IMG/VR virus record: IMGVR_UViG_3300025788_000001
Location: 3,074 to 67,073 of that record
From: a virus
DNA length: 64,000 nucleotides
Direction: 5' to 3' (one strand)
Part shown: piece by piece, positions 1 to 64,000 of the stretch
Numbering within the stretch: the stretch's first letter is position 1
How the letters are laid out: each line of letters starts with the position of its first letter
The notes under the pieces: generated by a model
Database searches by the model: none
What the model was told of the DNA's origin: nothing
The model's input: the letters and a program-made list of their open reading frames with translations, nothing else
Translations under genes and position numbers: made by a program

Positions 1-3000
1 CGCTTAGAGTCGCAAAAAGCCCCAGTTAAAGACCGTGAAGGTTTGGTAAAAGAAAAAGATAAATTGATGTCGCAAATTAAAGCGACAGATCAAGTACTTA
101 ACGCTCGCCGTATTGGTATGATTGTTGGCCAAGCACAAGAAGAGCAAGGTTCCAAACGCTATAAAGCCTCTAAGACCGAAAAGAAAATGGTTAAAGAAGG
201 TAAGCTTGAAGAAAAAGGTGTTACGCCCCTTGCTTATGAAATGGTATTACAGGCGTATAACGAGAACGCAAAGACTGCAGCCCCAAAAGTTGAATTTAAT
301 AATAAGATCCATACACTTGCTACTGTTGAGCTGCGTCTTGACCGGGGCACTAATTTAACGGCGCAACGCCGGAAACAATTAGAAAAACTAAAAAATAAAC
401 TTCGTAAAGAACTGGGAAATTTAGCTGATGCCGCTGAAGGAGAACAAGTAAGCGCTGAAGACGAAGCAAAAGAACTTGGTGTTGATCCGGAAGCATATAA
501 ACGTTTGCTTCGCGCTATGGATATTGGGTTTAAACCACGAGTTGGTGAAGGAAGATCTTCCGGCATTCAGATGTTGCGCTCTGCAGCTCAGGCTGTAGTT
601 GATAAGCTCAAGATACCAAAAGGTTTAAACGTAACTGTTATTCAAGACCTTTCTTCAACAATGAAACAGTATATTCGCGAGCGTGGATATAACCCCGATT
701 TAACTAAAGGTTTCGTTACTGAAAATGGCGATGTAGTTATCGTAGCTGCTAATCACAAAACAACTAACGAAATTGCTGAAACTTTAGCACACGAAATTAC
801 AGGGCACTTAGGAGTCGAAGCTATTCTTGGTAAAGAAGGAATGACCGCTTTAGTTAAAAAAATCACCACCCAAAAAGGCGGTGTAATGGCGTTAGCTGAT
901 AAATTAGGTGTTGGTGATGACGCCCATGCAGCATACACGGCTGCTTTAGATTCTGGTCAAACAAAAGACGAGGCTTTAGAAGCTGCTGTGCATGAAATGA
1001 TCGCGCATACAGCGGAAAAACACCCAAGCAAAGATTGGGTTGGTAAGGCTAATGAATGGATTAAAGCTTTAGTTGGTGAATTTAGAGCCGCTTTACGGCG
1101 CATGGGAATCAAGCTAGATACAAATACATCTGATGTATACAAACTGCTTCGTGAAGCCCGCCGTGATTTTAAAGAAGTAAATCCAGGCGCTTATAAAGAA
1201 GCTAATGGCAATATCCAATTTAGCAGCAAGCCAAGCTATAACAGTAAGTTTGCAGACTTAGGCGGTGACGTTAGCAAGATTGTTCACGCTAATAAGACTG
1301 CTACCGATAAGGTTAAATCTGTAGCTGCGGGCTTTAAAACGCCCAGCAATATAATTAAAACCGGGGGTATATTGTCCCCTGAAAACCTCTTAGCATTACG
1401 GACTCGTTACATTGATAGGTTTGCCCCAATAGAAAGAGTAGCTGAGCAGTTAACTGCAAAACTTAAGAGCTCCCTTGAAGGCACACAGTTAATGTACTAC
1501 CTGCGTATGTTTGATCAAGGAATTAACTGGGTTGCTCAAACCGCTGCGCATGGCCCAATGAGTATCATTGAAAAGAAACGCAAAGACGGAAAAGTAGAGC
1601 GCATAGTCGAGACCAAAGAGGGTGCAAGCCTTCTCAAAGTATCTCAGGCCCTTAAAGAAGCCGATGTAGGTGACGCTAATGCGGCAAACCAGCTATTTAC
1701 ATTCTACTTAGCAGCTAAACGTGCGGCAAATAAAGGTTTAGATACGCTTAATTTTGGCCCAGAAGTTACTCAAGACATGCTTGATAAGGTGATGGACCGC
1801 ATTAATTCTGACGCTAAAACCAAAACAGCGTTTGAAAAAGCGGCTGGTATCTATAATGAATACAATCGTGGTCTTGTGGAGTTTGGTGTTCAAACTGGTC
1901 GATTCTCCAAGGAAGAAGCTGCAAAACTTTTAAAAGAAAATGACTACGTTCCGTTCTACAGAATCGATAAGAACGGCGACATTGCTTTGGACATTGGCGG
2001 AGCTACCCCAATCCATATCGGTAATATTAAAAACCAGCCTTATTTACACGAATTAGCTGGCGATAATAAGCCTATTCTAGATGTCTTTACTAGTGCCCTG
2101 CAAAATACACGTATGCTAACCGATATGTCTTTGCGTAACTTGGCTACTAGAAACGTGGCATTTAGCTTGCAGGAGCTGGGGCTACTTAAAGTTAAAAAAT
2201 CTCGTGCCGGTAAAGAGTTTGGTTCAGGAATTTATCCTGGCAAAATGGAAGCTGGGCCGGACGTTATTCATTTTAAAATTGATGGCGTAGACCATCATGC
2301 TGTTGTTGATACTGAGTCGATTGGTATTCCAGCAGAGTTGCTGGTTAAAGGAATGGATGGGGTACAAACTTCTATCCCCAACTTGGTTAAGGTCGCCGGT
2401 TACCCTGCTAGGTTACTGCGTTCATTTATTACCCGTAACCCAGCTTATGCTGTACGCCAGATTGCGCGCGATTCATTATCCAACGCTTTTGTAACAGGAG
2501 CTAATTCAGTTCCTATCATAGACAACTTGAAAGAGTTAGGTTCTATGCTAAAGGGCGTAAACGAAGGTGAATTATTACTTAGAAGCCGTGGTATTTTAGG
2601 TGGTCAAGTTCTTGGTAATGCTTCTGATGCCATGCAAAAAGCTATGCTGCAAATCATTGATGGCAAGCCGGGCTGGGAAAAAGCTATGGCTTATCTAGAC
2701 CACGTAGCTATGATGGGCGATGCATCCTCCCGTATAACTTCTTACAACAGTTTTATTAAGCAAGGGCTGTCCGATATGGAAGCTACCTTAGCTGCTCTTG
2801 AGGCAATGAACTTTAGTAAGAAGGGCACTTCGCCTAGCTTGTATTTGCTCAACCAAATGGTTCCATTCTTAAACGCGCAGATTCAAGGTATGGATGTTCT
2901 TTACAAAGCATTTGCTGGCAAGATGCCGTTTGCTGACAAGCTAGATATTAAGAAAAAGATTTGGCAACGAGGCGCTATGATGGCTGCATTTACTATGGCA

Positions 3001-3879
3001 TATACAGCTATGTCTTACGATGATGACGACTATAAAAACGCTACGGCATCTGAACGTATTGGTAACTGGTTTATTAAAGTTCCGGGAATTGACGAAAAAG
3101 TTAAAGTACCTATTCCATTTGAAGTCGGTGGTATTTTTAAAATGCTTCCTGAAATGCTCTACTCAACTATGTTTAGAGACAAGAAGCTGGGTGAAGCGGC
3201 CTCAGAAACATCTAAGTATGTTGTGGATAATTTCTTACCTTCGTTTACACCGACAGCCATTAAGCCAGTTATTGAGCTTGGGTCTAACTACTCATTCTTT
3301 ACAGGCAAACCGATTGAAAGCCAGCGTCTAATGGAGCTAGCTCCGGGGCAACGTTCGTATGCAAACACACCGGAAGCATTAAAGCTACTTGGGGAAGCTA
3401 CAAATATATCTCCAGTTAAGGTGGAGTACATGCTGCGCGCATACACAGGTTCGTTACCACTAGCTGTTTTATCTTTAGCTAACCCAGTCGGCGGTGCGGA
3501 AAGGCCTGAAGGGCGCGGCGCTTTAAGTAGTACAAGCCCTGTTATCGGCGCTTTCTTCCAGCCTAAAGATGCAAATGGTCTAGTTGATAAAGCGTACCAG
3601 CAAATGCAGGACGTAATCCAAGCGGACCGCACATATAAAAACTATATTGATAGCGGTAGAGATGAAGAAGCGGAAGCATACATAACCAAAGAAGCTGATT
3701 TAATTGGTATGGCTAGCTTCTCTGGAGACTTTAGGCATAAAATGGGTACGCTAGCTAAACAAGAACGTGCTATTAGATCGATGACTGGCATTAGTGGGGC
3801 TGAAAAACGTGCCGCTTTGGACGAAATTAAAGACGCTAAAATCGAGCTCTCTAAAGCATTCCTCAGCGCACGCGAGTAA
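1..3879 (+). CDS. Large internal virion/ejection (polyvalent-type) protein, 5'-truncated; zincin-like motif and LPD38-like C-terminal region
   Basis: Frame is open from base 1. HEITGH...HE zincin-like motif. C-terminal NFSKKG..FLNAQIQG..IPFEVG..NYSFFTGKPI pattern resembles LPD38. Confidence 0.7.
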   Translation, partial: RLESQKAPVKDREGLVKEKDKLMSQIKATDQVLNARRIGMIVGQAQEEQGSKRYKASKTEKKMVKEGKLEEKGVTPLAYEMVLQAYNENAKTAAPKVEFNNKIHTLATVELRLDRGTNLTAQRRKQLEKLKNKLRKELGNLADAAEGEQVSAEDEAKELGVDPEAYKRLLRAMDIGFKPRVGEGRSSGIQMLRSAAQAVVDKLKIPKGLNVTVIQDLSSTMKQYIRERGYNPDLTKGFVTENGDVVIVAANHKTTNEIAETLAHEITGHLGVEAILGKEGMTALVKKITTQKGGVMALADKLGVGDDAHAAYTAALDSGQTKDEALEAAVHEMIAHTAEKHPSKDWVGKANEWIKALVGEFRAALRRMGIKLDTNTSDVYKLLREARRDFKEVNPGAYKEANGNIQFSSKPSYNSKFADLGGDVSKIVHANKTATDKVKSVAAGFKTPSNIIKTGGILSPENLLALRTRYIDRFAPIERVAEQLTAKLKSSLEGTQLMYYLRMFDQGINWVAQTAAHGPMSIIEKKRKDGKVERIVETKEGASLLKVSQALKEADVGDANAANQLFTFYLAAKRAANKGLDTLNFGPEVTQDMLDKVMDRINSDAKTKTAFEKAAGIYNEYNRGLVEFGVQTGRFSKEEAAKLLKENDYVPFYRIDKNGDIALDIGGATPIHIGNIKNQPYLHELAGDNKPILDVFTSALQNTRMLTDMSLRNLATRNVAFSLQELGLLKVKKSRAGKEFGSGIYPGKMEAGPDVIHFKIDGVDHHAVVDTESIGIPAELLVKGMDGVQTSIPNLVKVAGYPARLLRSFITRNPAYAVRQIARDSLSNAFVTGANSVPIIDNLKELGSMLKGVNEGELLLRSRGILGGQVLGNASDAMQKAMLQIIDGKPGWEKAMAYLDHVAMMGDASSRITSYNSFIKQGLSDMEATLAALEAMNFSKKGTSPSLYLLNQMVPFLNAQIQGMDVLYKAFAGKMPFADKLDIKKKIWQRGAMMAAFTMAYTAMSYDDDDYKNATASERIGNWFIKVPGIDEKVKVPIPFEVGGIFKMLPEMLYSTMFRDKKLGEAASETSKYVVDNFLPSFTPTAIKPVIELGSNYSFFTGKPIESQRLMELAPGQRSYANTPEALKLLGEATNISPVKVEYMLRAYTGSLPLAVLSLANPVGGAERPEGRGALSSTSPVIGAFFQPKDANGLVDKAYQQMQDVIQADRTYKNYIDSGRDEEAEAYITKEADLIGMASFSGDFRHKMGTLAKQERAIRSMTGISGAEKRAALDEIKDAKIELSKAFLSARE

Positions 3880-4054
3880 ACCACACCCCCATCTTGCCAT
3901 TCTTGCGCCCTATCTCTGCCTTGGCTTGTACTCGGTGGTAAAGGGCGGCTTTTAAACCGTTAACCCTTACCTCCTCAAACTTTAATGTAGGAACAAAGAA
4001 GCCCCCTTGTGCGGGGACTTCTAACCACGGAAAATGCACTTTAATCTTCCTCAC
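3863..4054 (-). CDS. Hypothetical protein
   Basis: 63-aa ORF coupled to the primase-helicase; its stop overlaps the convergent gene. Confidence 0.6.
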   Translation of the reverse strand: MRKIKVHFPWLEVPAQGGFFVPTLKFEEVRVNGLKAALYHRVQAKAEIGRKNGKMGVWFTRVR

Positions 4055-6899
4055 TTATCACCAGCGGCCGTGTAATTCTCATTACATTGACTCGCATCGA
4101 TGGGCCGCGTGTCTTAGCCAGCATGTCTTTGCGCATGTACGCTATCTTGTAATTAGGTAGTGTTTCAAGCTCCTTCTTCAAGTCAGAGTATCCATAACTC
4201 ATAGTAGAGCAGTGTTGTTTAAGCAGTTGCTCCTCAATGAAGTAGTCAACGTGCCCCGGGGTCATATCATGCTCAACCCTTCCAGCCACATCTGACCTAG
4301 TTAGCGACTGGTCAATTTCATTATGCCCCCCTAGCGTTGCTTTCGTAATACCGTCAATAGCTTTAACCACAACGAATTTACCGTAGCACTCACGGGTGTA
4401 GGCGTTAAGAACATCTTCAGCGGAACGGCGGTTGCCTCGTACTGCGGCTCTAGCTTCATTAACCATACCGCGAAGGGTTTCTATAATAGGACGAATAGGT
4501 ACATCAATAATGCCTGCATATTTTTTGCTCATTAGAATCACTATAGCTACGATGGCGGCATTACCAGCAGTCCAATAACGCTCGTCATCTGATGAATTAA
4601 ATTCCGCTTTTAACTTCTCGCGGGTCTCTTCAAAAACCTTAACTGCGGTTTCTCTGTTCCTGACAATCCAACGAATCAATTCACGACCTACGACACCGTA
4701 GTTAGACTTTAGGAGATCAACAGTACTACTCTCTGTTGACGACGCCCATTGAACTTCCTTGGCAGGCTTGACTTCCAGCATACGGAGCATTTCAGCTTGG
4801 GATGTATGCTTGCGCCCACCCGATAAGAAGTCGTAAATATGAGTGTTGCTTGAAAACAACACCATCAAGTTCCATACAGTTGTGTTCAAACGTTCCTTAT
4901 TGGCGCCTTGTTCCATGCGCTCTTTGCCTTTACCTTGGGTTAAATCCAGTAGGAACTGGGGCAACCACTCAAATGACTCCCGATTTTTGTTTGTAATCTC
5001 GTCCATTACAAGCGGGAGGCTGTTTAATAAGCCCTGTCTTTGCTGTGCGGCTACGGCTGAAGTTGATTGCGTGACCCTGTAGAGCTCTGGATGACCCCAA
5101 AAACTAGCTGCAAGGGCTAAGGCAAGCGATTTACCACGACCTGAACCCGAAGATCCGAGGTGATAAACAACGCCTCTAAAGCCTGAGAAATGCATCAGGA
5201 TGGAAGCAGGCCCCACCATACCCATAGTAACAATCTCCCACAGCTCCTTGGCAATGTACATATTGAGTACTTTCTTCCACTCATCCAGCGTGCCCATAGG
5301 TTTAGTAGCGTAGTTAACGTTAGCCATACCAGGGGTCGGGACATATAGTTCCTTGCCATCAGGGGAGAAGATGGTGCTGTCGTAAACAAACGAATTGTCC
5401 TCTTGCCAGCCGCAGCTATGAGGAACCTTGACCGCCACCTTATTAGAACTGGCGTATTCCACACAACCACGGATGTACTCGTATAGGTGGACATCATTGC
5501 CCTTGCCGTAGACTGCGATTATATTGTGGCTAGCTAGCATCTTCACAGTCTCATCCTTACTTACTGCCGATTTTTGAGGCATTATGATATCTGAGGTGTG
5601 GGTAGGGCGGCAAACAATCATATGAATCAAATGCTCATCGCCATTATCTAGGATATCAACCACAAACAAATCGTAAGGCAGGATCATTACCTGCTTCTTG
5701 ACCTTTTCTCCGCCTTCTTCTTCAATTACCTTGTCGATAAAGATGCCCCCATTAGCCCCATAGCTAAATCCGCGGGGTGGAATTGGGCGCACAATCATTA
5801 ACTGCTCGGCAGGTTTGTCTGCTGTAGCCGCCTTGGTTTCTACTATGATTTCCTTGGGCTTATTGTCGACCTTAATTTCACGTCCCAATGCTAGCGGGTT
5901 AGTAATCTTACCGAAGTGTGGGCAACCTTTACATAAACCTGGGTTTGCCTCGTCAAGCTTTAAGCAACTGTAAGGGCCTTTGATTTGGTGCCACTTGGTA
6001 TTGTGTCGATCCATATCGTAGGGGTGCATGGCGGATAGGGCTTGACCTTCTTCCTCGCCATCTTCGCAGTACTTAGCTATGCTGAGGATACCCCGCCACA
6101 AAGGTTCCATGCCGTCATCTTTAGCATGTTCAATGTAATGGTTTATCTGTTTGCATTTGGGCGCCAAAGTTTTAAAGAACGTGATGCTGTTCTCAACTAT
6201 CTTGACGTTTGATGCAGAACCTTTTAAATCTGGACGCTTGCCTGGTAAATCAAATTTAGGTAGCATTTCATGGGAGTCTTCCCCTACTTTTTCCCTGATG
6301 ACCGTAGACAGTTGTGTAAAGTCAAACGTTACACCGACCACCTTGATGGCAACAGACCGCGGCTTTTCCTGCTTATAGTTTTGTGTATCAGGTACACGTA
6401 GTACTCGAGCTGCATCGCCAGTAACCATGGCGTCAATCCGCAGGCCTTCTTTCTTACAAAGGCGCTTGAGATTTTCTGCTACTGGTTTCCATGCGGATAT
6501 ATCTACTTCGTCAAAAAACGGCCAGTATACGTGCAATCCGCCACCACTAGATACGACGTATGGGGTGCCCAACTGGTCTAACGAAGTTGAAGACAAAAAG
6601 CTACCCAATGCTGCTGCTGCTGCCTGCTTATTAGGATAATCCTTTCCTTCACCACAATCAATATCCAAGAATAAAGATTTTATTTTTAATGCGTTTGTGG
6701 CTAATCGCTTGCCACTTGTGTTGAATGATGCTAAGGCGTAGAAAGCGTTTAAACCTTCTCCACTAAAGTGTGTAGCGTTGCTATACAGTTCATCAATCGT
6801 GTCAACAAAGACATGTTCTTTTTTAGCTGTGCTAAGTTCGCAGGCGCAATATTTACCCGAAGACGGAAGCACAGTCGCTAGGAATTCCTGCGACTTCAT
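4041..6899 (-). CDS. Primase-helicase (AEP-like N-terminus, DUF927-like region, P-loop helicase)
   Basis: LDIDCG and SSGGGLHVYW primase motifs, Cys cluster (C..CKGC), Walker A GSSGSGRGKS, Walker B LVMDE. Confidence 0.85.
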   Translation of the reverse strand: MKSQEFLATVLPSSGKYCACELSTAKKEHVFVDTIDELYSNATHFSGEGLNAFYALASFNTSGKRLATNALKIKSLFLDIDCGEGKDYPNKQAAAAALGSFLSSTSLDQLGTPYVVSSGGGLHVYWPFFDEVDISAWKPVAENLKRLCKKEGLRIDAMVTGDAARVLRVPDTQNYKQEKPRSVAIKVVGVTFDFTQLSTVIREKVGEDSHEMLPKFDLPGKRPDLKGSASNVKIVENSITFFKTLAPKCKQINHYIEHAKDDGMEPLWRGILSIAKYCEDGEEEGQALSAMHPYDMDRHNTKWHQIKGPYSCLKLDEANPGLCKGCPHFGKITNPLALGREIKVDNKPKEIIVETKAATADKPAEQLMIVRPIPPRGFSYGANGGIFIDKVIEEEGGEKVKKQVMILPYDLFVVDILDNGDEHLIHMIVCRPTHTSDIIMPQKSAVSKDETVKMLASHNIIAVYGKGNDVHLYEYIRGCVEYASSNKVAVKVPHSCGWQEDNSFVYDSTIFSPDGKELYVPTPGMANVNYATKPMGTLDEWKKVLNMYIAKELWEIVTMGMVGPASILMHFSGFRGVVYHLGSSGSGRGKSLALALAASFWGHPELYRVTQSTSAVAAQQRQGLLNSLPLVMDEITNKNRESFEWLPQFLLDLTQGKGKERMEQGANKERLNTTVWNLMVLFSSNTHIYDFLSGGRKHTSQAEMLRMLEVKPAKEVQWASSTESSTVDLLKSNYGVVGRELIRWIVRNRETAVKVFEETREKLKAEFNSSDDERYWTAGNAAIVAIVILMSKKYAGIIDVPIRPIIETLRGMVNEARAAVRGNRRSAEDVLNAYTRECYGKFVVVKAIDGITKATLGGHNEIDQSLTRSDVAGRVEHDMTPGHVDYFIEEQLLKQHCSTMSYGYSDLKKELETLPNYKIAYMRKDMLAKTRGPSMRVNVMRITRPLVISEED

Positions 6900-6913
6900 A
6901 AATGCTCCTTGGG

Positions 6914-7069
6914 TTAACCGTTAATGCGTTGATTGAATCTTTTTAGTACTTCCTTTTGAAAACTTAACGGCATGCCAGTATCAAGGTAGCGTTCTGCAAA
7001 GCTAATTAGTTCTTTGTCGGTTAAGGCAGTTGGCGATATTGCCGATTCTTTTATTTGTTCTGCTTGCAT
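6914..7069 (-). CDS. Small hypothetical protein (51 aa, not in ORF track)
   Basis: Hand translation MQAEQIKESAISPTALTDKELISFAERYLDTG...; fills the gap in the operon. Confidence 0.55.
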   Translation of the reverse strand: MQAEQIKESAISPTALTDKELISFAERYLDTGMPLSFQKEVLKRFNQRING

Positions 7070-7317
7070 TTTTTCATTGCCTCTTCAACAGTACTGCTTG
7101 TTTGTAATATGCGTAACAGGTTGGTCACGCTCGTTCTGTACGATGGAGTAACTTCGGTTCCAGCGAACCAGTTATAAACCGTCTGTCTTGTTGCGCCTGT
7201 GTATTGCGAAATCTGAATTACAGGTAAATTTAATTTAATAGCCCATCGACCTAACTGATTGCCTAGAGTCTTCTCCGCCTTAGCGGTGGACTGCCTTATT
7301 GTTTCTGAGTAAGCCAT
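7051..7317 (-). CDS. Cro/XRE-like HTH DNA-binding protein
   Basis: VIQISQYTGATRQTVYNWFAG helix-turn-helix. Confidence 0.7.
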   Translation of the reverse strand: MAYSETIRQSTAKAEKTLGNQLGRWAIKLNLPVIQISQYTGATRQTVYNWFAGTEVTPSYRTSVTNLLRILQTSSTVEEAMKKCKQNK

Positions 7318-7338
7318 AGTCTTTTCTTATTTGTAGGG

Positions 7339-7404
7339 TGGGGAGACAGTCTTTTTAGTCTGAAATCTCTAAGAGCCATAGAGCTGAATAGTGTCAGCCT
7401 CCCC
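7339..7404. other. Candidate cloverleaf-like structured element
   Basis: Closing stem GGGGAG/CTCCCC enclosing three short hairpins; intergenic. Confidence 0.35.
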
Positions 7405-7411
7405 GTAAACT

Positions 7412-7561
7412 TTATCCTGAGCAGGTCGTAAAACAGTTGCCAGACCAATCACAGCAAATAGTACAGATTCGTCCTGTTTGCATATCAGTGTTTGTCATAC
7501 ATCCAGCATAAACAGCGGATGCCGCTAAGACCAGCCCAAGGGCTACGATAATTTTACTCAT
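7412..7561 (-). CDS. Secreted six-cysteine miniprotein (49 aa, not in ORF track)
   Basis: MSKIIVALGLVLAASAVYA-GCMTNTDMQTGRICTICCDWSGNCFTTCSG: signal peptide plus 6 Cys; start overlaps the end of the upstream gene. Confidence 0.7.
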   Translation of the reverse strand: MSKIIVALGLVLAASAVYAGCMTNTDMQTGRICTICCDWSGNCFTTCSG

Positions 7562-8441
7562 CGTCTGTATCCCACTCATCAACAACAGAAGCTAAGTCAC
7601 CAGTTTTCTTCTTTGGCACCGCTGATGGTTTAACTGTAGGTTTACGCTTCTCAGGCTCATCAAACGACTCCGCTTCTTCCTTAGGTGCGGCTAATGCTGG
7701 AGCTGCTTTCTTTGTACCTGCACTTTGGGAGACAGACATTGTAACCGCCTGCTTAGCCTCCTTAGACTCGCTCTTTTCCTTAACGCTCTCATACTCTTCC
7801 TCGGACAACCAACGCATAGGCTGGAAGAACAACTTAGGTACTGCGGCTTTAGTATCGAAACGCAACCGAGTAACAACAGTCTCGGGGCTAATGCTCTGCG
7901 CGGCTAAGAATCTTGCGTACGCTTGTAGTGGGCGCTTGTCGCCTTCTTCTTTACCGAAGATTGATGTAGCAGATAGGGTCAACTGCATAACATCGCCAGT
8001 TACGTCGTTAGATAATACAACCGCAAGACGCTGACTGAAACGACATGCGCGAGAATCACCTTGACCGGAGCCTTTGGCATTTTGTGGGCATGACGCGCAG
8101 TTACTAGATTGCGCTTCTTTAGCGGACGCATCGGGTTTTTCACCGTCAGCAGACCAACAATCGGGTGCTTTCGATGCTCCTTCTTCATAGCTACCAGCGT
8201 AATATGTACGGCTGATCTTTGGGGCGGCTTGAACAATCACCACATCAAGATGGCGGTCTTCGATAGCTGCTACCTCATCACTACCTGACATTAAACGAAA
8301 TACACCACCTTTAACGGAGATGCGCTTACCAAAATTACCACTACCACCGCCTGATAGGCTTCTCGCTAATTCAGAAATCTCTACCGTCTTAGCAAATGCT
8401 GGTAGTTGGGCGGGGTTAAATGCTGTGAGTTCTTTACTCAT
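7554..8441 (-). CDS. Putative ssDNA-binding/annealing protein
   Basis: Replication context, Cys cluster (CWS..CASC..C), acidic C-terminal tail DEWDTDDE. Confidence 0.55.
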   Translation of the reverse strand: MSKELTAFNPAQLPAFAKTVEISELARSLSGGGSGNFGKRISVKGGVFRLMSGSDEVAAIEDRHLDVVIVQAAPKISRTYYAGSYEEGASKAPDCWSADGEKPDASAKEAQSSNCASCPQNAKGSGQGDSRACRFSQRLAVVLSNDVTGDVMQLTLSATSIFGKEEGDKRPLQAYARFLAAQSISPETVVTRLRFDTKAAVPKLFFQPMRWLSEEEYESVKEKSESKEAKQAVTMSVSQSAGTKKAAPALAAPKEEAESFDEPEKRKPTVKPSAVPKKKTGDLASVVDEWDTDDE

Positions 8442-8661
8442 TTGTTACTACTCCTGTGCTATTTGGCTTAGCTACTGCTTCGCCTGTTTGTAAAAATTCT
8501 AAAAATGTTGCGGCGGCTTCGGTAACTTCGAAAGCATCACCTTCATACATAGTTTTTGCAGCTGTATCCAAAGCCATTCGACGAAGGTCTAATTCCAGCA
8601 TGATGTTACGTGCCGCGTTCTCTACTGCCTGTTGTTCTGGTGTTAATTGAGCGTCGCTCAT
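8434..8661 (-). CDS. Hypothetical protein
   Basis: AGGAG RBS; overlaps the next gene. Confidence 0.6.
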   Translation of the reverse strand: MSDAQLTPEQQAVENAARNIMLELDLRRMALDTAAKTMYEGDAFEVTEAAATFLEFLQTGEAVAKPNSTGVVTNE

Positions 8662-8671
8662 GTAATTCTCC

Positions 8672-9076
8672 TTATTTAGTTGGTTTGCGTACTGATACTG
8701 ATACTTCGGACATGGAGTTTAAACCCATTGGTACAACGCCAGGGTTTTCATCCAAAAACATCGCCATATTCTTTTGAGCAATTCTCTTTTCAAAAAGATC
8801 AAGCGCATCGTGCTCTATCGCAAACGTCTTAAATGAATCCCAGTCGTCTGTGTAGTAGCGCGTCTTTTGCGACAAGATAATAGTACCTTCATCTGTTCGC
8901 ACAGATTGAAGACCGAGCGCCACCATCTGATCCTTCATGGCGTTCTTAATTTCTTCTTGCTGCAGTTTAAGTTCCTCAAGCTTGGACTCATACTCCGTCG
9001 TAAGCTCATTAGTCCTGCTATATATCTTGCGATATATCTTTGCTAGTTTGTCTAGCGGAATCACTTCGTCTGACAT
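8672..9076 (-). CDS. Hypothetical phage protein (coiled-coil N-terminus)
   Basis: GGAGG RBS; first gene after a predicted promoter. Confidence 0.7.
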   Translation of the reverse strand: MSDEVIPLDKLAKIYRKIYSRTNELTTEYESKLEELKLQQEEIKNAMKDQMVALGLQSVRTDEGTIILSQKTRYYTDDWDSFKTFAIEHDALDLFEKRIAQKNMAMFLDENPGVVPMGLNSMSEVSVSVRKPTK

Positions 9077-9095
9077 ACTTCCTCCTTTGTCAATA

Positions 9096-9124
9096 ATTAT
9101 ACATCAATACAGACAGCTGTACAA
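9096..9124 (-). promoter_or_regulatory. Sigma70-like promoter
   Basis: TTGTAC-17 bp-TATAAT on the minus strand, upstream of 9076. Confidence 0.7.
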
Positions 9125-9139
9125 CCCGATAATGGGTTT

Positions 9140-10702
9140 TTAAATTTCGCCTATCTCCTCCTTATACAGATTGAGCAGAATGTCATGTCCTTCAACACGC
9201 TTTTCTAACTGCGCAAACATCCGCTTTTCTATATCGCTACCTTGTAAGTGTATCACAGTAACATTCGTACCTGTCTGTCCAATACGATCTGCTCTAGCAA
9301 TGCACTGTAGGTAAGTCTCTACAGACATAACGGGGCCATAAAATACTACTGTATCCGCGGCTGTAAGCGTTACCCCATGAGAGGCTGCCTGGGGTTGGAC
9401 TACCAGTATACGCGGATTAGGTTCTGTTTGGAACCGTTTAAATATATCGGTACGCTTATTAACCGATACATCGCCATGAATCACCTCTGCCGCCACGTTA
9501 TGCTTAAGAAGGTACTCGTGGATGGTCTCGATGCTGTGCCTAAAGGGTGCAAATACAATCACCTTTCTGTTGGTTTCTTCCAACACTTCTAGCAAAACAT
9601 TCAAGCGAGGAGCGCAGTCAAATTCCACGACCTCATGGCTGTCGGTGTATGCCGCACCAGCAGAAATCTGTAGTAGCTTGGATACACCAGCCGCGGCGTT
9701 AACTGCCGTGATAGTCTCGCCCGAAGCCTGCATAACCATGCGCTCTTTGAGGAGCTTATAGTACTTGACTTGCTGTGGGGTTAGGGGTATCTCTCGTGTC
9801 TCAGTTAGTACTGGTGGTAGGTCTGTACACTCTTCTTTGGTAAACCTAATGGCAGGTTGCAACGCAGCAAATACCGCCTCAGCCGCCCCGCTCTTAGGAA
9901 CCCATTTGAATTGGGTAAGCTTTTTCATAACCTTGTCGCGCCACGCAGTAGCAAACTTTGGTACACCAGTCGGGTTAACTAACTTAGCTAAACCATACGC
10001 ATCCACAGGCGACTGCGCAGAAGGAGTTCCTGTCATCATCCACAACATTGAATCAGGGTGCAGAATTCTATTAAGGGACTTCCATCGTTTAGTTGATGCG
10101 TTCTTGTATGCGTTGGCTTCATCTACTATGACTAAATCAAACCGCCCATCGCGTGCAACTTCCTCGGCAATTAAGTTAAGCCCATCGTAGTTAACGATAA
10201 CGAACTCATAGTCGCCTTGAACCATCTCGATACGCCGACTAGCCTGAGCATGGTGCGCCGCAATTGCAGACCTATGGATTATGCTGTTAGATATACCGCT
10301 TATCCAAGCATCGTGCATGATTGATAAAGGGCACAAGATTAAGCAACGTCTGACTTTCTTTAGCCGCATCAAGTAATCCGCCGCCCATAAAGCACTAAGC
10401 GTCTTACCAGTTCCAGGGTCATTAAATACAAACGCTCTTGGGTTAAGTGTTAAGAAGGAGGATGTTTCAACCTGATGCGCAAAAGGTCTATGCCTGCCTG
10501 GCCAATCATACCTAGCCGTTATGGGCGAGACTACATCTTTAACACCTAAGTTTCTTAATACCCTTACTTCCTCTAGACCCCAAAATACTGCCATCTCATA
10601 TACACCACCATTCTCACCGACTATCTTACTGCGCGGAATAATACTGTACTTATCGGGGTCACGCGTCCTAAATACTAGAGCTTTGTTCTCTACTATTTCC
10701 AT
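9140..10702 (-). CDS. SNF2-family (SF2) helicase
   Basis: DPGTGKT, VDEA, MTGTP, HGVTLT and QCIARADRIGQ motifs. Confidence 0.9.
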   Translation of the reverse strand: MEIVENKALVFRTRDPDKYSIIPRSKIVGENGGVYEMAVFWGLEEVRVLRNLGVKDVVSPITARYDWPGRHRPFAHQVETSSFLTLNPRAFVFNDPGTGKTLSALWAADYLMRLKKVRRCLILCPLSIMHDAWISGISNSIIHRSAIAAHHAQASRRIEMVQGDYEFVIVNYDGLNLIAEEVARDGRFDLVIVDEANAYKNASTKRWKSLNRILHPDSMLWMMTGTPSAQSPVDAYGLAKLVNPTGVPKFATAWRDKVMKKLTQFKWVPKSGAAEAVFAALQPAIRFTKEECTDLPPVLTETREIPLTPQQVKYYKLLKERMVMQASGETITAVNAAAGVSKLLQISAGAAYTDSHEVVEFDCAPRLNVLLEVLEETNRKVIVFAPFRHSIETIHEYLLKHNVAAEVIHGDVSVNKRTDIFKRFQTEPNPRILVVQPQAASHGVTLTAADTVVFYGPVMSVETYLQCIARADRIGQTGTNVTVIHLQGSDIEKRMFAQLEKRVEGHDILLNLYKEEIGEI

Positions 10703-10847
10703 CTTCGTTTCTCTCTTCTTTTTGTTTTATGTAATCGTTCAAAGTCTTTGGTTGTTTTTTTCCAAAGATTGCTTCAAAGTTTTTATCAAACTGTTCTAGT
10801 TCTACACCTAATGGGCGAGGTGTATCGCCTTTACCACCATCTCTCAT
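10668..10847 (-). CDS. Small hypothetical protein (59 aa, not in ORF track)
   Basis: MRDGGKGDTPRPLGVELEQFDKNFEAIFGKK...; ATGA-coupled to the upstream gene. Confidence 0.55.
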   Translation of the reverse strand: MRDGGKGDTPRPLGVELEQFDKNFEAIFGKKQPKTLNDYIKQKEERNEDGNSREQSSSI

Positions 10848-11089
10848 TCTTTTTCCTTTGCTAATATCTGAGCTGCTCTATGAATTTTTCCATCAAACCA
10901 ACGACGAACAACATAACTGCGAACAACAGAAATGACTGTGTAAAGTAATCCCATGTAAAAGTTGTTAGTAAGAGTAATATGGAACCCAAAAAGAGGAAGG
11001 ATAAGCAGGTTAGCAACAAAGTTAATACCAAAACCAATCCCCACATTGATACACGCTTCATAAAAACTCCCTAGTTTAGTCTGCCTCAT
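10844..11089 (-). CDS. Small two-TM membrane protein
   Basis: Two hydrophobic segments, then RSYVVRRWF. Confidence 0.7.
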   Translation of the reverse strand: MRQTKLGSFYEACINVGIGFGINFVANLLILPLFGFHITLTNNFYMGLLYTVISVVRSYVVRRWFDGKIHRAAQILAKEKE

Positions 11090-11631
11090 TTCTCTTGTGC
11101 CTTTCTTAGTATTGCTCTAGCAAAATCTATTTGGTAGTGATGCCAATTTTTATAGTCTTTAAACACTTCATCTGCTACCTTCCGTATTTCCTCATCTGTT
11201 AGTGTCTTTGCTGGATGGGTGTAGAGTGGAATAGCAAGATAACCTTCTGCTGGTTCATACCCAACATAAACAAATTCACCGCCTACACTACTCATCCACG
11301 CTACTGGTTTGTTGTCAACTTGTAATAGCTGATTAGCGACATTTTTGGCATCATCGTAGCTATTGAGCGACATTTTAGTTTTTAATTCTTCTATCTCAGC
11401 TTGTTGCTGGCGTAGCATGGTGGCTGTCTGCATAAATATTTCGCCAGAAAAACCATTAGCCCTAGCTTCAGAGGCTTTATTTCCTTGAAATTCAATCAGT
11501 TCATTTGCGTTCAGAGAAGTCCGATTAGGGTTTACTCTTTTCCATATATGTTCATATGTGTAGCCTAGCGCAAGAGCTTCTGCCTCGGTCATTGCGAGCC
11601 TGTTTCCATCTTTGTCATGAAATATAATCAT
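11086..11631 (-). CDS. Mosaic-family protein containing all shared modules (NANEL, ATMLRQQQAEIE, PVAW, IPLYTHPAKTLTDEEI, FARAILRKAQEK)
   Basis: Near-identical DNA blocks shared with genes at 18087-20520. Confidence 0.75.
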   Translation of the reverse strand: MIIFHDKDGNRLAMTEAEALALGYTYEHIWKRVNPNRTSLNANELIEFQGNKASEARANGFSGEIFMQTATMLRQQQAEIEELKTKMSLNSYDDAKNVANQLLQVDNKPVAWMSSVGGEFVYVGYEPAEGYLAIPLYTHPAKTLTDEEIRKVADEVFKDYKNWHHYQIDFARAILRKAQEK

Positions 11632-11735
11632 TTTCTTCTCCGATTAACCATATCTTTTTGAATGATAATTCCACCAAAATAAATTAAGACAGCTATATAC
11701 ACAACGACTAGCACACCTATAATAATTTCATTCAT
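11628..11735 (-). CDS. Single-TM peptide (35 aa, not in ORF track)
   Basis: MNEIIIGVLVVVYIAVLIYFGGIIIQKDMVNRRRK; ATGA overlaps at both ends. Confidence 0.5.
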   Translation of the reverse strand: MNEIIIGVLVVVYIAVLIYFGGIIIQKDMVNRRRK

Positions 11736-12130
11736 GGCATTAACTCTTTAGGTGGACGATCATCGCCTTCTCGGTAAGTCTTGCTATACAGCGTTAGCAT
11801 CCGTAGATTACACATCACATGAGCTAGATGTGGTAGTCCTGATTCGGGGTCTAGTTCTTCACCTCGTTGCCAAGCAGCTAAGTGTCTCATTGCACAAGCA
11901 TAGGGAACAGACCAAGGCATTCCTTTAGCCCAATTCCAAGCAGCATATTTCTTTGTACCATACATCCAAACTCTAGCCTCATCTTCCAATGTAGCTAGTG
12001 GGATCAAACTAAGATCGGCTTTACCGCCGTTGAACCTAGCGCCTGATCCTTTTGCTGTACTGTTTACATCTCCTATACCTTTAGTTACTGTATCGTCACT
12101 GTGGTATACGTATTCTTCGTTTGGCATCAT
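11732..12130 (-). CDS. DUF5664-type dATP/dGTP diphosphohydrolase
   Basis: GKADLSLIP..GTKKYAAWNWAKG..RHL..DPESGLPHLAHVMCN signature. Confidence 0.8.
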   Translation of the reverse strand: MMPNEEYVYHSDDTVTKGIGDVNSTAKGSGARFNGGKADLSLIPLATLEDEARVWMYGTKKYAAWNWAKGMPWSVPYACAMRHLAAWQRGEELDPESGLPHLAHVMCNLRMLTLYSKTYREGDDRPPKELMP

Positions 12131-12136
12131 TCCTCC

Positions 12137-12394
12137 TTATTTGATTGAGCCATCTGCCTTCCTTGGGAAACTTCTATTAGCACTAGCACTCTTAGCTTTA
12201 AGATTACTTCGTACCGTCTTACCGCCTTTGCTTAGGGGCTTGGTGTGATCTACATCCTTGCCATCGCCTTTATGCACTACGCCTTCCCTCTCAAGCATAC
12301 GTCTAGCTTTATTGCGTTGGGCGCGTTTCTTCTTAACGGCTTCTGTGCCGTCGTAGTTTAGGTACTCTTGTCGAAAATTACGCTTAGCTACCAT
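12137..12394 (-). CDS. Small HNH-type protein
   Basis: GKDVDHTKPLSKGG..SNL..ANR. Confidence 0.7.
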   Translation of the reverse strand: MVAKRNFRQEYLNYDGTEAVKKKRAQRNKARRMLEREGVVHKGDGKDVDHTKPLSKGGKTVRSNLKAKSASANRSFPRKADGSIK

Positions 12395-12893
12395 TTTTAA
12401 GTCCTTTCTTATTGTGCTCGGCTACTGCCTCACACCAATCAATAAATTCCTCTACAGAGGTATCGTTTCTAAAGCTGTTTACTGCCCTACAAACCATTTG
12501 AATATTATCGGGCGTATACCCTCCGCCTGCAACAATACGATCTATGGACGCATTTGTTTTTGTTATTACGCCTTTTTCTAAAGAGCAGGTCAAGTCTCGC
12601 CCCGTTAGAGCACACTTGTAGTTTTGCTTTTCAAGTCTGTCTAGAATAATCTGCTTAGTTAGTTTGTCTCTTTTTCTACCGCCATAATACAAAAGGCGTG
12701 CGGCATACCTTGACCAATCACCGCTTATATATGCGTATTGATTCTCAGTAGACTGTATACCTGTAATGTATTTCCATTTGCCTTTACATTGTGGAGAACA
12801 AAATTTATGTACGCCCGAACGTGGAGTAAACAAAGTACCACAAACAGCGCATGCTTTTTGTTTAAATGTTTGTGGTGTGTCCCAGCGTGGCAT
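12384..12893 (-). CDS. HNH-like endonuclease with Zn finger
   Basis: CAVC..CSPQC; CALTG..SIDRI..GYTPDNIQMVC..VN. Confidence 0.7.
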   Translation of the reverse strand: MPRWDTPQTFKQKACAVCGTLFTPRSGVHKFCSPQCKGKWKYITGIQSTENQYAYISGDWSRYAARLLYYGGRKRDKLTKQIILDRLEKQNYKCALTGRDLTCSLEKGVITKTNASIDRIVAGGGYTPDNIQMVCRAVNSFRNDTSVEEFIDWCEAVAEHNKKGLKNGS

Positions 12894-12904
12894 TTTGTTC
12901 TCTC

Positions 12905-13573
12905 TTAATAATGTTTGCGGTGAAACTCACAGCTTTTTACAGGACACCACCCACATAGCGGGGTGCTATTTGGATTCCATATGTCATTGTCGTGGCTAGA
13001 GGCGAGCTTGGCAACCCGTTCTCTATACTTATTCCAATGGTAAGGGGCATCTTCTAACAGCATTTTATGCTTAACCGCACTCCCTTTAACTACAAATAGT
13101 AGGGCTGAGTTAACTTGCCGTATGTGGGGGAAGTGAGCAAACACCATCAAAGACATTAGGATTAGCTGATCTCGGTCAGGATACTTGTCGTTGCCTGTCT
13201 TATAGTCAATAACCCAAGCCTTTAAGCCATCGTCATCAATAATAAGTAAGTCAGCAATACCGCGTACCCAAACGTCGTCATCTTTAAAACCGCATGGGGA
13301 GAGGTCAACCCTCAACCCCATCTCATACTCAGCTAACTTGCGTCCTTCTTTTTTAAGTAGGCTATCCAGTACTGGCTTCATGTAGTCATACTCAGGGGGC
13401 AGGGGTGTGCCATCCTTAACGTAAACTTCTGCCGCTTCATGCACTTGCTTACCGTAGATAGTGTGGACAGTATCAGTGAAGGGGTAGTTTTTAAGTACCT
13501 TGACTTCATGAAACCTCCTAGCACAACCTTCGTAATCTTTAAGCCCTGAATGGCTCCACTTAATTGTAGTCAT
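12905..13573 (-). CDS. PD-(D/E)XK exonuclease (Cas4/RecB-like)
   Basis: WSHS..C, GIADL..IDYKTG, QL, C-terminal CGWCPVKSC. Confidence 0.85.
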   Translation of the reverse strand: MTTIKWSHSGLKDYEGCARRFHEVKVLKNYPFTDTVHTIYGKQVHEAAEVYVKDGTPLPPEYDYMKPVLDSLLKKEGRKLAEYEMGLRVDLSPCGFKDDDVWVRGIADLLIIDDDGLKAWVIDYKTGNDKYPDRDQLILMSLMVFAHFPHIRQVNSALLFVVKGSAVKHKMLLEDAPYHWNKYRERVAKLASSHDNDIWNPNSTPLCGWCPVKSCEFHRKHY

Positions 13574-13869
13574 TAGAATTTTGCTGTTCGTATGGCTTGT
13601 TCAAGGCGGTCGGCAAACCCACTAACAAATGTTTCCTTGGCGTTTAGTTTGGACTCACCCATATCGTACAAAATAGCATGAACAATCTCATGCCACAAAG
13701 TATTATGTTGCCGCGATGCCGCCTGCTTAGCAATGGATATAGTGTGGTTACTGTAGTTATATGCACCTCGGCACTCATCCCTACCGACAAACACACTATC
13801 GTATAGCTCTACTTTGATTTTGGTTTTGCCTATTGTTATTACCTTTGGTACTGCAAATCGTTTGGTCAC
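13573..13869 (-). CDS. Small HExxH metallopeptidase-like protein
   Basis: TLWHEIVHAIL..E. Confidence 0.6.
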   Translation of the reverse strand: MTKRFAVPKVITIGKTKIKVELYDSVFVGRDECRGAYNYSNHTISIAKQAASRQHNTLWHEIVHAILYDMGESKLNAKETFVSGFADRLEQAIRTAKF

Positions 13870-15854
13870 TTCGCTTCTCCATATCGTTTGGCACAGCCGG
13901 TCTCAGCGTCAAGAGGGATTCCTGACATGTACTTAGGATCTGCTACCATCTGCGCGTGTACCCAAGTTTCAGCTCCTACGGCTTCTGTCTCGGGAACTAG
14001 TACTACAACTTCATCATGCACAGTTAGTACACACGGATACCTCTTTTGTATCCGTAGCATCCCATCCGTCATGACACATCGTGCTACTGCTTGCACAATA
14101 TTTTCTACTATTTTACCACCATACAGCTTCTTAGGCTTGTTCTTATCATCCCCACCATACTGCCATTGGATTCTACCCTTGTTGTCAGCTACTCCTTCAA
14201 GGTTTGGGTATCTTAAAGATAGCCCACTAGGTAGCTCAATGCTCTCCTTGGCAAACTTAATGCACTTGTAAGGATGTTCTTTACCCCTAGATAAGCAAGT
14301 CAAAATAGCATCGCTACATAGTTGCCAAAAAGCAACAACTGGTTGGGCTTTACTTCTATAGATGTCGATGATCTTCTTGGCAGATACGCAATGAATCAAT
14401 AGCTCGTCCTCCGTACAAGTATGAGGTATAGCCCGCATCTTTTCTAAGTTATTATCCCACCCAATAAAGTCTTGCATGTCTTGGCCAGTAACACCGAGTT
14501 GTTTAGCAAACGCTTTATCGTACATCGTAGGGGGTGCACCTAGAAAGCCCGTCAATAATTGAGCCGCAAAGCTAGCCCAACCCATGCCATAGCCACATCC
14601 TAAGAGAGCTGACTTCGCTGATTGGCGGAGATCCGCATGGTCTTTTTTATTGAGACCGGCAATACCGAACATCTGTGCTCCGAACGCCGCATATGCGTCT
14701 TGCCCTGACGCAAAGATTTCAAGAAGATTTTGATAGTCGGCGAGGTACGCAAGTACACGCGGTTCAATCTGCGATAGGTCGCAAACAACGAGAGTGTAAC
14801 CTCTCGGCGCTTGAATACTTTTGCGTAAAAAAGACCCCCGCTTGAGGTTCTGCAGATTAAGCCCCGAACCCTTGCTCGCTGACCAACGACCGGTGTGGGC
14901 GCCGTAATAATTGAGCGGGACAGGTAGCGTACCTCGTTCTGATATATCCACGAACCTTTGCGCTCGCGTTCTTTCAAGTGTCGACTTAACTTTAAGCCTC
15001 GCTTCACAAATAAGCGATACGTCTTCGTTGTTTGAATTAAGCAGTGCTTGGAAGAGGGCATCCGTTTTAGCGAAAGCGAAAGCTTCTTTACCAGTCGTCT
15101 TGCTAATTTTTGTTGGGGGGGATACCCCAAGTGCCCTAAGGACTTCAGCAAACTGATCGTTACTAGCCAACGCCGTTTCATCAACGTTAACTTTTTTAAG
15201 GATCGCTTCGCGCTTGGTACGCTCATCAATAATGGCTTCATTCAACATCTCCTTATCAAGTTCAAGGACGGGGTCAATAAACATTTTTAGTGTGAGGTCG
15301 ATAAGCTTTAGCTCACCTTTTGGATAGCCACCCGTGATTTCCTCGTTTAAGCTATTAAATATTGCTTCGCACAAGAACACATCATGAAGACAATAAGTCG
15401 CTAGCTCTTCCTCTATGTTTAGCGGTAGTTCCTCCAAGCCGTCGGTAGAGTAGACTGCTTGCCCTTTTGGTGGGAGCTCGTAGTATTCTGCGAGTTTGGC
15501 GAGGCTATTTCCGACCTCAACGCCCCTAAGAGCACGAGCCATAGATAGAGAATCAAAAATAAAAATAGGATGCGCGCCGTAAACCCATGACAAAATCGCC
15601 ACATCAAACTGGGCATTGTGCGCAAGCACCGCCGTCCGACTCCAATCAACTGACTCGACCCATTGAGGGAGGTTCTCATGCGTAACCCAATGCGACTTGT
15701 CATCGCCATACTCTTTCCAACCAATTCCAAATGCTTTAAATTTATCATCACGAATGTACTCCTCCGTTGTCATCTTAGATAGGGTGTAGTCTGACCTATC
15801 CCATCTTGTCTCAAAGTCCACGACCAGTAGTCGGTCAAATGGTTTGTTTGCCAT
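13866..15854 (-). CDS. polA: Family A DNA polymerase with 3'-5' exonuclease
   Basis: DFET and HNAQFD exonuclease motifs; DLSQIEPR (A), RQSAKSALLGCGYG (B), TVHDE (C). Confidence 0.92.
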   Translation of the reverse strand: MANKPFDRLLVVDFETRWDRSDYTLSKMTTEEYIRDDKFKAFGIGWKEYGDDKSHWVTHENLPQWVESVDWSRTAVLAHNAQFDVAILSWVYGAHPIFIFDSLSMARALRGVEVGNSLAKLAEYYELPPKGQAVYSTDGLEELPLNIEEELATYCLHDVFLCEAIFNSLNEEITGGYPKGELKLIDLTLKMFIDPVLELDKEMLNEAIIDERTKREAILKKVNVDETALASNDQFAEVLRALGVSPPTKISKTTGKEAFAFAKTDALFQALLNSNNEDVSLICEARLKVKSTLERTRAQRFVDISERGTLPVPLNYYGAHTGRWSASKGSGLNLQNLKRGSFLRKSIQAPRGYTLVVCDLSQIEPRVLAYLADYQNLLEIFASGQDAYAAFGAQMFGIAGLNKKDHADLRQSAKSALLGCGYGMGWASFAAQLLTGFLGAPPTMYDKAFAKQLGVTGQDMQDFIGWDNNLEKMRAIPHTCTEDELLIHCVSAKKIIDIYRSKAQPVVAFWQLCSDAILTCLSRGKEHPYKCIKFAKESIELPSGLSLRYPNLEGVADNKGRIQWQYGGDDKNKPKKLYGGKIVENIVQAVARCVMTDGMLRIQKRYPCVLTVHDEVVVLVPETEAVGAETWVHAQMVADPKYMSGIPLDAETGCAKRYGEAK

Positions 15855-15862
15855 TGGGTTCC

Positions 15863-16066
15863 TTAGTTAAATATAAATACACCAAATAGGGTGGCTACAA
15901 GCACACCCACATATACTACTGAAACCGTTTTGCGTCTTTTAATTTCTTTAATGTTTCCTATAAGGGCTGTTTGTAGAATCTCCATATCCCCATCAATCGG
16001 TGGTCGCCGATCAGGGCGGTAGTTAATACCCATTTTTATTTTGCCGTTATCGTAAGGAACATTCAT
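15863..16066 (-). CDS. Small protein with C-terminal TM helix
   Basis: 67 aa with a hydrophobic C-terminus. Confidence 0.6.
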   Translation of the reverse strand: MNVPYDNGKIKMGINYRPDRRPPIDGDMEILQTALIGNIKEIKRRKTVSVVYVGVLVATLFGVFIFN

Positions 16067-16236
16067 ACATGCCCTCCAGTAACCAGACTTGGGGCACTTC
16101 TAAACGTTTTTAAATCGCGTTCTCGTGGGTGGATTGTTGGTTTGTAGATGACCGTAGTATTTACAGTTCTTGGTTGTGCCCATTTGATTGGGTCGGATTT
16201 ATCTTCTTCGATTACTCTTTTTGGTTTACTACTCAT
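16063..16236 (-). CDS. Small hypothetical protein (57 aa, not in ORF track)
   Basis: MSSKPKRVIEEDKSDPIKW...; its stop overlaps the next start. Confidence 0.5.
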   Translation of the reverse strand: MSSKPKRVIEEDKSDPIKWAQPRTVNTTVIYKPTIHPRERDLKTFRSAPSLVTGGHV

Positions 16237-16245
16237 TTGTTTTCC

Positions 16246-16473
16246 CTAGTTTAATGTTCGGTTATCCATGTGTTGCTTTACATAGAACCCAGTTGTTACA
16301 GCCGCATCATTCAGTAGCTCAGGAACTTCCCATTCTTCGATGTTAATTCCATAAATCTTAACTACCTGAGACTCGTAGTCGTAGCCTACAACAATGGCAC
16401 AGGAATTCTTTTCCTCGTCCACGCAGTCGTTCAGTATATCTTGTACTGCTTTGTAGGTTTCATTAGCTTCCAT
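16246..16473 (-). CDS. Hypothetical protein
   Basis: ORF within the operon. Confidence 0.6.
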   Translation of the reverse strand: MEANETYKAVQDILNDCVDEEKNSCAIVVGYDYESQVVKIYGINIEEWEVPELLNDAAVTTGFYVKQHMDNRTLN

Positions 16474-16771
16474 GTCGATCCTTTAGTTCTTGCAAAGTGT
16501 CAGTAACATCATAAATGTTATCTTCATTTACGACCATTGTTACTCCGCCAGCCTTTCGTATTAACGCCATTTGCGCTTCTTGGAGAGGAGTAGGTTTGTT
16601 ATTGCCCGCCTTACACTCGATGCCAATAAACAAACCAAGGTAACAAGCCACAATATCAGGTACACCACTACGCCCAAAACCTCCAGTAACAGGGTAGAAA
16701 TAATACGCCCCATAAGAGTTAAGTACATTGACCACCTTCTTCTTGACCTTGGCTTCGGGTGTCATGCTCAT
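16463..16771 (-). CDS. VRR-NUC domain nuclease (putative resolvase)
   Basis: E..V, GVPDIV, FIGIECK..KPTPLQ. Confidence 0.85.
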   Translation of the reverse strand: MSMTPEAKVKKKVVNVLNSYGAYYFYPVTGGFGRSGVPDIVACYLGLFIGIECKAGNNKPTPLQEAQMALIRKAGGVTMVVNEDNIYDVTDTLQELKDRHGS

Positions 16772-16965
16772 TGTAGTTCCGCATTGCGTCTCCTAACTTC
16801 GTCGATCCGTTGTAAACAAGCTACTATCTGAAAGCGTTGTTTATCTAGCATCTGAAAATCGCCGACAGCTTCCGCCTTAAGTGCAAGAATAACCTCAGCC
16901 TCTAAATTACATAACGCCGCATTTTCCCTGACTATCTTTAGTACTTCCAACTCACTTAACTGCAT
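16768..16965 (-). CDS. Hypothetical protein
   Basis: ORF with coupled overlaps. Confidence 0.5.
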   Translation of the reverse strand: MQLSELEVLKIVRENAALCNLEAEVILALKAEAVGDFQMLDKQRFQIVACLQRIDEVRRRNAELQ

Positions 16966-17245
16966 TGCGTAGCTCCTTCATAAATTCCCTTCCTTTATCA
17001 GTTAGCGCATGATACACGCTTCTTTTGTCGTCAGATTCGTTGTACTTGTGCATAAGCTTTTTAGCTATGGCGGAATTGACGTGGTATTGGGCAGTGGTAG
17101 ATACCATCGCCCCTTGCTTATTAACTAAAGCTAGAAGCCGAGTAGTTGTTATAGGCTCAGTCTTTTCCACCAAACCAATAACATACTCCTCGCCCCAAGA
17201 CACGCCAACCTCATCTCTAATATGTTGGGTGGCAAATATAGTCAT
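16952..17245 (-). CDS. MarR-like winged-helix protein
   Basis: DDKRSVYHALTDKGRE wing motif. Confidence 0.6.
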   Translation of the reverse strand: MTIFATQHIRDEVGVSWGEEYVIGLVEKTEPITTTRLLALVNKQGAMVSTTAQYHVNSAIAKKLMHKYNESDDKRSVYHALTDKGREFMKELRNAVK

Positions 17246-17823
17246 TACTTAATCTGCTTTCCGAACACTTGGTTAAGCTCAGCCCATAGCTCGCGTGCTT
17301 GGTAGATGTTAAGGCTATTTACTAAGTCCTTCACGCTAGTATGAACAGGCAAAACCGCAGGCTTGGTAAACTTTTCAACATTCTCGGCGTCTATCGTTGC
17401 TTGCTTCATACGCTTAGTCGCTTCCACTACACTAACATACTTCTTGCTTACCACCTTAACTGCCTTTTTCTTCTTACTGTAAAGCCCCTTGACCTGCGTT
17501 GTGTATGTAGAAGCTACCGCCCAGTATACGAATACCATGCGTCTACCGAACCCTTTGTAGTTCTTGTTTACAATCGGGGCACGCCCAATCAGTTGGCGGT
17601 CGTATAGGGTTTTAAGTGATGAGGCTAGCCCCGCAACGTCGTCTTTATCGATATCAAATGCGGTTCGCAAAGTTTCTAAACTACATTGAGGGTTGGCTTT
17701 GATGTGCTCGTATACAGATTCACAAAAAGATTTTTTCTCTGTTACTGGCGTAGATGTAACTTCTTCTACTGGTAGGTTCCAACTGTTGATGATTTTTTGT
17801 ACTTCAGTTTGAATATCTGGCAT
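17245..17823 (-). CDS. Hypothetical protein, possible winged helix
   Basis: 192 aa, AGGA RBS, basic. Confidence 0.6.
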   Translation of the reverse strand: MPDIQTEVQKIINSWNLPVEEVTSTPVTEKKSFCESVYEHIKANPQCSLETLRTAFDIDKDDVAGLASSLKTLYDRQLIGRAPIVNKNYKGFGRRMVFVYWAVASTYTTQVKGLYSKKKKAVKVVSKKYVSVVEATKRMKQATIDAENVEKFTKPAVLPVHTSVKDLVNSLNIYQARELWAELNQVFGKQIK

Positions 17824-17886
17824 AACTTTTCCTTTGTTTGTAATACTTCTGTAATTTTACTACAAATTTTAACTGTTGTTTTTTAA

Positions 17887-18090
17887 CTACTTTTTCTCAA
17901 TTAACTTAAACAGTTTCTCAACCATCTCTTCAGCGTCTAGTGCTATATTGATAAGGGCTAACAACTTCTCGTTAAATGCAGGTTCTAGGTTAGCGGCGTT
18001 ATCCACCGCCCCTATGTTTGTGAGTTCCGCTATTTCATTGTGTAGCGTTCTTATGTCCGAGCCTAGCTCGTTGATCCTTTGTTTATTCAT
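17887..18090 (-). CDS. Hypothetical protein
   Basis: Likely start MNKQRINE at the ATGA junction at 18087-18090. Confidence 0.5.
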   Translation of the reverse strand: MNKQRINELGSDIRTLHNEIAELTNIGAVDNAANLEPAFNEKLLALINIALDAEEMVEKLFKLIEKK

Positions 18091-18314
18091 TTCTCTTGTG
18101 CCTTTCCAATATCTATTGTAGGAATATCTACCCATTCCCCATACGCTATGCCTACCGAATACTTCTCTTTCCATATCTGCCACCATTTAGATATTTTGGT
18201 TTGTTCTTCATAAACATATCGCCATTGTGCAAGGTATTCATATTGCATTGCCGTTATATCAGCATAGGAGGATGGCACTAATCTTTTAGCCAATCGGTAT
18301 TCTTTTGTACGCAT
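18087..18314 (-). CDS. Hypothetical protein ending in the KAQEK junction module
   Basis: Ends ...GKAQEK with the shared junction DNA. Confidence 0.6.
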   Translation of the reverse strand: MRTKEYRLAKRLVPSSYADITAMQYEYLAQWRYVYEEQTKISKWWQIWKEKYSVGIAYGEWVDIPTIDIGKAQEK

Positions 18315-18529
18315 TATTTTTCTTGTGCCTTTCTTAGTATTGCTCTAGCAAATTCAATAATGTCTTGTGCGCCATTAAGATTATTCTTTTGTGTCCACAA
18401 AGCTAATATTTCACTATCTGTTAGTGTCTTTGCTGGATGGGTGTAGAGTGGAATATGGTAAATCTCGTCTTTAACCACACTAAAAAGTAATTCGTTAGCC
18501 GCCATCCACGCTACTGGTTCGTTGTTCAT
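18314..18529 (-). CDS. Mosaic-family protein (MNNEPVAW..IPLYTHPAKTLTD..FARAILRKAQEK)
   Basis: Shared DNA modules. Confidence 0.7.
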   Translation of the reverse strand: MNNEPVAWMAANELLFSVVKDEIYHIPLYTHPAKTLTDSEILALWTQKNNLNGAQDIIEFARAILRKAQEK

Positions 18530-18711
18530 TTGCAGTTCTTTCTTAATCGTTTAGTTTTATCTTCGTTATCACTAAAGTATTTACAATCCTTACCTTCTCT
18601 AGGACTATCTACAAAGTAAGACTGATACTCTGGTGTAGCCCTAGCAGTAAAGCGATAACATCTCTCACGCTTCTTACAGGTCTCGTCACGACACATTGTT
18701 ATATCAGCCAT
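18526..18711 (-). CDS. Small Cys-containing protein
   Basis: DITMC..C..CYRF..C. Confidence 0.6.
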   Translation of the reverse strand: MADITMCRDETCKKRERCYRFTARATPEYQSYFVDSPREGKDCKYFSDNEDKTKRLRKNCK

Positions 18712-18989
18712 TAGTTCATCCCCGTAAGTCCATGTTGCGACTGTACTGTCTTAACATATTGCACTGCGTCCCAGAAGCCATTCTCATACTCTTCAGATTG
18801 AGTCCCTGTCATCGTAATGTCTTCAGCCCACACAACCATTTTGTCAAGATGTACAAGCTGTCTATGCTGTTGCTCAATCAACTCCTGAGCTTTCATCAAG
18901 ATAACATGAGCAGTACCCCAAGGAAGTTCAGAAGTTTCTTCTAAGTAGTCGGTAATATCTTTTAATACTTTTTCTCTAAGCAGTCTCAT
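18711..18989 (-). CDS. Hypothetical protein
   Basis: Starts at a junction ATGA. Confidence 0.55.
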   Translation of the reverse strand: MRLLREKVLKDITDYLEETSELPWGTAHVILMKAQELIEQQHRQLVHLDKMVVWAEDITMTGTQSEEYENGFWDAVQYVKTVQSQHGLTGMN

Positions 18990-19261
18990 TTATCCTGTGC
19001 CTTTCTTAGTATTGCTCTAAATTTGTCTGCTACATGGCGATACAAGATTTCCATGTCTGCTTTGCTGTGTCGGTCAAAATGGTTCATCCAATAGTCGGCT
19101 GATTCTCTAGCTTCTTTTAATATTTCCTCATCTGTTGTTAGTGTCTTTGTTGGCTGTGTGTAAAGTGGTTTCCAATAATCAACTTCACAATAAGGCTTCT
19201 TCTCTACAATCTTTGTGCCATGACCTGTTTTAAGAATCCACGCTACTGGTTCATTGTTCAT
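18986..19261 (-). CDS. Mosaic-family protein
   Basis: MNNEPVAW..PLYTQPTKTLTTDEEI..FRAILRKAQDK. Confidence 0.7.
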   Translation of the reverse strand: MNNEPVAWILKTGHGTKIVEKKPYCEVDYWKPLYTQPTKTLTTDEEILKEARESADYWMNHFDRHSKADMEILYRHVADKFRAILRKAQDK

Positions 19262-19518
19262 TTCTCACTAGCCTTTCTTAGTATTAGATGGGCAAAATAA
19301 TGTTGTTGCGTAGTAAATCCGTGTTGCATAGCAATCCCATCTTCATGCGATTTTGCCCACAATTCGTTTACTACATCATCTGTTAGTGTCTTTGCTGGAT
19401 GGGTGTAGAGTGGAATATTGGCGTGTTCATTTTCTTTTGGATATGCTTTTGTGTCATACCCTTCTTCTAAATATTGAAGGCTAAATTTACTTATCCACGC
19501 TACTGGTTCATTGTTCAT
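19258..19518 (-). CDS. Mosaic-family protein
   Basis: MNNEPVAW..IPLYTHPAKTLTD..ILRKASEK. Confidence 0.7.
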   Translation of the reverse strand: MNNEPVAWISKFSLQYLEEGYDTKAYPKENEHANIPLYTHPAKTLTDDVVNELWAKSHEDGIAMQHGFTTQQHYFAHLILRKASEK

Positions 19519-20111
19519 TTCTCTTGTGCCTTTCTTAGTGCTTTAGCAGTAGCTAATACAATCTTTTTGTATTTGTTAAATTCTTCCCCAGTTTTCCAAA
19601 TCTCATGCCCTACTGGCACAATTTCTGCATCTTGAAGAATAGCTACTACATTTATCTCCTCATCTGTTAGTGTCTTTGCTGTTGCCGCCTTGTAGCCTTT
19701 CTCAAACCCAATAGCTTCAGCAATGCCTAAATCGTGTTCTGCTGGATGGGTGTAGAGTGGAATAGGCTCTGTTGTCCCTGTAACTTTCCATGCAAACTTA
19801 ATGTCATAGATTGTTGCGCCTTCTCCTTCAGGGTAAAAATGTCCTACTGGTTCATCTAAACCCCCCATAAGTGTAGGGTTTGTTGGTACTTGTTCAATCT
19901 CCTCAGATGATTTAGACAATCTCCATAGTGCTAACTCTTTTTTCAACGCTTCTATCTCAACTTGTTGCTCATGGAGTATTTCTTCATACTTACTTGTTAT
20001 CCTTTCAATTTCTACCTCTTGCTGGCGGAGCATGGTGGTTATTTCTTCTCTAGTTACCAGCTTGTACCAACTGTCAACTTCTAATAGGTCGGCTAATTCA
20101 TTTGCGTTCAT
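19515..20111 (-). CDS. Mosaic-family protein (long form)
   Basis: MNANEL..TMLRQQ..EPVG..IPLYTHPA[21-aa insert]KTLTDEEI..LRKAQEK. Confidence 0.7.
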   Translation of the reverse strand: MNANELADLLEVDSWYKLVTREEITTMLRQQEVEIERITSKYEEILHEQQVEIEALKKELALWRLSKSSEEIEQVPTNPTLMGGLDEPVGHFYPEGEGATIYDIKFAWKVTGTTEPIPLYTHPAEHDLGIAEAIGFEKGYKAATAKTLTDEEINVVAILQDAEIVPVGHEIWKTGEEFNKYKKIVLATAKALRKAQEK

Positions 20112-20269
20112 TTCTCTTGTGCCTTTCTTTCTTCTAGCTCTACCTTGGCTAGTTCTATTATGTATTGATTTTTATCTATACCAAGTTTTTCAGCAAGAGC
20201 TAATGCCAAGTCAGGCACAATAAACTGATGGACTGTTTTACCATCTTTCTTTACCTTTATAGTCTTCAT
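20108..20269 (-). CDS. Small protein (53 aa, not in ORF track) bounded by two junction repeats
   Basis: MKTIKVKKDGKTVHQFIVPDLALALAEKLGIDKNQYIIELAKVELEERKAQEK. Confidence 0.65.
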   Translation of the reverse strand: MKTIKVKKDGKTVHQFIVPDLALALAEKLGIDKNQYIIELAKVELEERKAQEK

Positions 20270-20520
20270 TTCTCTTGTGCCTTTCTACTTATCATTCCAT
20301 CAGCATACCCAATTTGTCTGCCACGCTCAAATGCATCTAAGCAATACTGTTCTGCTTTTTTTACTTCATGGTCTTTTTGGCAATAAGCATCTTTTAATTT
20401 TTCAATGCCTTCTTTCAACGCTTCTATTTCAGCTTGTTGCTGGCGTAGCATGGTGGCTGCTTCTTGCAAACAAGGTATTGCAGTAAATTCCAATTCCTTA
20501 ATTAGTTCATTAGCGTTCAT
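20266..20520 (-). CDS. Mosaic-family protein
   Basis: MNANEL..ATMLRQQQAEIEAL..RKAQEK. Confidence 0.7.
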   Translation of the reverse strand: MNANELIKELEFTAIPCLQEAATMLRQQQAEIEALKEGIEKLKDAYCQKDHEVKKAEQYCLDAFERGRQIGYADGMISRKAQEK

Positions 20521-20732
20521 CCCACATACTCCTCTGCCATGTTTTCAGCATATGTTAACCAAGGCTTCCATGCCCTACGTATTTCACCAAACACATAGTG
20601 GTTGGGGTTTTCACGTAACACTAACTCTCGTTTAGCTTCCACCGTTTCCGCTAATGGGATTGTTGTAAACAAAGAGTTTTTGTTTGCGTCGTGGATTATA
20701 TATTTCCTAGTGCGTGGTGTTTCATTTTCCAC
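20517..20732 (-). CDS. Hypothetical protein
   Basis: ORF within the operon. Confidence 0.5.
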   Translation of the reverse strand: MENETPRTRKYIIHDANKNSLFTTIPLAETVEAKRELVLRENPNHYVFGEIRRAWKPWLTYAENMAEEYVG

Positions 20733-20979
20733 AGTTGTTTTCCTTTTGGTTTTGGCTTGCTTGAATTTGCTTGATGACCGTAGATAAAGCCTGTAGTTGG
20801 GCGCATATAGTGTTAATGATCTTCGTCACTTCGTACGCTTGGGGGCTTGTATCTACAAAGCTATACTGCGCACCCGTTGCCCCTTGTATGGTTTCGGATT
20901 TATAGTGCGAGTAGTGCTCGGGCTTTCTCTCTAGTCCTTTGTGCATAGCTTCTCTATCCTCCGTTGTAAATGTTGTCAT
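20722..20979 (-). CDS. Hypothetical protein
   Basis: MTTFTTEDR start; coupled to neighbours. Confidence 0.55.
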   Translation of the reverse strand: MTTFTTEDREAMHKGLERKPEHYSHYKSETIQGATGAQYSFVDTSPQAYEVTKIINTICAQLQALSTVIKQIQASQNQKENNCGK

Positions 20980-21227
20980 GGCTTTTCCCTTTCTTTAAAC
21001 TCAGTTGTAAACCCTTCAGGTTCAGCGTGTTTGTACCTAATATCCATGCAAAGATGGTTGGCAATCCTACGCACTACATCAGATAATGGTACTGTTCTAG
21101 CTTCAGCCCAAAAACTATAATTGTCGTTGGTATAATACCTATTGGCATACTCCAATCTTTCTATTCTTGCTTCAAGCGTTCTAATCTTTTCAATTAGCTT
21201 ATCATTATTGCATCTAAACCAACTCAT
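20976..21227 (-). CDS. Hypothetical protein
   Basis: Coupled ORF with GGAGG RBS. Confidence 0.55.
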   Translation of the reverse strand: MSWFRCNNDKLIEKIRTLEARIERLEYANRYYTNDNYSFWAEARTVPLSDVVRRIANHLCMDIRYKHAEPEGFTTEFKEREKP

Positions 21228-21538
21228 ACTTCCTCCTTCTGTTTATATTGTTTAGTTATTTCATGCATCTTACCCGCAATAAACCCAGCCTCCCATAACG
21301 GGTCGACCATACCACTAGCCATGTATGTATCGTAGTCCTTGGGTATAGGTAGCCAATCGGCATATTCCTCGTCATATAGGGCTTGGTCATCGCTACGCAG
21401 TCCTTCAAAATCTAATGCGTAACTCTGCAACTCCAAGCCTAGGTCAGAGTCGGCGGTTAATAGGTTCTCGTCTATCTCCTCTATCTTGCCGTCATTCCAT
21501 GTAAACCTTACCTGCACCTTCGTTATTGATTTACTCAC
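21224..21538 (-). CDS. Acidic hypothetical protein
   Basis: GTG start at 21538 after GAGGAGG is more likely than the track start at 21634. Confidence 0.55.
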   Translation of the reverse strand: MSKSITKVQVRFTWNDGKIEEIDENLLTADSDLGLELQSYALDFEGLRSDDQALYDEEYADWLPIPKDYDTYMASGMVDPLWEAGFIAGKMHEITKQYKQKEEV

Positions 21539-21698
21539 TATCTTCCTCCTCAATTCGATCAGCTTCTTCACACATAAAATCAAACTGCATATCCAAAACA
21601 TTAAAGTGCTTACCGGCTTCAGCTTCGGCATCATCGCAGTTATCTGCCTCCACTTCTACATATGCGCACCCAGTTACTAATACATTCCATCTGCTCAT
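21531..21698 (-). CDS. Small acidic protein (55 aa, not in ORF track)
   Basis: MSRWNVLVTGCAYVEVEADNCDDAEAEA...; GGAGG RBS and ATGA overlap. Confidence 0.55.
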   Translation of the reverse strand: MSRWNVLVTGCAYVEVEADNCDDAEAEAGKHFNVLDMQFDFMCEEADRIEEEDSE

Positions 21699-22465
21699 AC
21701 AACCTCCTTAATTGCATTAACATATTTGTTAACAGTCGAACCCTCTAGACCGCACGCAGTATTTACTTCTAACACATAGCACTTATCCTGTGCCTCATTC
21801 CATGCAACATCTACTGCACCGAAGTCTAGCCCTAACGCATCAACGGCAGAGATAGCAACCCCCCTAAGAGAGTGAGGTTCTTCGATACCACCTCGACAAA
21901 AGACATACCCATTTGCATGGTTTCTAATATAAGGGTGGTGGTCATCAACACTAGAACTCCTACGCTTTTCTTGTATGTCAAGAATTTTACTATTAAATAC
22001 ATGAACTCTGAACTCCTTTTGCTTGCGTATGTATTTTGTATACAACGGGGCATCTACTAACTCTGAGTGTTGTTTGGCTACAACAATGCCTTGCCCTGAG
22101 TGTGCGGTGAGTAGCGTACGACATACTACCTTGAAGCCCTGTTCTATCCAGTCCTTTGCCTTGTCCTTGTCTGTTGTGTATTCAGGGTGGGGGACATCGG
22201 CTAGCTTAAAATGCAGTAACGACCTGTGTTTGTTTGACGCAACGCTGACGGCACTAGCGGAGTTGATGACCGTAGCATTTGTATCACTAATCCCACTACT
22301 ACCCCAGTTAATAACGACACGACTAGGCTTGCACAAGCCGACACGCTCAGGGTTTATAAACAACACATCTCTACCTAATGCTTCGCTCAGTCCTTTCTTT
22401 AATAGCCTTGCACTTTTACTGCCTCGTTTGTATGGGGCTATGGCTACCCTTGATGTGTTTGTCAT
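21695..22465 (-). CDS. ATP-grasp (RimK-like) ligase
   Basis: ASNK, HSGQGI, EFRVHV, LDFGAVD, VLEVNTACG. Confidence 0.85.
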   Translation of the reverse strand: MTNTSRVAIAPYKRGSKSARLLKKGLSEALGRDVLFINPERVGLCKPSRVVINWGSSGISDTNATVINSASAVSVASNKHRSLLHFKLADVPHPEYTTDKDKAKDWIEQGFKVVCRTLLTAHSGQGIVVAKQHSELVDAPLYTKYIRKQKEFRVHVFNSKILDIQEKRRSSSVDDHHPYIRNHANGYVFCRGGIEEPHSLRGVAISAVDALGLDFGAVDVAWNEAQDKCYVLEVNTACGLEGSTVNKYVNAIKEVV

Positions 22466-22755
22466 TCCGTATCTTTCCTTTCTAAGCCTTTGATTTTGTT
22501 AAGCAAATCCGTTATCTGCTCATCGTTTTGGTATCCGATTACATCATTACATACAGGGTTTTGGGAGTCTAAGTAGTAGTTTGTTTTACTTAACCACTTA
22601 ATAACTGCCAATTCATATGGGCGTTCATCATTACCACGAATCAGACCATCACCCCCCCATACCACACTCGCACCATACCCATTAGGAAAACGGTAAAGTC
22701 TTTGGTTGTGTGGCATATCCTTATTCGGATTCTCTGCTACTAAATGTTCTTTCAT
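22462..22755 (-). CDS. Hypothetical phage protein
   Basis: FPNGYGASVV..YELAVI..DVIGY. Confidence 0.65.
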   Translation of the reverse strand: MKEHLVAENPNKDMPHNQRLYRFPNGYGASVVWGGDGLIRGNDERPYELAVIKWLSKTNYYLDSQNPVCNDVIGYQNDEQITDLLNKIKGLERKDTE

Positions 22756-22958
22756 ACTCCCTCCTCTAGGTTTATATACTGACTCTCTTCCCCTAACTCC
22801 AAGGTTTCGTACTGCTCATAGTTGTCACTTTGAATGTGCTTATCCCACAAACTGGGGTCAGTCTTATATGCTTTTCTTTCTGCTTCTTCTCTAGTAAGGG
22901 CAGTTACTTCTTGGACTGCAAAGCGGGTAGCACCCGCAACTATATAAAACTTAGACAT
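22752..22958 (-). CDS. Hypothetical protein
   Basis: RBS present; coupled to the next gene. Confidence 0.55.
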   Translation of the reverse strand: MSKFYIVAGATRFAVQEVTALTREEAERKAYKTDPSLWDKHIQSDNYEQYETLELGEESQYINLEEGV

Positions 22959-22978
22959 ACTTTATTTTCCTTTCGTTG

Positions 22979-24160
22979 TTAGCAGATACTGATTTTTTGT
23001 GGCTTAGTTCTTTCCATCCAAGGGAACGCTTCACGGGCACAGATGTGGTCAGTCAAGATACGCTCGAACCAACTGCTGTCAATCATGTCGTCTAGTGCCA
23101 TGTAGCACACCTCCATGAAGTTATCGATACCAAACTCCTCGATGAATTCATAGCCTGCGGTGCGACTAAGATACTTGATCTCAAATGTCTGCTCGATCTC
23201 AAACAGTAAATCTTCCATCACATCGTCAATCTCTTGAGGTGACACACCAAACTCAGGGCTACGCTTAGTGTTATCTTCATCATCGTAATCGCCATCTTCA
23301 TCTTCAAAGATACTACCTACTGGCGGTACATATACTGGGCGATCTAGCTTGTCCGTTGCTTCTACCTTGTCATATGTCTTGGTAGTGTGGTTGTATTTGT
23401 AATCCTCCCAGTAATCATCACTATCGTATCGACTATCGTAACCACCAGCACCGTAGCCAGCACCATAGCCAGACCACTGCTTGTACGACTTACTCCCACC
23501 AGTTTTCCATACTGCCTTGTATGGCTCAGCCTCGATCTGTTGCACCGCTAACTCGGCACTATCAACATAATCTTTGGGCACACCAGTAGGACTAGACCAC
23601 GCATATGTATTAGATAACCAACGACCGCCCCAATACACGCCTGAGGTTTGATTGACTGTCTGAACACGACCTGTGCTATCCATGATGACGAACTTATTAG
23701 ACGCACCAATATGATCACCGACAATCTCAGCAAACGCATCGGTAAACGCAAAGTCTAAGTTGTTAGCAAGCATAGGTCGCAAGTAGTCACGAATGTAGTG
23801 CCATGTATCTGACTTGGTAACATCACCCGCATTACCTGTACCTAGTATGCCGTTATGCATGAGCCAAACATCAAGCCCGTGCTCAGCACTATTGAATACT
23901 TCATATGGGTGGCAATTCTCCATATCGATGTTGCCGTGGGTCTTCATACGCAGATGGAACGCACAATCGTAGCCATCAATGTGGTTGGTATAAAAGTCTA
24001 CAAACTCTTGGGCATTCTTAGGCAAGATCTTCTCTATGAGAAGCTCGCCGTCAACTGAACGCATGATACCAACGCCATCGGCATTAGATGAATAGAAATC
24101 CTCTAACCACTCTTGGGTTAATGAAGGGGCGGAAGCGGGCTGAACGACTAATAAACACAT
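22979..24160 (-). CDS. Class II glutamine amidotransferase (Ntn)
   Basis: N-terminal MC, N.DGVG, HLRMKTHG, NCHP, MHNG, SDT. Confidence 0.85.
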   Translation of the reverse strand: MCLLVVQPASAPSLTQEWLEDFYSSNADGVGIMRSVDGELLIEKILPKNAQEFVDFYTNHIDGYDCAFHLRMKTHGNIDMENCHPYEVFNSAEHGLDVWLMHNGILGTGNAGDVTKSDTWHYIRDYLRPMLANNLDFAFTDAFAEIVGDHIGASNKFVIMDSTGRVQTVNQTSGVYWGGRWLSNTYAWSSPTGVPKDYVDSAELAVQQIEAEPYKAVWKTGGSKSYKQWSGYGAGYGAGGYDSRYDSDDYWEDYKYNHTTKTYDKVEATDKLDRPVYVPPVGSIFEDEDGDYDDEDNTKRSPEFGVSPQEIDDVMEDLLFEIEQTFEIKYLSRTAGYEFIEEFGIDNFMEVCYMALDDMIDSSWFERILTDHICAREAFPWMERTKPQKISIC

Positions 24161-24216
24161 ATGTATTTCCTTTATTTAGATTGATTTAAATTTGTTTGGG
24201 ACAGGTTTCTGCCCGC

Positions 24217-25692
24217 TTACACTTCAGCTAATTGTTCTTTCTTCTCGAAACGTGGGTTAGCTTTAACGATTGCTGATTTATCTAGCATGAATCCCTTAGA
24301 CTGCAAGAATGACCGTAGATTGATTGTGTCCTTGCGGTTGTCAGGCTGGCAAATAAACTTGAGGAAGTTATCCGTAGTTAAGTCTTGTTGCCCTGTATCA
24401 CGACTAAAGAACCAAGCCATGTAAGTAAACTCAAGACAAGACATGATGGTCTCATAGCGTAGCGTGCCCTTAAACAAGCGGAACTCAATAGTTCTCTCGG
24501 GCTGGAAGTTAACCGACTCATACCGATCCTCATTCAAGCGTTGCATACCATTACGCTTGCCGTGCTTGAGCCATGCATAGTCGGCTGTCTTGTTCTTAAC
24601 CTGTGAATAGCGGTTGCCATCTCGTCTTGCTATGGTACGAAAGAGTCGCTGGTTTCTACTATCGTGCATGAACAGGATTAACTTTGCCGCATGAAACATA
24701 CTCATACCCTTCTTGCAAATGTGAACATGAAGCCCACAAGTCTTGGTATCGTGCGACTTAACATCAGCCCATCTACGCTTAAAGAACTCTAACTGCTTGG
24801 CATGAACATCTAACCCTGTGTAGCCAGTCACCATCTCAAAGCCGTGGCTAAGAGACCCATCGTCTTCTAAGAAACAATAGTTGTGCCCTTCAGGCGTAAC
24901 ACCGATAGCCTCGAACAACTCCTCAGCCTTAGCCTCTCGGTCGCAACCATCGCCGACCTCCATCTCAAGCTCAAGCCCCATGTAGATCTTAGTCTCTCGC
25001 TTGGAGAACTCAGTTGGGATAAGACCTAGCTTACGCTTACTACTATGATAACCCCCGATGAAGCGGCTTTCTTCTTCCTCCTCCTCATCGTCTTCGATGT
25101 CAGGCTCTTCATCATCTTCATGCACCACGCTATCATGGTAGTCTGACCAACGATAGCTATTCTCCCTACAACTAGAGCACACCCATCTGTCGCCGTTATA
25201 CACCCAAGAGCCATCGTCTTCTGCTTCTATGTACTCGCAGTCAGAGCAAACCTCATATGTAGGTGCGTCGGGGAATTTATCCGAATCGTTAATCATTTCG
25301 CACCAATCGCTACTACCTGCCATATCCCTAATGTCAGGGTTGTCATTAAGCATACAAACTAACTCACTATCGTCTTGAGTTCTAAAACACTCCCTAGCCC
25401 TCACTCCGAAGTCGTATAGAGCACGCTTGCGAGTCATAAGCGAGACATAACTTGTTACTGAAAACCGATTGAGTCGGTTGCCGTGCCATTGTTGTGTTAC
25501 TAAGAGGTTGTTCTTGATAGTGTGCCTACTATGATCTACTGCTTCCGCCATAGTCCATGCGTGTGGTCTTTCCATGTGATTCAACTTCATGCTGAGGAAT
25601 GTCCGCAACACGTCATGCTTACCATCGGGCAGGCTTGCTTTGCGAAGACGGACTGCTTCTACCTGTGCAACTGTATATGTAACTGTTGGCAT
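24217..25692 (-). CDS. Putative amidoligase (COOH-NH2 ligase) with Zn ribbon
   Basis: GLELEME, EDDGSL, GFEMV, CGLHVH, RY.SVN, TIEFRLF; CSDC..CSSC. Confidence 0.85.
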   Translation of the reverse strand: MPTVTYTVAQVEAVRLRKASLPDGKHDVLRTFLSMKLNHMERPHAWTMAEAVDHSRHTIKNNLLVTQQWHGNRLNRFSVTSYVSLMTRKRALYDFGVRARECFRTQDDSELVCMLNDNPDIRDMAGSSDWCEMINDSDKFPDAPTYEVCSDCEYIEAEDDGSWVYNGDRWVCSSCRENSYRWSDYHDSVVHEDDEEPDIEDDEEEEEESRFIGGYHSSKRKLGLIPTEFSKRETKIYMGLELEMEVGDGCDREAKAEELFEAIGVTPEGHNYCFLEDDGSLSHGFEMVTGYTGLDVHAKQLEFFKRRWADVKSHDTKTCGLHVHICKKGMSMFHAAKLILFMHDSRNQRLFRTIARRDGNRYSQVKNKTADYAWLKHGKRNGMQRLNEDRYESVNFQPERTIEFRLFKGTLRYETIMSCLEFTYMAWFFSRDTGQQDLTTDNFLKFICQPDNRKDTINLRSFLQSKGFMLDKSAIVKANPRFEKKEQLAEV

Positions 25693-25847
25693 AACTGTAT
25701 TTCCTTTCGTTTGTGTAATAACTGATGACCGAAGTCATTGGACAGAAACCTGTCCCAATCTATTTAATAATCAAACCTACTACATACCTAACTACCTGCG
25801 CCCCTATGAATAAACTACAAAACAACAGGGCGATCCTGCTATACAAA

Positions 25848-26528
25848 TCAAATCCTTGTAATACTTTCATCTTCTTCTCCCGCTAGTCGATACCGCATTA
25901 TGTCGTTGCCCGTGCCATCTAAACCCCAGTCCCAAGCATCTGCCCTACGCACATAGCCCACGGGTCTATTAAAATCCCTTAGCCACACTACTAATTCAGG
26001 TGTGGTAAGGGTGCTATTTAGGCGGGCTATGTCGGGTATGGTGCCGTGTATTGGGTGGTCTCTTAAGTCGGTAAGGCGGTGCAAGTTACCCCAATCCACC
26101 CATGGACTCTCTTTCTTGAGCTTCTTGTATGCGACTATCGCACCGGTTTGCCTCGGAGAATCACCCCACCATAAGTGGGACACCCAATTACTACCTTTCT
26201 CTCCACTCCGCAAGACATACCTAACCCTATCTGTGCGTAGTAAGTGCTCAGGCTTTTCATCGGGTTGGGTTGTGGTATTTATTAGTGGGTGCAGGGGTGT
26301 GAACCCCTTGGGTATTTTGAAGCGTGGTTCTGTGGGTTCGGGTTCTCGGAAGACGGGTAGTCTTGGGTCTGTTGTTGGGGGTGGTGGGGCGTGCAAGCGT
26401 GGTACTACCCTATCTCGCATTTCTGCAATCATCTCTTCAACGCTCATATCCCTAACTGCCCTACCTACATACTGCCTTTCTTGCTCATACACATCTTCTA
26501 GTCCTTCTCTACTTTCACCATTAGGCAT
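25848..26528 (-). CDS. Hypothetical protein with internal duplication
   Basis: GGAGG RBS; two segments ending WWG..AIVAYK and WDWG..DIMRYR. Confidence 0.65.
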   Translation of the reverse strand: MPNGESREGLEDVYEQERQYVGRAVRDMSVEEMIAEMRDRVVPRLHAPPPPTTDPRLPVFREPEPTEPRFKIPKGFTPLHPLINTTTQPDEKPEHLLRTDRVRYVLRSGEKGSNWVSHLWWGDSPRQTGAIVAYKKLKKESPWVDWGNLHRLTDLRDHPIHGTIPDIARLNSTLTTPELVVWLRDFNRPVGYVRRADAWDWGLDGTGNDIMRYRLAGEEDESITRI

Positions 26529-26557
26529 GGTTTATTTCCTCCTTTGTTAGTGGTTGT

Positions 26558-27160
26558 TTACTTAGCGGACAGGTTTCTGCCCGTATCGTATTCATTTAAC
26601 TTCTCTACTCTCCTTTCTTTCATCAATCTATATTGCGTTTCTAAAACCGCCAAGTGGTCTAGGCGTGCTTGTTTGATTTGGGCTATTTGCTCGGGTGTAT
26701 CTGCTTTTGTTTGCCGAGTCGTTTTTATGGGACAGGTTTCTGTCCGTCTGAAGTAGGCGTGGTATCTGTTCTTAGCTAGGTTTACTTCTTTATCTAGGGT
26801 GGTTTTTAGTGCTTCTCGTTCCTTACCCTTTTCCTTTTGCCACCTTTCTTTCATCACTCGCTTTCGCATATCGTTGATGTCCTTTCTTTTTTGGTGTATT
26901 AGTTGTTCCCCTAGGTAGGGGTTGATGCGTTTATTTGTTATCTTGTTGCGTAGTTCTTTGAGGGTGAGCTTAGCCCTCGGTTTGCGTTTGGGTTGGCATT
27001 GTTTGCACAAAGAGCTGATGACCGTAGTTCCTGTTTCAACCCGCCTGTTTAGGGCGTTTGAATATTCTTCTGCAGTCATGCGTCTTTTAAACTCAGCTCG
27101 CTCTCTTGTTTCCCCGCATTTCGCACAAGTTAGTTGTGCTTGCTTGGTTAGTTTTTTCAT
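26558..27160 (-). CDS. Basic Zn-ribbon protein
   Basis: CAKC..CKQC; K/R-rich. Confidence 0.65.
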   Translation of the reverse strand: MKKLTKQAQLTCAKCGETRERAEFKRRMTAEEYSNALNRRVETGTTVISSLCKQCQPKRKPRAKLTLKELRNKITNKRINPYLGEQLIHQKRKDINDMRKRVMKERWQKEKGKEREALKTTLDKEVNLAKNRYHAYFRRTETCPIKTTRQTKADTPEQIAQIKQARLDHLAVLETQYRLMKERRVEKLNEYDTGRNLSAK

Positions 27161-27570
27161 GTGGTTTGTTTCCGTTTTAATGAAGCAAGGGCAGGTTTCT
27201 GTCCCGTTTAGCCATAAAAGTCTACTAATGTCCAGTAATTATACCTATGTTGTCCACAGTAGTTGTCATGTGTTTGAGCCTTATACTACTACGCTTTTTC
27301 CTTATGCTGTCACAGATGTCTACGGATTTCCAGCAACTTAAGGACTAAGAAAGTAAGACACAAATAAACAGTCCCACTTATCTACCCTTATATATATATA
27401 TTTAGAATTTAGTATTTATATATATAGGTGTGCTGGGAATGTGGTAGACGCACATAAACAAAAGGGTTGCGGGCGTCAAGGTAGTGTCCACCTGCGAGAT
27501 AAAGTAGACAATTACCAAGTGCATTATTATGGTGCATAACGGGACAGAAACCTGTCCCAAACCCCTCTCA

Positions 27571-27828
27571 TTACAGCCAGATGAAGCCACAAGAAGCTAA
27601 CGCATCGGAGGTGATGACTACCCAGCCTGAGTCCTTGCCGTGCTTCTCAATGCGTTTACGCCACGCTGTTGTGGCTCGGGCTAAAGACTGATATGGCTTT
27701 CTTACTATCTCGCCTACTTCATCGCCTTTCTTTTGGCATACGACCCATACATTACTACGCTTACCTAGTGTGCCTTCGGCTAGGATCTGTTTGTATACAG
27801 CGCTTGGTTTGAGTGTGATTGATTTCAT
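27571..27828 (-). CDS. Hypothetical protein
   Basis: AGGAG RBS and ATGA overlap. Confidence 0.6.
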   Translation of the reverse strand: MKSITLKPSAVYKQILAEGTLGKRSNVWVVCQKKGDEVGEIVRKPYQSLARATTAWRKRIEKHGKDSGWVVITSDALASCGFIWL

Positions 27829-27968
27829 AGTAATTCTCCTTTGTAAAGGTTAACGACAGATTGGACTTGCTTGGTTGATAACTTGAGAGAGCGGGCAATC
27901 GCTAGGATTGTGTAGCCTTCCCAATACATTAGTGCTACCTCTTCTACTAATCGCTTCATGCCTGACAT
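27825..27968 (-). CDS. 47-aa HTH protein, paralog A (not in ORF track)
   Basis: MSGMKRLVEEVALMYWEGYTILAIARSLKLSTKQVQSVVNLYKGELL; AGGAG RBS. Confidence 0.7.
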   Translation of the reverse strand: MSGMKRLVEEVALMYWEGYTILAIARSLKLSTKQVQSVVNLYKGELL

Positions 27969-27970
27969 GG

Positions 27971-28114
27971 TTAGACTCCTTTGTGTTTAGGTAGGTTGAT
28001 TACTGCATATACATCTTTGGTTGAAAGACTTAGTTGCCTTGCTATCGCTAGGACTGTGTAGCCGTCACGATATAGGGACATGATGTCCCATGCTTTGTTC
28101 TTGCCCTTGCTCAT
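27971..28114 (-). CDS. 47-aa HTH protein, paralog B (not in ORF track)
   Basis: MSKGKNKAWDIMSLYRDGYTVLAIARQLSLSTKDVYAVINLPKHKGV. Confidence 0.7.
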   Translation of the reverse strand: MSKGKNKAWDIMSLYRDGYTVLAIARQLSLSTKDVYAVINLPKHKGV

Positions 28115-28281
28115 TCGTATTTCCCTTGTTTGTAGGTGTTGCGGTTAAAGGTCATAAACACCTCGCCCATAGTGATGGGCTTGTGGTAGTCAGGTTTGGG
28201 TTTGGTATCGGACAGAATCCTGTCCCGTTGTTGCCTGACCATTTGTCGCATGGCTAGTTGTTGCGCTTTGGTTAAGTGCAT
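28111..28281 (-). CDS. Small hypothetical protein (56 aa, not in ORF track)
   Basis: MHLTKAQQLAMRQMVRQQRDRILSDTK...; AGGAG RBS. Confidence 0.55.
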   Translation of the reverse strand: MHLTKAQQLAMRQMVRQQRDRILSDTKPKPDYHKPITMGEVFMTFNRNTYKQGKYE

Positions 28282-28336
28282 GGTTACTCCTTGATTAGAC
28301 AGAAAATTAAACTGCGATGAAGCCTCGTTGCCACGC

Positions 28337-28840
28337 TTACTTGATAATCCGCATGAACTTGGCTTGCTCGGCTTTACTCAACTGCTCGAACAACTCGACT
28401 ACCTTGTCAACTGTTACCTTGACTTGCTTGAATGACCCTGACTTCTCAGGTCTAACTATGTGACTACGGAACATCTCAGTCGCTGACTTGTATGCGAGTT
28501 GGTGCTCTCTCGTTCTCTCATCACGAGTTTGGGACAGAATCCTGTCCAAGACCTTATCGCTTGGATTACCTAGATAACCCGCAACAAAGTGTCGCACCCA
28601 TTCGTGTCTCCAATCGGCTTGTGCCTCAGGGTCTTCCTTAATGTATTGCTTATGCCATACCTCTGACTCAGCCATACTCATTCGCTTGGCTACTCCCATG
28701 CCGTTAGCGAATACAGCGAATGTAATGTTTGCACCCTTTGGTGCTGTTTGATAAGTAAATGTTAATGCCATGATGTGTAACTCCAATATAAAAAGCCAAG
28801 CGTATCGGCTTGGCAACGAATGAATAGATGTTCTATCCAT
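28337..28840 (-). CDS. Hypothetical protein, first gene of the minus-strand arm
   Basis: ORF from the track; the true start is probably the internal MALTF after GGAG. Confidence 0.6.
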   Translation of the reverse strand: MDRTSIHSLPSRYAWLFILELHIMALTFTYQTAPKGANITFAVFANGMGVAKRMSMAESEVWHKQYIKEDPEAQADWRHEWVRHFVAGYLGNPSDKVLDRILSQTRDERTREHQLAYKSATEMFRSHIVRPEKSGSFKQVKVTVDKVVELFEQLSKAEQAKFMRIIK

Positions 28841-29241
28841 GTAAACAGTATAGCTTTAGGGTCTATTCCCCCCTTCGTAATGGCTATATGGCGACCCCAC
28901 TATGGGGGTATCAACCCTGTTGGAGGGAGTGGTGACATGGTCACTAGATCATTGTTCCTTAACCGCACAGCTAAAAAATGTCAAATCTTGTATAAAATCA
29001 ACAACTTACAGCAAAATTTTATTAAAAATTCATGCACTTCCATGTCTAATATTTGACCAAACATGTGACATCCCCAGTTTCCCAGTTGGTACCTACAGGC
29101 ATAAAACATCTATACATATTGATACCCATATGTATAAAAAATTCCAAAAAATATACATGTCAAATGTTGCAGTGCAATAAAATGTGTAATAAACTACACA
29201 AACCGGGAAAAATGTTTCCCACAATTTACAAAGGACCTACC

Positions 29242-29370
29242 ATGTACGATTTTTTTAAACCCCTCGAGCTAAACAAAACTTACCAGCAAACTGAGAAAGC
29301 AATTAAAGACGCATACCACTTTTGGCTAGACGTTACGATTGACACAATCAAGATGCTAAAAGCTAAGTAA
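29242..29370 (+). CDS. Small protein (42 aa)
   Basis: AAGGA RBS, then MYDFFKPLELNK...; followed by a GC hairpin. Confidence 0.5.
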   Translation: MYDFFKPLELNKTYQQTEKAIKDAYHFWLDVTIDTIKMLKAK

Positions 29371-29406
29371 AAAAAAAAACCCCCGGGGGTTTTAAGTCCG
29401 GGGGCC
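29370..29406. terminator. GC hairpin next to an A-tract; possible terminator
   Basis: Poly-A followed by CCCCCGG...CCGGGGG. Confidence 0.45.
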
Positions 29407-29548
29407 AAACCATCACAACAAAGGAGATTTGCGCATAGCTCAAACGAAGGAGGAAAAGCCACACGCAAAAGAATAGTAACATAAAAAACAAAAACGTTGT
29501 ATACTTCCAACATTCGCTTACCCCAGCGCAACCAAGGAGGTAGTTAGT

Positions 29549-30169
29549 TTGCTTTTAGAGCATTTGGTCTCAGCCGTAGCTGCAGATTATGTACCAGAAA
29601 TTGATTCTGGTGCGGACAACTTTACCCCCCTAGAAGACTTGACTGCCCCCCAAACATTGGGCGCGCAAAAACAAACAGTAGACTGGTTAAACCAATTCTC
29701 CTCCGAAGAGGAAGAAGCCCAGATCCTATCTAATGCCCAAGAACAACAAGTAGCCAACGCATTCGCTGCTTTAACAGCTGGCTCCCCTGACGCAAAAAAC
29801 CAATTACTGAACTTACAAGTCCCTGAAGAAATCACAAACGCCGTGGCTATGGTCACTGGATACCAGTGGGAGTTTGTAAAACAGGCGAATGAGTTGCGTT
29901 CGATGAGCGTGGCAAAGATCGTCAAAGAAACCGACCACCCTGATGCCCGGATACGTCTAAAAGCGTTGGAGTTGCTAGGAAAAGTCACGGAAGTAGCCTT
30001 GTTTACCGAACGCGTAGAAGTAAACCAAAAAGAAATAAGCAATGAGGAACTCGAAAAGCGCATCAGAGAGAAACTATCCAAGTACATGGGTAAAGCAGAC
30101 GTCATTGACGTAGAAGATATCGTCGAAACTAAGGTTGTTGCAGAAAAGCAACGGTATAAAGACGAATGA
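29549..30169 (+). CDS. Putative terminase small subunit
   Basis: Directly upstream of TerL with ATGA overlap; RLKALELLGK helix. Confidence 0.6.
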   Translation: MLLEHLVSAVAADYVPEIDSGADNFTPLEDLTAPQTLGAQKQTVDWLNQFSSEEEEAQILSNAQEQQVANAFAALTAGSPDAKNQLLNLQVPEEITNAVAMVTGYQWEFVKQANELRSMSVAKIVKETDHPDARIRLKALELLGKVTEVALFTERVEVNQKEISNEELEKRIREKLSKYMGKADVIDVEDIVETKVVAEKQRYKDE

Positions 30170-31698
30170 ATCTAGACTTTCTAACTCCACAAGAGGCTCT
30201 CGCCGCGCAATTAGCGCTAAAAGACATGAGTTTGGAAGAGAAGGCGCTCTTTTTAGCGGATTTAGAAGAGCAAGAGCACCGCATGCACTTAAATCAGGCA
30301 CAAAATAAGCCGCTGGAGTTCGCGAAAGCAGTATACCCAGGCTTTAAGATAGGGCCCCAGCACCGCAAACTAGCTAAAATCTTCCAGGATGTTGTGGAGG
30401 GGCGAAAAAAGCGCGTAATTATTAATATTGCACCACGTATGGGCAAATCAGAGTTTTCGTCCTACCTGTTTCCGGCATACTTTCTAGGTCAATACCCCGA
30501 GAAGAAAATCATTATGGCCACGCATACCGCGGGGCTCTCGGAAGACTTTGGACGGAGAGTGAGGAACTTAATTGACTCAGATGATTACAGAGCAGTCTTC
30601 CCAAACACGGTCGTTGCCGACGACCAAAAGGCTGCGGGTAAGTGGAGCACATCTGCTGGTGGGCAGTATTATGCTGCTGGTGTCGGGGGTGCCTTGGCAG
30701 GACGAGGCGCTGACTTGTTTGTTATTGATGACCCTCATTCTGAACAGGACATGAAAGCGAATTCAAGGCTAGCGTTTGATAACGCCTGGTCTTGGTTCCA
30801 AACTGGCCCACTACAACGTTTAATGCCGGGGGGTGCGATCATAGTAATTATGACTCGCTGGTCTTTGCTCGATTTAACTGGGCGGATCATTGACTACAAT
30901 ATAAAAAACCCGCACACGACCCCTTGGGAGATTGTAGAACTGCCCGCTATCCTTAACGAAGATACAGACGCAGAAAAATCCCTTTGGCCAGAACAATGGC
31001 CCCTCGAAACACTGAAAGCTACAAAGGCAGTACTAGATCCTCGTTATTGGAATGCCCAGTATATGCAGAACCCGACTAGCGATATGAGCGCTGTTGTTGG
31101 AAGAAAAGACTGGATGATATGGGAAAAAGATGACCCGCCTACTGTAGAGTATATTATTCAAAGCTGGGATACGGCGTTTGAAACTAAGACAACATCTGAC
31201 TACTCCGCATGTACAACGTGGGGGGTTTGGTATAACGAGGAGGATGGGAACTCACCCAATTTAATCTTACTCGACGCCTTTAAAGACCGAATGGCATTTC
31301 CAGAACTAAAACAAGTAGCGCTAAAGCACTACAAGGAATGGAAGCCCGATGCGTTTATTGTGGAGAAAAAAGCTTCAGGTGCCCCGTTGATCCAGGAACT
31401 TAGGATGATGGGGATACCAGTACAGGAGACCAACCCTTCCCGTGGAAATGATAAGATGGTTCGCTTGAATGCCGTAGCTGATCTTTTTACTAGCGGGAAG
31501 GTTTGGGCGCCCGATAGGCGGTGGGCCCGGGATGTAATAGAAGAATTGGCATCGTTCCCAGTTGGCGAGCATGATGACTTTGTGGATACGACAACTCAGG
31601 CACTTTTGCGGTACCGCCAGGGCGGGTTCATTAGTTTGGACACCGACGAGAAAGATGATTTGCAGTACAAGTACAGACGGAAGGCGGCATACTACTAA
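30166..31698 (+). CDS. terL: Terminase large subunit
   Basis: APRMGKS Walker A, VIDD Walker B, MTRW, SWDTA, HDDFVD nuclease motif. Confidence 0.92.
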   Translation: MNLDFLTPQEALAAQLALKDMSLEEKALFLADLEEQEHRMHLNQAQNKPLEFAKAVYPGFKIGPQHRKLAKIFQDVVEGRKKRVIINIAPRMGKSEFSSYLFPAYFLGQYPEKKIIMATHTAGLSEDFGRRVRNLIDSDDYRAVFPNTVVADDQKAAGKWSTSAGGQYYAAGVGGALAGRGADLFVIDDPHSEQDMKANSRLAFDNAWSWFQTGPLQRLMPGGAIIVIMTRWSLLDLTGRIIDYNIKNPHTTPWEIVELPAILNEDTDAEKSLWPEQWPLETLKATKAVLDPRYWNAQYMQNPTSDMSAVVGRKDWMIWEKDDPPTVEYIIQSWDTAFETKTTSDYSACTTWGVWYNEEDGNSPNLILLDAFKDRMAFPELKQVALKHYKEWKPDAFIVEKKASGAPLIQELRMMGIPVQETNPSRGNDKMVRLNAVADLFTSGKVWAPDRRWARDVIEELASFPVGEHDDFVDTTTQALLRYRQGGFISLDTDEKDDLQYKYRRKAAYY

Positions 31699-31934
31699 TG
31701 TTTAAATTCATAAAGCGGTGGTGGAAAGTTAAAAAAATGTCCCGCGCTATCTGGCGTCAGGTTAAAATCGAGCAAACTTGTACTTTTATGTATGTAGCTG
31801 AACCTGTTGAGCGCGTACACGAGTGCTTAAAAGAATTTGGGCTTACGGATAAAGATATGCAGGCAAAATGTATGTCGTCTTTACCACCAGCGCGAAACAA
31901 TAATGTAATTAAGGAAGACATAACATGCCAGTAG
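31698..31934 (+). CDS. Hypothetical protein
   Basis: Coupled ORF between terL and portal. Confidence 0.45.
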   Translation: MFKFIKRWWKVKKMSRAIWRQVKIEQTCTFMYVAEPVERVHECLKEFGLTDKDMQAKCMSSLPPARNNNVIKEDITCQ

Positions 31935-34432
31935 ATAAAGGTTTATACCAAGCGCCGAAAGGCCTAGAACAACTGACTCAGAACGAGCCAGATATTGAAA
32001 TCGAAATTGAAGACCCAGAAGCGGTTCATATTAACGGTGATGGCTTTGAGCTAGATATCGAAAAAATGGACGAAGTTGACGGTAGCGAAGAGTTCAATAT
32101 GAACTTAGCCGAAGAACTTGATGCTGGCGCCCTTGAAACGATTGCCGGTGATCTGGCCTCTGACATCGAAAACGATTTGGCTTCCCGCAAAGACTGGGAG
32201 CAGATGTACAAAGACGGTATTACATTGCTTGGTCTGAAGTTTGAAGAACGCGTAGAACCTTGGGATGGCGCTTGTGGTGTATTCCACCCAATGATTACAG
32301 AAGCCGTAGTTCGTTTCCAATCAGAAACAATTATGGAGACTTTCCCTGCTAAGGGCCCAGTCCGTACACAGATTATCGGTAAAGAGACCCGCGAAAAGAT
32401 GGAAGCGGCACAGCGTGTAGAAGCTGACATGAATTACCAGCTTACAGAAAAGATGCCTGAGTTCAGGAATGAGCACGAGCGTATGCTGTGGAATCTGCCA
32501 TCTGCAGGTTCTGCGTTTAAAAAGGTGTACTTTGATCCGTCTATTGACCGTCAGGTTTCAATGTTTATTCCGGCAGAAGATATCATTTTGCCATATGGAG
32601 CTAGCGAAATTGCCTCTTGCCACCGCGTTACACACCGTATGCGCAAGACTAAGCAGGACTTGATCAAGCTACAGCGCGCTGGCTTTTACACCGATGTTGA
32701 GCTTGGGGAGCCACAAAAGTTCCGTACCGAGATTCAAGAGAAGAAAGATAAAGAAACTGGCTTTACTGCTAGCTACGATGATCGCTTTGAGCTGTACGAA
32801 GTACATGCTGATTTAGATTTACCTGGTTTTGAAGATAAGGACGATAGTGGTGAAGAAACAGGAATTGCTCTCCCGTATGTGGTTACAATGGTACGCGGCA
32901 CGAATCAGGTTTTGGCGGTTCGTAGAAACTGGAAAGAAGAAGATCCGCTGCGTCTTAAACGCCAGCACTTTGTCCACTACCAATATATTCCTGGTTATGG
33001 CGCTTACGGTTTCGGCCTTTTCCATCTTGTTGGCGGTTTTGCTAAATCAGCCACTTCCATCCTGCGACAGCTTGTCGATGCCGGAACCCTATCGAATCTG
33101 CCGGGTGGTTTAAAATCCCGTGGTCTTCGCATTAAAGGTGATGACACTCCAATTGCTCCAGGTGAATTCCGTGACGTAGATGTTGGTTCAGGAACTATTC
33201 GCGACAACATCCTACCACTTCCATACAAAGAACCCTCTGCAGTTTTAGCTGGTTTAATGGACAAAATCATTGAGGAAGGCCGCCGCTTTGCAGCTACTTC
33301 GGATATGCAGGTATCTGACATGTCGGCTAATGCCCCTGTTGGAACTACACTAGCGATTCTCGAAAGAACCTTAAAAGTCATGTCAGCTGTTCAGGCGCGA
33401 GTGCATTATGCGCTGCGTCAAGAATTAAAACTAATTGCCGGTATTATTCGGGATTACACAGACGATGACTATACCTACGAGCCAGAACATGGCGACATGC
33501 AGGTTAAAAAATCTGATTACAAACACGTAGACATCCTACCAGTATCAGATCCAAACGCGGCCACACTATCTCAGCGTGTTGTCCAGTACCAGGCAGTTAT
33601 TCAATTAGCCCAGTCAGCTCCACAGATTTACAACTTACCAGAACTTCATCGCCAGATGCTAGACGTGCTTGGCATTAAGAACGCTGACAAACTTGTGCCA
33701 TTGGATGATGACCAGAAACCGAAAGACCCAGTAACAGAAAACATGGCTGCTCTAAAAGGCAAGCCAATGAAAGCGTTTATGTTCCAGGATCACCAGGCCC
33801 ATATTCAGGTACACCAGATGGCTATGCAAGACCCAATCGTTCAACAACTTGTTGGGCAAAACCCACAGGCGCAAGCAATTATGGGCGCAATGCAGGCTCA
33901 TATAGCAGAACACGTTGGGTATGCATACCGTCAGAAGATCGAAGAGGCTATGGGCGCATCACTCCCATCACCGAAAGAAGAGCTTTCACCAGATTTGGAA
34001 GTTGAATTGTCTCGTTTGATTGCCCAAGCAGCTCCGCAAGTACTGGCTCAATCTCAAGCTATGGCTGCTCAACAGCAAGCCCAGCAAAATGCGAAAGATC
34101 CTGTAATGCAAGCTGAGTTAATTGACCAGCAAGTTAAGCAGGGCGAGCTGGAGCGTAAGAAGGCTAAAGACCAAACCGATGCACAGTTTAAACAACAAGA
34201 GCTCGCACTTAAAGCGCAGGAGCTTCAGTCCAAGAAAGTACAGGCTGGGGTCGATACCGCCACAACATTTATCAATAATCAGCAGCAACACCAAGCTAAT
34301 AAACGCCAGACATTGACTAGCGGGGCCTTGCAATTAGCCCAACTAGCTCAGCAAGATAAAGAGCACAGGCTTAATACAGCAGTAACCCTAAACCAACAGC
34401 AACAAACACCTAAGGAGAGTAAAACCAAATGA
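31925..34432 (+). CDS. Portal protein
   Basis: 835 aa after terL; GSAFKKVY; Q-rich C-terminal coil like P22-type portals. Confidence 0.85.
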   Translation: MPVDKGLYQAPKGLEQLTQNEPDIEIEIEDPEAVHINGDGFELDIEKMDEVDGSEEFNMNLAEELDAGALETIAGDLASDIENDLASRKDWEQMYKDGITLLGLKFEERVEPWDGACGVFHPMITEAVVRFQSETIMETFPAKGPVRTQIIGKETREKMEAAQRVEADMNYQLTEKMPEFRNEHERMLWNLPSAGSAFKKVYFDPSIDRQVSMFIPAEDIILPYGASEIASCHRVTHRMRKTKQDLIKLQRAGFYTDVELGEPQKFRTEIQEKKDKETGFTASYDDRFELYEVHADLDLPGFEDKDDSGEETGIALPYVVTMVRGTNQVLAVRRNWKEEDPLRLKRQHFVHYQYIPGYGAYGFGLFHLVGGFAKSATSILRQLVDAGTLSNLPGGLKSRGLRIKGDDTPIAPGEFRDVDVGSGTIRDNILPLPYKEPSAVLAGLMDKIIEEGRRFAATSDMQVSDMSANAPVGTTLAILERTLKVMSAVQARVHYALRQELKLIAGIIRDYTDDDYTYEPEHGDMQVKKSDYKHVDILPVSDPNAATLSQRVVQYQAVIQLAQSAPQIYNLPELHRQMLDVLGIKNADKLVPLDDDQKPKDPVTENMAALKGKPMKAFMFQDHQAHIQVHQMAMQDPIVQQLVGQNPQAQAIMGAMQAHIAEHVGYAYRQKIEEAMGASLPSPKEELSPDLEVELSRLIAQAAPQVLAQSQAMAAQQQAQQNAKDPVMQAELIDQQVKQGELERKKAKDQTDAQFKQQELALKAQELQSKKVQAGVDTATTFINNQQQHQANKRQTLTSGALQLAQLAQQDKEHRLNTAVTLNQQQQTPKESKTK

Positions 34433-34638
34433 TGGATCTACTAACGGCTGATTTCATAGCCGCAATGCGTGACAAGTTGCGCACAGATATGAATAACTAC
34501 ACTGACGATTTGGCAAACGGGCAGTGTACAAGTTTTGAGCAGTACAGAGAGCTCTGCGGTGTAATTCGAGGCCTAGCATTTGCAGAGCGCCATTTATTCG
34601 ACCTCGCTGACAATATGAAAGAAGACAACGATGAGTGA
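34429..34638 (+). CDS. Hypothetical protein
   Basis: YRELCGVIRGL; AGGAG RBS. Confidence 0.65.
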   Translation: MMDLLTADFIAAMRDKLRTDMNNYTDDLANGQCTSFEQYRELCGVIRGLAFAERHLFDLADNMKEDNDE

Positions 34639-35095
34639 AACCATCGCTTTGCCCCCACAAGGGTTTGTATTACCGGATGGCAGTATGCATTCGCTTGACG
34701 CAGTAGACGTAGAAGTAAATGAAGTAGCTGAGCCAACACCCGAAGAAATCCAGGTGCAAATGGCCCGCCAGCTACCTGAACCACGTGGTTGGAGAATGCT
34801 GTGTTCGCTGGTTACAGCCACAGACCAATACGATAGCGGCATTGTTAAGGCTGATGAGACTAAGAAGATTGAGGAGCTAACTTCCCCAGTTTTATTTGTT
34901 TTGAAGCTAGGCGATCTAGCCTATAAAGATGAAGCTAAATTTCCAACAGGTGCTTGGTGTAAAGAGGGTGATTTTGTTATTACCCGCCCTTATACAGGTA
35001 CTAGGATCATGATTTACGGAAAAGAGTTTCGTGTTATTTATGACGACCAAGTAGAAGCAGTTGTCGAGGACCCGAGGGGGATCGCGCGTGCGTAA
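34631..35095 (+). CDS. groES: GroES-like co-chaperonin
   Basis: PRGWRML, SGIV mobile loop, KEGDFV, YTGT, FRVIYDDQVEAVV. Confidence 0.8.
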   Translation: MSETIALPPQGFVLPDGSMHSLDAVDVEVNEVAEPTPEEIQVQMARQLPEPRGWRMLCSLVTATDQYDSGIVKADETKKIEELTSPVLFVLKLGDLAYKDEAKFPTGAWCKEGDFVITRPYTGTRIMIYGKEFRVIYDDQVEAVVEDPRGIARA

Positions 35096-35540
35096 TAGAA
35101 CCGAATATCTTAGAGCTTGGAGAGCAGCAAACCCCGAAAAGGTTAAAGCGGCTAAACGAAAGTATTACTCTTCTGAAAAAGGTAAAGCACAAAAACGGAA
35201 GGAAGACGCAGCCTATGTAGCAGCTGGCGGTCGAGCTAAAGCAGAATTACGTAGAAGTGCTAAGCCGCTTTCTGAAACTAGAAAACAAGCAAAACTTAGA
35301 TACCAGCTAGTTCGCCGTAGTTTTGAAAAAAATTTAGCAGAGCTTGATAGGCTAGTTCTTACTGAAGCGGTAGATCTTATGCGTAAGCGAAGTGCTATTA
35401 CGGGCTTTTCTTGGCATGTAGATCATATTGTTCCGGTATCAAAAGGCGGAACAAGTAGTGCTAATAACCTGCAAGTTGTACCGGCTTTATGGAATCGCAA
35501 GAAATCCAACGCGCACACCGAACGCTTTTTCGGTGCTTAA
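35088..35540 (+). CDS. HNH endonuclease
   Basis: WHVDHIVPVSKGGTSSANNLQVV..N..K; GTG start after GAGGGG. Confidence 0.8.
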   Translation: MRNRTEYLRAWRAANPEKVKAAKRKYYSSEKGKAQKRKEDAAYVAAGGRAKAELRRSAKPLSETRKQAKLRYQLVRRSFEKNLAELDRLVLTEAVDLMRKRSAITGFSWHVDHIVPVSKGGTSSANNLQVVPALWNRKKSNAHTERFFGA

Positions 35541-35554
35541 AATAAGGAGCAATT

Positions 35555-36526
35555 ATGGTTTACAAATTCCCAGACGAAGACGGAAGCTTTGATGAAAAGC
35601 CAGAAGTCGAGTTAGATGTAACTGCTGAAGGCGATGTTGTTGAGGCGGATATTGTTGTTGAAGACGATACTCCTGAACAAGATCGAAAGGCGCAGCCCCT
35701 AAACCGTGATGTAGAAGATCCCTCGGATGAAGAGATTGAGGGCTATACAAAAGGTGTTCAATCGCGCATTAAAGAGCTAACGCATGCCCGTCATGACGAG
35801 CGTAGAGCCAAAGAAAAGGCCGAACGTGAGAAAGAAGAAGCAATTCGTCTAGCTCAACATGCTATGGAAGAGAACAAGAAACTGAAGCAGTACGTTCAGA
35901 CTGGTGAGACTTCCTACCAAGAGATGATGCGCGAAAAAGCCGAGGCTGAGCTTAATAATGCACGTGATAAGTTTAAGAAAGCGTCTGAAGACTACGACTC
36001 CGAGGCATTGCTTGCCGCCCAAGAAGCGTTGACTGAAGCGAAGATGAAAATTGAAGCTGCAAAAAATTTCCGTCCAAGTACTTTACAAACTCAAGAAAAT
36101 GATGTACAAATACAACATACGGCTCCAGATGTACCCAAGCCCGACGAAAAAACTCTGCGCTGGCAGGCAAAAAACCAGTGGTTCGGATCGCCGGGGTACG
36201 AAGAGGTGACAGCCTTTGCATTAGGCTTGCATCAGAAATTGGTGGCCACGGGTTACGATCCGCGTAGTGAAGAATATTTCGAGAAAATTAATTCTCGCTT
36301 AAAGTCTGTGTTCCCTGATTTACTTCAGGATGACGAGCCAGCTAGCCGTAGAACCGGTGAACCTAGTAAAAAGCCGGCAACAGTCGTGGCTTCTGCTACC
36401 CGTTCAACGGGGGCAAAAAAAACTATCCGACTTACATCCACCCAAGCAGCACTGGCTGATAAGTTAGGTATTTCACGTGAATTGTATGCTAAGGAATTTT
36501 TAAAACAGGAGGCCCGTAATGGCTAA
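35555..36526 (+). CDS. Capsid scaffolding protein
   Basis: Acidic N-terminus, coiled coil, C-terminal LADKLGIS.E.YAK; lies before the capsid genes. Confidence 0.7.
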   Translation: MVYKFPDEDGSFDEKPEVELDVTAEGDVVEADIVVEDDTPEQDRKAQPLNRDVEDPSDEEIEGYTKGVQSRIKELTHARHDERRAKEKAEREKEEAIRLAQHAMEENKKLKQYVQTGETSYQEMMREKAEAELNNARDKFKKASEDYDSEALLAAQEALTEAKMKIEAAKNFRPSTLQTQENDVQIQHTAPDVPKPDEKTLRWQAKNQWFGSPGYEEVTAFALGLHQKLVATGYDPRSEEYFEKINSRLKSVFPDLLQDDEPASRRTGEPSKKPATVVASATRSTGAKKTIRLTSTQAALADKLGISRELYAKEFLKQEARNG

Positions 36527-36971
36527 TACTCGTAAAACGCGCGATGGCGAGAATCGCGAAACAGCTTCAACCCGTCCAATCTACCGCCCAGCGGCTACTC
36601 TGCCTGATCCTACTCCAGAATCTGGTTATAGCTTCAGATGGGTTGCTAAAGAGGTATTAGGACAAGCGGTACCAACTAACGTATCCCAAAAGTTTCGTGA
36701 TGGTTGGGTACCGGTTAAAGCTGAGGATCACCCCGAACTTATGATTGTGGGTGATGCAAATGGAAACGTTGAAATCGGTGGTTTGATCTTGTGTAAGATC
36801 TTAACAGAGCACCTCGCAGCACAAAAAGAGTACTACGAGTCGCAAGCACAAAATCAGATGGATTCGGTTGATAACCATTTCATGCGTAATAACGATGCAC
36901 GTATGCCTTTGTATAGTGAGCGTAAAAGCACAGTAAGTAAAGGTGGTGGCTTCGGGAGTGGTTCACGTTAA
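36519..36971 (+). CDS. Head-module hypothetical protein
   Basis: FRWV..GWVPV..GGLILCKI. Confidence 0.7.
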   Translation: MANTRKTRDGENRETASTRPIYRPAATLPDPTPESGYSFRWVAKEVLGQAVPTNVSQKFRDGWVPVKAEDHPELMIVGDANGNVEIGGLILCKILTEHLAAQKEYYESQAQNQMDSVDNHFMRNNDARMPLYSERKSTVSKGGGFGSGSR

Positions 36972-36993
36972 TTAACTTTTTAGGAGGCTTTAA

Positions 36994-37677
36994 ATGGCTA
37001 CAGTATCCAGTCCTTATGGACTAAAGCCGATCAGCCTGATCGGTGGGCAATCCTTTACTGGCGGCACAATTCGCGAGTATCAGTTGACCTATAACAACAC
37101 AGCACCAATTTTTACTGGTGACTTAGTGCAACTTGGCACAACCAGCAATTTACCTGGTATGCCTATTGTTGTTTCTTCAACCCCAACAACCAGTTCTACT
37201 GGTATTGCTGGCGTTTGCGTAGGCGTACGTTATCAATTAGCAGGTCAACAACTAGGCTACCCTTTGTATGCTCAGTATTTGCCAGCTAACGCGATCACTG
37301 CAGGATATACAAACGTATTTATCCGTGTAATCGAAGACCCAGATCAGTTGTATCAAGTACAAGCTGCTGGTTCTGTAACTTATACCTCTATTGGTAAAAC
37401 TGCTGCTTTAGGCAACTTTACTGGTGGTACAAGCTCTGCAACTGGTAACACAACATCTGGTGATTCAGTAATCAACGTAACTGGCTCTTTGAGTTCAGGC
37501 GTGTTGACTGTTGCTAACACCTCCGCTCTTGCTGTTAAGATTGTTGACTTGGTTAACTCCAGCTCTACATTCGGCGGCAATTTCCCTTCTAACCCCGGTG
37601 ATGCATACACTGATTTGATCGTCAAGTTAAACTTTGGCGTACATCAGTACTATCAATCCGCTGGTACAGCTAACTAA
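36994..37677 (+). CDS. Capsid decoration/minor capsid protein
   Basis: Strong AGGAGG RBS, beta-rich, immediately before the MCP. Confidence 0.6.
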   Translation: MATVSSPYGLKPISLIGGQSFTGGTIREYQLTYNNTAPIFTGDLVQLGTTSNLPGMPIVVSSTPTTSSTGIAGVCVGVRYQLAGQQLGYPLYAQYLPANAITAGYTNVFIRVIEDPDQLYQVQAAGSVTYTSIGKTAALGNFTGGTSSATGNTTSGDSVINVTGSLSSGVLTVANTSALAVKIVDLVNSSSTFGGNFPSNPGDAYTDLIVKLNFGVHQYYQSAGTAN

Positions 37678-37692
37678 TAAAGGAGCTATAAC

Positions 37693-38604
37693 ATGGCTAT
37701 TTCACGTTCACAGCTCTTAAAAGAGTTACTCCCAGGACTAAACGCGTTGTTCGGTTTAGAGTACAAGCGCTATGGCGAAGAGCATAAAGAAATTTATGAC
37801 ATCGAAGCCTCTGAGCGTTCATTTGAAGAAGAGACAAAACTGTCTGGTTTCTCGGCTGCTCCAGTCAAGAACGAAGGCGGTGCAATTTCTTACGATAATG
37901 CACAAGAAGCTTTTACAGCTCGCTACTCACACGAAACTATCGCTTTGGGTTTCTCAATCACTGAAGAAGCGATTGAAGATAACTTGTATGACTCATTGTC
38001 TGCTCGTTACACCAAAGCATTGGCTCGCGCTATGTCTTACACCAAGCAAGTTAAAGGTGCTTCTGTATTGAATAACGGTTTCTCATCTAGCTACCTCGGT
38101 GGCGATGGCGTTGCATTGTTCTCTACAGCTCATCCATTGGTAAACGGTGGTACAAACAGCAATACTGTTGCTACCCCTGTTGATTTGAACGAGACTTCTT
38201 TGGAAGCCGCAACAATTCAAATCGCTGCCTGGACTGATGAGCGCGGTCTCTTGATCGCTGCTAAGCCACGCAAACTGGTGATCCCACCTGCTTTGATGTT
38301 CGTTGCTACTCGTCTGTTGGAAACTAACCTCCGTGTTGGTACAAACAACAACGATATCAATGCATTGAAAAACAATGGCACAATCCCAGAAGGCTACGCT
38401 GTTAACCACTTCTTGACCGATACAAACGCATGGTTTATTTTGACCGACGTTCCAAACGGCCTGAAAATGTTTGAGCGTACACCACTCCAGAATTCTATGG
38501 ATGGTGACTTCGATACTGGTAACGTTCGTTACAAGTCTCGTGAGCGTTACAGCTTCGGTTGGTCCGATCCCCTCGGAGCATGGGGCTCAAGCGGTTCATT
38601 CTAA
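37693..38604 (+). CDS. Major capsid protein
   Basis: 303 aa, K.EGG.I.YD, GDG..LFS..HP; codon use suggesting high expression; followed by a terminator. Confidence 0.85.
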   Translation: MAISRSQLLKELLPGLNALFGLEYKRYGEEHKEIYDIEASERSFEEETKLSGFSAAPVKNEGGAISYDNAQEAFTARYSHETIALGFSITEEAIEDNLYDSLSARYTKALARAMSYTKQVKGASVLNNGFSSSYLGGDGVALFSTAHPLVNGGTNSNTVATPVDLNETSLEAATIQIAAWTDERGLLIAAKPRKLVIPPALMFVATRLLETNLRVGTNNNDINALKNNGTIPEGYAVNHFLTDTNAWFILTDVPNGLKMFERTPLQNSMDGDFDTGNVRYKSRERYSFGWSDPLGAWGSSGSF

Positions 38605-38620
38605 TCTGAATGTACCCAAT

Positions 38621-38652
38621 AAAAACCCCCGCTCACAAGGCGGGGGTTTTTT
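38621..38652. terminator. Bidirectional intrinsic terminator
   Basis: AAAAACCCCCGC-loop-GCGGGGGTTTTTT between convergent genes. Confidence 0.85.
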
Positions 38653-38983
38653 CATTGTAATGAAGCTTCCTGTGGCAGTTCGAACACAGCACAATACATT
38701 TTTTAATTTCTTTGTAGGCTTTGGTAAACATCTTGGAACTAATTAGAGCACTTACTTCATACTCTTTTTCGCTTGGGTCTATATGGTGAAAATCCATACA
38801 GGCTATGTGGTTCTCCTTACACCGTGCGCAATGCAGACTCCCCTTGAATAGGTCCCACTTCTCCTTACCCCGCTTGGAATACTTAGTAGTAGCCTCTATT
38901 ATCTTTTCTTTATTCTTCTCATAGTGCTTGCGGCTCTGCAGCTTATGGTATGCCTTCTTAACTTCTGGATCTTTATAGGGCAT
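38633..38983 (-). CDS. HNH endonuclease
   Basis: CARC..DFHHIDP..CIVLCSNCH...H. Confidence 0.8.
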   Translation of the reverse strand: MPYKDPEVKKAYHKLQSRKHYEKNKEKIIEATTKYSKRGKEKWDLFKGSLHCARCKENHIACMDFHHIDPSEKEYEVSALISSKMFTKAYKEIKKCIVLCSNCHRKLHYNEKTPAL

Positions 38984-39410
38984 TTTTGTCGTCTAGGGAG
39001 TAAGTTTTAATTGGTTCGTGGCTATTTACGTCTACATTACACGCCCATTTAACTGCTTCTTCTGCGGGTAAACCCATACGCATACATACTTCGGCGGCCA
39101 TAGCCCCACTACCAATAGCCATAAAAGTCCTAACTCTTTCCCATTCAAGGTCATCCCCGCATGAAAAAAGGCCTTCTTTAGTCAGTTTTAAAAAAGAGCT
39201 GTCGGATTTTAGCTTTGGTTTTGTTTTGTTTTTCTTGTTTAGGTAGTCCAGCACTTTCTCAGCATCGCAGTAATTACCTGCAACCCCCAGCCAGCCGCCG
39301 TCTATAGCAAATATCTTGTCTTCAAAATATTTAATACCAGCATCGCTATCTGTAAACTGGCTGTCCGCAACCAGTATTTTATTATTCCAGTCACCCACAA
39401 TAGTAGTCAT
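38973..39410 (-). CDS. Ntn-hydrolase, proteasome/HslV-like protein
   Basis: N-terminal MTT, ADSQ, K, GVAG, AIGSG, D.NS. Confidence 0.7.
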   Translation of the reverse strand: MTTIVGDWNNKILVADSQFTDSDAGIKYFEDKIFAIDGGWLGVAGNYCDAEKVLDYLNKKNKTKPKLKSDSSFLKLTKEGLFSCGDDLEWERVRTFMAIGSGAMAAEVCMRMGLPAEEAVKWACNVDVNSHEPIKTYSLDDKNAL

Positions 39411-39553
39411 TTTGTTGCCAATAAGTAGAGACCTACGTTAGAAAAAGCATATCCGCTATATACCACCGCCATAGCCAAGTTACCTTTTACGCCCTGTTCA
39501 CAGGCGATGTATCCGTATATTAGCCCAGTCACTATGATAAGCCAGGAGCTCAT
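39407..39553 (-). CDS. Small membrane protein (48 aa, not in ORF track)
   Basis: MSSWLIIVTGLIYGYIACEQGVKGNLAMAVVYSGYAFSNVGLYLLATK. Confidence 0.6.
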   Translation of the reverse strand: MSSWLIIVTGLIYGYIACEQGVKGNLAMAVVYSGYAFSNVGLYLLATK

Positions 39554-39598
39554 TGGGTTCCTTTCGTTTTTTGAAGTATACCGATTTTACTAAAATAA

Positions 39599-39626
39599 TT
39601 GCACAAATCGTAAAATAGTGTAGAAT
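39599..39626 (+). promoter_or_regulatory. Sigma70-like promoter
   Basis: TTGCAC-16 bp-TAGAAT, restarting plus-strand transcription. Confidence 0.6.
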
Positions 39627-39634
39627 TACAACAA

Positions 39635-39702
39635 CTGGGTAATACTTATACCGGACTGTCCCAGCAGACGATGCAACGATTGGTATAAGTGAACTTTTGC
39701 AT
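39635..39702 (+). ncRNA. Candidate pseudoknotted 5' leader RNA
   Basis: Interleaved pairings CTGGG/CCCAG, ACTTATACC/GGTATAAGT and ATGCAA/TTGCAT, ending next to the SD. Confidence 0.4.
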
Positions 39703-39714
39703 AGGAAATATATT

Positions 39715-40425
39715 ATGTCACGCGCAACTTTTGAAGGTCCAATTTTATCTGGCGACAACCGTTTTGGCCCACTACGTAACGTAGGTTCGGCTCGTTTATC
39801 ACAAAATGCTGTTGTTGACTACTCTGTAACTACCGGTAATGGTACTTCTTTCTACCCTGGTGCAGCGCAGCAATTTGTTAATGGTAATCAGTTATCTTCT
39901 GATGCTAACGTAAATGCTACTGTTTACACACCATCATCTTCTGTTTACCCATCAGTAGTCGCTACTATACCTGCCGACTCTGGTACAAATATCTATCGTG
40001 GCGCTGTAGCATATCTTCCAGCTGGCTCGCAGATTGAATCAATCGTGGTTGATTATTTAACTGCTATTACTGTCGGTAATGCTAGCTTAAGCGCAGTTAA
40101 CATCTACGTTTCAAACGGCTATACAGCAGCTGCAGGAACACCTGCTTACGCTACTATTGCTTTGGGTACAACAACTGTTGGTACTGTAGGTCGTCAAACA
40201 ACTACATATTCTGCAGCTAACTTACTTAATATGACTTCTACATCGACTGATATTTTGCAAGGCCAACAGCCTGCAGCTTTATCACAAGTTGTATTTACCT
40301 TGTCTATCGTCGGTGTTACGCTTACTACTTTGACTGCTGGTAAGTTTAACTTTGACGTTAACTACGTACAATCTGACGGTTCATTAGGTACTAAGACTGT
40401 ATATCCATTCGGTAACGCTGACTAA
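39715..40425 (+). CDS. Virion structural protein
   Basis: MSRATFEGP start, T/S/G-rich beta protein, followed by a terminator. Confidence 0.65.
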   Translation: MSRATFEGPILSGDNRFGPLRNVGSARLSQNAVVDYSVTTGNGTSFYPGAAQQFVNGNQLSSDANVNATVYTPSSSVYPSVVATIPADSGTNIYRGAVAYLPAGSQIESIVVDYLTAITVGNASLSAVNIYVSNGYTAAAGTPAYATIALGTTTVGTVGRQTTTYSAANLLNMTSTSTDILQGQQPAALSQVVFTLSIVGVTLTTLTAGKFNFDVNYVQSDGSLGTKTVYPFGNAD

Positions 40426-40433
40426 TTAATCCC

Positions 40434-40455
40434 GGGGGGTTTCGGCCCCCTTTTT
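40434..40455 (+). terminator. Intrinsic terminator
   Basis: G-run, TTCG loop, C-run, then TTTTT. Confidence 0.7.
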
Positions 40456-40474
40456 AAAATTTAGGAGATTAATT

Positions 40475-40981
40475 ATGACAATTCAATATGATGTAAAAAC
40501 CTCGCACCTTAGTGGTACAGGCCTTATGGTTTCGGGGCGTGTTCGCCTTAAAAACCTTATTTATTTAGGTACTGGTACTGCTGGTGGTGTTGACCTTTTT
40601 GATACAACAACCGCTCCTGTAACAGCTACTTATGCTCGTTCTGGATATACAGTTACAGTAACGTCTACAGCGCATGGTTTAGTAACAGGCCAAAATATTG
40701 GTATTACTTTTTCAGCAGCTTCTAGTGTTTCTGCAACTGCCGGTAATTATGTTGTAACTAAACTTACCAATGATACGTTTACCATTACAGACCTTAATAC
40801 TGGTACTATTGCTGGTGGTACAGCGTGCATATTTTCAACTGGTAAATGGTTAGCTGGCTACAATACTAGTACTGGTGTTCAACCATTTCAAGCCATTATT
40901 CCGGGTGAAGGCGTTTTAGCCCAGACTGGTATTTATGCGGTTGTAACTAACATAGTGTTTCAAACAGTTACTTATGGCTAA
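40475..40981 (+). CDS. Virion structural protein with inserted beta domain
   Basis: VTVTSTAHGLVTGQ..YVVTKLTNDTFTI insert. Confidence 0.6.
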   Translation: MTIQYDVKTSHLSGTGLMVSGRVRLKNLIYLGTGTAGGVDLFDTTTAPVTATYARSGYTVTVTSTAHGLVTGQNIGITFSAASSVSATAGNYVVTKLTNDTFTITDLNTGTIAGGTACIFSTGKWLAGYNTSTGVQPFQAIIPGEGVLAQTGIYAVVTNIVFQTVTYG

Positions 40982-41231
40982 GAAGACCCCCTCTCTCGCT
41001 ATTGGTAGAGGCGAAAAACTCCCTGTTTCTAAGGGGGCTGGTCTTACTGCAAAGGGTCGCCAAAAATATAATGCAGCTACTGGCTCGAATTTAAAAGCAC
41101 CACAACCTGAAGGTGGGGCTAGGAAGAAGTCATTCTGCGCTCGTATGTCTGGTATGCCCGGACCAATGAAAGACGAAAACGGCAAACCTACTCGTAAGGC
41201 AGCTAGTTTAAAACGGTGGGCTTGCAAATGA
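40974..41231 (+). CDS. Small basic protein (DUF6321-like)
   Basis: GLTAKGR..RKKSFCARMSGM..LKRWAC. Confidence 0.65.
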   Translation: MAKKTPSLAIGRGEKLPVSKGAGLTAKGRQKYNAATGSNLKAPQPEGGARKKSFCARMSGMPGPMKDENGKPTRKAASLKRWACK

Positions 41232-41476
41232 GCGCAATGGATCCAATTACAACAGCTAGAGAACTGGCTACTCACGCCAACGACATTCAACACCTACAGG
41301 GCGATATGGATAAAATGGTCGATGAGATGAAGCAAATTAAAGAAGCCGTTCAGGCTATCCAAAAGACGCTTGCAGAAGCGCACGGTGGTTGGAGGTTGTT
41401 ACTTGGTGTAGGAGGCGCTGCAGCTTTAATTGGCGCTATTATGGCAAACTTGTTTCAAGGATTTTGGAGTAAATAA
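41228..41476 (+). CDS. Coiled-coil protein with C-terminal TM (XhlA/holin-like)
   Basis: Coiled coil followed by GGWRLLLGVGGAAALIGAIM. Confidence 0.6.
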   Translation: MSAMDPITTARELATHANDIQHLQGDMDKMVDEMKQIKEAVQAIQKTLAEAHGGWRLLLGVGGAAALIGAIMANLFQGFWSK

Positions 41477-41862
41477 TGGCTAAAAATGGATATGACCAAA
41501 CCTACGAAGATGACCGTAGGGAGAATAAAGAAACAGCGGATTTGCTCCCCCGTGCTGGTCGCGCTATAGTAAAGATGGCAAAAACTAAAGCACCCGAAGG
41601 GTCTACACCTACACCAGAAAGCCCAGCTCCTGGTATGAAAAAAGGCGGAAAAGTTATGGAAAAAGAATCTAAGTCAGAAGAGCGCGTGGAAGAGTCGAAA
41701 GACAAAAAGCAAGATGTCGCCATGATTAAGAAAGCGTTTAAAGAGCATGATGCTCAAGAACATAAAGGCGGTAAGGGAACTAAAATCTCCCTTAAAGCTG
41801 GCGGTAAAGTAAGAGGTTGTGGTATCGCTCAACGTGGTTTAACTAAAGGAAAAGTATTATGA
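41476..41862 (+). CDS. Small basic protein with KxGG motifs
   Basis: MKKGGKV, LKAGGKVRGCGIAQRG. Confidence 0.6.
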   Translation: MAKNGYDQTYEDDRRENKETADLLPRAGRAIVKMAKTKAPEGSTPTPESPAPGMKKGGKVMEKESKSEERVEESKDKKQDVAMIKKAFKEHDAQEHKGGKGTKISLKAGGKVRGCGIAQRGLTKGKVL

Positions 41863-42065
41863 AAGAGACAATGGGACCAAAAACTATGGCTAAAGATGTG
41901 GAGAAGTTTCCTCAGTTTGAAAGCCACGATGCTGCTACAACTAAACACGGCGCAGGGCATTTGCCACACCACAAGTTCTTCCAAGAGCACAAAGCTGGCC
42001 ATGACGTTCATACTGAAGCTGTTCAGAAGTTCTGTGGCGGCGGTATGGGCAAGAAAAGCAAGTAA
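41859..42065 (+). CDS. Small His-rich protein
   Basis: Ends FCGGGMGKKSK. Confidence 0.55.
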   Translation: MKETMGPKTMAKDVEKFPQFESHDAATTKHGAGHLPHHKFFQEHKAGHDVHTEAVQKFCGGGMGKKSK

Positions 42066-42325
42066 TGAGAGCGTCTCGCGGTATGGGTGATATAAACCCT
42101 GCTAAAGAACCAAAGGCCAAGAAGTCTGCAGTCCTGATGAAGGAAGGCGGAAAAACAAATTGGATCGCGGGAGCTATCAAGAAACCTGGTGCTTTACATA
42201 AAGCTTTGGGTGTACCAGAAGGTGAAAAGATTCCGTCTAGCAAACTGGCTGCAGCTGCAAAAAAACCCGGCAAGATGGGTAAGCGCAGTAGGCTTGCGGA
42301 AACCTTAAAAGGGTTTAAAAAATAA
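42065..42325 (+). CDS. Small basic protein
   Basis: MRASRGMG..MKEGG..WIAGAIKKPGALHKALGV. Confidence 0.6.
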   Translation: MRASRGMGDINPAKEPKAKKSAVLMKEGGKTNWIAGAIKKPGALHKALGVPEGEKIPSSKLAAAAKKPGKMGKRSRLAETLKGFKK

Positions 42326-43266
42326 TGACGACATCAGCCTTAACAACAGGCACAACACTCTTTAACCTAGACTTAAATGATCTCGTAGAAGAGGCGTTTG
42401 AGCGTTGTGGCAGTGAGCTACGTACTGGATACGACTTCCGTACTGCTCGCCGTTCTTTAAACTTGTTGACGGTTGAGTGGGCTAACCGCGGTATTAACAT
42501 GTGGACTATTGAGCAGGGAACAATTAACCTGAATCAAGGCCAGAATACCTACGCATTACCTACTGACACCATTGACTTACTGGAGCACCAGATTCGCACA
42601 CAAGCTAACAGTGCGGCTAACCAAACGGATATAACCATATCTAGAATTAGCGTATCTACATACGCCACTATCCCAAACAAACTAGCGCAAGGGCGGCCGA
42701 TTCAAGTTTGGATTCAACGTATGTCTGGCCAGTCTAACGACTCCGCATACCAGCTTGCTGGGGCTATTTCTTCTACTGATACAACGCTTACTTTAACAAG
42801 CACAACTAATCTGGCAGCAGCCGGTTTTATTCAAATTGACAATGAGATCATCGCCTACGGCTATGTATCTGGAAACACGCTAGGTTTCTGTGCTCGTGGT
42901 CAAGCGAATACAACTGCGGTATCCCATAGTTCCGGGGCAGAAGTTTATGTTCAGAACCTACCCGCAGTTACCGTCTGGCCTACACCAGACGGTTCACAAC
43001 CATACCAATTCGTGTACTGGCGTTTACGTCGTATTCAAGATGCTGGAAATGGTGTAAATATTCAAGACATTCCGTTCCGGTTTGTTAACTGCCTAGTGGC
43101 TGGATTGGCTTACTATTTATCTATCAAACTTCCTGGTGTTGACCCTCAACGGGTCGCTGGTTTAAAAGCTGATTACGAACAACAGTTCCAGCTAGCCTCC
43201 GAAGAAGATAGAGAAAAAGCCCCTATTCGGTTTGTTCCCCGCAGGATGTTTATTGGGGGTTACTAA
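42325..43266 (+). CDS. Head-tail adaptor/tail tubular-type protein
   Basis: EEAFERCG..ARRSLNLL..WANRG..GLAYYL; internal beta insert. Confidence 0.65.
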   Translation: MTTSALTTGTTLFNLDLNDLVEEAFERCGSELRTGYDFRTARRSLNLLTVEWANRGINMWTIEQGTINLNQGQNTYALPTDTIDLLEHQIRTQANSAANQTDITISRISVSTYATIPNKLAQGRPIQVWIQRMSGQSNDSAYQLAGAISSTDTTLTLTSTTNLAAAGFIQIDNEIIAYGYVSGNTLGFCARGQANTTAVSHSSGAEVYVQNLPAVTVWPTPDGSQPYQFVYWRLRRIQDAGNGVNIQDIPFRFVNCLVAGLAYYLSIKLPGVDPQRVAGLKADYEQQFQLASEEDREKAPIRFVPRRMFIGGY

Positions 43267-43643
43267 TGCCTAATAAGTTTGCTTCCGGTAAGTTTGCAAT
43301 TGCAGAGTGTGATCGGTGCGCATTTAGATATAAGTTGGTTGAGCTTCGTACTGAGATTATTAAGACAAAACCCTACCAGCTAAAAGTATGTAATACCTGT
43401 TGGGACCCTGATCAACCTCAGTTACAATTAGGGATGGTGCCTGTAAATGACCCACAAGCTGTACGGGAACCGAGACGGGATTTAAGTTATGTACAGTCTG
43501 GTTTGACGGCTTATGGATATCAAGCTGGCGGAAGTCGAGATACGCAGTGGGGTTGGGCTCCTGTAGGTCAGGGGTATGACTACAATGAAACGCCGAATTA
43601 TTTGGTTGGGCAAGGGCAAGTAGGAACAGTAACAATTAACTAG
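43266..43643 (+). CDS. Zn-ribbon protein of the structural module
   Basis: CDRC..CNTC..DPQAV..PR. Confidence 0.65.
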   Translation: MPNKFASGKFAIAECDRCAFRYKLVELRTEIIKTKPYQLKVCNTCWDPDQPQLQLGMVPVNDPQAVREPRRDLSYVQSGLTAYGYQAGGSRDTQWGWAPVGQGYDYNETPNYLVGQGQVGTVTIN

Positions 43644-43652
43644 GAGCAGGAC

Positions 43653-43847
43653 ATGGGATATAAAAGCGCAGCCGACGGAATTACACATAAGGGCAAAACT
43701 AAAGGTAAAAACCTTGGCGATGCTGGCTCACACGTTGGCGTTGAGATGGGCAAAAAAGTCGGTAAAGGTATTGCTGGCGGTAAAACTAACGACGACATGA
43801 AAGCAATTGGTCGTAACGAAGCTAAAATTAAAGCTAACGGGAAATAA
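43653..43847 (+). CDS. Small basic protein
   Basis: ADGITHKGKTKGK; AGGA RBS. Confidence 0.55.
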   Translation: MGYKSAADGITHKGKTKGKNLGDAGSHVGVEMGKKVGKGIAGGKTNDDMKAIGRNEAKIKANGK

Positions 43848-43849
43848 TC

Positions 43850-44074
43850 ATGGCAAATAATAAACCAGCTAATAAATACGCACAGCCTCATGGCGTTCTT
43901 GAAAAGCTTCCTGCCATGTCAGAAGAAAAAGGCGCTAAGTACATGGACGAGATGAATATCTCTTTGGGTAATATCAGCAAAGATAACTACAAGCCTACTA
44001 AGACTTCTGGTATTGAAATGCGCGGCGGTAAAGCTCAGACTAAAGGCAAAATGTCACGTGGGCCAATGGCTTAA
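43850..44074 (+). CDS. Small basic protein
   Basis: Ends GIEMRGGKAQTKGKMSRGPMA. Confidence 0.6.
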   Translation: MANNKPANKYAQPHGVLEKLPAMSEEKGAKYMDEMNISLGNISKDNYKPTKTSGIEMRGGKAQTKGKMSRGPMA

Positions 44075-44086
44075 GGGTAAACCCTA

Positions 44087-45070
44087 ATGAACTATGTTCA
44101 GCTTTATCAGGCAATACAAGACTACGCAGAGAATACTGAGTCGCTATTTGTAAATAACATTCCTCGCTTTGTGCAGGAGGCCGAAGACCGTGTGTATAAT
44201 TCGGTTCAAATTCCGTCTTTGCGTAAGAATGTTACTGGTACGCTGACTTCTGGTAATCAATATTTATCGGCTCCAAACGACTATTTATCTACGTACTCCT
44301 TAGCTGTTATTGACTCAAGTGGTAACTACAAGTATTTACTTAATAAAGACGTTAACTTTTTGCGAGAAGCATACCCAGGCGTTGCTTCTAATGGTACTAC
44401 CTATCAGGGTACACCAGGCGGGGTTCCTAAGTATTATGCGTTATTTGGGTCACAATATAGTAGTGCTAATGAACTAAGTTTTATCATGGCACCAACGCCA
44501 GATAGCAACTACACAGCTGAACTGCACTATTACTACTACCCAGTCTCTATTGTTCAGGGTGCGTTGCCTATTAATTCACCAAATAATGCTGTACCAGCCG
44601 GTTCTATTACTACTACTGGTTCTGGCTACACAAACGGTTTTTATGCAAATATTCCATTGACTGCTAACACAGGTTCAGGTTCTGGGGCTACGGCTAACAT
44701 TACAGTGTCTGGCAACGTAGTCACTTCTGTGGCTATCACTAATGGCGGTAATTTTTATTCCGTTGGCGATACCTTGACTTGTTCTGGTAGCTACCTTGGC
44801 AATACTAACGCCACTCCTTTTGTCTATACTATATCCTTGGTCAATAACTCAACTGGTGAAAGCTGGCTTGGAGATAACTACGACCCCGTATTGTTCTACG
44901 GCTCGTTAAGAGAAGCAGCAATCTTTATGAAAGCTGAAGCGGATATGGTTGGTTATTACGAAACTAAATACCAAGAAGCCGTTGCGCAAGTTAAACGCCT
45001 TGGCGATGGTTTAGAAAGGAACGACAGTTTTAGGAAAGGGCAGACCAGTCTGCCTTATAATCAGCTATGA
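44087..45070 (+). CDS. Head-tail connector/adaptor with inserted beta domain
   Basis: MNY..L..AIQDY.E..PKYY..PTPD..YGSL.EA..FMK. Confidence 0.65.
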   Translation: MNYVQLYQAIQDYAENTESLFVNNIPRFVQEAEDRVYNSVQIPSLRKNVTGTLTSGNQYLSAPNDYLSTYSLAVIDSSGNYKYLLNKDVNFLREAYPGVASNGTTYQGTPGGVPKYYALFGSQYSSANELSFIMAPTPDSNYTAELHYYYYPVSIVQGALPINSPNNAVPAGSITTTGSGYTNGFYANIPLTANTGSGSGATANITVSGNVVTSVAITNGGNFYSVGDTLTCSGSYLGNTNATPFVYTISLVNNSTGESWLGDNYDPVLFYGSLREAAIFMKAEADMVGYYETKYQEAVAQVKRLGDGLERNDSFRKGQTSLPYNQL

Positions 45071-45675
45071 TAAAAACTTGCTGTACTTGTAAAATAGCTA
45101 AAGAAATATCAGAATTTCATTCTGGGGCTAGACGCTGTAAACCTTGCGCTATTATTGCAGCTAAAGAAAGCTACACTAAAAATAAAATTAAAATAAGTTT
45201 AGAAGCTAAAAATCCAACAAAAAAAGAATACACTAACGCCCTACGTAGGGCAAGATACGCAAAAAATTCTACCAATATACTTGCACGTAATAAAGCTTGG
45301 AAAAATAATAACCCAGAAAAAACGTCTTTATCGGTTAGTAATTGGCAAAAGAAAAACCCGAAAAAATGTTCTGCAAATACAAAAAAATGGGCGCAAGCAA
45401 ATAAAGGTATTGTAAATGCAAGAACTCGAATGTACCAATTAGCTAAGTTAAACCGTACTCCAGCATGGCTTACAGATATTGACCGTGAACGTATTCAAAA
45501 TGAGTATAAACTAGCTGAAATTCTTAGAAAAGTAACAAATCAGCAATGGCATGTTGACCATATAATCCCGCTTCAAGGTAAAATAGTGTCTGGGCTACAT
45601 GTACCATCTAATTTACAAGTAGTTGTAGCCAAAGAAAACATAGCTAAAAGCAATAAATTTGAGGTTACTTTATGA
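45067..45675 (+). CDS. HNH endonuclease
   Basis: CCTC..CKPC; TPAWL..HVDHIIPLQG..GLHVPSNLQ..N..KSNK. Confidence 0.85.
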   Translation: MIKTCCTCKIAKEISEFHSGARRCKPCAIIAAKESYTKNKIKISLEAKNPTKKEYTNALRRARYAKNSTNILARNKAWKNNNPEKTSLSVSNWQKKNPKKCSANTKKWAQANKGIVNARTRMYQLAKLNRTPAWLTDIDRERIQNEYKLAEILRKVTNQQWHVDHIIPLQGKIVSGLHVPSNLQVVVAKENIAKSNKFEVTL

Positions 45676-46106
45676 TTCAGCAGGGGCAGTGCAACATATT
45701 TAAAACTAATCTTTTAAGTGGGTTAGAGAATTTTGCGGCAGGGACTACTCAAAGTTATAAGCTTGCCCTTTATACAGGCAATGCCAACCTTAATAACACT
45801 ACCACTGCATACAGCACAACCAACGAAATTACTGGCTCTGGGTATACAGCGACTGGAAAGCCACTAACAATTACCCAAGTTCCAGTAGGGGATACTACTA
45901 ATAACACCTCTTATGTGTCTTTTTCTAACGTAACTTGGACTTCAGCTTCCTTTACTGCTAGATGTGCTTTGATATATAATTCAACTACTGGAGCAGCTGT
46001 AGCGGTGTTGGATTTTGGTTCAGATAAGACAAATACAGCAGCAGGTACTTTTACTGTGACTTTTCCAACAGCAACATCAACAACTTCTATTTTAAGAATT
46101 TCCTAG
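45672..46106 (+). CDS. Virion/tail structural protein
   Basis: KLALYT..NEI.GSGY..LIYN..VAVLDFG. Confidence 0.65.
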   Translation: MIQQGQCNIFKTNLLSGLENFAAGTTQSYKLALYTGNANLNNTTTAYSTTNEITGSGYTATGKPLTITQVPVGDTTNNTSYVSFSNVTWTSASFTARCALIYNSTTGAAVAVLDFGSDKTNTAAGTFTVTFPTATSTTSILRIS

Positions 46107-46114
46107 GAATAATC

Positions 46115-46717
46115 ATGCAAATCGAAAAACAAGGTTCAGGCGACAGCGCTTTAGCTACGCTACAAGCAAACGTAACTGTACCCGAAGGTATGGGTATTGA
46201 AGGCAGCTATAACGTAGTATGCCGTGATTCACAAGGCAGTCTGAAATGGGAAGAAGAATTTCCTAACCTAGTCGTAGCTATCGGTAAGCAGTTGATGCTT
46301 GATACCTTTTTGCGTACTTCTGGCACATTTACAACAGTCGGCCCATTCTTGGGATTAATCAGCAATAACACTACGTTTGCCGCCGCTGACACAATGGGTT
46401 CACATACATGGACTGAGTTTACTAACTGCACAGTAGGTGGTTCTGCTGTTCGGGGCACTGCAGTATTCGCTGCTTCTACCTCTACAGGAACTACGCCATC
46501 TAATGTAACTTCATCTACAGCTACTGGTATTACTTATACTATTACTGGCGCTGGTGGTACTGTTTATGGTTGTTTCTTGGTTACAGGTACAGGCGCAGTA
46601 AGCACACAAAGCTCAACTGCTGGTACTTTGTATTCTGAAGGAAACTTTGCTGTAGCTAAAGCTGTTACTGCTGGTGATACTGTTACTGTTACATATAGCA
46701 CTACCGCAACAAGTTAA
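46115..46717 (+). CDS. Virion/tail structural protein
   Basis: WEEEFPNLVV..G; T/G-rich. Confidence 0.6.
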   Translation: MQIEKQGSGDSALATLQANVTVPEGMGIEGSYNVVCRDSQGSLKWEEEFPNLVVAIGKQLMLDTFLRTSGTFTTVGPFLGLISNNTTFAAADTMGSHTWTEFTNCTVGGSAVRGTAVFAASTSTGTTPSNVTSSTATGITYTITGAGGTVYGCFLVTGTGAVSTQSSTAGTLYSEGNFAVAKAVTAGDTVTVTYSTTATS

Positions 46718-46727
46718 GGAGTCTTAA

Positions 46728-49592
46728 ATGGCTCTTCAGCTGGCTGACCGCGTACAACAACTTGGCTCTGCGAACACGACTGTTAGTTTTAACCTAACGT
46801 CTACCCCCGCAGGGTTTCAAGCATTTTCTCCAGCTATAACAACGGGGAATACTCTTTATTACACAGCCTATGATGGCACTAACTGGGAAGTTGGTGTTGG
46901 TACACTTACGTCATCTAGCTTATTAACTCGTACTACAATTCTATCTTCTAGTAATGCTGGTGCTGCAGTAAGCACGTTTGGTGGAACTATAACTGTATGG
47001 TTAGACTATCCTTCTGAAAAATCTGTCGTTGTTAATGACCTTGGTGATGTTCTTATAAACCAATCCTACGACCAAGGCACAGGAGTCCTACAAGTAACAG
47101 GAGCGTCTAGCTTTAATGGTGCTGTAGTTGATAAGAGTCTGAACTTACAGGGTGGGAATAATTTAATATTGCAGAGTCAGACTTTTGCTACTGCTAATTG
47201 GTACAAAGGAAACAATACAGTTATTGATAACAACGCTACTGCGCCTGATGGGACTACTACCGCTGCTTTATCTACTGTAGCAGCCGTTACTGGTATAGTT
47301 GAGGTAAGTACACAACTTGCAAGCGCTACAATTCCCAATAGCACAACGACTACTTTTTCTTGCTATTTTAAAGCAGGTACAAAAAGTACAGTTACTCTTT
47401 CATTTGCTTTAAATGCAGCCAATCAATATGTAGTAGCTGTTTATGATTTAACAGCAGTAACAGTATCTCAAACAGCTCAATTAGGGGCATTTACTTTTTT
47501 AAATTCCGCTATCACTTCTGTAGGAAATAATTGGTATCGCTGTTCTATTACGTTTAGCTGCACTACTTTTTCTTCTGCAGTTAATCTTCCGTTTATTGGC
47601 ATAGCACCTGCAGCTAGTGGGAATACATTTAATTCAAGTGGACGAATTAGTGGAACTTACGCTGGCACTGAAACAATCTATGTTTGGGGCGCACAATTAG
47701 AACTAGGCTCTGTAGCCTCTGCCTATACCCCTACCACTACAGTAGCAGTTACTACTACTAATAATATTAATGTGCCTAGTGGTCAGGTGTTGGCTGGTGT
47801 TGGTAGTGCTTCAGCACCTTCATATTCATTTTCAGGAATTTCAAACTCAGGAATAAGAGCGTTTGGAAACAATTTAACTTTTACTGCGCTAGGTACTGAT
47901 GCGGGTACTATTGCTGTCAATGGAGCTTTTAATGTAATAAGCACAGGTTCTTATAATATAGGCTCAGATATATCTTTAACTCGTGATGCCGCCAACACTC
48001 TAGCGCAACGCAACTCTACCAATGCACAAGCCTTTAGACTATATGGAACTTATACTGACGCATCAAATTATGAGAGATTACAGTTTGATTATGGACAAAC
48101 AATAGGTGGATTATATTCAATATCGTCATTAGCGGCTGGAACAGGTACAGTTAGACCAATAAGAATAACAGCAGGTTCTTATTTACAAATTGCTATTAGT
48201 TCAACTGTGTATACTTATGGGACTTCTTCTTTTTCTGCAGGAGACAATGCAATAGATTTGGGCGTAGCTTCTACTGGTCGATTTAAAAACGCCTACTTCT
48301 CTGGAGTAGTAACAACAAACTCTGACGCATCTATTAACACAGTAACAGTAGGACTAGGTGGTGGTGCTGTAAGTACGAATACGGCTGTGGGTAAAAATGC
48401 ACTTTTAATAAACAGTTCTGGAAGTTCTTTAGTTGCTGTCGGTGGAAATGCTTTACAAAACAACAGCAGTGGTTTAGCCAGTACAGCCGTTGGATTAAGT
48501 TCTATGCTTTTTAATTCAACTGGCAATGGTTCAACTGCGGTAGGAGGAGTTTCTTTACAATACAATACTACAGGAAACAACCATGTTGCCATCGGATATG
48601 CTGCTTTACAATACAATACTGCTGCCTCAAATTTAGTTGCTGTTGGTTATGCTTCTCTTTTAAACAACACCACCAATGTAGCCACACTCGGCACAATCAC
48701 AGGCGGTACAGGCTACACCAATGGTACATACGCTGGTGTAGTAATGACACTATCAAGTGGCTCTACTGCAATCACTTACCCTACTGCAACAATCGTAGTC
48801 GCTGGTGGAGTAGTTACCACAGTCACACTAACATCTAATGGTGTAGGCTTTAAAGATACTACGACAGTATTAACTGCACCAGCCGCTTCTATTGGTGGTA
48901 CTGGTAGTGGATTTACTGTGCCAGTAGCTACTCTACAATCAGGTACAGGCAATGTGGCGGTGGGTTATCAGGCTGGGTATACGAACAGTACGGGTATACA
49001 AGGAACTTTTAATGGTTATCAGGCTGGATATTCAAACACAACTGCTATTGGAAGCACATTTTCTGGTTTTCAATGTGGATATTCAAATTTAACAGGAAAC
49101 TACAATAGTGGCTACGGAGTAACAGCTTTATATTCAATAACTTCTGGAGTTGCTTGTTCTGCTTATGGGGTAAATAGCTTAGTAGCAAATTCATCAGGCA
49201 GTAGAAATGTTGCTTATGGAGCTTACTCTGGTTGGGGTGCTGCTGGTGTAAATGGCAACACCACAGGCTCTAACAATACCTACATCGGCTATCAAACAGT
49301 AGGCTCTGCCAACAACAACACCAACGAGATGGTGATTGGCTACCAAGCAGTAGGACTAGGCTCTAACACTACAGTATTAGGAAACACAAGCACTACACTA
49401 ACTCAGACCTATGGCGTTACTAAATCCACTAATTACACAGTAGCTACTCTACCTTCTGCATCAACAAGCGGAGTAGGTGCTAGGTCGTTTGTAACGGATG
49501 CAACTGCTACAACCTTTGCTTCAATCGTTGCTGGTGGTGGCTCAAACCCTGTACCAGTCTACTCGGACGCAACCAACTGGCGAATCGGCTAA
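46728..49592 (+). CDS. Tail fibre protein (carbohydrate-binding-like domain, YadA-like repeats)
   Basis: WEVGVGT N-terminus, WYRCSIT..WGAQLE..Y.PT, repeated (N)xAVGxxAL units. Confidence 0.75.
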   Translation: MALQLADRVQQLGSANTTVSFNLTSTPAGFQAFSPAITTGNTLYYTAYDGTNWEVGVGTLTSSSLLTRTTILSSSNAGAAVSTFGGTITVWLDYPSEKSVVVNDLGDVLINQSYDQGTGVLQVTGASSFNGAVVDKSLNLQGGNNLILQSQTFATANWYKGNNTVIDNNATAPDGTTTAALSTVAAVTGIVEVSTQLASATIPNSTTTTFSCYFKAGTKSTVTLSFALNAANQYVVAVYDLTAVTVSQTAQLGAFTFLNSAITSVGNNWYRCSITFSCTTFSSAVNLPFIGIAPAASGNTFNSSGRISGTYAGTETIYVWGAQLELGSVASAYTPTTTVAVTTTNNINVPSGQVLAGVGSASAPSYSFSGISNSGIRAFGNNLTFTALGTDAGTIAVNGAFNVISTGSYNIGSDISLTRDAANTLAQRNSTNAQAFRLYGTYTDASNYERLQFDYGQTIGGLYSISSLAAGTGTVRPIRITAGSYLQIAISSTVYTYGTSSFSAGDNAIDLGVASTGRFKNAYFSGVVTTNSDASINTVTVGLGGGAVSTNTAVGKNALLINSSGSSLVAVGGNALQNNSSGLASTAVGLSSMLFNSTGNGSTAVGGVSLQYNTTGNNHVAIGYAALQYNTAASNLVAVGYASLLNNTTNVATLGTITGGTGYTNGTYAGVVMTLSSGSTAITYPTATIVVAGGVVTTVTLTSNGVGFKDTTTVLTAPAASIGGTGSGFTVPVATLQSGTGNVAVGYQAGYTNSTGIQGTFNGYQAGYSNTTAIGSTFSGFQCGYSNLTGNYNSGYGVTALYSITSGVACSAYGVNSLVANSSGSRNVAYGAYSGWGAAGVNGNTTGSNNTYIGYQTVGSANNNTNEMVIGYQAVGLGSNTTVLGNTSTTLTQTYGVTKSTNYTVATLPSASTSGVGARSFVTDATATTFASIVAGGGSNPVPVYSDATNWRIG

Positions 49593-49606
49593 TTTAAAGG
49601 ATAATT

Positions 49607-50041
49607 ATGACAATCGAATTCACAACAACAATCACCTCAATGGAGGCTTATCCTCTTTACGAAGCAGTACCCTTGTATGTTTTTAGAGTTTACTGGAATT
49701 ATGAAGGTAAAGACGATACAGGCGTAGGTACTGCTATGCAAGGCTCTACCGACATTCCAGCAAGTGACCCACAATCAGCTATTCCTTACGCTGACTTAAC
49801 GCAAGAACAAGTCATGGGATGGGTTCAGACCTACACACCAGCATGGATGTGGGCAGAATACACAGACAAGATTAGTGCGTGGATTGTGGCTCAGTACACA
49901 CCAGCAGTTGTTAATCCTCCATTGCCTTGGGCTGCTCCTCCAGTAGTTGAGCCTATTATTGAGTCTGTAGTTGAGCCTATTATTGAGCCTGTAGTTAAGC
50001 CTATTATTGAGCCTGTAGTTGATACTATTGCACCTGCATAA
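49607..50041 (+). CDS. Tail fibre-associated protein
   Basis: IPYADLTQEQVMGWVQ..PPLPW, then VEPII repeats. Confidence 0.6.
   Translation: MTIEFTTTITSMEAYPLYEAVPLYVFRVYWNYEGKDDTGVGTAMQGSTDIPASDPQSAIPYADLTQEQVMGWVQTYTPAWMWAEYTDKISAWIVAQYTPAVVNPPLPWAAPPVVEPIIESVVEPIIEPVVKPIIEPVVDTIAPA
49943..50022 (+). repeat. 24-bp tandem repeat, about 3.3 copies (VVEPIIEP)
   Basis: GTAGTTGAGCCTATTATTGAGYCT units. Confidence 0.85.
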
Positions 50042-50766
50042 TGTTTGGGTTTAATGCTTTTGCACGAGCGCCTTTTAATACACTAGGCAATAGCCTATAC
50101 CCGCTTACGCTCGCAGAAAACCTAAACTCGGATGATTCAAGTACCCAAGTATCTACTTTTCTAAGCGTAATTACTGAGGCTATATCACAAGTCCTAGATA
50201 TTCAAAGCGAACAAGATAACTTCTTTGAGGGCATAGTAGAAGGGTTTAACCAAGCGGACTCGAGCTCTCAGCTTTTTGCATTCCTACAATCTTTAACTGA
50301 GAATTTGAACCCAGCTAATACGCAAATTATTACTGCACAGTTCTCCACAGCCCTAACCGAAGCCTTAAACTCCGCTGACGTAGTAACTATTTTTGCCCAA
50401 TTCTTAACGGCGATTACAGAAAATCTAGCTCCTACTGACTTAATAAGCATCGCTGCTCAGTTTCCTCTGGCTCTTTCCGAGAATTTAAACCCCGCCGACG
50501 TGGTTGCTATAACCGCTCAGTTCGCTGCCACAGTAGCAGAAAACCTTAGTCCAGCTGATTCCAGCACCCAGATATCAAGGTTCCTAGAGTCTATTGCTGA
50601 GAACGTAGGGGTTCTAGATTTGTTAATTGCCCGTGGATGGGTTAAAATCAATGATAATCAGACCATAACATGGAATGCGGCGAACAATGCAAATTCAGCA
50701 ACTTGGGTTAATATTGGTGATGACCAGAATCCAAATTGGGTAGTAATAAATAATACGCAGTTATAA
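50041..50766 (+). CDS. Structural protein with ~22-aa repeats
   Basis: Repeated ENL.PAD....AQF units; Trp-repeat C-terminus. Confidence 0.6.
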   Translation: MFGFNAFARAPFNTLGNSLYPLTLAENLNSDDSSTQVSTFLSVITEAISQVLDIQSEQDNFFEGIVEGFNQADSSSQLFAFLQSLTENLNPANTQIITAQFSTALTEALNSADVVTIFAQFLTAITENLAPTDLISIAAQFPLALSENLNPADVVAITAQFAATVAENLSPADSSTQISRFLESIAENVGVLDLLIARGWVKINDNQTITWNAANNANSATWVNIGDDQNPNWVVINNTQL

Positions 50767-50776
50767 AGGATAATTA

Positions 50777-52384
50777 ATGTCAAGTACATACTCAACTTCA
50801 CTGCTCTTAGAGCTTATCGGTAACGGAGATCAATCCGGTACTTGGGGGTCTACAACCAACAATAACCTAGGCAACTTGATTGAACAGGCTATTACTGGGG
50901 TACAAACCGTTAACTTTGCAACTGACGCAAACCGCACCCTAACTAACTTTAACGGAGCGCTGGATGAGGCACGTAATGCTGTTCTTGTAATCACTACATC
51001 CGTTTCATTAACTGGCACCCGCCAAGTTGTAGCCCCGCTGGTAAATAAACAATATGTGGTCTATAACAATACAGGATACACAATTACCTTTGGGGGTACT
51101 TCTGGTGGTGTAGTTACTATTCCAAACGGCATGGTTACTGCGGTTTATTGCGATAGCACAAACTTTGTTGCCGGTATTAACGGTGTTCCAGGAAACTGGA
51201 CGGTAAACGGTAACTCTACAATTAACGGCAACGAAACAGTAAAAGGCAATATTGCAGCTAGCTCTGCTGTTTTTGTGGGTTCTATTTCAGGCACAACCCT
51301 TACTGTTACTTCTGTTACCTCGGGAACTATCGCTACTGGCCAGTATCTTAATGGTTTGGGTGTAACTCCTGGAACAACAATTTCTAGTGGTAGCGGAAGC
51401 AGCTGGGTTATAACCCCATCCCAAACTGTATCTAGTACAACAATTACTGCAAATGGTATTGTTAATGCTGGCGCTTTTGTTGGTGACGGTACATACTTAA
51501 CTGGTACAGCTCCTAACTTAAACATTGGCGGAAACGCAGCAACTGCAACTTTTGCCACTTCTGCCGGAACTACTTCTAACTTTACTGGTGTTGCTAACCC
51601 ACCAAGCGGCGGTACTGGTTTAACCAGCGTGCCTTTAAACTACTTGGTTTCTGGTAATACTACTTACCCATTTAATACTGTTGCTCCTGGTACAGCCGGT
51701 AACGTTCCACTTTCTACAACGTATGGCGCGGCTACTTTTGTGGCTGGTATTGCTGCAGGTACGATGACCGTAGCTTCTATTTCTTCTGGCACATTAACTG
51801 AAGGCGCTACTATTGCCGGTACTGGAGTTACAGGCGGCACAACAATTAACCAGCTAACTTCTGCTGGCTCAGCAGCTGCAACAAAAACATACGTAAGCGG
51901 CGGTGCAGTTGGAGCAAATACAATTACGCTAAACTCAGTTACATCAGTAGTAGTTGGCCAATTAGTTATTGGTACAGGCGTTCCTAACAGTACGTTTGTT
52001 CAGTCTATTTTTGGTTCACAAATTACTTTATCTAAAAACCTAACTGTCCAAGCTGCTGGTACATATAACTTCTACACACCGGGCGGTGTAGGTACTTACC
52101 AAACAACCCCAACCCAAACTGTATCATCTGGAACAACTATTACTGCTACAAATGGCACATACTTTACTAGCCAGCCATTAAACTGGGATAACGTAGCAGG
52201 TAAACCAACTAACATAAGTTACTGGACAAATGATTCGCATTATATGAATGAAGCTACTGGAGGTGGTAGTGCGTATGGAAACGCAAACCCAGCCGTTACA
52301 AGTGTATACTTGTCCAGGTCCGGTATTACAGCTGTTTTATCTGTTGGCACACAATGCAACTGTAACTGCGCCTGCGACTGCTAA
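50777..52384 (+). CDS. Tail fibre/spike protein with C-terminal CNCNCACDC
   Basis: LELI..G.QSGTWG.TTN.NL N-terminus, T/G-rich domains, Cys-rich terminus at 52355-52381. Confidence 0.75.
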   Translation: MSSTYSTSLLLELIGNGDQSGTWGSTTNNNLGNLIEQAITGVQTVNFATDANRTLTNFNGALDEARNAVLVITTSVSLTGTRQVVAPLVNKQYVVYNNTGYTITFGGTSGGVVTIPNGMVTAVYCDSTNFVAGINGVPGNWTVNGNSTINGNETVKGNIAASSAVFVGSISGTTLTVTSVTSGTIATGQYLNGLGVTPGTTISSGSGSSWVITPSQTVSSTTITANGIVNAGAFVGDGTYLTGTAPNLNIGGNAATATFATSAGTTSNFTGVANPPSGGTGLTSVPLNYLVSGNTTYPFNTVAPGTAGNVPLSTTYGAATFVAGIAAGTMTVASISSGTLTEGATIAGTGVTGGTTINQLTSAGSAAATKTYVSGGAVGANTITLNSVTSVVVGQLVIGTGVPNSTFVQSIFGSQITLSKNLTVQAAGTYNFYTPGGVGTYQTTPTQTVSSGTTITATNGTYFTSQPLNWDNVAGKPTNISYWTNDSHYMNEATGGGSAYGNANPAVTSVYLSRSGITAVLSVGTQCNCNCACDC

Positions 52385-52393
52385 GGAAAAATT

Positions 52394-53149
52394 ATGAACT
52401 TATATACGCTACAAAATACTAATCCTATATCAGTTTCCGCTGTTGATGTAACTCGTGCTGATAATACTATTACGTTTGCGGTTACAACAACAAACACTGC
52501 TGATAAAAACCCAAGAGTAGATACTTTTACGTTAGACTATAATTTGTTATCAGCCCGTTCAGATTTTGACGATAGCACACAATGGATTATCGGGTATAAC
52601 CCAGAATATGCACCCCAAGGTGGCGGCCCTCTATTTATTATCTACAACACCTTTAAAGAAACATTCCCAACTAAAGGAAAAAGTGGTACTTTTACAGCAA
52701 GACGTGACGGCGTAAATATTATTTTTTCTTTGTATGTGCCGTTTAAAAATTCGTCATTAGATGAATGTTCTTTACTAGTAGTTAGTGAAGACATCACAAA
52801 GATAACAGCGGATTCATCTTTCTCCGCCCCAATCGTGGTAACTGATAGACTTAGCATTCGCCCTTTAGTAATGCCTTCTGTTCGCGCTGTATCTGTTACA
52901 CCTATTGGCCAAGATTTAGATGTCGTGCTCCAATTGTGTAAAAATGGGCAAGATATAAGTAATATTGCAACCCTTTACATTTCATGTGATACTGGCTCTT
53001 TGTCTTCTTCAGTTATTAAAACAAATGGTAATGGGCAGGCAACCCTGCGTATCTATGGTGACCCACACCGTGCCGGAGAAGCTGGTGTATTAAACGTTGG
53101 CTTCAAGTATTGGAGCGGCGAGCTTTACGTAAATTACATAGCCCCTTAA
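52394..53149 (+). CDS. Hypothetical protein, possible Ig-like C-terminus; candidate rSAM partner
   Basis: Lies between the Cys-tailed fibre and the rSAM gene; KTNGNGQATL resembles Big-type Ig domains. Confidence 0.55.
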   Translation: MNLYTLQNTNPISVSAVDVTRADNTITFAVTTTNTADKNPRVDTFTLDYNLLSARSDFDDSTQWIIGYNPEYAPQGGGPLFIIYNTFKETFPTKGKSGTFTARRDGVNIIFSLYVPFKNSSLDECSLLVVSEDITKITADSSFSAPIVVTDRLSIRPLVMPSVRAVSVTPIGQDLDVVLQLCKNGQDISNIATLYISCDTGSLSSSVIKTNGNGQATLRIYGDPHRAGEAGVLNVGFKYWSGELYVNYIAP

Positions 53150-53172
53150 AAGAAATTACAAAAAACCACATC

Positions 53173-54561
53173 ATGGCTAAATTTAAATTAGATTGTCTTG
53201 ACGCCCTTAAACCAGAAAAAAGAAAAACATTTTTGTATGACAATGCAACTTCGGAACTTCTAAATGAAGACGGCACTCCTTTTGACTTTGGTTTTATTGT
53301 TGTTGACCCAAAAAAATATAAAGATATAGCAACACCGAATAAAGATAATCCTATTGGAAAAAGCCGTAGACTAAAGCGACTTAAGATTCAGCTTGGTCTT
53401 TCTTGTAATTACGAGTGCTCATATTGTAGCCAGCGGTTTGTACCTAGGGCTGATGAAACTAACCCAGATGATATTGAACCATTTTTAACCCAGCTTCCTA
53501 CATGGTTTGATGGTGGAGAAGATGGCGATGGTAGCGGTGTACGTATAGAGTTTTGGGGCGGTGAACCTTTTGTATACTGGAAAACTTTTAAGCCTTTAGC
53601 TGAGCGCATTCGTCAGATGTACCCTAAAGCAGAATTTTTGGTTATAACTAATGGCTCTTTACTTGATCTAGAAAAAAATCAATGGGTAGATGACTTAGGT
53701 TTTATGGTAGGTATATCCCATGATGGTCCGGGATACCATGTTCGTGGTGAAGACCCGTTTGATAATCCCAAACAGTTTGCTGCTATTAAAGATTTATTTG
53801 ACCGTTTATACCCTAAAAACCGTATAAGTTTTAATGCCACATTAAATAAAGATAACCAAAGCCGTACCGCTATTGGCGAGTTTTTTGAACAACGTTTAGG
53901 GATTATGCCTGTTATTGGGGAAGGTAGCTTTGTTGACCCATATGATGAAGGGGGCGCAGCTTCTTGTTTTGATGACCCTGCTGATTTTTTATCCTATAGA
54001 AACAAGTACTTAGCTGAATTGCGAGACGGTGGGGTCCATAACTTTACTACAATTGCTAGTAAAATTACAGATTTTAAAGACTCTATTATTAATAACCGTC
54101 CAGCTTCTGCATTAGGGCAAAAGTGCTCTATGGATAAACGAGACCAACTAGCCGTAGATTTACATGGAAATGTGCTTACTTGTCAAAATGTATCGTCTGT
54201 AGCCATAAGTTCAAACGGTGAAAGCCATAAAATTGGGCACGTATCTGATTATGCTAATATCAAGCTTAATACAGTTACCCATTGGTCACATCGTAAAGAA
54301 TGCCCTAATTGCCCTGTGTTACAAATGTGCCAAGGTAGCTGTATGTTTTTACACGATAAGTTATGGGAATTAGGTTGTGATACGGCTTTTTCTGACAACG
54401 TTCCTTTATTTGCCGCGGCTATTGAAGCTATGACTGGGTATATTCCGTATTACATTGATGGTCCACAAAGAGATGACCGTAAAGATATATTTGGACTGGT
54501 GCACGGCATTCCAGAGCGTAAAGCTAAAAAGCCTTTTCCTATCCCTGTAGTATCAGCTTAA
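53173..54561 (+). CDS. Radical SAM enzyme with SPASM domain
   Basis: CNYECSYC, FWGGEP, ITNG, ISHDG; SPASM C..DLHGNVLTC..CPNCPVLQMCQGSC..C. Likely start MAKF at 53173. Confidence 0.9.
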   Translation: MAKFKLDCLDALKPEKRKTFLYDNATSELLNEDGTPFDFGFIVVDPKKYKDIATPNKDNPIGKSRRLKRLKIQLGLSCNYECSYCSQRFVPRADETNPDDIEPFLTQLPTWFDGGEDGDGSGVRIEFWGGEPFVYWKTFKPLAERIRQMYPKAEFLVITNGSLLDLEKNQWVDDLGFMVGISHDGPGYHVRGEDPFDNPKQFAAIKDLFDRLYPKNRISFNATLNKDNQSRTAIGEFFEQRLGIMPVIGEGSFVDPYDEGGAASCFDDPADFLSYRNKYLAELRDGGVHNFTTIASKITDFKDSIINNRPASALGQKCSMDKRDQLAVDLHGNVLTCQNVSSVAISSNGESHKIGHVSDYANIKLNTVTHWSHRKECPNCPVLQMCQGSCMFLHDKLWELGCDTAFSDNVPLFAAAIEAMTGYIPYYIDGPQRDDRKDIFGLVHGIPERKAKKPFPIPVVSA

Positions 54562-54570
54562 GGAGCTACG

Positions 54571-54783
54571 ATGTTTATTTTTAATTGGGTGTTTGACAAG
54601 TTAGGCTACATGCCTAAGATTGATATGGAAGTTGGCAAAGTGGATTTAAAACTGCAAGATATTTGGCCTTTCCCAGTTACTGAAGAAAAGAAAAAACCAC
54701 AGGTAAAAAAAGCCACTACTCGCACTGCTAAAAAGAAACCCGCTGTTGTAGCTAAAACTGTACGTAAGCTAAAAACAAAATGA
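54571..54783 (+). CDS. Small basic protein
   Basis: AGGAG RBS; WPFP then a K-rich tail. Confidence 0.6.
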   Translation: MFIFNWVFDKLGYMPKIDMEVGKVDLKLQDIWPFPVTEEKKKPQVKKATTRTAKKKPAVVAKTVRKLKTK

Positions 54784-55001
54784 AAGACTTTCTTAACCAG
54801 CTTCTTACTGGTAGGGATAACCATACGCAAGATATTGCACGGTGGAGTTGGTTAATTTGTTTACTTGCAGTGATTGCCTTAGCTAGTTATGAAGCAATGC
54901 ATGGTGCTGTTAGTCTACGAGAGTTAGCAGAAGCGTTTGGTATTGTTGCTGGTGCGCACGGGGCTGCGGTTATGATGAAAAAAGATGCGGAGCCTCAGTA
55001 A
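54780..55001 (+). CDS. Putative holin
   Basis: Two TM segments, upstream of spanin and endolysin. Confidence 0.6.
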   Translation: MKDFLNQLLTGRDNHTQDIARWSWLICLLAVIALASYEAMHGAVSLRELAEAFGIVAGAHGAAVMMKKDAEPQ

Positions 55002-55426
55002 TGTGGGGTTTTTTAGGTAACTATGCAAATATCGTCAAAGCTGGACTTATTGTTTCTGCTCTATGCTTGGTGTTTTTTGCTGGCTGGCATATGCGGGATA
55101 GGGATTTTACTATATACAAAACAGCAATCCAAGTCGCAGCAGAGAAACAGCAAGCGCAAACGGAGTCAATCCAAAAGCAACACGAACTTGTAACTAAAGG
55201 AATTTCTGATGAATACGAAGCTAAGTATGCTGCTCTTCGCAACTACTATAAGTCTACTAGCGTGTGGAACAACCCCAATAGCAGTACCATGTCCGGTATT
55301 TCCACAGCCCCCAAGTCAGCTGATGTTATCACCGCCTACAATGAGCTTGCTGGAAATTGCGCCCAAACCACGCTAATGCTAGTTGAATTACAAAAATGGC
55401 TTAACGAACAGATTGGTATTAAATGA
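55001..55426 (+). CDS. Rz-like spanin
   Basis: N-terminal TM, coiled coil, C-terminal C..LQKW. Confidence 0.6.
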   Translation: MWGFLGNYANIVKAGLIVSALCLVFFAGWHMRDRDFTIYKTAIQVAAEKQQAQTESIQKQHELVTKGISDEYEAKYAALRNYYKSTSVWNNPNSSTMSGISTAPKSADVITAYNELAGNCAQTTLMLVELQKWLNEQIGIK

Positions 55427-55944
55427 AAGACAATTTTGCAGATGCCCTAACAGCACTTTTAGTCCACGAAGGCGGTTACGCAAATAACCCCGCAGACCCG
55501 GGGGGTATGACAAACCTTGGAGTTACTGCCTCAACATGGGCTATGTGGGTAGGGCATGATGTAAACGAAAAGCAGATGCGCGCTCTAACGCCATCTATTG
55601 TTGCTCCTTTATATAGAAGGAAATTTTGGGATGCTTGCAGAGCTGATGAGCTTATATCTGGTCTTGACTACGCTGTTTTTGACTACGCTGTTAATTCCGG
55701 GGTCGGGCGTGCTATTAAGGCTTTGCAGAACTGCGTTGGGGTTGCTCCTGATGGTGGTTTTGGTACAACTACTATGGCTGCCGTGAGCCAGTTTAAGGGC
55801 GATGCGGCCAAGACTCTAATTGAAGAATACTGTGATAATCGGTTACAATTCCTAAAGTCCCTGAAGACTTTCCCTGTATTTGGTAAAGGTTGGGAAAAGC
55901 GGGTGAACGAAGTCAAAGCCATGTCACTTAAGATGCTAGGGTAA
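55423..55944 (+). CDS. Endolysin, glycoside hydrolase family 108 with PG-binding domain
   Basis: HEGGY.N.P.DPGG.TNLGVT; FDYAVNSG; FGKGW..RV. Confidence 0.9.
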   Translation: MKDNFADALTALLVHEGGYANNPADPGGMTNLGVTASTWAMWVGHDVNEKQMRALTPSIVAPLYRRKFWDACRADELISGLDYAVFDYAVNSGVGRAIKALQNCVGVAPDGGFGTTTMAAVSQFKGDAAKTLIEEYCDNRLQFLKSLKTFPVFGKGWEKRVNEVKAMSLKMLG

Positions 55945-55950
55945 ACCCGT

Positions 55951-58521
55951 ATGCCATTACAAAAACTACAATTTAGACCCGGACTTAACAGAGAAGGCAC
56001 TGATTACAGTAATGAAGGCGGGTGGTTTGACGGCGACAAGATTCGTTTCCGTTCTGGCTTTCCTGAAAAAATTGGTGGTTGGGCACGGTTATCTAGTAAT
56101 ACGTTTTTAGGTGTTTGTCGTGACTTATGGAATTGGGTAGATTTAGCGGGTAATAACTATGTTGGCGTTGGCACTAACCTTAAATACTATATCGAAGCTG
56201 GCGGTAATTATAACGACATTACTCCTTTTACAGTTATCCACACGCTTACTAACCCACTTTCAACTGTTAGTGGCAGCGCAACATTAACAATCACAGACTC
56301 TACTTACCAACCTAATATTGGCGATTATATTGTTATTTCAGGTGCTACTAGTTTTAACGGCGTTACTGCTACTACATTAAATAAAGAGTGGGTTATAGCG
56401 TCAATAACGTCAAATACCACATTTACAGTAACCCTTCCATATACTGCCTCTGGGACCGGTTCTGGCGGCGGTAGTGCTTGTGTAATTAGCTATGAGCTTC
56501 CTGTAGGTAATAACTCCTATACAACAGGTAACGGTTGGGGTGCAGGTTCTTGGTCACCTACAATTCCTCAAACATTAACAAACCCATTTTCTACAACTAG
56601 TGGTAGCGGTACTGTAACAGTTACACAGACTGGGCATGGTTATTTAACCACCGCTGGGTCATTTATAGTAGGGCAACAATACAAGATTGTTTCTGTTGGA
56701 ACTACCGATTTTATAGCTATTGGCGCTTCTGCTAATACAGTAGGCACTTTGTTTACGGCATCTGGTGTAGGTGCTGGCACGGGTACGGCTTCTATTGGTT
56801 GGGTAGCCTTTAGAGATATTACAGTTACTGTGGGTGGTGTTCCTACTGCATTGATGAACAATACATTCCAGATTACCTATGTTGATGCTAATACATATAC
56901 TATTAAAACCAACGGTAATACAGGTACTTTTTTAGCTACTTCTACTACGTCTGGTGTAGGTGGTTCTGTAACTTTATATCCCCAATATGGCGCTCGTGGT
57001 TGGAGTCAAGCGGCAGCTACATCTAGTGTTGGACAGCAGTTACGCTTATGGACTAGTGATAACTATGGCCAAGACCTTGTGTTAGCTCCACGTGGAAGCG
57101 GTATTTTCTATTGGCAAGATGCTAACGGTGTTGGTACTAGGGCGCAGCTTCTTAGCACCTTAGCTACATTTAAAGGCTATTTAGGTCAGTACGTTCCTAA
57201 CCAAACCAATCAAGTTCTTTCTTCTGCTATTCAGCGGTTTGTTATTGCTATGGGGGCTAACTCGTACCAATCTGGGTTATCGACCACTCCATTTAACCCA
57301 ATGCTTGTTCGTTGGTCTGACCAGCAAAATCCCTACCAATGGGTACCTGACATTACAAACCAATCGGGCGAATTTACTTTAACTAATGGCTCTTACATTG
57401 TTGGCGCACGTGCAACCCGCCAAGAGATTTTGATTTGGACTGATTCTGCTCTTTATTCTATGCAGTACTTAGGTGCTCCTTATGTTTGGGGCTTCCAGAT
57501 TTTGATGGATAACATTTCTGTTATATCTCCTGACGCTATGGTTACAGTTAACAACGTAACTTACTGGATGGGTCAAGAGAAGTTCTATATGTATTCTGGT
57601 CGTGTTGAAACACTTCCATGCTCCTTGCGTCAGTTTATTTTTGATGATATTAACCCAGCACAAAACTTCCAAGTATTTGCAGGTGCTAATGAAGGATATA
57701 ACGAAGTGTGGTGGTATTACGTAAGTAATGAGAGCGTTGATGGATTACCTGATAAGTACGTAATCTATAACTACTTAGACCGTGTTTGGTATTACGGCAC
57801 TATGGCTCGTTCTGCTTGGCTAGGTTCCGGTATTCAAACTTATCCGTTGGCTGCTAACTACCTAAATTCAGCTTCATTTAAAGGCTATATTTCTGGTTAC
57901 ACTTTGTATGTAACTAATATATCCTCGGGTAGTATTTCTCTGGATACAACTATTAGCGGTTCTGGGGTTACTGCGGGTACTACTATTGTTAGCTATGGCA
58001 CTGGTAATGGTGGCACGGGAACTTATAACTTAAGCACCGCCCAGACTGTTGGAACAATTACAGCCCCCATCACAATGACGTCAGCCGGTGGTTTTGGTTA
58101 CTTATTACAGCATGAAAACGGTGTAGACGATAACGCAGGTTTAACTACACGTCCAATTAACTCTTATGTACAATCTTCGGACTTTGATATTGGCGATGGA
58201 CACAATTTTGGATTTGTATGGCGTATTCTCCCTGACGTTAACTTTAATGGTTCTACTACTAACCAGCCGTCTGTAACAATGACGGTTAAGCCTAGAGAAA
58301 ACTCAGGTACTCCATATGGTACAGCGGATAACCCAGCCGTTACTAGTACGCAAAACTACACAAATACTAGGGTCTATAACGTACAACAGTTTGATGGTCA
58401 AGTTTATACCCGCCTTAGGGGTCGCCAGATGAGCTTTAGGATTGAGTCTGGTGGACAGACAGGTGTTACATGGCAGCTAGGTAGCCCACGTATTGATATA
58501 CGCCCTGACGGAAGAAGATAA
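55951..58521 (+). CDS. Tail nozzle/tubular protein (P22 gp10-like) with inserted beta domains
   Basis: PEKIGGW, VRWSDQ, EILIWTD, FYMYSG.V..LPC, EVWW; ends RPDGRR. Confidence 0.7.
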   Translation: MPLQKLQFRPGLNREGTDYSNEGGWFDGDKIRFRSGFPEKIGGWARLSSNTFLGVCRDLWNWVDLAGNNYVGVGTNLKYYIEAGGNYNDITPFTVIHTLTNPLSTVSGSATLTITDSTYQPNIGDYIVISGATSFNGVTATTLNKEWVIASITSNTTFTVTLPYTASGTGSGGGSACVISYELPVGNNSYTTGNGWGAGSWSPTIPQTLTNPFSTTSGSGTVTVTQTGHGYLTTAGSFIVGQQYKIVSVGTTDFIAIGASANTVGTLFTASGVGAGTGTASIGWVAFRDITVTVGGVPTALMNNTFQITYVDANTYTIKTNGNTGTFLATSTTSGVGGSVTLYPQYGARGWSQAAATSSVGQQLRLWTSDNYGQDLVLAPRGSGIFYWQDANGVGTRAQLLSTLATFKGYLGQYVPNQTNQVLSSAIQRFVIAMGANSYQSGLSTTPFNPMLVRWSDQQNPYQWVPDITNQSGEFTLTNGSYIVGARATRQEILIWTDSALYSMQYLGAPYVWGFQILMDNISVISPDAMVTVNNVTYWMGQEKFYMYSGRVETLPCSLRQFIFDDINPAQNFQVFAGANEGYNEVWWYYVSNESVDGLPDKYVIYNYLDRVWYYGTMARSAWLGSGIQTYPLAANYLNSASFKGYISGYTLYVTNISSGSISLDTTISGSGVTAGTTIVSYGTGNGGTGTYNLSTAQTVGTITAPITMTSAGGFGYLLQHENGVDDNAGLTTRPINSYVQSSDFDIGDGHNFGFVWRILPDVNFNGSTTNQPSVTMTVKPRENSGTPYGTADNPAVTSTQNYTNTRVYNVQQFDGQVYTRLRGRQMSFRIESGGQTGVTWQLGSPRIDIRPDGRR

Positions 58522-58838
58522 TGGCTACAACTAAAACAAACATAGTACCGTCAAAAGCACCTAACTTACCGATTGCCCCAGTAGAGTATGCGCAATCGTA
58601 TCAGGACCAGCTTAACAACGCATTTCGCTTATACTTTACACAGATAGATAACGTAACCCAGTATATATCAGCGCAGACTGTTGTTTATACGGTAGCTACT
58701 CTACCTACTGTTGGAATTGTGGGCCGTAGACTGTTTGTTTCAGATGCTACAAGTACTAGCTTTGGTACTACAGCGACTGGCGGAGGTACTAATCCAGTAC
58801 CTGTTTTTGATAACGGAACCGCTTGGATTATAGGATAA
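58521..58838 (+). CDS. Small tail protein sharing its C-terminal domain with the 46728 fibre
   Basis: APNLP..RLYF N-terminus; YTVATLP..FVSDAT..GGG.NPVPV..W.IG. Confidence 0.6.
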   Translation: MATTKTNIVPSKAPNLPIAPVEYAQSYQDQLNNAFRLYFTQIDNVTQYISAQTVVYTVATLPTVGIVGRRLFVSDATSTSFGTTATGGGTNPVPVFDNGTAWIIG

Positions 58839-58850
58839 CCGTGGTAAAAT
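58823..58850 (+). promoter_or_regulatory. Possible extended -10 promoter for the ejection genes
   Basis: TTGGAT-16 bp-TAAAAT with TGn. Confidence 0.4.
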
Positions 58851-58873
58851 CGGTAAAAAGTAAAGGATAGATT

Positions 58874-60358
58874 ATGGCTGGCGGCGGAAGTTCTGGTGGT
58901 TTTGAAAGTTATTTACCAATAGCTGCGGCGTTGGCTGCAACTGTTATGACTGATGGCGCAGCTGCGCCTATGCTATTTGAAGATGGGGCCCTAATGGGGT
59001 CTACTGCGCTTGCCTCGGGCGTTACCGGAGCTGGTATTGGAGCTTTAACAGGTGGTGGTGTAGCCGCTCTTACAGGTCAAAATGTAGGGATGAATGCCCT
59101 TATGGGTGGTTTAGGTGGAGCCGCTTTGGGTGGTTCTGGCTTGTACATGGGGGCTGGCGACTTAGCCGCTGGCGCTCCGACAGCTCTTTCTGCTTCTGGT
59201 GCCCCCGTTTCTGGGGCTGTAGCTGGGGCAGATACTGCTGGAATGCAAGCTGGTTCAAATGCCCTTTTAAATGCCGGATACTCTATGCCAGTTACTTCTG
59301 GCGCGGAACTTGGTACATTAACCCCGCAAGCTTTAAGCCAAGGTGTAGCAGCAGGTCAAATCCCTATGGATGCCGCAAACGTGTACGGCCAGGCTTACAC
59401 AAATGCTTTTGCTAATGTGCCTGCAAACTCAGTACTTGGTGCCGCCGGCACTGGTACAGCCCCGTTAGGTTTTGGTGCTAAAGCTGCTTTAGGTGGTTTA
59501 GGTTTAAGCGCGCTTATAGCCCAAAATAATAAGAGATACGGTACGCCCGCAAGTGCTCAGACCCCATACACTGGTGGTAACTTAGCTAAATTTAAATACG
59601 ACCCAAATCAGTATTCGCCTGATGTAGTTCAACCCCCACGCCCACCATATCAAGCCGATTATTCTGGATATGCAAGGCCGCCCGGTTATGCTGGCGGTGG
59701 TTTATTAGACCCAAATTCTGAACCCGTAGATTTTATGGGTGGCGGTATGTATCCACAAAGTCAAATTTCTAAACCCCAATACGCACAGTCTTCACAAATG
59801 CCTATGGCTGCGCAAGCAGTAGCTGCAGACTACGATCCAAAAACTAACCCAATTACAGGCGAACCTGTAGCTACTATGGCCGGTGGCGGTACCGGTGCAG
59901 ACGCCCTTAAAGATTTAATGGGTAGCCGAGATGCAATGGATAAATATACACTCCAATATGCACAAGAAGGTGGTCCAGCGGCATTAGCAGCTAAAGCACA
60001 GGGTGGCGACTATAATGCTATGCTTGCTTTAAAGAAACTACGCGGCACACCTAACGCAAACTATGCTGGCGGTGGTATTGCTAACTTAGGCGGATACTCT
60101 GATGGCGGTCGTATGCTAAAAGGTCCTGGTGACGGTATGAGCGACTCTATTCCTGCTAGTATTCAAGGTAAACAACCAGCCCGTCTTGCTGATAATGAGT
60201 TTGTAGTACCCGCCGATGTTGTGTCTCATTTAGGTAATGGGTCTTCGGATGCTGGCGCTAAAAAACTGTATGCGATGATGAACAAAGTAAGACAGGCAAG
60301 AACTGGTAAAGCTAAGCAAGCTCCTGCAATTAAAGCTGACAAATACATGCCAGCATGA
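58874..60358 (+). CDS. Internal virion/ejection protein
   Basis: G/A-rich hydrophobic N-terminus; GPGDGMSDSIPA..RLADNEFVVPADVV. Confidence 0.65.
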   Translation: MAGGGSSGGFESYLPIAAALAATVMTDGAAAPMLFEDGALMGSTALASGVTGAGIGALTGGGVAALTGQNVGMNALMGGLGGAALGGSGLYMGAGDLAAGAPTALSASGAPVSGAVAGADTAGMQAGSNALLNAGYSMPVTSGAELGTLTPQALSQGVAAGQIPMDAANVYGQAYTNAFANVPANSVLGAAGTGTAPLGFGAKAALGGLGLSALIAQNNKRYGTPASAQTPYTGGNLAKFKYDPNQYSPDVVQPPRPPYQADYSGYARPPGYAGGGLLDPNSEPVDFMGGGMYPQSQISKPQYAQSSQMPMAAQAVAADYDPKTNPITGEPVATMAGGGTGADALKDLMGSRDAMDKYTLQYAQEGGPAALAAKAQGGDYNAMLALKKLRGTPNANYAGGGIANLGGYSDGGRMLKGPGDGMSDSIPASIQGKQPARLADNEFVVPADVVSHLGNGSSDAGAKKLYAMMNKVRQARTGKAKQAPAIKADKYMPA

Positions 60359-60768
60359 GCCTCTTAATTCGCCATGTTCCCATTCAATATGTTAATCAAG
60401 CCTGGCCTTTGGTTAAAGAATATATTGCGGATGCTGTCCAGTATGGTGGTGACGATTATACGGTGGAGCAAGTCCAAGTTTATTTGGCCACAGGACAGTG
60501 GCTCTTGGTTGTGGCAGCAGATGAATCCGGGGCAGTTAAAGGAGCGGCGACTATTAACTTTTGTAACTATCCTAATGATCGGGTGGCTTTTGTTACATTT
60601 ATTGGCGGTCGTTTAATATCTAACCAAGATACTTTTAAGCAGTTTAAAGATTTGCTAAAGGCTAATGGAGCGACTAAAATACAAGGTGCAGCAAGAGAAG
60701 CAATTGCCCGCTTGTGGAGTCGTTATGGGTTTGAAGAGCGGTACATTATTGTAGAGACAAAAATATGA
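60355..60768 (+). CDS. GNAT-like protein of the ejection module
   Basis: Size, position and alpha/beta pattern. Confidence 0.45.
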   Translation: MSLLIRHVPIQYVNQAWPLVKEYIADAVQYGGDDYTVEQVQVYLATGQWLLVVAADESGAVKGAATINFCNYPNDRVAFVTFIGGRLISNQDTFKQFKDLLKANGATKIQGAAREAIARLWSRYGFEERYIIVETKI

Positions 60769-62117
60769 GATATACACTAGATTCTATGTTGCCTGAAAAG
60801 GCTTTTTCCCCGCGCTTAGGCCGTGGCTTTGGGGCCGGCGGAATGACATTAGAGGGTGGTGGTGGCCAAAGTGCCCCCGCCCCCGCTGCAGCTCAACCTA
60901 CTACAACAAACGTTCAAAATACTAACATTCCAGAATACGCCCGTCCCTATGTAGAGACGATGCTTGGCGCTACTCAGCAGCAATTATTTAACACCTCTCA
61001 AAATGCAGATGGTTCTACTCAAATTACTGGCGTAAAACCATACGTACCGTATAGCCAGAATCCACAAGATTACGTTGCAGGCTTTAGCCCAATGCAACAA
61101 GCTGCCCAAGAATCTACGGCTAATCTTCAAACTCCTGACCAATATGGTGCTGCTACACAAATGACTGGTATGGGCGGACTAGGCACTCTTGGTACTGCTG
61201 GTCAAGAAGCACAAGCGGGTAATCGTTACAACCAGATGGCAACAAACCCATACGCTACTCAAGCGTTCATGAGCCCATATATTCAGGCTTCTTTACAGCC
61301 GCAGTTGCAAGAATTGCAACGTCAATACGGGATTACTGGAGCACAAGAGCAAGGCGCGGCAACTACTGCTGGGGCTTTTGGCGGTTCACGTGAAGCTTTA
61401 ATGGCTGCCGAAAATGAGCGTAATAAAAATACGGCGATGAATCAAGCAATTGGTCAAGGCTATAACACCGCATTCCAGTCGGCTCAACAAGCTCAACAAT
61501 TTGGTGCTAACTTAGGTTTGCAAGGGCAACAAGCAGCTCAGGCTGGCTATGGTCAACTAGGTCAACTTGGTGGTCAAATGGCTGGTATTGGTGGCCAACA
61601 GTTTCAAACCCAACAAGGCATTATTGCGGCTCAAAGCCAAGCTGGTCAGCAACAACAGACACAGCAGCAAAACATCATTAATCAGGCAATTCAAAACTAC
61701 GCTACTGCACAGCAGTACCCACAACAACAGTTGTCTTTTATGAATGCAATGCTCCGTGGTTTGCCAACACAACAGTCTACTACTAATGGTTATCAGGCGG
61801 CTCCAAGCACGCTCAATCAGATTACTGGTCTAGGCATTGCTGGACTAGGCGCGTACAATGCCTTTGGCGGAGGCGCTGCCGCTGCTTCAGATATTAATTT
61901 AAAAGAAAATGTAGTGCTCTTGTGGCGCGCTGATAACGGTGTGGGTATATACGAGTTTGAGTACAAACCTGAATTTAAAGACCACGAGTTATGTGGACAC
62001 GGTAAGTTTATTGGTTACGTGGCTCAAGAAGTTGAGAAGTTTATGCCTGAAGCTGTCTTTACTATGGACAATGGTTACAAAGCCGTTAATTACGATATGG
62101 TTGGGAGGGCTGCATAA
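60765..62117 (+). CDS. Ejection/DNA-transfer protein with C-terminal peptidase S74 chaperone domain
   Basis: Q-rich body, GAFGGSR; SDINLKEN..IYEFEYK..GYVAQEVE..PEAV..VNY. Confidence 0.75.
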   Translation: MRYTLDSMLPEKAFSPRLGRGFGAGGMTLEGGGGQSAPAPAAAQPTTTNVQNTNIPEYARPYVETMLGATQQQLFNTSQNADGSTQITGVKPYVPYSQNPQDYVAGFSPMQQAAQESTANLQTPDQYGAATQMTGMGGLGTLGTAGQEAQAGNRYNQMATNPYATQAFMSPYIQASLQPQLQELQRQYGITGAQEQGAATTAGAFGGSREALMAAENERNKNTAMNQAIGQGYNTAFQSAQQAQQFGANLGLQGQQAAQAGYGQLGQLGGQMAGIGGQQFQTQQGIIAAQSQAGQQQQTQQQNIINQAIQNYATAQQYPQQQLSFMNAMLRGLPTQQSTTNGYQAAPSTLNQITGLGIAGLGAYNAFGGGAAAASDINLKENVVLLWRADNGVGIYEFEYKPEFKDHELCGHGKFIGYVAQEVEKFMPEAVFTMDNGYKAVNYDMVGRAA

Positions 62118-63556
62118 TGTTAGGTATGGACCAAATGTATAAGATGGCGCTTGATCCGCGTATCTATCCTGACTCACGCTTGCTTTCTATTATGCAAGGC
62201 AAAGACCAGTCTCTTCCTATGGCTATCGCCATGGCCGCCAAACAACAACGCGATAAATTACACGCAGCAGCTCAGGGGCAACAGGCTCAACAAGGCGCTA
62301 AACAGCCGTCTGTAAAAGACCAAATGTTAGCTAAAGATTTACCCCCAGAACACTCTGGCCTAGCTGCGTTACCTGCTGAAAATATGCATGAGATGGGTAG
62401 TGAACAAATGATGGCCGGTGGTGGTATTGTTGCATTTGATGATAACCAAAACCAACCTGTAGAACTAGGTATGGACGGCGATGCTGCTCCATTAACTGAA
62501 GAACAAATGATTAACGCCGCTGGCGGTCGCGGTACGAAAAAGTCGCAAGAAGAAATTAAAAAAGCCATAAAAGAACAGAACGCTGGAGTTAGTTCTGGAG
62601 TTAGCAGTTTGTTGAATTTTCCTGGAAAAGCATTACAGTCCACTAAAGACTGGATGTACTCAGACCCACAAGATAAAATTCTAAGTAAAGCTCAAGCTGG
62701 CACTTTAACCCAAGCAGACTTGACCCCACCAACAAATCCAAATTTAGTTTCACAAGGCGCTGTAGCAAATCGTGATGCGTATAGAAGCGCTCCAGCAGTT
62801 CCGGCAATAACCCCTGAAATGCAAGCTGAAATAGACAAGCAATCAGCAGCAAACCCACCAGGCGGGCAAAAAGCCCCTGGGGGTGTAGGTACACCTCCAG
62901 CAGTAGCCCCAGGTGCACAACCACCAGCCGGTATTGGTGAACCGCCCAAGCGTGTTGATAGATTTGCTGGTTTAGGCGAAACTCAAGAAACGTTTGATAA
63001 AAAACTAGCCGCTGAGCAAAATGCTGGAAAAAGCGAATTTTTAATGAACATGGGCCTTAAGATGATGACCACTGTCGGCCCGCTCGGTAAGGCTATTGGT
63101 GAAGGGGGTATTGCTGGTTTACCTAGCCTATCCGCAAGCCGTAAAACTATTCGTGAACTTGAGAAAAATCGTACCGATTACCAGCTTAATATGGCTAAAG
63201 CTCAAACAGCAGCTGACGAAGGTAACGACGATCTGGCGTATAAATATAAAGCTCTGGCAGAAAAAACAGCCCATGATGCAGGTATGCTGGCTGTTGAAAA
63301 AACAAAAGCTGGTGCGTACGCAAATGCTATTGGTACCAAGCAAGATGTGGCGGATCAGCGCCGTGAAACCTCTATTATGGGTATTGCCAAAGGTTTGCTT
63401 GAGAAAAACATGAAATACAACATGCCAAATACCAAACCAGAAGAACGCCAAGCTATGGAACAAGCAGCTATTAATTCGGCCGTTAACATGTATAATAGCG
63501 CTAGTACCGCTACAAAAGGTAGCGCTGGGTTCAAATATTTAGGCAAAGAAACTTAA
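62117..63556 (+). CDS. Internal virion/ejection protein
   Basis: MAGGGIVAF motif; position within the ejection cluster. Confidence 0.6.
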   Translation: MLGMDQMYKMALDPRIYPDSRLLSIMQGKDQSLPMAIAMAAKQQRDKLHAAAQGQQAQQGAKQPSVKDQMLAKDLPPEHSGLAALPAENMHEMGSEQMMAGGGIVAFDDNQNQPVELGMDGDAAPLTEEQMINAAGGRGTKKSQEEIKKAIKEQNAGVSSGVSSLLNFPGKALQSTKDWMYSDPQDKILSKAQAGTLTQADLTPPTNPNLVSQGAVANRDAYRSAPAVPAITPEMQAEIDKQSAANPPGGQKAPGGVGTPPAVAPGAQPPAGIGEPPKRVDRFAGLGETQETFDKKLAAEQNAGKSEFLMNMGLKMMTTVGPLGKAIGEGGIAGLPSLSASRKTIRELEKNRTDYQLNMAKAQTAADEGNDDLAYKYKALAEKTAHDAGMLAVEKTKAGAYANAIGTKQDVADQRRETSIMGIAKGLLEKNMKYNMPNTKPEERQAMEQAAINSAVNMYNSASTATKGSAGFKYLGKET

Positions 63557-63565
63557 GGTTAAGTT

Positions 63566-64000
63566 ATGGCGATATACCGCGTTGAAGGTCCCGATGGCTC
63601 AATCCACCGAATTGAAGGACCCGATGGGGCAACGCCTAAACAAGTAGAAGCTTTTGCCCACCAACAATTTGCAGCTCAATCTGCTCCTGTGGCGGCTATA
63701 TCAAATGAACCACCCCCAGATACAGGGTTTACAGGCGCTTTAAAGTCTAGCGCTGAACAGATCCAAGCAGACTACGAACGTTTAAAAGGCAAGCTAGGCG
63801 TTAAATCTACCGAAGAAGCCGAAGCAGAAGCTAAGAAACACGAAGAAAAAGCATCTAAAGTATTTAAGCCTACTGAAGAAGGTTGGCTTGAAGCTCCTTG
63901 GACTAAATTAAAAGAGACTGCTGGTGGCTCTTTGCCATACATGGCGTTGCCTGTGGCTGCTGGTGCTACTGCACTTGCTCTTCCTGAAGCTGCAGCGGCA
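63566..64000 (+). CDS. N-terminus of a probable large internal virion protein (3'-truncated)
   Basis: MAIYRVEGPDGSIHRIEGPDGATP...; frame is open to the window end. Confidence 0.65.
   Translation, partial: MAIYRVEGPDGSIHRIEGPDGATPKQVEAFAHQQFAAQSAPVAAISNEPPPDTGFTGALKSSAEQIQADYERLKGKLGVKSTEEAEAEAKKHEEKASKVFKPTEEGWLEAPWTKLKETAGGSLPYMALPVAAGATALALPEAAAA

Follow-up and report, generated by a model that had tools for sequence, protein, structure and literature searches.

Site-specific nicks confined to one strand of a phage genome have been known in T5 since the 1960s and were later described in phiKMV-like phages and in phage tf. The consensus of the major and minor T5 nicks is given as 5'-R/GCGCRGG-3' (quoted in PMC3517423), and that of phiKMV-like phages, as cited in later work, is 5'-CGACNNNNNCCTA/CTCCGG-3', with four sites. 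For tf, a phage of Pseudomonas putida, the published account reports 14 mapped nicks, exclusively on the top strand, at the consensus 5'-TACT/RTGMC-3'; all 17 sites carrying one substitution also lie on the nicked strand, 11 of the 14 nicks fall in one half of the genome, and nick positions are similar in relatives, with a consensus in the LUZ24 group that differs by one base (PMC3517423). What the nicks in T5, phiKMV and tf do is unexplained, in T5 for decades, and the accounts cited here leave the enzymes involved unexplained too.

Here we examine a strand-polar 11-mer, GATGACCGTAG, in an uncultured freshwater phage known from a record of 67,073 bp; the window analysed is the 64,000-nt stretch from positions 3074 to 67073 of that record. 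A sequence-only reading had counted seven exact and three one-mismatch copies, all on the plus strand and with no reverse complement, and our count was identical, with no minus-strand match in the window at up to one mismatch (Table 1) and 10 forward and 0 reverse matches in the whole record, none of them beyond the copies in the window. Composition predicts 0.012 exact copies, close to the earlier figure of about 0.015 per strand, and the word ranks first among the genome's 11-mers by enrichment (569-fold, compared with a top enrichment of 53-fold in the control phage ICP2). Dinucleotide shuffles (n = 100) yielded a mean of 0.40 matches and a maximum of 2. Codon-preserving shuffles, which keep the proteins and the codon usage (n = 300), yielded on average 0.13 exact and 1.46 one-mismatch copies on the plus strand; none gave 10 copies and the highest total was 5, so that the enrichment pointed out earlier holds against this null as well. 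Because the commonest 11-mer of any sequence in the same 300 shuffles reached 5 copies, against 7 observed for GATGACCGTAG, the objection that the word was chosen post hoc is answered.

Shorter parts of the word are one-sided too (plus:minus counts of 9:0 for GACCGTA, 12:0 for ACCGTAG and 12:0 for TGACCGT). Recurrent variation is confined to positions 1, 9, and 11, and the T9A variant, the form present at 25724, turns up throughout the family in separate contexts (9:0). The sites are irregularly spaced, at 1.3 to 14.5 kb, and unevenly distributed: the minus arm holds seven of the ten, five of which lie inside 20773-27027. Such unevenness is expected of nick sites of the T5, phiKMV and tf kind, as is the restriction of a short word and its near-variants to one strand (10:0 here). 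The flanks of the sites are unrelated to one another, with a mean pairwise identity of 0.26.

Table 1 Copies of the strand-polar word in the window, their coding context, and their fate in related genomes.
Position	Strand	Word	Context and reading	Relatives
6297..6307	+	exact GATGACCGTAG	within primase/helicase gene 4041-6899 (-), read STVI	exact in 7 relatives mapped from the clade of at least 85% DNAP identity; flanks 80-94% identical
16147..16157	+	exact GATGACCGTAG	within 57-aa ORF 16063-16236 (-), read TTVI	lost through indel or substitution in G002, L032, L014, L030, L029; several relatives lacking it have GATGACCGTAC ~250 nt off (window ~15896)
20773..20783	+	exact GATGACCGTAG	ORF 20722-20979 (-), read STVI	anchor site, common to distant relatives; GATGACCGTAG in G003, GATGACCGAAG in G007/G010, variant GATGAGTGTAG in G005
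22265..22275	+	exact GATGACCGTAG	within RimK-like ATP-grasp gene 21695-22465 (-), read ATVI	found in G001, L010, L015, L016; orthologous codons of G002, G009 lack the word (CRIL)
24308..24318	+	one-mismatch AATGACCGTAG	within amidoligase-like gene 24217-25692 (-), read LRSF	unchanged in G001, G002, G009, L010, L015, L016, L032; flank identity 75-97%
25724..25734	+	one-mismatch GATGACCGAAG	intergenic, 32 nt upstream of start of 24217-25692 (-)	
27017..27027	+	exact GATGACCGTAG	within 200-aa ORF 26558-27160 (-), read TTVI	retained in G001, G002, G009, L010, L015, L016, L029
41509..41519	+	exact GATGACCGTAG	within ORF 41476-41862 (+), read DDR	common to G001; G002 has GATGACCGTAA instead, 168 nt off (window ~41677)
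51763..51773	+	exact GATGACCGTAG	within structural-arm ORF 50777-52384 (+), read MTV	unique to this genome (G000); aligned orthologous codons only in G006 (TLTVS, without the motif)
54472..54482	+	one-mismatch GATGACCGTAA	within radical-SAM gene 53110-54561 (+), read DDR	no homologue of the gene found in G001-G010

The site at 25724 overlaps no real gene, merely a doubtful 53-aa plus-strand ORF.

In the replication/early (minus) arm the word occupies the template strand, and in the structural (plus) arm it occupies the coding strand. Nine of the ten sites are intragenic, at varied distances from gene starts, and re-translation agreed with the frames read earlier: five minus-gene sites are read (S/T/A)TVI and one LRSF, whereas two plus-gene sites are read DDR and one MTV. 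Since three reading frames and both arms are used and one site is intergenic, neither protein sequence nor transcription accounts for the sites; for protein sequence this had been claimed from the letters alone, and the codon-preserving shuffles (maximum of 5 against 10) now bear it out. The encoded peptide at 6297, 24308, and 27017 is not kept in distant relatives (AEHL, NAIL and others at 6297), so it is the DNA word that dictates the peptide. Third codon positions are only moderately more conserved within the word (60/77) than in its flanks (704/1099). A repeated peptide or coding repeat was rejected on the shuffles, on the three frames, and on orthologous peptides that differ where the word is absent. 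A transcription signal (promoter, pause, terminator, or ops-like element) was likewise rejected, as orientation to transcription is not fixed and nine of the ten sites are not at gene boundaries. When the ten sites were folded as DNA, no shared hairpin was found; eight had |z|<1.5 and the two with z of about -2.4 fold differently from each other. The lack of a common fold excludes a structured single-stranded signal, such as an N4-type hairpin promoter or a single-strand initiation site, and indicates that plain duplex sequence is what gets read.

We found 373 relatives in IMG/VR, and the window's stretch was found in 24 public runs, with many freshwater metagenomes among them. All 24 are available as assembled contigs, which do not reveal strand ends, and the four that were aligned showed no molecule ends. 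The nearest cultured relatives by DNA polymerase, the Rhizobium RHph_TM and Pseudomonas KPP25/phiR18 phages, are about 32% identical. Genome collections gave matches to three metagenome-bin contigs, two placed under different families and one unclassified, which do not indicate a host, and no tRNA genes were found in the phage genome. Across 11 related genomes, the same strand carries 48 of 54 sites and the opposite strand 6; these sites form 29 orthology classes, divided 26 to 3 by strand (binomial p = 1.5e-5), and the polarity is thus kept in relatives, the comparison to which the sequence-only reading had looked. Same:other counts are 9:0, 7:0, and 5:0 in G001, G002, and G009, and 5:2, 5:1, 3:2, and 3:1 in G003, G007, G008, and G010. 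In the clades at 73-79%, three genomes keep an exact copy on the opposite strand, within the exonuclease gene, and a fourth has a one-mismatch copy there. For 17 loci of the clade of at least 85% identity (242 kb), the expected strand carries 27 exact and 17 one-mismatch copies and the other strand 0 and 1. Within this close clade, most sites are shared by descent and did not arise independently; lineage-specific sites at window positions ~15896, ~41677, and ~58278 reveal turnover with polarity kept. The contig ends of relatives showed no excess over chance at the sites (3 of ~24 ends within 100 nt, all at 6297). Identity between G000 and G001 jumps sharply at the 27017 site (0.85 vs 1.00); mosaic boundaries between these two genomes are not enriched at the sites (P = 0.29).

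The shuffles, the frames, the peptides of distant relatives, and the 26:3 classes support the view that the polar word is under selection at the DNA level and is not a by-product of coding or transcription. The earlier interpretation had named programmed nick sites, possibly cut by an HNH protein, or another polar signal (packaging, ejection, or Chi-like protection) as the cause. It is supported in part: the polar DNA-level signal stands, and its signature agrees point by point with that published for tf, whereas a nick at the sites, and an HNH protein as its maker, would be the more tentative parts.

In sister lineages the word gives way to different polar words, which keep to the same strand and in part to the same places in the genome. 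G005 carries GATGAGTGTAG 4:0, one copy of which is at the position orthologous to the 20773 anchor, and the proteins that carry the words at this position in G003, G005, G007, and G010 are just 35-68% identical over their aligned part. A further word, TGACACTGGTTG, occurs on the same strand with counts of 3:0 in G004, 5:0 in G006 and, across 80 loci, 15:0; the other nine genomes have no plus-strand copy, and G005 has one minus-strand match. Orthologous copies of TGACACTGGTTG are exact although the proteins encoded around them are just 39-56% identical in the flanks. Some of the sister-lineage words fall within about 50-80 nt of orthologous positions, as with two copies of TGACACTGGTTG, which lie ~73 nt and ~56 nt from the 6297 and anchor positions, respectively. 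The 11 genomes thus share word, polarity, and approximate positions with a drifting consensus, as nick sites do.

The signature as a whole most closely resembles the programmed single-strand nick sites of T5, phiKMV, and tf. Our preferred explanation, to which we would give slightly less than an even chance, is that a DNA-processing activity encoded by the phage recognises the 11-mer with specificity for both sequence and strand, and that this activity is most likely a nickase of the virion plus strand. A protein would read the word on duplex DNA and cut the plus strand within the word or close by, the nicks would persist in packaged DNA as localized single-strand interruptions, as in T5, phiKMV, and tf, and the specificity of the enzyme would co-evolve with its sites. 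Points that count against this explanation are the opposite-strand copies in the exonuclease gene, the contig ends and mosaic boundaries that show no excess at the sites, the modest gain in third-position conservation, and the patchy or weak nickase candidates. A broader and rather unlikely proposal is that of a diversifying strand-marking system, in which the lineage-specific 11-12-nt words (GATGACCGTAG, GATGAGTGTAG, and TGACACTGGTTG), on the same strand and at partly conserved positions, are used by a co-evolving enzyme as programmed entry points. Entry might then allow a nick to prime unidirectional strand-displacement replication, or might give order to ejection or packaging, with specificity shifting in jumps, as in restriction-modification systems.

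Among the genes that might encode a nickase, the HNH/endonuclease VII genes at 12384-12893, 35061-35540, 38633-38983, and 45067-45675 are sporadic among the motif-bearing genomes. Of the nuclease-like genes, just the mini-HNH gene at 12137-12394 (85 aa) is common to all 11 genomes; the identity of its product is 71-98% where a genome has GATGA-type words and 40% in G004 and G006. It has no evident recognition domain, and Vibrio phage ICP2 has a homologue yet no comparable polar word; the gene is a weak candidate.

A reader that binds and does not cut would be a regulator or an organiser of packaging or ejection, for instance the MarR-like winged-helix protein encoded at 16952-17245, and we regard this as an improbable reading, if the best placed of those that dispense with cutting. 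The gene is present in all eight GATGACCGTAG genomes and absent from G004, G005, and G006 (HMM E<10); by locus, it is present in 12 of 13 A-type loci and missing from 4 of 6 C-type loci, and in G004 and G005 a small NrdR/Ogr-Delta-like zinc-ribbon ORF replaces it. This association amounts, however, to about two independent lineage losses, and L079 has three sites without the gene in the available DNA while at 26 loci the gene is accompanied by 0-1 sites. Palindromes are the usual targets of MarR-type dimers, whereas the word is asymmetric, and a promoter-bound regulator does not predict intragenic, genome-wide polar sites.

Next in order, and improbable too, is a polar replication signal in place of a standing nick, such as a start or loading site of the primase-helicase (4041-6899) on a strand that always serves as lagging-strand template when replication is unidirectional or of the rolling-circle type. 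Polarity that is genome-wide regardless of transcription fits a process of fixed direction along the whole molecule, site density is highest in the replication/early arm, and the phage has its own primase/helicase, helicase, DNA polymerase A, and exonuclease. The irregular spacing, on the other hand, suits regular priming poorly, the primases of T7 and T4 recognise just 3-5 nt, and the sites have no common single-stranded fold of the initiation kind. The primase/helicase, moreover, is 58-65% identical in all the distant genomes, a divergence that does not follow motif type.

Quite doubtful is a Chi-like role, in which a host or phage helicase-nuclease entering from one end would read the word, a concatemer tail or incoming genome would be protected, and words would differ by host. 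Signals of the Chi type are over-represented and polar and work on a single strand; Chi and KOPS are words of 5-8 nt in thousands of copies in host genomes, read by a translocating enzyme. Polarity and over-representation are common to both, lineage-specific words could track host switches, and the phage encodes an exonuclease of PD-(D/E)XK type and a helicase of its own. The words here are nevertheless 11-12 nt long, with little degeneracy, lineage-specific to the phages and conserved in position, and a location-independent signal would not predict different words at nearly identical positions. That there is no functional signal at all, merely a coincidental repeat, a shared peptide, or the remnant of a small repeat element, is very improbable and conflicts already with the shuffles and with the comparison across the family: the word was picked post hoc, one frame (xTVI) serves five of the six coding sites in the minus arm, and close-clade sites are mostly inherited, but the any-11-mer shuffle maximum, the dissimilar flanks in both arms and three frames, the far lower top enrichment in ICP2, and the 26:3 classes with independent polar words in sister lineages all speak against it.

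A large uncultured freshwater clade thus shows a sequence signature like that of nick sites, together with natural switches of word in which position is retained. The clade offers a comparative route to the reader or nickase, through covariation of genes and motif, and to the positions of the word that matter, and it indicates that nick-like strand-polar signals are detectable in metagenomes from sequence alone.

Set beside the described systems, as far as the accounts cited above go, the sites resemble the T5 interruptions in being programmed, on one strand, and at fixed positions, which here is predicted from sequence; in T5 the un-nicked strand carries the consensus as well, implying extra determinants there, whereas here the other strand lacks the word. 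With phiKMV-like phages they have in common one strand (there the non-coding one), few sites per genome, and conservation within the group; those phages differ in their longer bipartite consensus, in having all genes on one strand, and in being T7-like with their own RNA polymerase. The tf nicks were proven physically, while the present sites are known only as DNA words. The word is unrelated to that of tf and longer (11 nt vs 9), the phage, at 67 kb, is unrelated too, most sites here fall on the early arm's template strand, and a sister clade has a wholly different word. The likeness to tf is otherwise extensive: both have a short asymmetric word confined to a single strand (14 sites in tf, 10 here), near-variants with one mismatch on that same strand, two oppositely transcribed arms, clustering in one part of the genome, and, among relatives, similar positions with a consensus that varies.

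The sequence-only reading had reported an 11-mer, GATGACCGTAG, confined to one strand, and this holds across the whole record (67,073 bp with a terminal overlap of 127 bp, the window being its bases 3074-67073): seven exact and three one-mismatch copies lie on the plus strand and none, at up to one mismatch, on the minus strand, and the 3 kb of the record that precede the window contain no further copy. Exact copies are expected 0.012 times by composition, making this the top-ranked 11-mer of the genome by enrichment, and dinucleotide shuffles gave a mean of 0.40 matches (maximum 2). We also applied the codon-preserving shuffle proposed with the sequence-only reading, in 300 replicates that retain all proteins and per-gene codon usage (96% of the window is coding); on the plus strand the averages were 0.13 for exact and 1.46 for one-mismatch copies, and the total never exceeded five, compared to the ten observed. 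Because no 11-mer of any sequence exceeded five copies in these shuffles, compared to seven here, the enrichment stands despite the post-hoc choice of the word. The flanks of the sites are dissimilar (average pairwise identity 0.26), and an identical scan of the Vibrio phage ICP2 found no comparable polar 11-mer, with a top-word enrichment of 53-fold against 569-fold in the studied phage. The strand-polar observation is real and stronger than a first reading from sequence could know, and an origin by chance or as a coding artefact can for practical purposes be dismissed.

Coordinates of the GATGACCGTAG sites, genome arms, genes and repeats in the studied phage
Feature	Window position	Strand	Content or remark
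Exact GATGACCGTAG (n=7)	6297, 16147, 20773, 22265, 27017, 41509, 51763	+	
One-mismatch GATGACCGTAG (n=3)	24308, 25724, 54472	+	
Minus arm	3.9-28.8 kb	-	primase/helicase, helicase, PD-(D/E)XK exonuclease, DNA polymerase A, small early ORFs, ATP-grasp protein, amidoligase
Plus arm	28.8-64 kb, continuing into record start	+	large terminase subunit, portal, major capsid protein, tail and ejection proteins, radical-SAM protein, endolysin, giant LPD38 'polyvalent' virion protein
Giant virion protein gene	1-3879, running on from record start	+	LPD38 'large polyvalent protein' domain; homologues in relatives up to 2616-3077 aa
Gene-start cassettes of small early genes	11096-20276	-	7 copies
Gene-start cassettes of small early genes	11296-19495		4 copies
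~45-nt repeat	11214, 18436, 19398, 19745	+	core GATGGGTGTAG
Mini-HNH gene	12137-12394		85 aa
Exonuclease gene	12905-13573		coding-strand copy of the word in relatives, at ~13066
HExxH, SprT-like gene	13573-13869		
Gene	16768-16965		
MarR-like winged-helix gene	16952-17245	-	
Alternative joints	18.1-20.5 kb		many, in public contigs
ATP-grasp/amidoligase genes	21695-25692	-	RimK-like ATP-grasp gene, 393-aa partner, amidoligase-like gene
Gene	26558-27160		
Divergent intergenic region	28076-29000		several alternative joints
Radical-SAM gene	53110-54561	+	no homologue among ten relatives

The phage genome consists of two divergent arms, of which the minus arm holds seven sites, where the plus strand is the template, and the plus arm three, where it is the coding strand. 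One DNA strand is kept across both arms, which would not be expected of a signal tied to transcription or to a peptide. All sites except the intergenic 25724 are intragenic: five in the minus arm read xCT ACG GTC ATC ([S/T/A]TVI) and one LRSF, and the three in the plus arm encode DDR twice and MTV once. At codons orthologous to 6297, 24308 and 27017, distant relatives have unrelated residues (AEHL, NAIL, LRDY, YTAT and others), which argues that the peptide follows from the word rather than the word from the peptide; the frame preference is best understood as reflecting where the word is most easily tolerated. The earlier proposal that protein sequence does not explain the sites is thus upheld by their presence in both arms, their differing peptides and these unrelated orthologous residues. 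No shared single-stranded DNA hairpin was found around the ten sites.

The polarity extends to relatives, as the check for conservation proposed with the sequence-only reading had called for. Searching with the DNA polymerase identified 373 relatives in IMG/VR, from which we examined 80 loci and ten full records (G001-G010). With all genomes oriented alike and up to one mismatch allowed, the plus:minus counts were 10:0 in the studied phage (G000), 9:0 in G001, 7:0 in G002, 5:0 in G009, 5:2 in G003, 5:1 in G007, 3:2 in G008, 3:1 in G010, 1:0 in G006, and 0:0 in both G004 and G005, giving 54 sites split 48:6 over the 11 genomes. These fall into 29 nucleotide-orthology classes, 26 plus and 3 minus (binomial p=1.5e-5), although the independent events are somewhat fewer than 29 because some classes are distant orthologues of one another. 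At the 17 loci (242 kb) with polymerases at least 85% identical, the expected strand carries 27 exact and 17 one-mismatch copies and the other strand 0 and 1, respectively. An excess on the opposite strand in the 76-79% identity band (18 exact and 8 one-mismatch copies) corresponds to a single coding position conserved within the exonuclease gene. This coding-strand copy is kept in the 73-79% clades, being exact in G003, G007 and G010 and one mismatch away in G008, and is lost in the close clade of the window, with four mismatches in the studied phage.

Most sites of the close clade are inherited, remaining exact within flanks that are 65-84% identical, and site turnover respects polarity. Site 16147 is missing in several relatives, and G002 and the loci L014 and L032 have GATGACCGTAC 250 nt away; in G002 another site lies 168 nt from 41509, and a site at ~58278 is common to G001, G002 and G003 and absent in the studied phage. 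Third-codon identity is 60/77 (0.78) in the word compared to 704/1099 (0.64) in the flanks, an excess that may be taken as moderate support, and no stronger because the short-query alignments missed several relatives.

Some lineages have other polar words. G005 lacks GATGACCGTAG and instead has GATGAGTGTAG, in which two central bases are changed, in four copies on the plus strand only and with unrelated flanks. One of these lies exactly at the position orthologous to 20773, where the word is GATGACCGTAG in G003 and GATGACCGAAG in G007 and G010, within a small protein that is 35-68% identical over its aligned part. An unrelated 12-mer, TGACACTGGTTG, occurs 3:0 in G004, 5:0 in G006 and 15:0 over the 80 loci; the other nine genomes have no plus-strand copy, and G005 has one minus-strand match. 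Orthologous TGACACTGGTTG copies are exact between G004 and G006 within proteins that are 39-56% identical. Two copies are close to GATGACCGTAG positions: one, within the primase gene, is ~73 nt from the 6297 position, and the other is ~56 nt from the 20773 orthologue; we roughly estimate the chance of each such coincidence at ~3% (ten sites, +/-100 nt, 67 kb). The rule in this family is that the word is specific to the lineage, is found on the strand opposite the polymerase gene and occupies partly fixed places, pointing to a reader that changes its specificity along with its sites.

Several genes were considered as this reader or as a nickase. The larger HNH/endonuclease VII genes are sporadic among motif-bearing genomes, so that covariation does not point to one of them as nickase. 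The mini-HNH gene is found in 11/11 genomes, and is much more diverged (40% identity) in the clade with a different word (G004/G006); it gave no useful match to solved structures. It is a weak candidate, having no evident recognition domain and homologues in ICP2, which has no polar word, and elsewhere. The SprT-like gene and the genes at 16768-16965 and 26558-27160 are missing from G004 and G006 only, which amounts to a single lineage event. The MarR-like gene is found in 8/8 genomes with GATGACCGTAG and 0/3 others, but because there are exceptions among the loci, it is only a lead as a candidate reader. Near its place, G004 and G005 have a small NrdR/Ogr-Delta-like zinc-ribbon ORF (L099:16926-17144 and L102:3479-3655).

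Arguing by analogy, we find putative nick sites to be the best-supported reading and, tentatively, the most likely one: a phage-encoded enzyme would recognize the duplex word and cut the plus strand there, and the resulting nicks would be present in packaged DNA. It is unlikely that the reader is instead a DNA-binding protein that does not cut. Next in probability, and also doubtful, comes a signal coupled to replication, for example site-specific priming, while a Chi-like signal appears the least probable of these three. The boundaries of mosaicism between the studied phage and G001 are not significantly enriched at the sites (left/right identity difference averaging 0.050 compared to a null of 0.041, P=0.29, 7 sites), with 27017 alone at the 95th percentile. 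Among the relatives, 3 of ~24 contig ends fall no more than 100 nt from a site, in each case 6297, compared to ~2 expected overall by our estimate; as this is close to chance, contig ends provide no evidence for nicks. This DNA is present in Logan contigs of 24 public sequencing runs, and in the four compared over 15000-29000 (X5, X6, X8 and X9), contig breaks track strain variants and are uninformative on nicks.

Other repeats and variable regions were also observed. The conserved gene-start cassette, on the minus strand, reads GAAAGGCACA followed by (A/G)GAGAAATGA, with two of the seven copies off by 1-2 bases, and the cassettes also have an N-terminal word, CCAGTAGCGTGG; these repeats look like boundary sequences for gene-cassette shuffling. 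The ~45-nt repeat lies in or near the hypervariable block of small ORFs, with one copy in each of the relatives, and its core is one mismatch from the GATGAGTGTAG of G005 and has GATG...GTAG in common with GATGACCGTAG. In the divergent intergenic region, summed contig depth approximately doubles in two of the four runs, with a weaker increase in the remaining two; depth from contigs is not equivalent to copy number, and either strain variation or a terminal repeat could be behind the increase.

No close cultured relative turned up when the phage collection was searched at the nucleotide level, and polymerase identity to any cultured phage is at most ~32%, the closest being Rhizobium RHph_TM and the Pseudomonas phages KPP25 and phiR18. 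As for host clues, the studied genome has no tRNA genes, and a GroES-like query against genome contigs matched three metagenome-bin contigs, one labelled Crocinitomicaceae, one Microbacteriaceae and one unclassified. The studied phage is no relative of the tf, phiKMV or T5 groups, which have programmed nicks on one strand. According to the tf study (PMC3517423), 14 nicks were mapped in that phage, on the top strand only, at TACT/RTGMC; 17/17 one-substitution variants are on the nicked strand, and 11/14 nicks lie within one half of the genome. PaP3, LUZ24 and phiMR299-2 have putative sites at similar positions with the main word one base different, and co-evolution of nickase and site is explicitly suggested. 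The same study quotes the phiKMV and T5 consensus and states that nick function is unknown, as do two other papers on phiKMV-like phages and T5 (Andromeda preprint; PMC8545432). On every point visible in sequence, the signature of the studied phage agrees with that of the tf nick sites. If the nick reading is true, a known kind of nick site extends to a phage clade that is both new and abundant, and its natural switches of specificity would make the old question of nick function more tractable.

Follow-up and report, generated by a model that had tools for sequence, protein, structure and literature searches.

T4-type phages carry small, mostly ORFan genes as cassettes in plastic early regions, where these genes are flanked by short conserved sequences termed promoter-early stem-loops (PeSL) (Arbiol et al. 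2010, PMC2839356; Comeau et al. 2014, PMC4122927). A PeSL is intergenic, is approximately 100 bp long and consists of a sigma-70 promoter and a terminator stem-loop, and homologous recombination, including excision between direct repeats, is its proposed mode of exchange (PMC2839356, PMC4122927). The locus described here belongs to a complete 67-kb metagenomic phage genome, of which a stretch of 64 kb (the window) was analysed. The two systems are alike in that short conserved sequences delimit the indels and replacements seen between close relatives and in that the element carries the expression signals of the cassette. The locus differs in that its junction is approximately 21 nt long, is coding, overlaps stop and start codons and carries translation signals rather than transcription signals, in that additional anchors are located within the genes, and in that the element is common to many unrelated phage backbones. 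Unlike the PeSL design, the window shows no excess of promoter-like or terminator-like sites.

In the gp38 adhesins of T2/T6-type phages, glycine-rich motifs separate hypervariable segments (Trojet et al. 2011, PMC3157838). What gp38 and the present family have in common is a small domain whose structural core is probably built from conserved motifs, with several independent, easily interchanged hypervariable segments between them. However, the gp38 described there is a tail-fibre adhesin of the virion and its part in host range is known, whereas the present family consists of small early-region proteins and has 1-8 copies per locus. The 13-bp start-associated sequence (SAS), GGGATAGGAGCCC, is restricted to one phage cluster, Cluster K of the mycobacteriophages, in which it precedes a subset of non-structural genes from different families (Pope et al. 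2011, PMC3203893). Like the present junction, it is an asymmetric, strand-specific short repeat with a Shine-Dalgarno-like core directly upstream of start codons. In the part of that paper used here, SAS is treated in relation to translation initiation, not cassette exchange (PMC3203893), whereas the present junction also codes for a C-terminal peptide, marks apparent recombination breakpoints and spans many phage lineages. In polymorphic toxin loci (CDI and Rhs), a conserved motif precedes exchangeable C-terminal cassettes (Zhang et al. 2012, PMC3482391). The likeness is that of a conserved coding boundary serving as the crossover point for unrelated downstream modules from a cassette pool. 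The genes concerned, however, are not early genes of phages: they code for large toxins that bacteria secrete, are paired with immunity genes and contain a single boundary each.

Diversity-generating retroelements depend on a reverse transcriptase together with a template repeat, and the positions that they alter are adenine-templated, with no change in length. They resemble the present locus as phage-borne systems that vary a protein upon a constant scaffold. Here, however, the lengths of the variable segments vary by tens of residues and the segments are unalignable, and neither a reverse transcriptase nor an integrase is matched in Pfam among the 91 window ORFs scanned, in agreement with a first-pass annotation that had reported neither. 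A single-strand annealing protein or other recombinase is likewise not recognisable in the phage by Pfam.

Cassettes and anchors of the window

The early region of the window has an array of nine small cassettes (18087-20520) and a separate one at 11086-11631 (Table 1). It is regarded as an accessory-gene island, located in the early/replication arm of a freshwater phage and composed of small cassettes whose translation is coupled. The first-pass annotation described a mosaic family of six genes (11086, 18314, 18986, 19258, 19515 and 20266). This family is real and larger than first described. All six are minus-strand ORFs at these positions and contain the modules ascribed to them, except that the anchors of 18986 are diverged, that 19515 has EPVGH instead of EPVAW and an insert between its IPLYTHPA and AKTLTD halves, and that 20266 has NANEL, LRQQQAEIE and the tail, the remaining modules being absent. 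Two otherwise unrelated ORFs that end in KAQEK (18087-18314 and 20108-20269) were missed, and the overlap of the C-terminal module with the start codon of the next gene (ATGA) was overlooked. Because otherwise unrelated ORFs end in the same C-terminal module, this module is more plausibly a portable gene junction than a protein motif.

Table 1. Cassettes, anchors and junction copies of the window
Feature	Position	Strand	Composition or copies
181-aa long-form family gene, site B	11086..11631	-	N-terminal extension, NANEL, MLRQQQAEIE, KPVAW, IPLYTHPAKTLTD, FARAILRKAQEK
75-aa ORFan cassette	18087..18314	-	ends GKAQEK, no other anchor
71-aa minimal core gene	18314..18529	-	MNNEPVAW, V1, IPLYTHPAKTLTD, V2, FARAILRKAQEK
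61-aa Cys-rich cassette, within array	18526..18711	-	phrog_20586 (E 1.2e-10), no anchors
92-aa cassette, within array	18711..18989	-	no anchors, no family match
91-aa core gene	18986..19261	-	diverged anchors (PLYTQPTKTLTTD, RKAQDK)
86-aa core gene	19258..19518	-	tail RKASEK
198-aa long form	19515..20111	-	MNANEL, two LRQQ/EQQ-EIE blocks, EPVGH, IPLYTHPA, 22-residue insert, AKTLTD, ALRKAQEK
53-aa cassette	20108..20269	-	ends RKAQEK, no other anchor
84-aa gene	20266..20520	-	MNANEL, ATMLRQQQAEIEALK, RKAQEK tail only
IPLYTHPAKTLTD anchor, 40 nt	18416..18455	-	identical copies 11194-11233, 19378-19417 (D4)
IPLYTHPAKTLTD split copies	19653-19681 + 19740-19765	-	repeat families D6-D8
IPLYTHPAKTLTD diverged copy	19124-19173	-	repeat families D6-D8
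LRQQQAEIE anchor	20413..20459	-	other copies 11380-11426, 19941-19987, 19995-20041 (D5)
Full junction + MNNEPVAW block, ~56 nt	19493..19549	-	repeat families D1-D3
Further junction copies	18312-18335, 18984-19007, 19256-19279, 20106-20129, 20264-20287	-	
Site B junction copy	11084..11107	-	..RKAQEK, TGA, overlapping ATG; repeat family D2
Junction copy, downstream edge of array	18085..18108	-	

The nucleotide-identical anchors common to the cassettes are MNANEL, MLRQQQAEIE, MNNEPVAW, IPLYTHPAKTLTD and the 3' junction AGAAAGGCACAAGAGAAATGA, which codes for ..RKAQEK, a stop codon and the ATG of the next gene. On the plus strand this junction reads CATTTCTCTTGTGCCTTTC, which in reverse complement gives ..KAQEK-stop and the overlapping ATG. 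The window has 7 copies of it when up to 3 mismatches are allowed (0.01 expected); an eighth, more diverged copy is located at 19256 (repeat family D2). The 26-nt MNNEPVAW block occurs 3 times (0 expected), and 33 nt of the IPLYTHPAKTLTD block are identical across 3 copies. The identical 40-mer of the first-pass annotation is recovered as repeat family D4.

The stop codon of the site B gene overlaps the ATG of a DUF7220 gene. Among 5.8 billion proteins, the 75-aa ORFan has just 2 close relatives, both with the tail. The tail of the Cys-rich cassette, LRKNCK, looks like a decayed junction, and this cassette is common to three other loci (L030, L031 and L101) as a unit with 86-93% nucleotide identity. 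At 50% identity, the core protein family comprises 4,167 representatives; the members that were traced come from uncultured phages in every case, mostly from freshwater, and the tiny-gene family is present in thousands of lake-virus sequences. Searches of Pfam, PHROG and PDB give no match to the core family, which has neither sequence nor fold similarity to any solved structure.

Conservation of the anchors at the DNA level

Across dozens of unrelated contigs, the choice among synonymous codons in the anchors stays the same, even where the codon is a rare one. In ILRKAQEK (52 distinct genes), ATA is used in 52/52, CTA in 51/52 (background 0.17) and AGA in 52/52; CTC is used in 56 of 61 copies of IPLYTHP (background 0.09) and GCG in 46 of 50 copies of MNNEPVAW (background 0.18). 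By fuzzy DNA matching, which is blind to strongly diverged anchor copies and therefore biases the test toward DNA conservation, anchor substitutions number 109/103/198 at codon positions 1/2/3, with 136 synonymous and 162 non-synonymous codon changes. The corresponding numbers for the DNA polymerase gene, compared between the window and the relative L019, are 41/22/131, 122 and 36. As judged from these sequences, anchor substitution is without bias to third codon positions, unlike that of backbone genes. The fixed codons and the substitution counts support the earlier claim that the anchors are conserved as DNA, and their synonymous sites are far from saturated. Nevertheless, shared variable modules are 91-97% identical at the nucleotide level, so that the whole pool may be young, and youth alone lowers synonymous change in the anchors; synonymous codon change in the anchors is only approximately 2-3 times lower than in shared variable segments (0.058 vs 0.135; 0.009 vs 0.030).

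Such conservation would also result if the anchors were kept mainly as functional nucleic-acid signals, with recombination at them as a by-product. The junction would then be a translational-coupling/reinitiation element, and a phage or host factor would recognise the internal anchors, either as binding sites or as RNA elements. The junction is strand-specific and lies exactly at the overlap of the stop codon with the next ATG in 132 of 142 distinct tailed ORFs, with AAGG approximately 10 nt upstream of the ATG. A Shine-Dalgarno-like 4-mer is found in 47 of the 69 window ORFs tested, which suggests that the host uses such sites, and SAS provides a precedent for a conserved start-proximal repeat in the Cluster K phages described (PMC3203893). 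This explanation is unlikely to be the main one: it accounts neither for the fixed synonymous codons of 39-nt mid-gene anchors nor for the loss of backbone identity between relatives at anchors, there is no Rfam match (E up to 0.1), and promoter-like sites (16 vs 23.5 expected) and terminator-like sites (9 vs 9.0 expected) are not in excess. It is compatible with the recombination explanation rather than exclusive of it. The conservation of the junction, in particular, could stem mainly from a role in translation.

Reassortment and breakpoints at the anchors

The 149 full-core proteins contain 63 V1 clusters and 73 V2 clusters in 118 combinations. A single V1 type is found with 23 V2 types and a single V2 type with 10 V1 types, and one pair of V1 types has two V2 types in common, all four combinations being seen. 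The slots are tolerant: in the long forms, units are in tandem, inserts are flanked by repeated HPAK/KTLTD, and an HNH endonuclease domain is accommodated in the V1 slot. The earlier proposal that variable segments are swapped between fixed anchors is upheld in the form of combinatorial reassortment across the population. Nothing shows the dedicated within-genome diversification system that was proposed with it; the pattern is that expected for ordinary homologous recombination among co-infecting phages. The junction is portable. Its exact 21-mer is found in at least 129 IMG/VR stretches as same-strand tandem arrays, its exact 16-nt core occurs in 99 distinct gene-strand contexts among the loci, with 2 on the opposite strand, and 39 of the 142 distinct tailed ORFs carry the tail as their sole anchor and bear no relation to one another.

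It is highly improbable that these genes form an ordinary paralogous family, in which protein need alone keeps the anchors and the variable parts have diverged by mutation. The anchors match the predicted hydrophobic core, and some V1 types have a loose pattern in common, e.g. ..G.F.....FH, as this origin would predict. It is, however, largely refuted by the fixed synonymous codons, even rare ones, by the anchor substitutions, among which non-synonymous changes equal or outnumber synonymous ones, opposite to backbone genes, by the reassortment of V1 and V2, and by the same tail on unrelated ORFs. The V segments, moreover, include unrelated domains.

Four relatives (L018-L021) have backbones 90-98% identical to the window. 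The array differs in 4/4, with three distinct alternative contents, rather than being a fixed gene set. Backbone identity with all four begins exactly at window position 18106, inside the junction at the downstream edge of the array. Site B is empty in L018, contains one cassette in the window and two other cassettes in L020 and L021, and is deleted along with its neighbour in L019; its junction is the point where backbone identity resumes. A 409-bp block containing the 84-aa gene and the 53-aa cassette, bounded by MNANEL anchors, is absent from L020, with the crossover within the MNANEL anchor, and the first 172 nt of the 198-aa gene are 89% identical to L020. When HSPs with at least 30 nt of shared variable sequence are taken, 21 of 24 HSP ends lie in or at anchors, vs 37% expected (p=5e-7), and 16 of 19 do so in our own count after duplicate HSPs are dropped; the three ends outside anchors are all at another gene boundary. 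Thus, as the first-pass annotation anticipated, cassette content varies among close relatives with breakpoints at anchors. Since close relatives carry different assortments, the connectors look like shuffling points for genes and gene parts. In metagenome runs X4, X13 and X19, used as contigs, the summed contig depth of the anchor-rich bin 10867-11233 greatly exceeds that of the flanking bins, being 733, 3577 and 1953, vs 142 and 236, 57 and 32, and 33 and 28, respectively. Contigs end at 18106, 19264 and 20433; X4 record 30 ends at the first of these positions, in the junction, and X4 record 32 begins at the last, in the LRQQQAEIE anchor.

There is a very small chance that this mosaicism is produced by assemblers joining different strains at repeated anchors. 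Every sequence analysed is a metagenome assembly, and the anchors are repeats at which k=31 contigs break. However, typical reads are longer than the anchors (at most 56 nt), 18 contigs, of which the longest has 67,103 bp, carry the exact 71-aa protein, L020 and L021 have the same alternative array although they come from two different samples, and 0.85-0.95 of the 31-mers of a 5-kb stretch are present in 9 runs, which belong to 9 studies. Chimeras would not yield codon-identical anchors or tails on unrelated ORFs.

Alternatively, a dedicated enzyme might drive the exchange by cutting or pairing the anchors, which would make the locus a true cassette system; it could be a recombinase or a nuclease with sequence specificity, for instance a homing endonuclease. 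An HNH endonuclease domain (NUMOD4+HNH_3) occupies the V1 slot of one family member (P0126), HNH-like ORFs are located at 12137-12394 near site B (E=0.0039) and at 35061-35540, and ORF 12384-12893 is an indel polymorphism. Arrays of other phages often adjoin genes for RecT (8/81 loci), ERF (6), PD-(D/E)XK nucleases (16) and RusA (14). But no flank family besides the cassette family itself is found at more than 17 of the 81 loci, nearby recombination genes are usual phage early-region content, array-bearing backbones are of many kinds and sizes (4-67 kb contigs), and the anchors, by reading of their sequence, have no inverted-repeat or att-like form. Such an enzyme is quite unlikely, and none is evident.

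Predicted structure and proposed mode of exchange

The AF2 model of the 71-aa protein has a pLDDT of 85.7, and the invariant or near-invariant alignment columns (W8, I26-Y29, L36, I41 and F60-L65) correspond to its strands and helices. The commonest cassette product is predicted to be a small alpha/beta domain, in which MNNEPVAW, IPLYTHPAKTLTD and FARAILRKAQEK would supply the hydrophobic core, V1 a beta-hairpin and V2 a helix-loop-helix surface, both freely exchangeable. The model of the 181-aa protein (pLDDT 79.5) has a long helix at 64-104 followed by an alpha/beta core, and the MNANEL...LRQQQAEIEALK arm of the longer forms is predicted to be helical, probably a coiled-coil.

Cyanobactin and prochlorosin precursors are processed into natural peptide libraries. 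The hypervariable cassettes between constant, nucleotide-identical blocks, several tandem units in some proteins included, recall such precursor peptides, with the anchors as recognition sequences of processing enzymes and the variable segments released as a peptide library. This is scarcely credible for the present family: its arrays have no conserved accompanying protease or modification enzyme, a leader-like region is absent, and the 71-aa protein is predicted to fold compactly as a single domain, of whose secondary structure V1 and V2 are integral parts.

Instead, population-level homologous recombination at short nucleotide-conserved linkers probably shuffles these small early-region cassettes and their segments, in a manner that may be analogous to PeSL shuffling in T4-type phages combined with the motif/hypervariable design of gp38. 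Each cassette would terminate in the portable junction, which probably contains a weak Shine-Dalgarno site (AAGG) and would drive coupled translation of whatever comes after it. Because the anchors are 20-56 nt of near-identical DNA in many unrelated phages of the same habitat, ordinary homologous recombination, during co-infection or between direct repeats within one genome, would have three effects. Whole cassettes would be inserted, deleted or replaced at junctions; V1, V2 and middle inserts would be swapped at internal anchors; and the anchors would be kept homogenised. The variable surfaces generated in this way may bind diverse host or defence targets.

Small genes of the array, their anchors and their family

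The array is a chain of small minus-strand cassettes, and an isolated gene of the same kind is located at a second place, site B (table). The anchors are MNANEL, LRQQQAEIE, MNNEPVAW (PVAW), the IPLYTHPA..AKTLTD block and the 3' junction, which encodes ILRKAQEK followed by a stop codon and an ATG. V1 is the variable segment between MNNEPVAW and the IPLYTHPA..AKTLTD block, and V2 is that between this block and the junction; long forms of the family add a helical, probably coiled-coil, MNANEL..LRQQQAEIE arm. The six genes described as module mosaics in the first-pass annotation are real minus-strand ORFs, located where it placed them and carrying the modules it listed. The DNA-level identity it claimed for these modules is also seen: the IPLYTHPAKTLTD block is the same over at least 33 nt in three copies, and the 40-mer of this block it had pointed out is visible among the repeat-family copies in the window. 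The MNNEPVAW block is present in three copies in the window. The C-terminal module, which reads CATTTCTCTTGTGCCTTTC on the plus strand, is present in seven copies in 64 kb versus 0.01 expected, and an eighth copy is diverged. On the gene strand this module reads ..AGA AAG GCA CAA GAG AAA TGA, and its final four bases, ATGA, form the stop codon and the ATG of the next gene. The array from 20520 down to 18087 is a chain of overlapping small genes, which are presumably translationally coupled.

The 61-aa Cys-rich gene, which has a nucleotide identity of 86-93% in three other loci (L030, L031 and L101), moves as a cassette of its own, and the PVAW anchor marks one of its ends. It closes with ..LRKNCK and ATGA, and this end looks like a decayed junction. 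On the plus strand, the sequence of the IPLYTHPAK anchor is GCTGGATGGGTG, which we take to differ from the E. coli Chi octamer by a single inserted base. At most, this Chi-like sequence is a lead to why this anchor might be recombinogenic.

Coordinates of the features discussed (window positions, unless MW202753.1 is named)
Feature	Position	Strand	Remark
Array	18087-20520	minus	chain of small cassettes
Site B gene	11086-11631	minus	181 aa, isolated
Core gene	18314-18529	minus	71 aa, minimal form
ORFan	18087-18314	minus	75 aa; KAQEK ending is the sole feature in common with the family
Array ORF	20108-20269	minus	KAQEK ending is the sole feature in common with the family
Cys-rich gene	18526-18711	minus	61 aa, phrog_20586
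Diverged C-terminal module	19256		eighth copy
IPLYTHPAK anchor, Chi-like	18431-18442	plus	copies at 11209 and 19393
Diphosphohydrolase domain	11732-12130	minus	dATP/dGTP type, N-terminal domain, E=3.7e-29
85-aa ORF	12137-12394		weak HNH match (E=0.0039)
169-aa ORF	12384-12893		adjoins the 85-aa ORF
RimK-type ATP-grasp gene	21695-22465	minus	
Amidoligase gene	24217-25692	minus	
Radical-SAM match	53110-54561		weak
LPD38-domain protein (1,278 aa); two SU10-adaptor-like proteins	43-3879; 42325-45070		
Unannotated family genes	MW202753.1, 3338-3856 and 3853-4023		172 aa and 56 aa, without annotated CDS
Annotated neighbours of this pair	MW202753.1, 3186-3341 and 4020-4355		

Among proteins of 39-125 residues, 5,074 are related to the 71-aa protein at E ≤ 1e-3; none of the 120 listed contains a Pfam domain. 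A further 528 relatives are longer. When 1.84 billion representatives are searched with a profile, 4,167 match at E ≤ 1e-3 (990 at E ≤ 1e-10), many of them in two to four separate stretches. At least 499 IMG/VR stretches encode relatives (499 of the 603 first candidates). The species-genome collection contains only nine loci; the MAG contigs that carry them are all assigned to mixed phyla, and these loci are read as mis-binned phage DNA. Although tblastn with three family proteins gives no match in 50,697 phage records, blastn identifies MW202753, an unrelated 35.6-kb circular phage genome with four family genes in a row, two of them unannotated. At the sensitivity of the tblastn search, no member from a cultured phage is detected.

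When the 12 array proteins are scanned, Pfam gives nothing above its curated cut-offs and PHROGs gives no family except that of the 61-aa cassette; the 181-aa form has only a weak PHROGs match (0.006). The core domain has no credible match by PDB profile search (E ≥ 0.3), Foldseek against the PDB (E ≥ 4.3) or VIA-align wide (best Z 3.5). Its BFVD matches are only uncharacterised proteins of uncultured phages, and ESM Atlas gives unnamed viral clusters only, with PF26207 at 0.76 as a lead below the bar. A search for tail-less homologues of the 75-aa ORFan gave only two close relatives, both with the tail. A description of the core motifs or of the concept is not found in the full-text literature searched.

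Conservation of the anchors as DNA and reassortment around them

The anchors are conserved as DNA, beyond the protein level. Their codons were compared in distinct genes from 86 sources, namely the window, MW202753 and 84 IMG/VR loci. Because the loci were retrieved by degenerate back-translated patterns, particular codons were not favoured. The anchors hold the same synonymous codons, rare ones among them, across these sources, as shown in the following table.

Codon usage within the anchors (number of genes with the codon; background frequency in parentheses)
Anchor	Genes	Codons
ILRKAQEK	52	ATA 52, CTA 51 (0.17), AGA 52, AAG 52, GCA 48, CAA 51, GAG 46, AAA 52
IPLYTHP	61	CTC 56 (0.09)
MNNEPVAW	50	GCG 46 (0.18)
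LRQQQAEIE	13	CGC 13 (0.16)

Departures of the anchors from the consensus number 109, 103 and 198 at codon positions 1, 2 and 3, and non-synonymous codon changes (162) exceed synonymous ones (136), as counted by fuzzy DNA matching, which is blind to strongly diverged copies. Backbone genes show the ordinary pattern. Between the window and L019, an IMG/VR relative with a close backbone, the corresponding numbers are 41, 22 and 131 for the DNA polymerase gene, with 122 synonymous and 36 non-synonymous changes, and 3, 1 and 21 for the PD-(D/E)XK gene, with 24 synonymous changes and one non-synonymous change. In pairs of genes with the same V1, synonymous codon differences amount to 13.5% in the variable segment versus 5.8% in the flanking anchors; in pairs with the same V2, they amount to 3.0% versus 0.9%. 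Thus, the anchors are less changed than the spacers in the comparison that the first-pass annotation had proposed as a check. The anchor nucleotide identity is 95.5% over 300 pairs (25 strictly matched genes). Most V segments, in contrast, are assigned to different clusters at 60% identity. As a caveat to the conservation of the anchors, shared V modules are themselves 91-97% identical, so that the whole pool may be young.

The variable segments are combined in many ways. Clustered at 60% identity, the V1 segments of the 149 distinct full-core proteins form 63 types and their V2 segments 73, and 118 pairings of the two are present. One V1 type, which is the query's own and is over-sampled, is found with 23 V2 types, one V2 type is paired with 10 V1 types, and one pair of V1 types has two V2 types in common. 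Longer forms of the protein indicate what the variable slots can accommodate. Core units fused in tandem and in frame, with the start-codon block included, are present in three family proteins (P0121, P0141 and P0242). Three others (P0122, P0155 and P0198) and the 198-aa gene of the window have an insert that separates IPLYTHPAK from AKTLTD and is bordered by repeats of HPAK or KTLTD. A complete NUMOD4+HNH_3 endonuclease domain occupies the V1 slot, in frame, of the 211-aa metagenomic protein P0126. The flanks of this domain are a MNNESVAW start and then THPAKTLTDEEI..FARAILRKAQEK.

The AlphaFold2 model of the 71-aa protein (pLDDT 85.7, 99-sequence alignment) begins with a small sheet, made up of strands 7-10 and 24-28 and a short bridge at 16-17, and ends with two helices (38-48 and 54-70). 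The invariant or near-invariant residues P5, A7, W8, I26-T30, L36-D38, E40, I41, A63-L65, K67 and A68 are located on the strands and helices of the model. V1 is the hairpin that links the strands, and V2 extends from the end of helix 1 through the loop into the beginning of helix 2. The structure prediction suggested in the first-pass annotation therefore places the anchors on predicted strands and helices with V1 and V2 between them, at the level of prediction only. In the model of the 181-aa protein (pLDDT 79.5, pTM 0.38), there are in addition a small unit at the N terminus and a helix of 41 residues that covers the LRQQQAEIE block. Judging from these models, it is plausible that the anchors both build the structural core and serve for crossover, in line with the logic described for gp38 adhesins (PMC3157838).

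Four IMG/VR contigs (L018-L021) have a backbone nucleotide identity of 90-98% with the window. In each of them, the start of identity falls precisely on window position 18106, inside the junction at the downstream edge of the array, and the array content differs from that of the window. L020 and L021, which are alike and come from two samples, have three genes in about 700 bp in place of the window's nine genes in 2.4 kb; yet other family genes are present in L018 and in L019. Site B, which adjoins the diphosphohydrolase-like gene, is found in four states: empty in L018, occupied by the 181-aa gene in the window, occupied by a 104-aa family gene and a 63-aa tailed ORF in L020 and L021, and, in L019, lost along with the DUF7220 gene next to it. 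In a three-way alignment, L020 matches the upstream context of the window up to ATGAACGC and then the context of the 198-aa gene. Therefore, the extra 409 bp of the window, which consist of an 84-aa and a 53-aa cassette, are bounded by two MNANEL anchors.

Comparison of the array with other loci gives 13 HSPs with at least 30 nt of variable sequence in common. Of their 24 internal ends, 21 are inside an anchor or no more than 6 nt away from one, versus 37% expected (binomial p=5e-7); after removal of duplicate HSPs, this is 16 of 19 (counted by hand from the table of HSPs). The three exceptional ends are at the boundary of the 61-aa gene. Relatives with differing cassettes and breakpoints at anchors, which the first-pass annotation had proposed to look for, are thus found.

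In metagenomes, contigs of the window strain stop at 18106, 19264 and 20433. The summed contig depth of the anchor-rich bin 10867-11233 is several-fold to about a hundredfold higher than that of the flanking bins in four metagenomes (733 versus 142 and 236 in run X4; 3,577 versus 57 and 32 in run X13), these depths and ends being those of contigs, not reads, and all sequences being metagenome assemblies. This excess shows that the anchors are common to many other genomes in the same samples. Anchor-to-anchor joints in run contigs, with sides of only 20-39 nt and possibly from other phages, were not taken as recombinants of this genome.

These patterns argue for recombination. The interpretation in the first-pass annotation is borne out in part: there is good support for shuffling by recombination at anchors conserved as nucleotides, but a dedicated diversification system and an anti-defence role are not supported. 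There is no sign of a dedicated enzyme. Pfam recognises no reverse transcriptase, integrase or single-strand annealing protein among 91 ORFs of the window, which covers all but about 3 kb of the genome, in agreement with the earlier claim that the first two are lacking. Exchange would occur by homologous recombination at short identical sequences, between co-infecting phages and also between direct repeats inside one genome. Exchange at the junction would add, remove or replace whole cassettes, each of which would supply the start signal of its successor, and exchange at internal anchors would reassort the parts of a gene, namely V1, middle inserts, V2 and the coiled-coil arm. Such exchange, being frequent, would keep the anchors homogeneous. 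Among the 81 loci whose flanks were compared, no family other than the cassette family itself is found in more than 17. RecT (8 loci), ERF (6), PD-(D/E)XK (16) and RusA (14) are usual early-region neighbours.

The junction as a portable element and its likeness to known systems

The junction is a portable element. Among 142 distinct ORFs with a KAQEK-like tail, 39 contain no other anchor; these are predicted membrane peptides, Cys-rich proteins and others, and are mutually unrelated. The stop codon overlaps the following ATG in 132 of the 142. The junction consensus is AGAAAGGCACAAGAGAAATGA, with a core of about 21 nt. Conservation reaches further upstream only if the upstream gene is a member of the core family, and the sequence past ATGA is unconstrained. 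The exact 16-nt core is found in 99 distinct gene-strand contexts versus two opposite-strand occurrences in the loci. At least 129 IMG/VR stretches contain the exact 21-mer, often as two to four same-strand copies about 95-560 nt apart; the contigs are 4-67 kb long. A ribosome-binding role of the junction is plausible, because it contains AAGG about 10 nt ahead of the ATG and 47 of the 69 window ORFs tested have a Shine-Dalgarno-like 4-mer. Promoter-like sites are not enriched in 11 kb (16 versus 23.5 expected), with none at a junction copy, nor are terminator-like sites (9 versus 9.0 expected), with no listed one within a junction copy. Rfam gives no match at E up to 0.1.

The closest known systems are the shuffling of promoter-early stem-loops (PeSLs), the motif and hypervariable-segment design of gp38 adhesins, and the start-associated sequences (SASs) of Cluster K mycobacteriophages. 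As with PeSLs, a conserved repeat flanks small accessory ORFs and bounds the indels of relatives. For the PeSLs of T4-type phages, homologous recombination at short repeats is the proposed mechanism (PMC2839356), and the same mechanism is proposed here for the array. However, PeSLs contain a strong sigma-70-like early promoter in the repeat, whereas none is present at the junction copies, and a stem-loop terminator, whereas terminators are not in excess here and the genes overlap by ATGA. Like SASs, which are described as asymmetric repeats just upstream of starts, in one orientation and in the non-structural arm, the junction copies of the window are all on the gene strand in the early arm; the SAS consensus, GGGATAGGAGCCC, differs from that of the junction. 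In gp38 adhesins, conserved motifs are proposed to form the structural core, with hypervariable segments between them (PMC3157838). A similar arrangement of anchors, V1 and V2 is predicted from the model only (pLDDT 85.7). However, gp38 is a tail-fibre tip protein encoded in the tail-fibre locus, whereas the array is located in the replication/early arm and its proteins have no sequence or fold match. Because defining features of PeSL, gp38 and SAS each fail, the array is a member of none of them.

Three further readings were considered and rejected. A diversity-generating retroelement is rejected because none of the 91 window ORFs matches a reverse transcriptase family in Pfam, and because the variable segments are unequal in length and unalignable, with no equal-length template/variable pair differing at adenines. 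Integron-type cassettes are rejected because there is no integrase in the 91 ORFs and because the 21-nt junction, as read by eye from the consensus, has no attC-like inverted symmetry. Simple divergence of paralogs is the third. For lambdoid phages, there is a literature on a 'boundary sequence'.

The phage and the possible meaning of the small genes

The source record of 67,073 bp, of which the window is bases 3074-67073, has direct terminal repeats and is rated complete in IMG/VR; the G+C content is 43.7%. Replication and accessory genes occupy a minus-strand arm that runs from about 29 to 4 kb and encodes a DUF927 primase-helicase, an SNF2 helicase, DUF7220, a dATP/dGTP diphosphohydrolase N-terminal domain, a PD-(D/E)XK nuclease, a family A DNA polymerase, a RimK-type ATP-grasp protein and an amidoligase. 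The plus-strand arm encodes the terminase, capsid, SU10-type adaptor, endolysin and tail genes. The backbone is novel, because the DNA polymerase is only about 32% identical to any phage polymerase in the 50,697-record collection. Cassette genes are located in the replication/early arm among DUF927 primase, SNF2, PolA and ATP-grasp genes. The 24 sequencing runs listed as containing some of the array stretch are all metagenomes of fresh water or freshwater sediment, with no RNA run among them.

The 169-aa ORF shows a presence/absence polymorphism: it is missing from L018 and L019, and one contig of run X19 jumps from 12423 to 12891 with 20 other letters in place. Together with the adjoining 85-aa ORF, it looks like a free-standing mobile gene of homing-endonuclease type. 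The diphosphohydrolase domain, ATP-grasp protein, amidoligase and weak radical-SAM match suggest that the phage may alter the nucleotide pool or modify DNA bases. The LPD38 protein and the SU10-adaptor-like proteins suggest that the virion is podovirus-like and carries a large polyvalent protein, which is possibly injected.

The proteins of the family may be variable binders of host or defence components, as suggested by their early-arm position, their copy number (1-8 per locus) and their surface variability. Accessory early genes are the usual home of anti-defence functions. To our knowledge, few cultured groups have documented short conserved sequences that guide phage mosaicism, the PeSLs of T4-type phages being an example. 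Here, one 21-nt coding junction and one set of intragenic anchors are common to thousands of small genes of uncultured freshwater phages with many backbones. A large protein family is thereby defined (4,167 clusters at 50% identity), without a Pfam or PHROGs entry and without a solved relative in the PDB searches. It provides a clean natural system for the minimal homology length for productive exchange, for the assembly of new small proteins from parts and for the trade of accessory early genes between phages. It is conceivable, though we regard it as rather doubtful, that many unrelated freshwater phages share a plug-and-play system, in which a universal coding junction guarantees translation of any sequence joined behind it, the intragenic anchors make a natural combinatorial library out of a small binding domain (V1 x middle insert x V2 x coiled-coil arm), and the anchors are kept identical by selection for recombinability. 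If so, this library of variants would counter diverse host defences.

Follow-up and report, generated by a model that had tools for sequence, protein, structure and literature searches.

Three genes on the plus strand of a freshwater phage, encoding a tail fibre, a 251-residue protein and a radical SAM/SPASM enzyme, form a compact cassette between the tail and lysis genes. The window, i.e. the whole stretch of 64,000 nucleotides analyzed from IMG/VR record IMGVR_UViG_3300025788_000001, holds the cassette in one late module together with the terminase (30166), portal (31925), major head (37693) and tail protein genes. A GH108 endolysin (55423-55944) lies downstream of it, and an 856-aa virion structural gene is found 3' of the lysis genes. 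Re-reading of the open reading frames upheld the tight same-strand arrangement from tail to lysis described by the first-pass annotation, with 9 nt between the fibre stop and the middle gene and 23 nt from the middle gene to the ATG of the enzyme. For the latter, the ORF lister had proposed a TTG start at 53110, but the ATG at 53173 (MAKF...) was chosen, as homologs align from there. The following features were delimited:

50777..52384, plus strand: tail fibre gene, 535 aa (ORF, phrog_31104, phrog_21413, tblastn of the N-terminus)
52283..52354, plus strand: pre-tract module ...NPAVTSVYLSRSGITAVLSVGTQ, read as strand - SG turn - strand (alignment of fibre relatives)
52355..52381, plus strand: (X-Cys)n tract CNCNCACDC, residues 527-535, then stop; candidate substrate of the radical SAM enzyme (ORF translation, family-wide tract statistics)
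52394..53149, plus strand: middle gene, 251 aa, two-domain beta-sandwich protein (alignment, AF2, Foldseek, homolog count)
53173..54561, plus strand: radical SAM/SPASM enzyme, 462 aa (phrog_1802, TIGR04085, homolog alignment, model)
53404..53427, plus strand: C78-x3-C82-x2-C85, radical SAM [4Fe-4S] cluster motif (homolog alignments)
54124..54378, plus strand: seven-Cys SPASM motif (C318, C337, C377, C380, C386, C390, C402), two auxiliary clusters (TIGR04085, alignments)

The fibre begins with an anchor (residues 17-132) resembling the N-termini of tail fibres and spikes of aquatic phages (tblastn of residues 14-132 matched annotated tail fibre, tail spike and tail proteins at 32-41% identity), continues as a long Gly/Thr/Ser-rich shaft and ends in GTQCNCNCACDC directly before the stop codon. 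Besides this N-terminus, its probable assignment as a tail fibre is based on the position in the late structural module and on relatives with collagen, S74 and T4 gp36-type annotations. The six cysteines occupy residues 125, 527, 529, 531, 533 and 535, thus exactly one (Cys125) lies outside the tail, and the initial reading of a fibre with a single other Cys and a QCNCNCACDC end holds, with five of six cysteines in the terminal tract. Cysteine accounts for 0.97% of the residues (159/16360) across the 45 ORFs ≥ 150 aa of the window, which gives a probability of ~9e-11 for five Cys at five fixed alternate positions and thereby excludes a chance origin of the tract. Its Cys codons are a mixture of TGC and TGT, and CxCxC is unique to it among these 45 ORFs.

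The C-terminal domain of the middle protein is Big_1/intimin-like Ig, ending ...VGFKYWSGELYVNY. Its AF2 model (pLDDT 82, pTM 0.80) matched intimin D0-D1 in Foldseek (E 6e-6), and the Atlas comparison likewise returned Big_1, as leads only. A homolog of the gene is present in 59 of 92 loci, and 2OG-Fe(II) oxygenases, one to several in some phages, accompany the enzyme elsewhere. The Ig-like protein and, in other phages, these oxygenases are optional accessories of the cassette. The middle protein may act as an adaptor or chaperone, as the first-pass annotation suggested.

The radical SAM/SPASM enzyme and its family

At its N-terminus the enzyme has a short beta domain of three strands, which is followed by the radical SAM core and the SPASM domain. 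Both the CxxxCxxC motif and the SPASM Cys set, as noted from the sequence initially, proved complete, the latter with the spacing C318-x13-G-x4-C337, C377-x2-C380-x5-C386-x3-C390 and then C402. These cysteines are invariant in 21 aligned homologs and ≥ 98% conserved in 129 sequences (128 family representatives and the window). No eighth conserved SPASM Cys was found across these 129 sequences, and having only seven conserved Cys for two auxiliary clusters implies an open ligand site. Such a site is described for sacti- and ranthisynthases in PMC8326336, where the auxiliary clusters of anSME are fully Cys-ligated.

Membership of the radical SAM superfamily follows from the invariant C78/C82/C85 and from the AF2 model, which matches radical SAM structures, and membership of the SPASM subfamily from NCBIfam TIGR04085 (33.5 bits, cut-off 27). 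In Pfam, Fer4_12 reached 22.3 bits (cut-off 22) and PF04055 24.2 bits, under its cut-off of 29.5, while phrog_1802, a phage radical SAM domain-containing protein family that carries no functional assignment, was matched over residues 44-429 (E 5.9e-61, 208 bits). The enzyme family comprises 515 clusters at 50% identity (E ≤ 1e-30) and at least 2925 clusters at 90% identity. The homolog in phage JWF was formerly annotated as anSME.

With PapB (2.3e-15) and CcpM (3.9e-13), the best NCBIfam matches belong to the thioether or Cys-rich peptide maturases, and nif11-like and Cys-rich peptide maturases are among the matches, but all equivalog models stay far below their cut-offs. Thus, the enzyme was not assigned to the PapB-type ranthipeptide maturases (NF047865, 56.6 vs. 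340 bits), although it may work alike, nor to QhpD (TIGR03906, 34.4 vs. 453 bits, over residues 66-187 of the radical SAM core only). Membership of anSME was likewise rejected (TIGR03942, 39.2 vs. 349 bits), as the anSME target motif is absent from the tracts and the phage family has seven conserved SPASM Cys. A canonical RRE was not found in the model, where the N-terminus is a three-stranded sheet without helices, although a recognition domain of non-canonical type may be present, and a standard RiPP system was discarded on these grounds and because the candidate substrates are mostly long (69-616 aa, median 311 aa). The top Foldseek neighbours are CteB and anSME. By sequence, TigE, a C-C cyclopropyl synthase, is the closest PDB match; together with the low equivalog scores, the C-C chemistry of TigE means that homology does not fix the reaction of the phage enzyme.

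Pairing of the enzyme with Cys-tailed fibres

The pairing of the radical SAM enzyme with a Cys-tailed fibre recurs in many (hundreds of) phages and prophages, including the cultured Achromobacter phages JWF and 2-1. As the first-pass annotation had proposed a search for such co-occurrence, it was analyzed in both directions. In the forward test, loci were anchored on homologs of the enzyme with at least 4.2 kb upstream, and an (Asn/Asp/Ala-Cys)n tract was searched on the same strand. Tract-bearing ORFs were present in 25/25 IMG/VR viral loci, 50/52 bacterial-genome loci and 2/3 isolated-phage records, i.e. in 77 of the 80 adequately sampled loci. Between the tract and the start of the enzyme gene, the median distance was 938 nt for the IMG/VR and 1586 nt for the genome loci; the tract gene may lie upstream or downstream, at distances of -3738 to +2497 nt. 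The reverse test used 60 loci with a CNCNCNC DNA pattern and both 2-kb flanks, 30 of them near the C-termini of real ORFs. Among these 30 genuine C-terminal tracts, 21 had the enzyme in a flank, five only a homolog of the middle gene and four neither. Contig-wide searches were done for five of the nine genuine tracts lacking the enzyme in their flanks, and all five have it farther along. No enzyme gene was detected near the junk-frame CNCNCNC matches (0/29, Fisher p = 3.6e-9).

The occurrence of the enzyme independently of Cys-tailed fibres, which had been named at the outset as evidence against the proposal, was essentially not observed, as it concerned three of the 80 loci. One (L231) is a deletion variant, another (L238) is a non-phage paralog on the deepest branch, located beside an ABC transporter and an HlyD-like gene, and the third (RSP15) keeps only a C-x-C remnant (...NCQCGN). 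No tract was found with the 24%-identical RP12 enzymes. The pairing is kept in every major clade of a FastTree tree of 114 enzyme sequences, and in the compact loci L078, L081 and L092 the tract genes directly adjoin the enzyme gene; other ORFs are present there, but no homolog of the middle gene was detected. Genomic linkage is thereby established, and its detection in both directions supports the suggestion that the candidate substrate is a structural fibre protein and not a small peptide. The tract-bearing proteins do not clearly separate into independent families, since 84 bodies with the tract removed fell into only four single-linkage BLAST clusters, with 71 of them in one. Some of the co-occurrence is therefore due to common ancestry of the module. 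Full-text literature searches did not turn up any account of such a pairing.

The tract is also shown to be terminal, as three routes bring it to the mature C-terminus: translation stops there, or a Hint domain or an S74 chaperone domain comes next. It ends ≤ 12 aa from the stop in 81 of 90 distinct products. In JWF, phage 2-1, L222 and L227 it runs into a Hint autoprocessing domain, the last tract Cys being the first Hint Cys (in JWF, PF05203 begins at C308 with 47.5 bits, cut-off 32.1), and in L032-34 it is followed by a self-cleaving Peptidase_S74 chaperone domain (in L032, PF13884 starts 3 residues past the tract with 22.5 bits, cut-off 22). Both arrangements belong to relatives, and the window fibre stops after the tract. 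S74 domains and a fibre with collagen triple-helix repeats (L215, 146 bits) place the tracts of relatives in a trimeric-fibre context.

The residue before a tract Cys is mostly Asn (286), Asp (47) or Ala (32), followed by Thr (6), Val (5), Gln (4), Tyr (3), Gly (2), Ser (2) and Phe (1); Gly, having no C-beta, is nearly absent. Tracts often end in CC, CGC or CCC, and the largest tract-bearing product has 616 aa. Three loci (L009, L014, L029) combine one enzyme with three small tract-bearing genes each (81-119 aa), and the small tract proteins share a fibre motif with the window fibre (...ISAFTNDSGY... vs. ...ISYWTNDSHY...). In other small relatives, HxH motifs stand beside or replace the tract (...HTHIFFDDYSTACNCNC in L055 and L066), and RP12 ORF074 ends in ...SHTHY with no Cys. 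Many tracts of other fibre families have an element analogous to the pre-tract module of the window, strand-(D/N/S)G(G/S)-strand, in front of them, with an xxG turn 6-26 aa ahead of the tract in 46 of 80 distinct contexts. The enzyme may use this module for recognition, and the tract is a conserved terminal module, not obviously the specificity determinant.

Candidate chemistry and its rivals

From the gene linkage we infer that the enzyme very probably modifies the tract. The explanation that we favour, with moderate confidence, is that the two form a substrate-enzyme pair installing thioether cross-links in the tips of trimeric fibres; a thioether as the product is itself only somewhat more likely than not. 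The dominance of Asn, Asp and Ala in the tract matches the acceptor range of NxxcB, for which PMC9389541 gives Asn as the native acceptor, with Ala, Gln and Asp tolerated.

Among the closest known systems are the SPASM enzymes PapB (freyrasin, Cys-Asp C-beta thioethers) and NxxcB (Cys23-Asn20 C-beta thioether in NxxcA), which pair a Cys donor with an Asn or Asp acceptor, as proposed for the phage tract. Their substrates are short leader-bearing peptides, whereas the phage candidates are fibre proteins in a late operon, and the phage enzyme differs from them by a model lacking a canonical RRE and by its low PapB score. The spacing differs as well from every characterised ranthipeptide motif consulted, since N-C and C-N are adjacent and strictly alternating in the phage tract, in contrast to Cys23-Asn20 of NxxcA and Cys32-Thr34 of CteA. 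The thioether-forming CteB/SCIFF maturases act on Cys-rich substrates and rank first in Foldseek (5why/5wgg, E 1.6e-11), but with a sequence identity of only 15% and 24.4 bits vs. a cut-off of 425 for TIGR03974. CteB itself carries an RRE at its N-terminus and acts on a peptide of 45 residues. For structural cross-links placed in a protein instead of a peptide, the nearest precedent is QhpD (PMC8326336), which installs Cys-Asp and Cys-Glu thioethers inside QhpC, the gamma subunit of quinohemoprotein amine dehydrogenase, before its assembly into a larger complex. Unlike the phage candidate, QhpC is a bacterial enzyme subunit with another Cys arrangement and not a virion component.

That the same enzyme and tract engage in some other chemistry (oxidation of Cys to formylglycine as by anSME, sactionine (C-alpha) links that join adjacent residues into thiomorpholine-like rings, C-C bonds as cross-links, or a further kind of Cys conversion) is unlikely, albeit with several points in its favour. 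anSME, a close structural neighbour (Foldseek E 4e-10, TM about 0.5-0.6) with the same SPASM fold, acts on Cys of full-length proteins and does so without an RRE, which the phage model also lacks; the best PDB sequence match, as stated above, is a C-C bond former. anSME oxidises its target to formylglycine within the motif C/S-x-P/A-x-R, which is absent from all tracts, and its fully Cys-ligated clusters contrast with the seven conserved Cys of the phage family. So marked a bias towards Asn, Asp or Ala next to each Cys further suggests a reaction of two residues and not the oxidation of Cys alone. For adjacent residues there is a precedent in TqqB, which joins them into a backbone ring (PMC9389541).

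A metal or Fe-S site or a disulfide knot in the tract, comparable to the HxH iron sites of T4-type fibre tips or to the cystine knot of collagen, with the enzyme merely co-travelling and acting on another virion protein or a small molecule, is considered improbable. Because Cys-X-Cys runs are classic metal-thiolate ligands, the tract might bind metal regardless of the enzyme's activity, and the HxH motifs of the small relatives, the CC, CGC or CCC endings and the shared ancestry of the tract proteins, by which linkage could be partly inherited, point the same way. Against this stands that only the tract and the enzyme recur constantly in the cassette (33/92 loci lack the middle gene and 2OG-Fe(II) oxygenases were detected in only 42/114), that they stay together across the enzyme tree despite varying gene order, distances and fibre bodies, and that they directly adjoin each other in the compact loci. 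It is highly improbable that the tract genes, or at any rate those of small size (67-130 aa), encode RiPP precursors with long leaders whose modified Cys-rich core is released as a diffusible peptide, e.g. for interference or signalling, instead of being built into virions. Three tandem small genes per locus do resemble multi-precursor RiPP clusters, and the nif11-like and Cys-rich peptide maturase matches and the transporter genes beside L238 also speak for it. However, the tract products have a median of 311 aa and reach 616 aa, with tail-fibre anchors, collagen repeats and processing domains of the S74 or Hint type among them, the small ones share the fibre motif given above, and no protease or exporter gene was seen in the examined parts of phage loci (ORF lists and a few family scans).

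Many phages and prophages carry the two genes as one late-operon module. Under the favoured thioether reading, late in infection, in the reducing cytoplasm, the enzyme would bind the exposed C-terminal tract. At an auxiliary [4Fe-4S] cluster, a tract Cys would ligate the open site through its thiolate; the 5'-deoxyadenosyl radical would take a hydrogen from a carbon of the adjacent Asn, Asp or Ala, and a C-S thioether would form, with the reaction repeating down the tract. In this way, the thiol-rich tail would turn into a polycyclic knot that is rigid and redox-inert and sits distally on the trimeric fibre, formed inside each chain or across the three. Tentatively, an inter-chain knot made by the dedicated enzyme, often with 2OG-Fe(II) oxygenases, could staple the three chains distally as a cytoplasm-compatible substitute for a cystine knot. 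If so, this would be the first time that an enzyme is seen to place a covalent cross-link in a virion appendage, and that a RiPP-type maturase naturally acts on full-size viral structural proteins, with the (N-C)n tail and its strand-turn-strand lead-in as a tag portable between fibre scaffolds.

HxH iron sites in T4-type tips, S74 intramolecular chaperones, the C-terminal cystine knot of collagen and the HK97 isopeptide chainmail serve the same apparent purpose of stabilising or registering the end of a trimeric or repetitive virion structure, and S74 domains and collagen repeats even occur in the same fibres as the Cys tracts of relatives. To our knowledge, the known fibre and virion locks are autocatalytic or metal-mediated, none having a dedicated phage-encoded radical enzyme, and SPASM-type radical SAM enzymes are so far known mainly from peptide antibiotic synthesis. 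The present analysis suggests that phages chemically cross-link their fibre tips with such an enzyme, a role for the virion that we infer from the gene context. If the tract is modified, virion structural proteins would be a second large natural substrate class for SPASM 'peptide' maturases, which would widen the territory of RiPP genome mining. The minimal system is two genes, and a short C-terminal tag with a single enzyme would be a possible tool for redox-inert cross-links at protein C-termini. For the phages themselves, it would represent a new route of fibre-tip stabilisation, one that bears on the stability of particles in oxic freshwater and on the engineering of robust receptor-binding proteins.

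Genomic setting of the Cys-tailed fibre

Three genes form a cassette within the late structural module of the window, among genes for terminase, portal, major head, and tail proteins, and a GH108 endolysin is encoded downstream:

50777–52384, + strand: fibre gene, 535 aa, ending GTQCNCNCACDC before the stop
52394–53149: middle gene, 251 aa, starting 9 nt after the fibre gene
53173–54561: radical SAM/SPASM enzyme (rSAM), 462 aa, 23 nt past the middle-gene stop, its start set at the ATG where homologs begin

The Cys-tailed fibre described in the first-pass annotation was recovered in the translated ORF, which has Cys at positions 125, 527, 529, 531, 533, and 535, the last five forming the C-terminal tract CNCNCACDC. 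Since Cys makes up 0.97% of the residues of the window's 45 long ORFs, and a CxCxC run is unique to the fibre among them, chance is not an explanation of the tract. A second CxCxC-containing ORF (25522–25725, 67 aa, CNCICNC) was judged spurious, lying antisense to a 491-aa gene (24217–25692, minus strand).

Residues 17–132 of the fibre are similar to the N-termini of annotated tail fibre and spike proteins of aquatic phages. Pfam and NCBIfam searches of the fibre and the middle protein matched nothing, and megablast of window positions 50000–55500 against phage records gave no match. The window represents most of a 67-kb virus record, and DNA near-identical to it is contained in freshwater metagenomes. 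In contigs of two sequencing runs representing related strains (X13 and X16), positions 52146–52310 (fibre residues ~457–511) are replaced by 178 unrelated letters, and from 52310 on (pre-tract module, tract, middle gene, and rSAM) the contigs are ~89% identical to the window, which indicates that a variable distal fibre segment adjoins a conserved tail module. These contigs cover 52310–54455 with ~11% differences and no listed indel in the tract, and are silent on function.

Elsewhere in the window, an ORF of 154 aa located between the genes for portal and head (34631–35095) matches phrog_3188, co-chaperonin GroES (E 5.8e-9), and an 856-aa virion structural protein with a tail-fibre-like segment (55951–58521; phrog_3287, E 1e-66) follows the lysis genes, so that the lysis cassette is embedded in the structural module.

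Linkage of tract and enzyme in both directions

Among isolated phages, tblastn retrieved rSAM homologs from the Ralstonia phage RSP15 at 48% identity, from the Achromobacter phages JWF and 2-1 at 44%, and from RP12/RP31 at 24%. The "side tail fiber" of RSP15, three genes 5' of the rSAM, ends in NCQCGN, and in JWF and 2-1 a fibre-like gene two places upstream carries an internal CNCDCNC(NC)SC tract with a Hint domain directly after it. Homolog-encoding loci were also fetched from IMG/VR (35) and bacterial genomes (80), and a tract was scored when a same-strand ORF contained a match to (C-[NDAQVTSG])n-C that included one or more Asn. The co-occurrence to which the first-pass annotation had looked, on its proposal that a SPASM enzyme modifies the Cys tail of the neighbouring fibre, held in nearly all loci whose sequence reached 4.2 kb or more upstream of the rSAM (25/25 from IMG/VR, 50/52 from bacterial genomes, and 2/3 from phage records). 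Shorter loci without a tract (6/10 from IMG/VR, 19/28 from genomes) are all cut off upstream, where syntenic relatives carry it. The pairing is maintained across the rSAM tree (mafft and FastTree, midpoint-rooted, read for topology only). By record title, 57 of the 80 genome records belong to Betaproteobacteria or Burkholderiales-type organisms and 17 to Limnohabitans, assignments that may reflect wrong binning, as many of these records are MAGs.

Both genome exceptions were inspected. The fibre of one (L231) equals that of another locus (L228) as far as LVDGGS, beyond which the two differ; L231 has neither the tail nor the middle gene and is read as a probable deletion variant. The other (L238, positions 1542–7302 of a Sulfuritalea MAG contig) has an ABC transporter and an HlyD-like gene, lacks phage genes, and showed no Cys-rich ORF before the contig end; its rSAM, 44% identical to that of the window, forms the deepest branch of the tree and is the sole non-phage relative. 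This locus may be a bacterial RiPP-type ancestor or offshoot.

In the reverse direction, viral contigs were scanned for DNA encoding CNCNCNC, yielding at least 120 stretches, of which 119 loci were analysed and 60 had both 2-kb flanks. Among the matches listed, 30 lay near the C-terminus of a real ORF (≥ 50 aa upstream), and 21 of these had an rSAM homolog inside a flank; the other nine comprised five with a middle-gene homolog alone and four with neither. None of the 29 listed matches in junk frames had an rSAM or middle-gene homolog in its flanks (Fisher p = 3.6e-9). A contig-wide search in five of the nine (L039, L048, L051, L064, L097) found an rSAM homolog in each, in most of them 1.4–3 kb away from the tract and in L064 possibly at a greater distance. 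The other four consist of three near-duplicates of tested loci and a low-complexity repeat in a giant-virus bin (L088). As tract-linked enzymes in six loci (L055, L066, L081, L091, L100, L101) share 23–34% identity with that of the window, the pairing reaches beyond a close clade.

The pairing is absent in phage RP12 (L246), where three consecutive radical SAM genes stand among virion structural genes (ORF074–ORF080) and adjoin a small Cys-free protein (126 aa) with SHTHY near its end, IRSHTHYSPDGSY. L055 and L066 encode related small proteins that contain HxH motifs and either have a (CN)n tail or lack one, and the RP12-type locus is possibly a sister system whose targets are His-rich tails.

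Anatomy of the tract and its accessory genes

The rSAM-anchored loci encode 90 distinct tract-bearing products of 69–616 aa (median 311 aa), with 3–7 Cys in the last tract, most commonly 4. Tract Cys are preceded by N (286), D (47), A (32), T (6), V (5), Q (4), Y (3), G (2), S (2), or F (1), and as almost every one of 80 distinct contexts has Asn ahead of the first Cys, the repeat unit is really N-C. Isolated N-C dipeptides are dispersed upstream of the tract in Cys-rich relatives (e.g., L031, L032, L036). Before many tracts there is a strand-(D/N/S)G(G/S) turn-strand element, for example ELIDNGSQIQLRSVRYNFN followed by CNC, or, in the window, VTSVYLSRSGITAVLSVGTQ followed by CNC.

The tract is terminal, ending at most 12 aa from the stop in 81 of the 90 products, followed by nothing or by a short C/G-rich end (C, CC, CGC, SGG). 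It is internal in 9/90, of which two were set aside (a counting artefact in L031 and a junk ORF in L175) and the others are as follows:

Internal tracts and what follows them
L003:5844–7295 (JWF gp028), L002:5853–7295, L227:3778–5307, L222:3238–4368: Hint domain, four cases
L032:5277–5954, L033, L034: self-cleaving chaperone domain Peptidase_S74 after two residues, one product in three loci
L035–38: uncharacterised C-terminal extension, two products

In the Hint cases (JWF, 2-1, L222, L227) the last tract Cys is the catalytic first Cys of the domain, and autoprocessing there would leave the tract at a new C-terminus, possibly via a thioester. The L032 protein (225 aa, 16 Cys) has the tract CNCDCNCDC-FW ahead of S74 and many isolated N-C dipeptides upstream. 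Stop codon, Hint, and S74 are thus three different devices that put the tract at the mature C-terminus.

The tract occurs in the context of trimeric fibres, S74 domains being a mark of these, and a 616-aa tract-bearing fibre (L215:2716–4566) has collagen triple-helix repeats (146 bits); from these two features, the three tails of one fibre should sit together. Pfam searches of 14 other tract-bearing proteins gave just the L215 collagen, with sub-threshold CBM_5_12 (L215) and NHL (L014). Smaller products also exist: L009, L014, and L029 each have one enzyme and three tandem genes of 81–119 aa, all tract-terminated, and a fibre motif in the small L029 protein (ISAFTNDSGY) resembles that of the window (ISYWTNDSHY). 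In L091 (1968–2681), the rSAM gene lies directly 5' of the genes for two proteins (99 and 134 aa) that contain 13 and 20 Cys, respectively, in repeats of the C-Q-x-x type (CQSCQGCQTCQGCQ) and end CNCDCGDDGG, and in L187, L200, and L243 the tract is preceded by (CSY)n. The idea that the tract sits on many unrelated protein families was only partly borne out, since 84 tract-stripped bodies fell into four single-linkage BLAST clusters, with 71 in one, and the association is therefore partly inherited as a module. The pairing persists despite changes in gene order, accessory content, and the mode of generating the C-terminus.

The middle protein is an accessory and not a constant partner, as homologs of its gene were found in 59 of 92 non-truncated loci (tblastn E < 1e-5, a threshold that possibly misses divergent versions). 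Its model has two beta-sandwich domains (pLDDT 82, pTM 0.80), with intimin Ig-like domains as the best structural matches (E 6e-6) and Big_1 from an Atlas search, taken as leads only. It had no tblastn match in phage records, and in JWF an unrelated-looking 240-aa protein takes its position. A complex prediction of the middle protein with the last 100 aa of the fibre scored 0.00 and was uninformative either way.

By tblastn, 42 of 114 loci contain from one to several genes for 2OG-Fe(II) oxygenases, whereas none is present in the window, and in the loci examined in detail these genes lie between fibre and rSAM:

One to four paralogous 2OG-Fe(II) oxygenases between the Ig-like gene(s) and rSAM
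L009:4112–5957
L019:3783–6001
L170:817–1503
L242:548–1829

All five oxygenases tested scored above the Pfam cut-off for PF13759 or PF13640, which suggests additional tailoring in those phages, for instance hydroxylation of tract residues.

The enzyme and the probable fate of the tract

The rSAM matches phrog_1802, "radical SAM domain-containing protein" (E 5.9e-61), and the NCBIfam SPASM domain (33.5 bits, cut-off 27). Its cofactor motifs, C78-x3-C82-x2-C85 and a full seven-Cys SPASM motif, are invariant in 21 homologs and show conservation of 98% or more across 129 sequences. In its AF2 model (pLDDT 83), the N-terminus is a three-stranded sheet and not a winged-helix RRE, and the nearest solved structures are CteB (E 1.6e-11), anSME, ChlB, TigE, and SuiB. 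The best PDB sequence match is TigE (3e-9), a cyclopropylglycine synthase (PMC10878394), and the top NCBIfam matches, PapB (2.3e-15) and CcpM (3.9e-13), are like all others far under their equivalog cut-offs. Homology thus places the rSAM among peptide- and protein-modifying SPASM enzymes and does not fix its reaction.

The family comprises at least 2925 matches at the 90% clustering level among 8000 scored candidates, and 515 clusters at 50% identity (E ≤ 1e-30). Databases list the homologs under a generic name, "radical SAM domain-containing protein", or a borrowed one, "anaerobic sulfatase-maturating enzyme", and a full-text literature search, with most subscription journals outside its reach, gave no publication that links radical SAM enzymes to Cys tracts of phage fibres. 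Enzymes of this class are known; virion fibres as their class of substrate, and (N-C)n as a motif of the mature C-terminus, are undescribed.

We consider it very probable that the rSAM modifies the tract, given their linkage in both directions. An unlikely rival explanation takes the tract as a metal or disulfide site unrelated to the enzyme. Another, very unlikely, holds that tract-bearing genes yield released RiPP peptides; the tandem genes of 81–119 aa speak for it, and the collagen- and S74-containing products against it.

Other chemistry could operate on the same tract (formylglycine, sactionine rings on adjacent residues, or C-C links). Two sequence features, the residues paired with Cys and the seven conserved Cys, lean towards thioether formation. 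Gly, a residue without a C-beta, hardly ever occupies the Cys-paired positions. The residues found there (Asn far ahead of Asp and Ala, then Thr, Val, and Gln) match the acceptor range of NxxcB, for which Asn is native and Ala, Gln, and Asp are tolerated (PMC9389541). Only seven conserved Cys for two auxiliary clusters would leave one ligand site open; such an open site, where the substrate Cys binds the cluster, is described for sacti- and ranthisynthases, in contrast to the fully ligated auxiliary clusters of anSME, SuiB, and PqqE (PMC8326336). A thioether is accordingly the product that we favour, if by a narrow degree of belief.

In the mechanism that we hold most likely, the enzyme would act during late infection, in a cytoplasm too reducing for disulfides, and would bind the free C-terminal tail, with a tract thiolate ligating an auxiliary cluster. 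Hydrogen abstraction from a neighbouring Asn, Asp, or Ala would then allow C-S links to form successively, giving a redox-inert and compact knot at the fibre end, either inside the single chains or joining all three, although links between chains seem rather doubtful. Modification of the tract would presumably benefit the phage.
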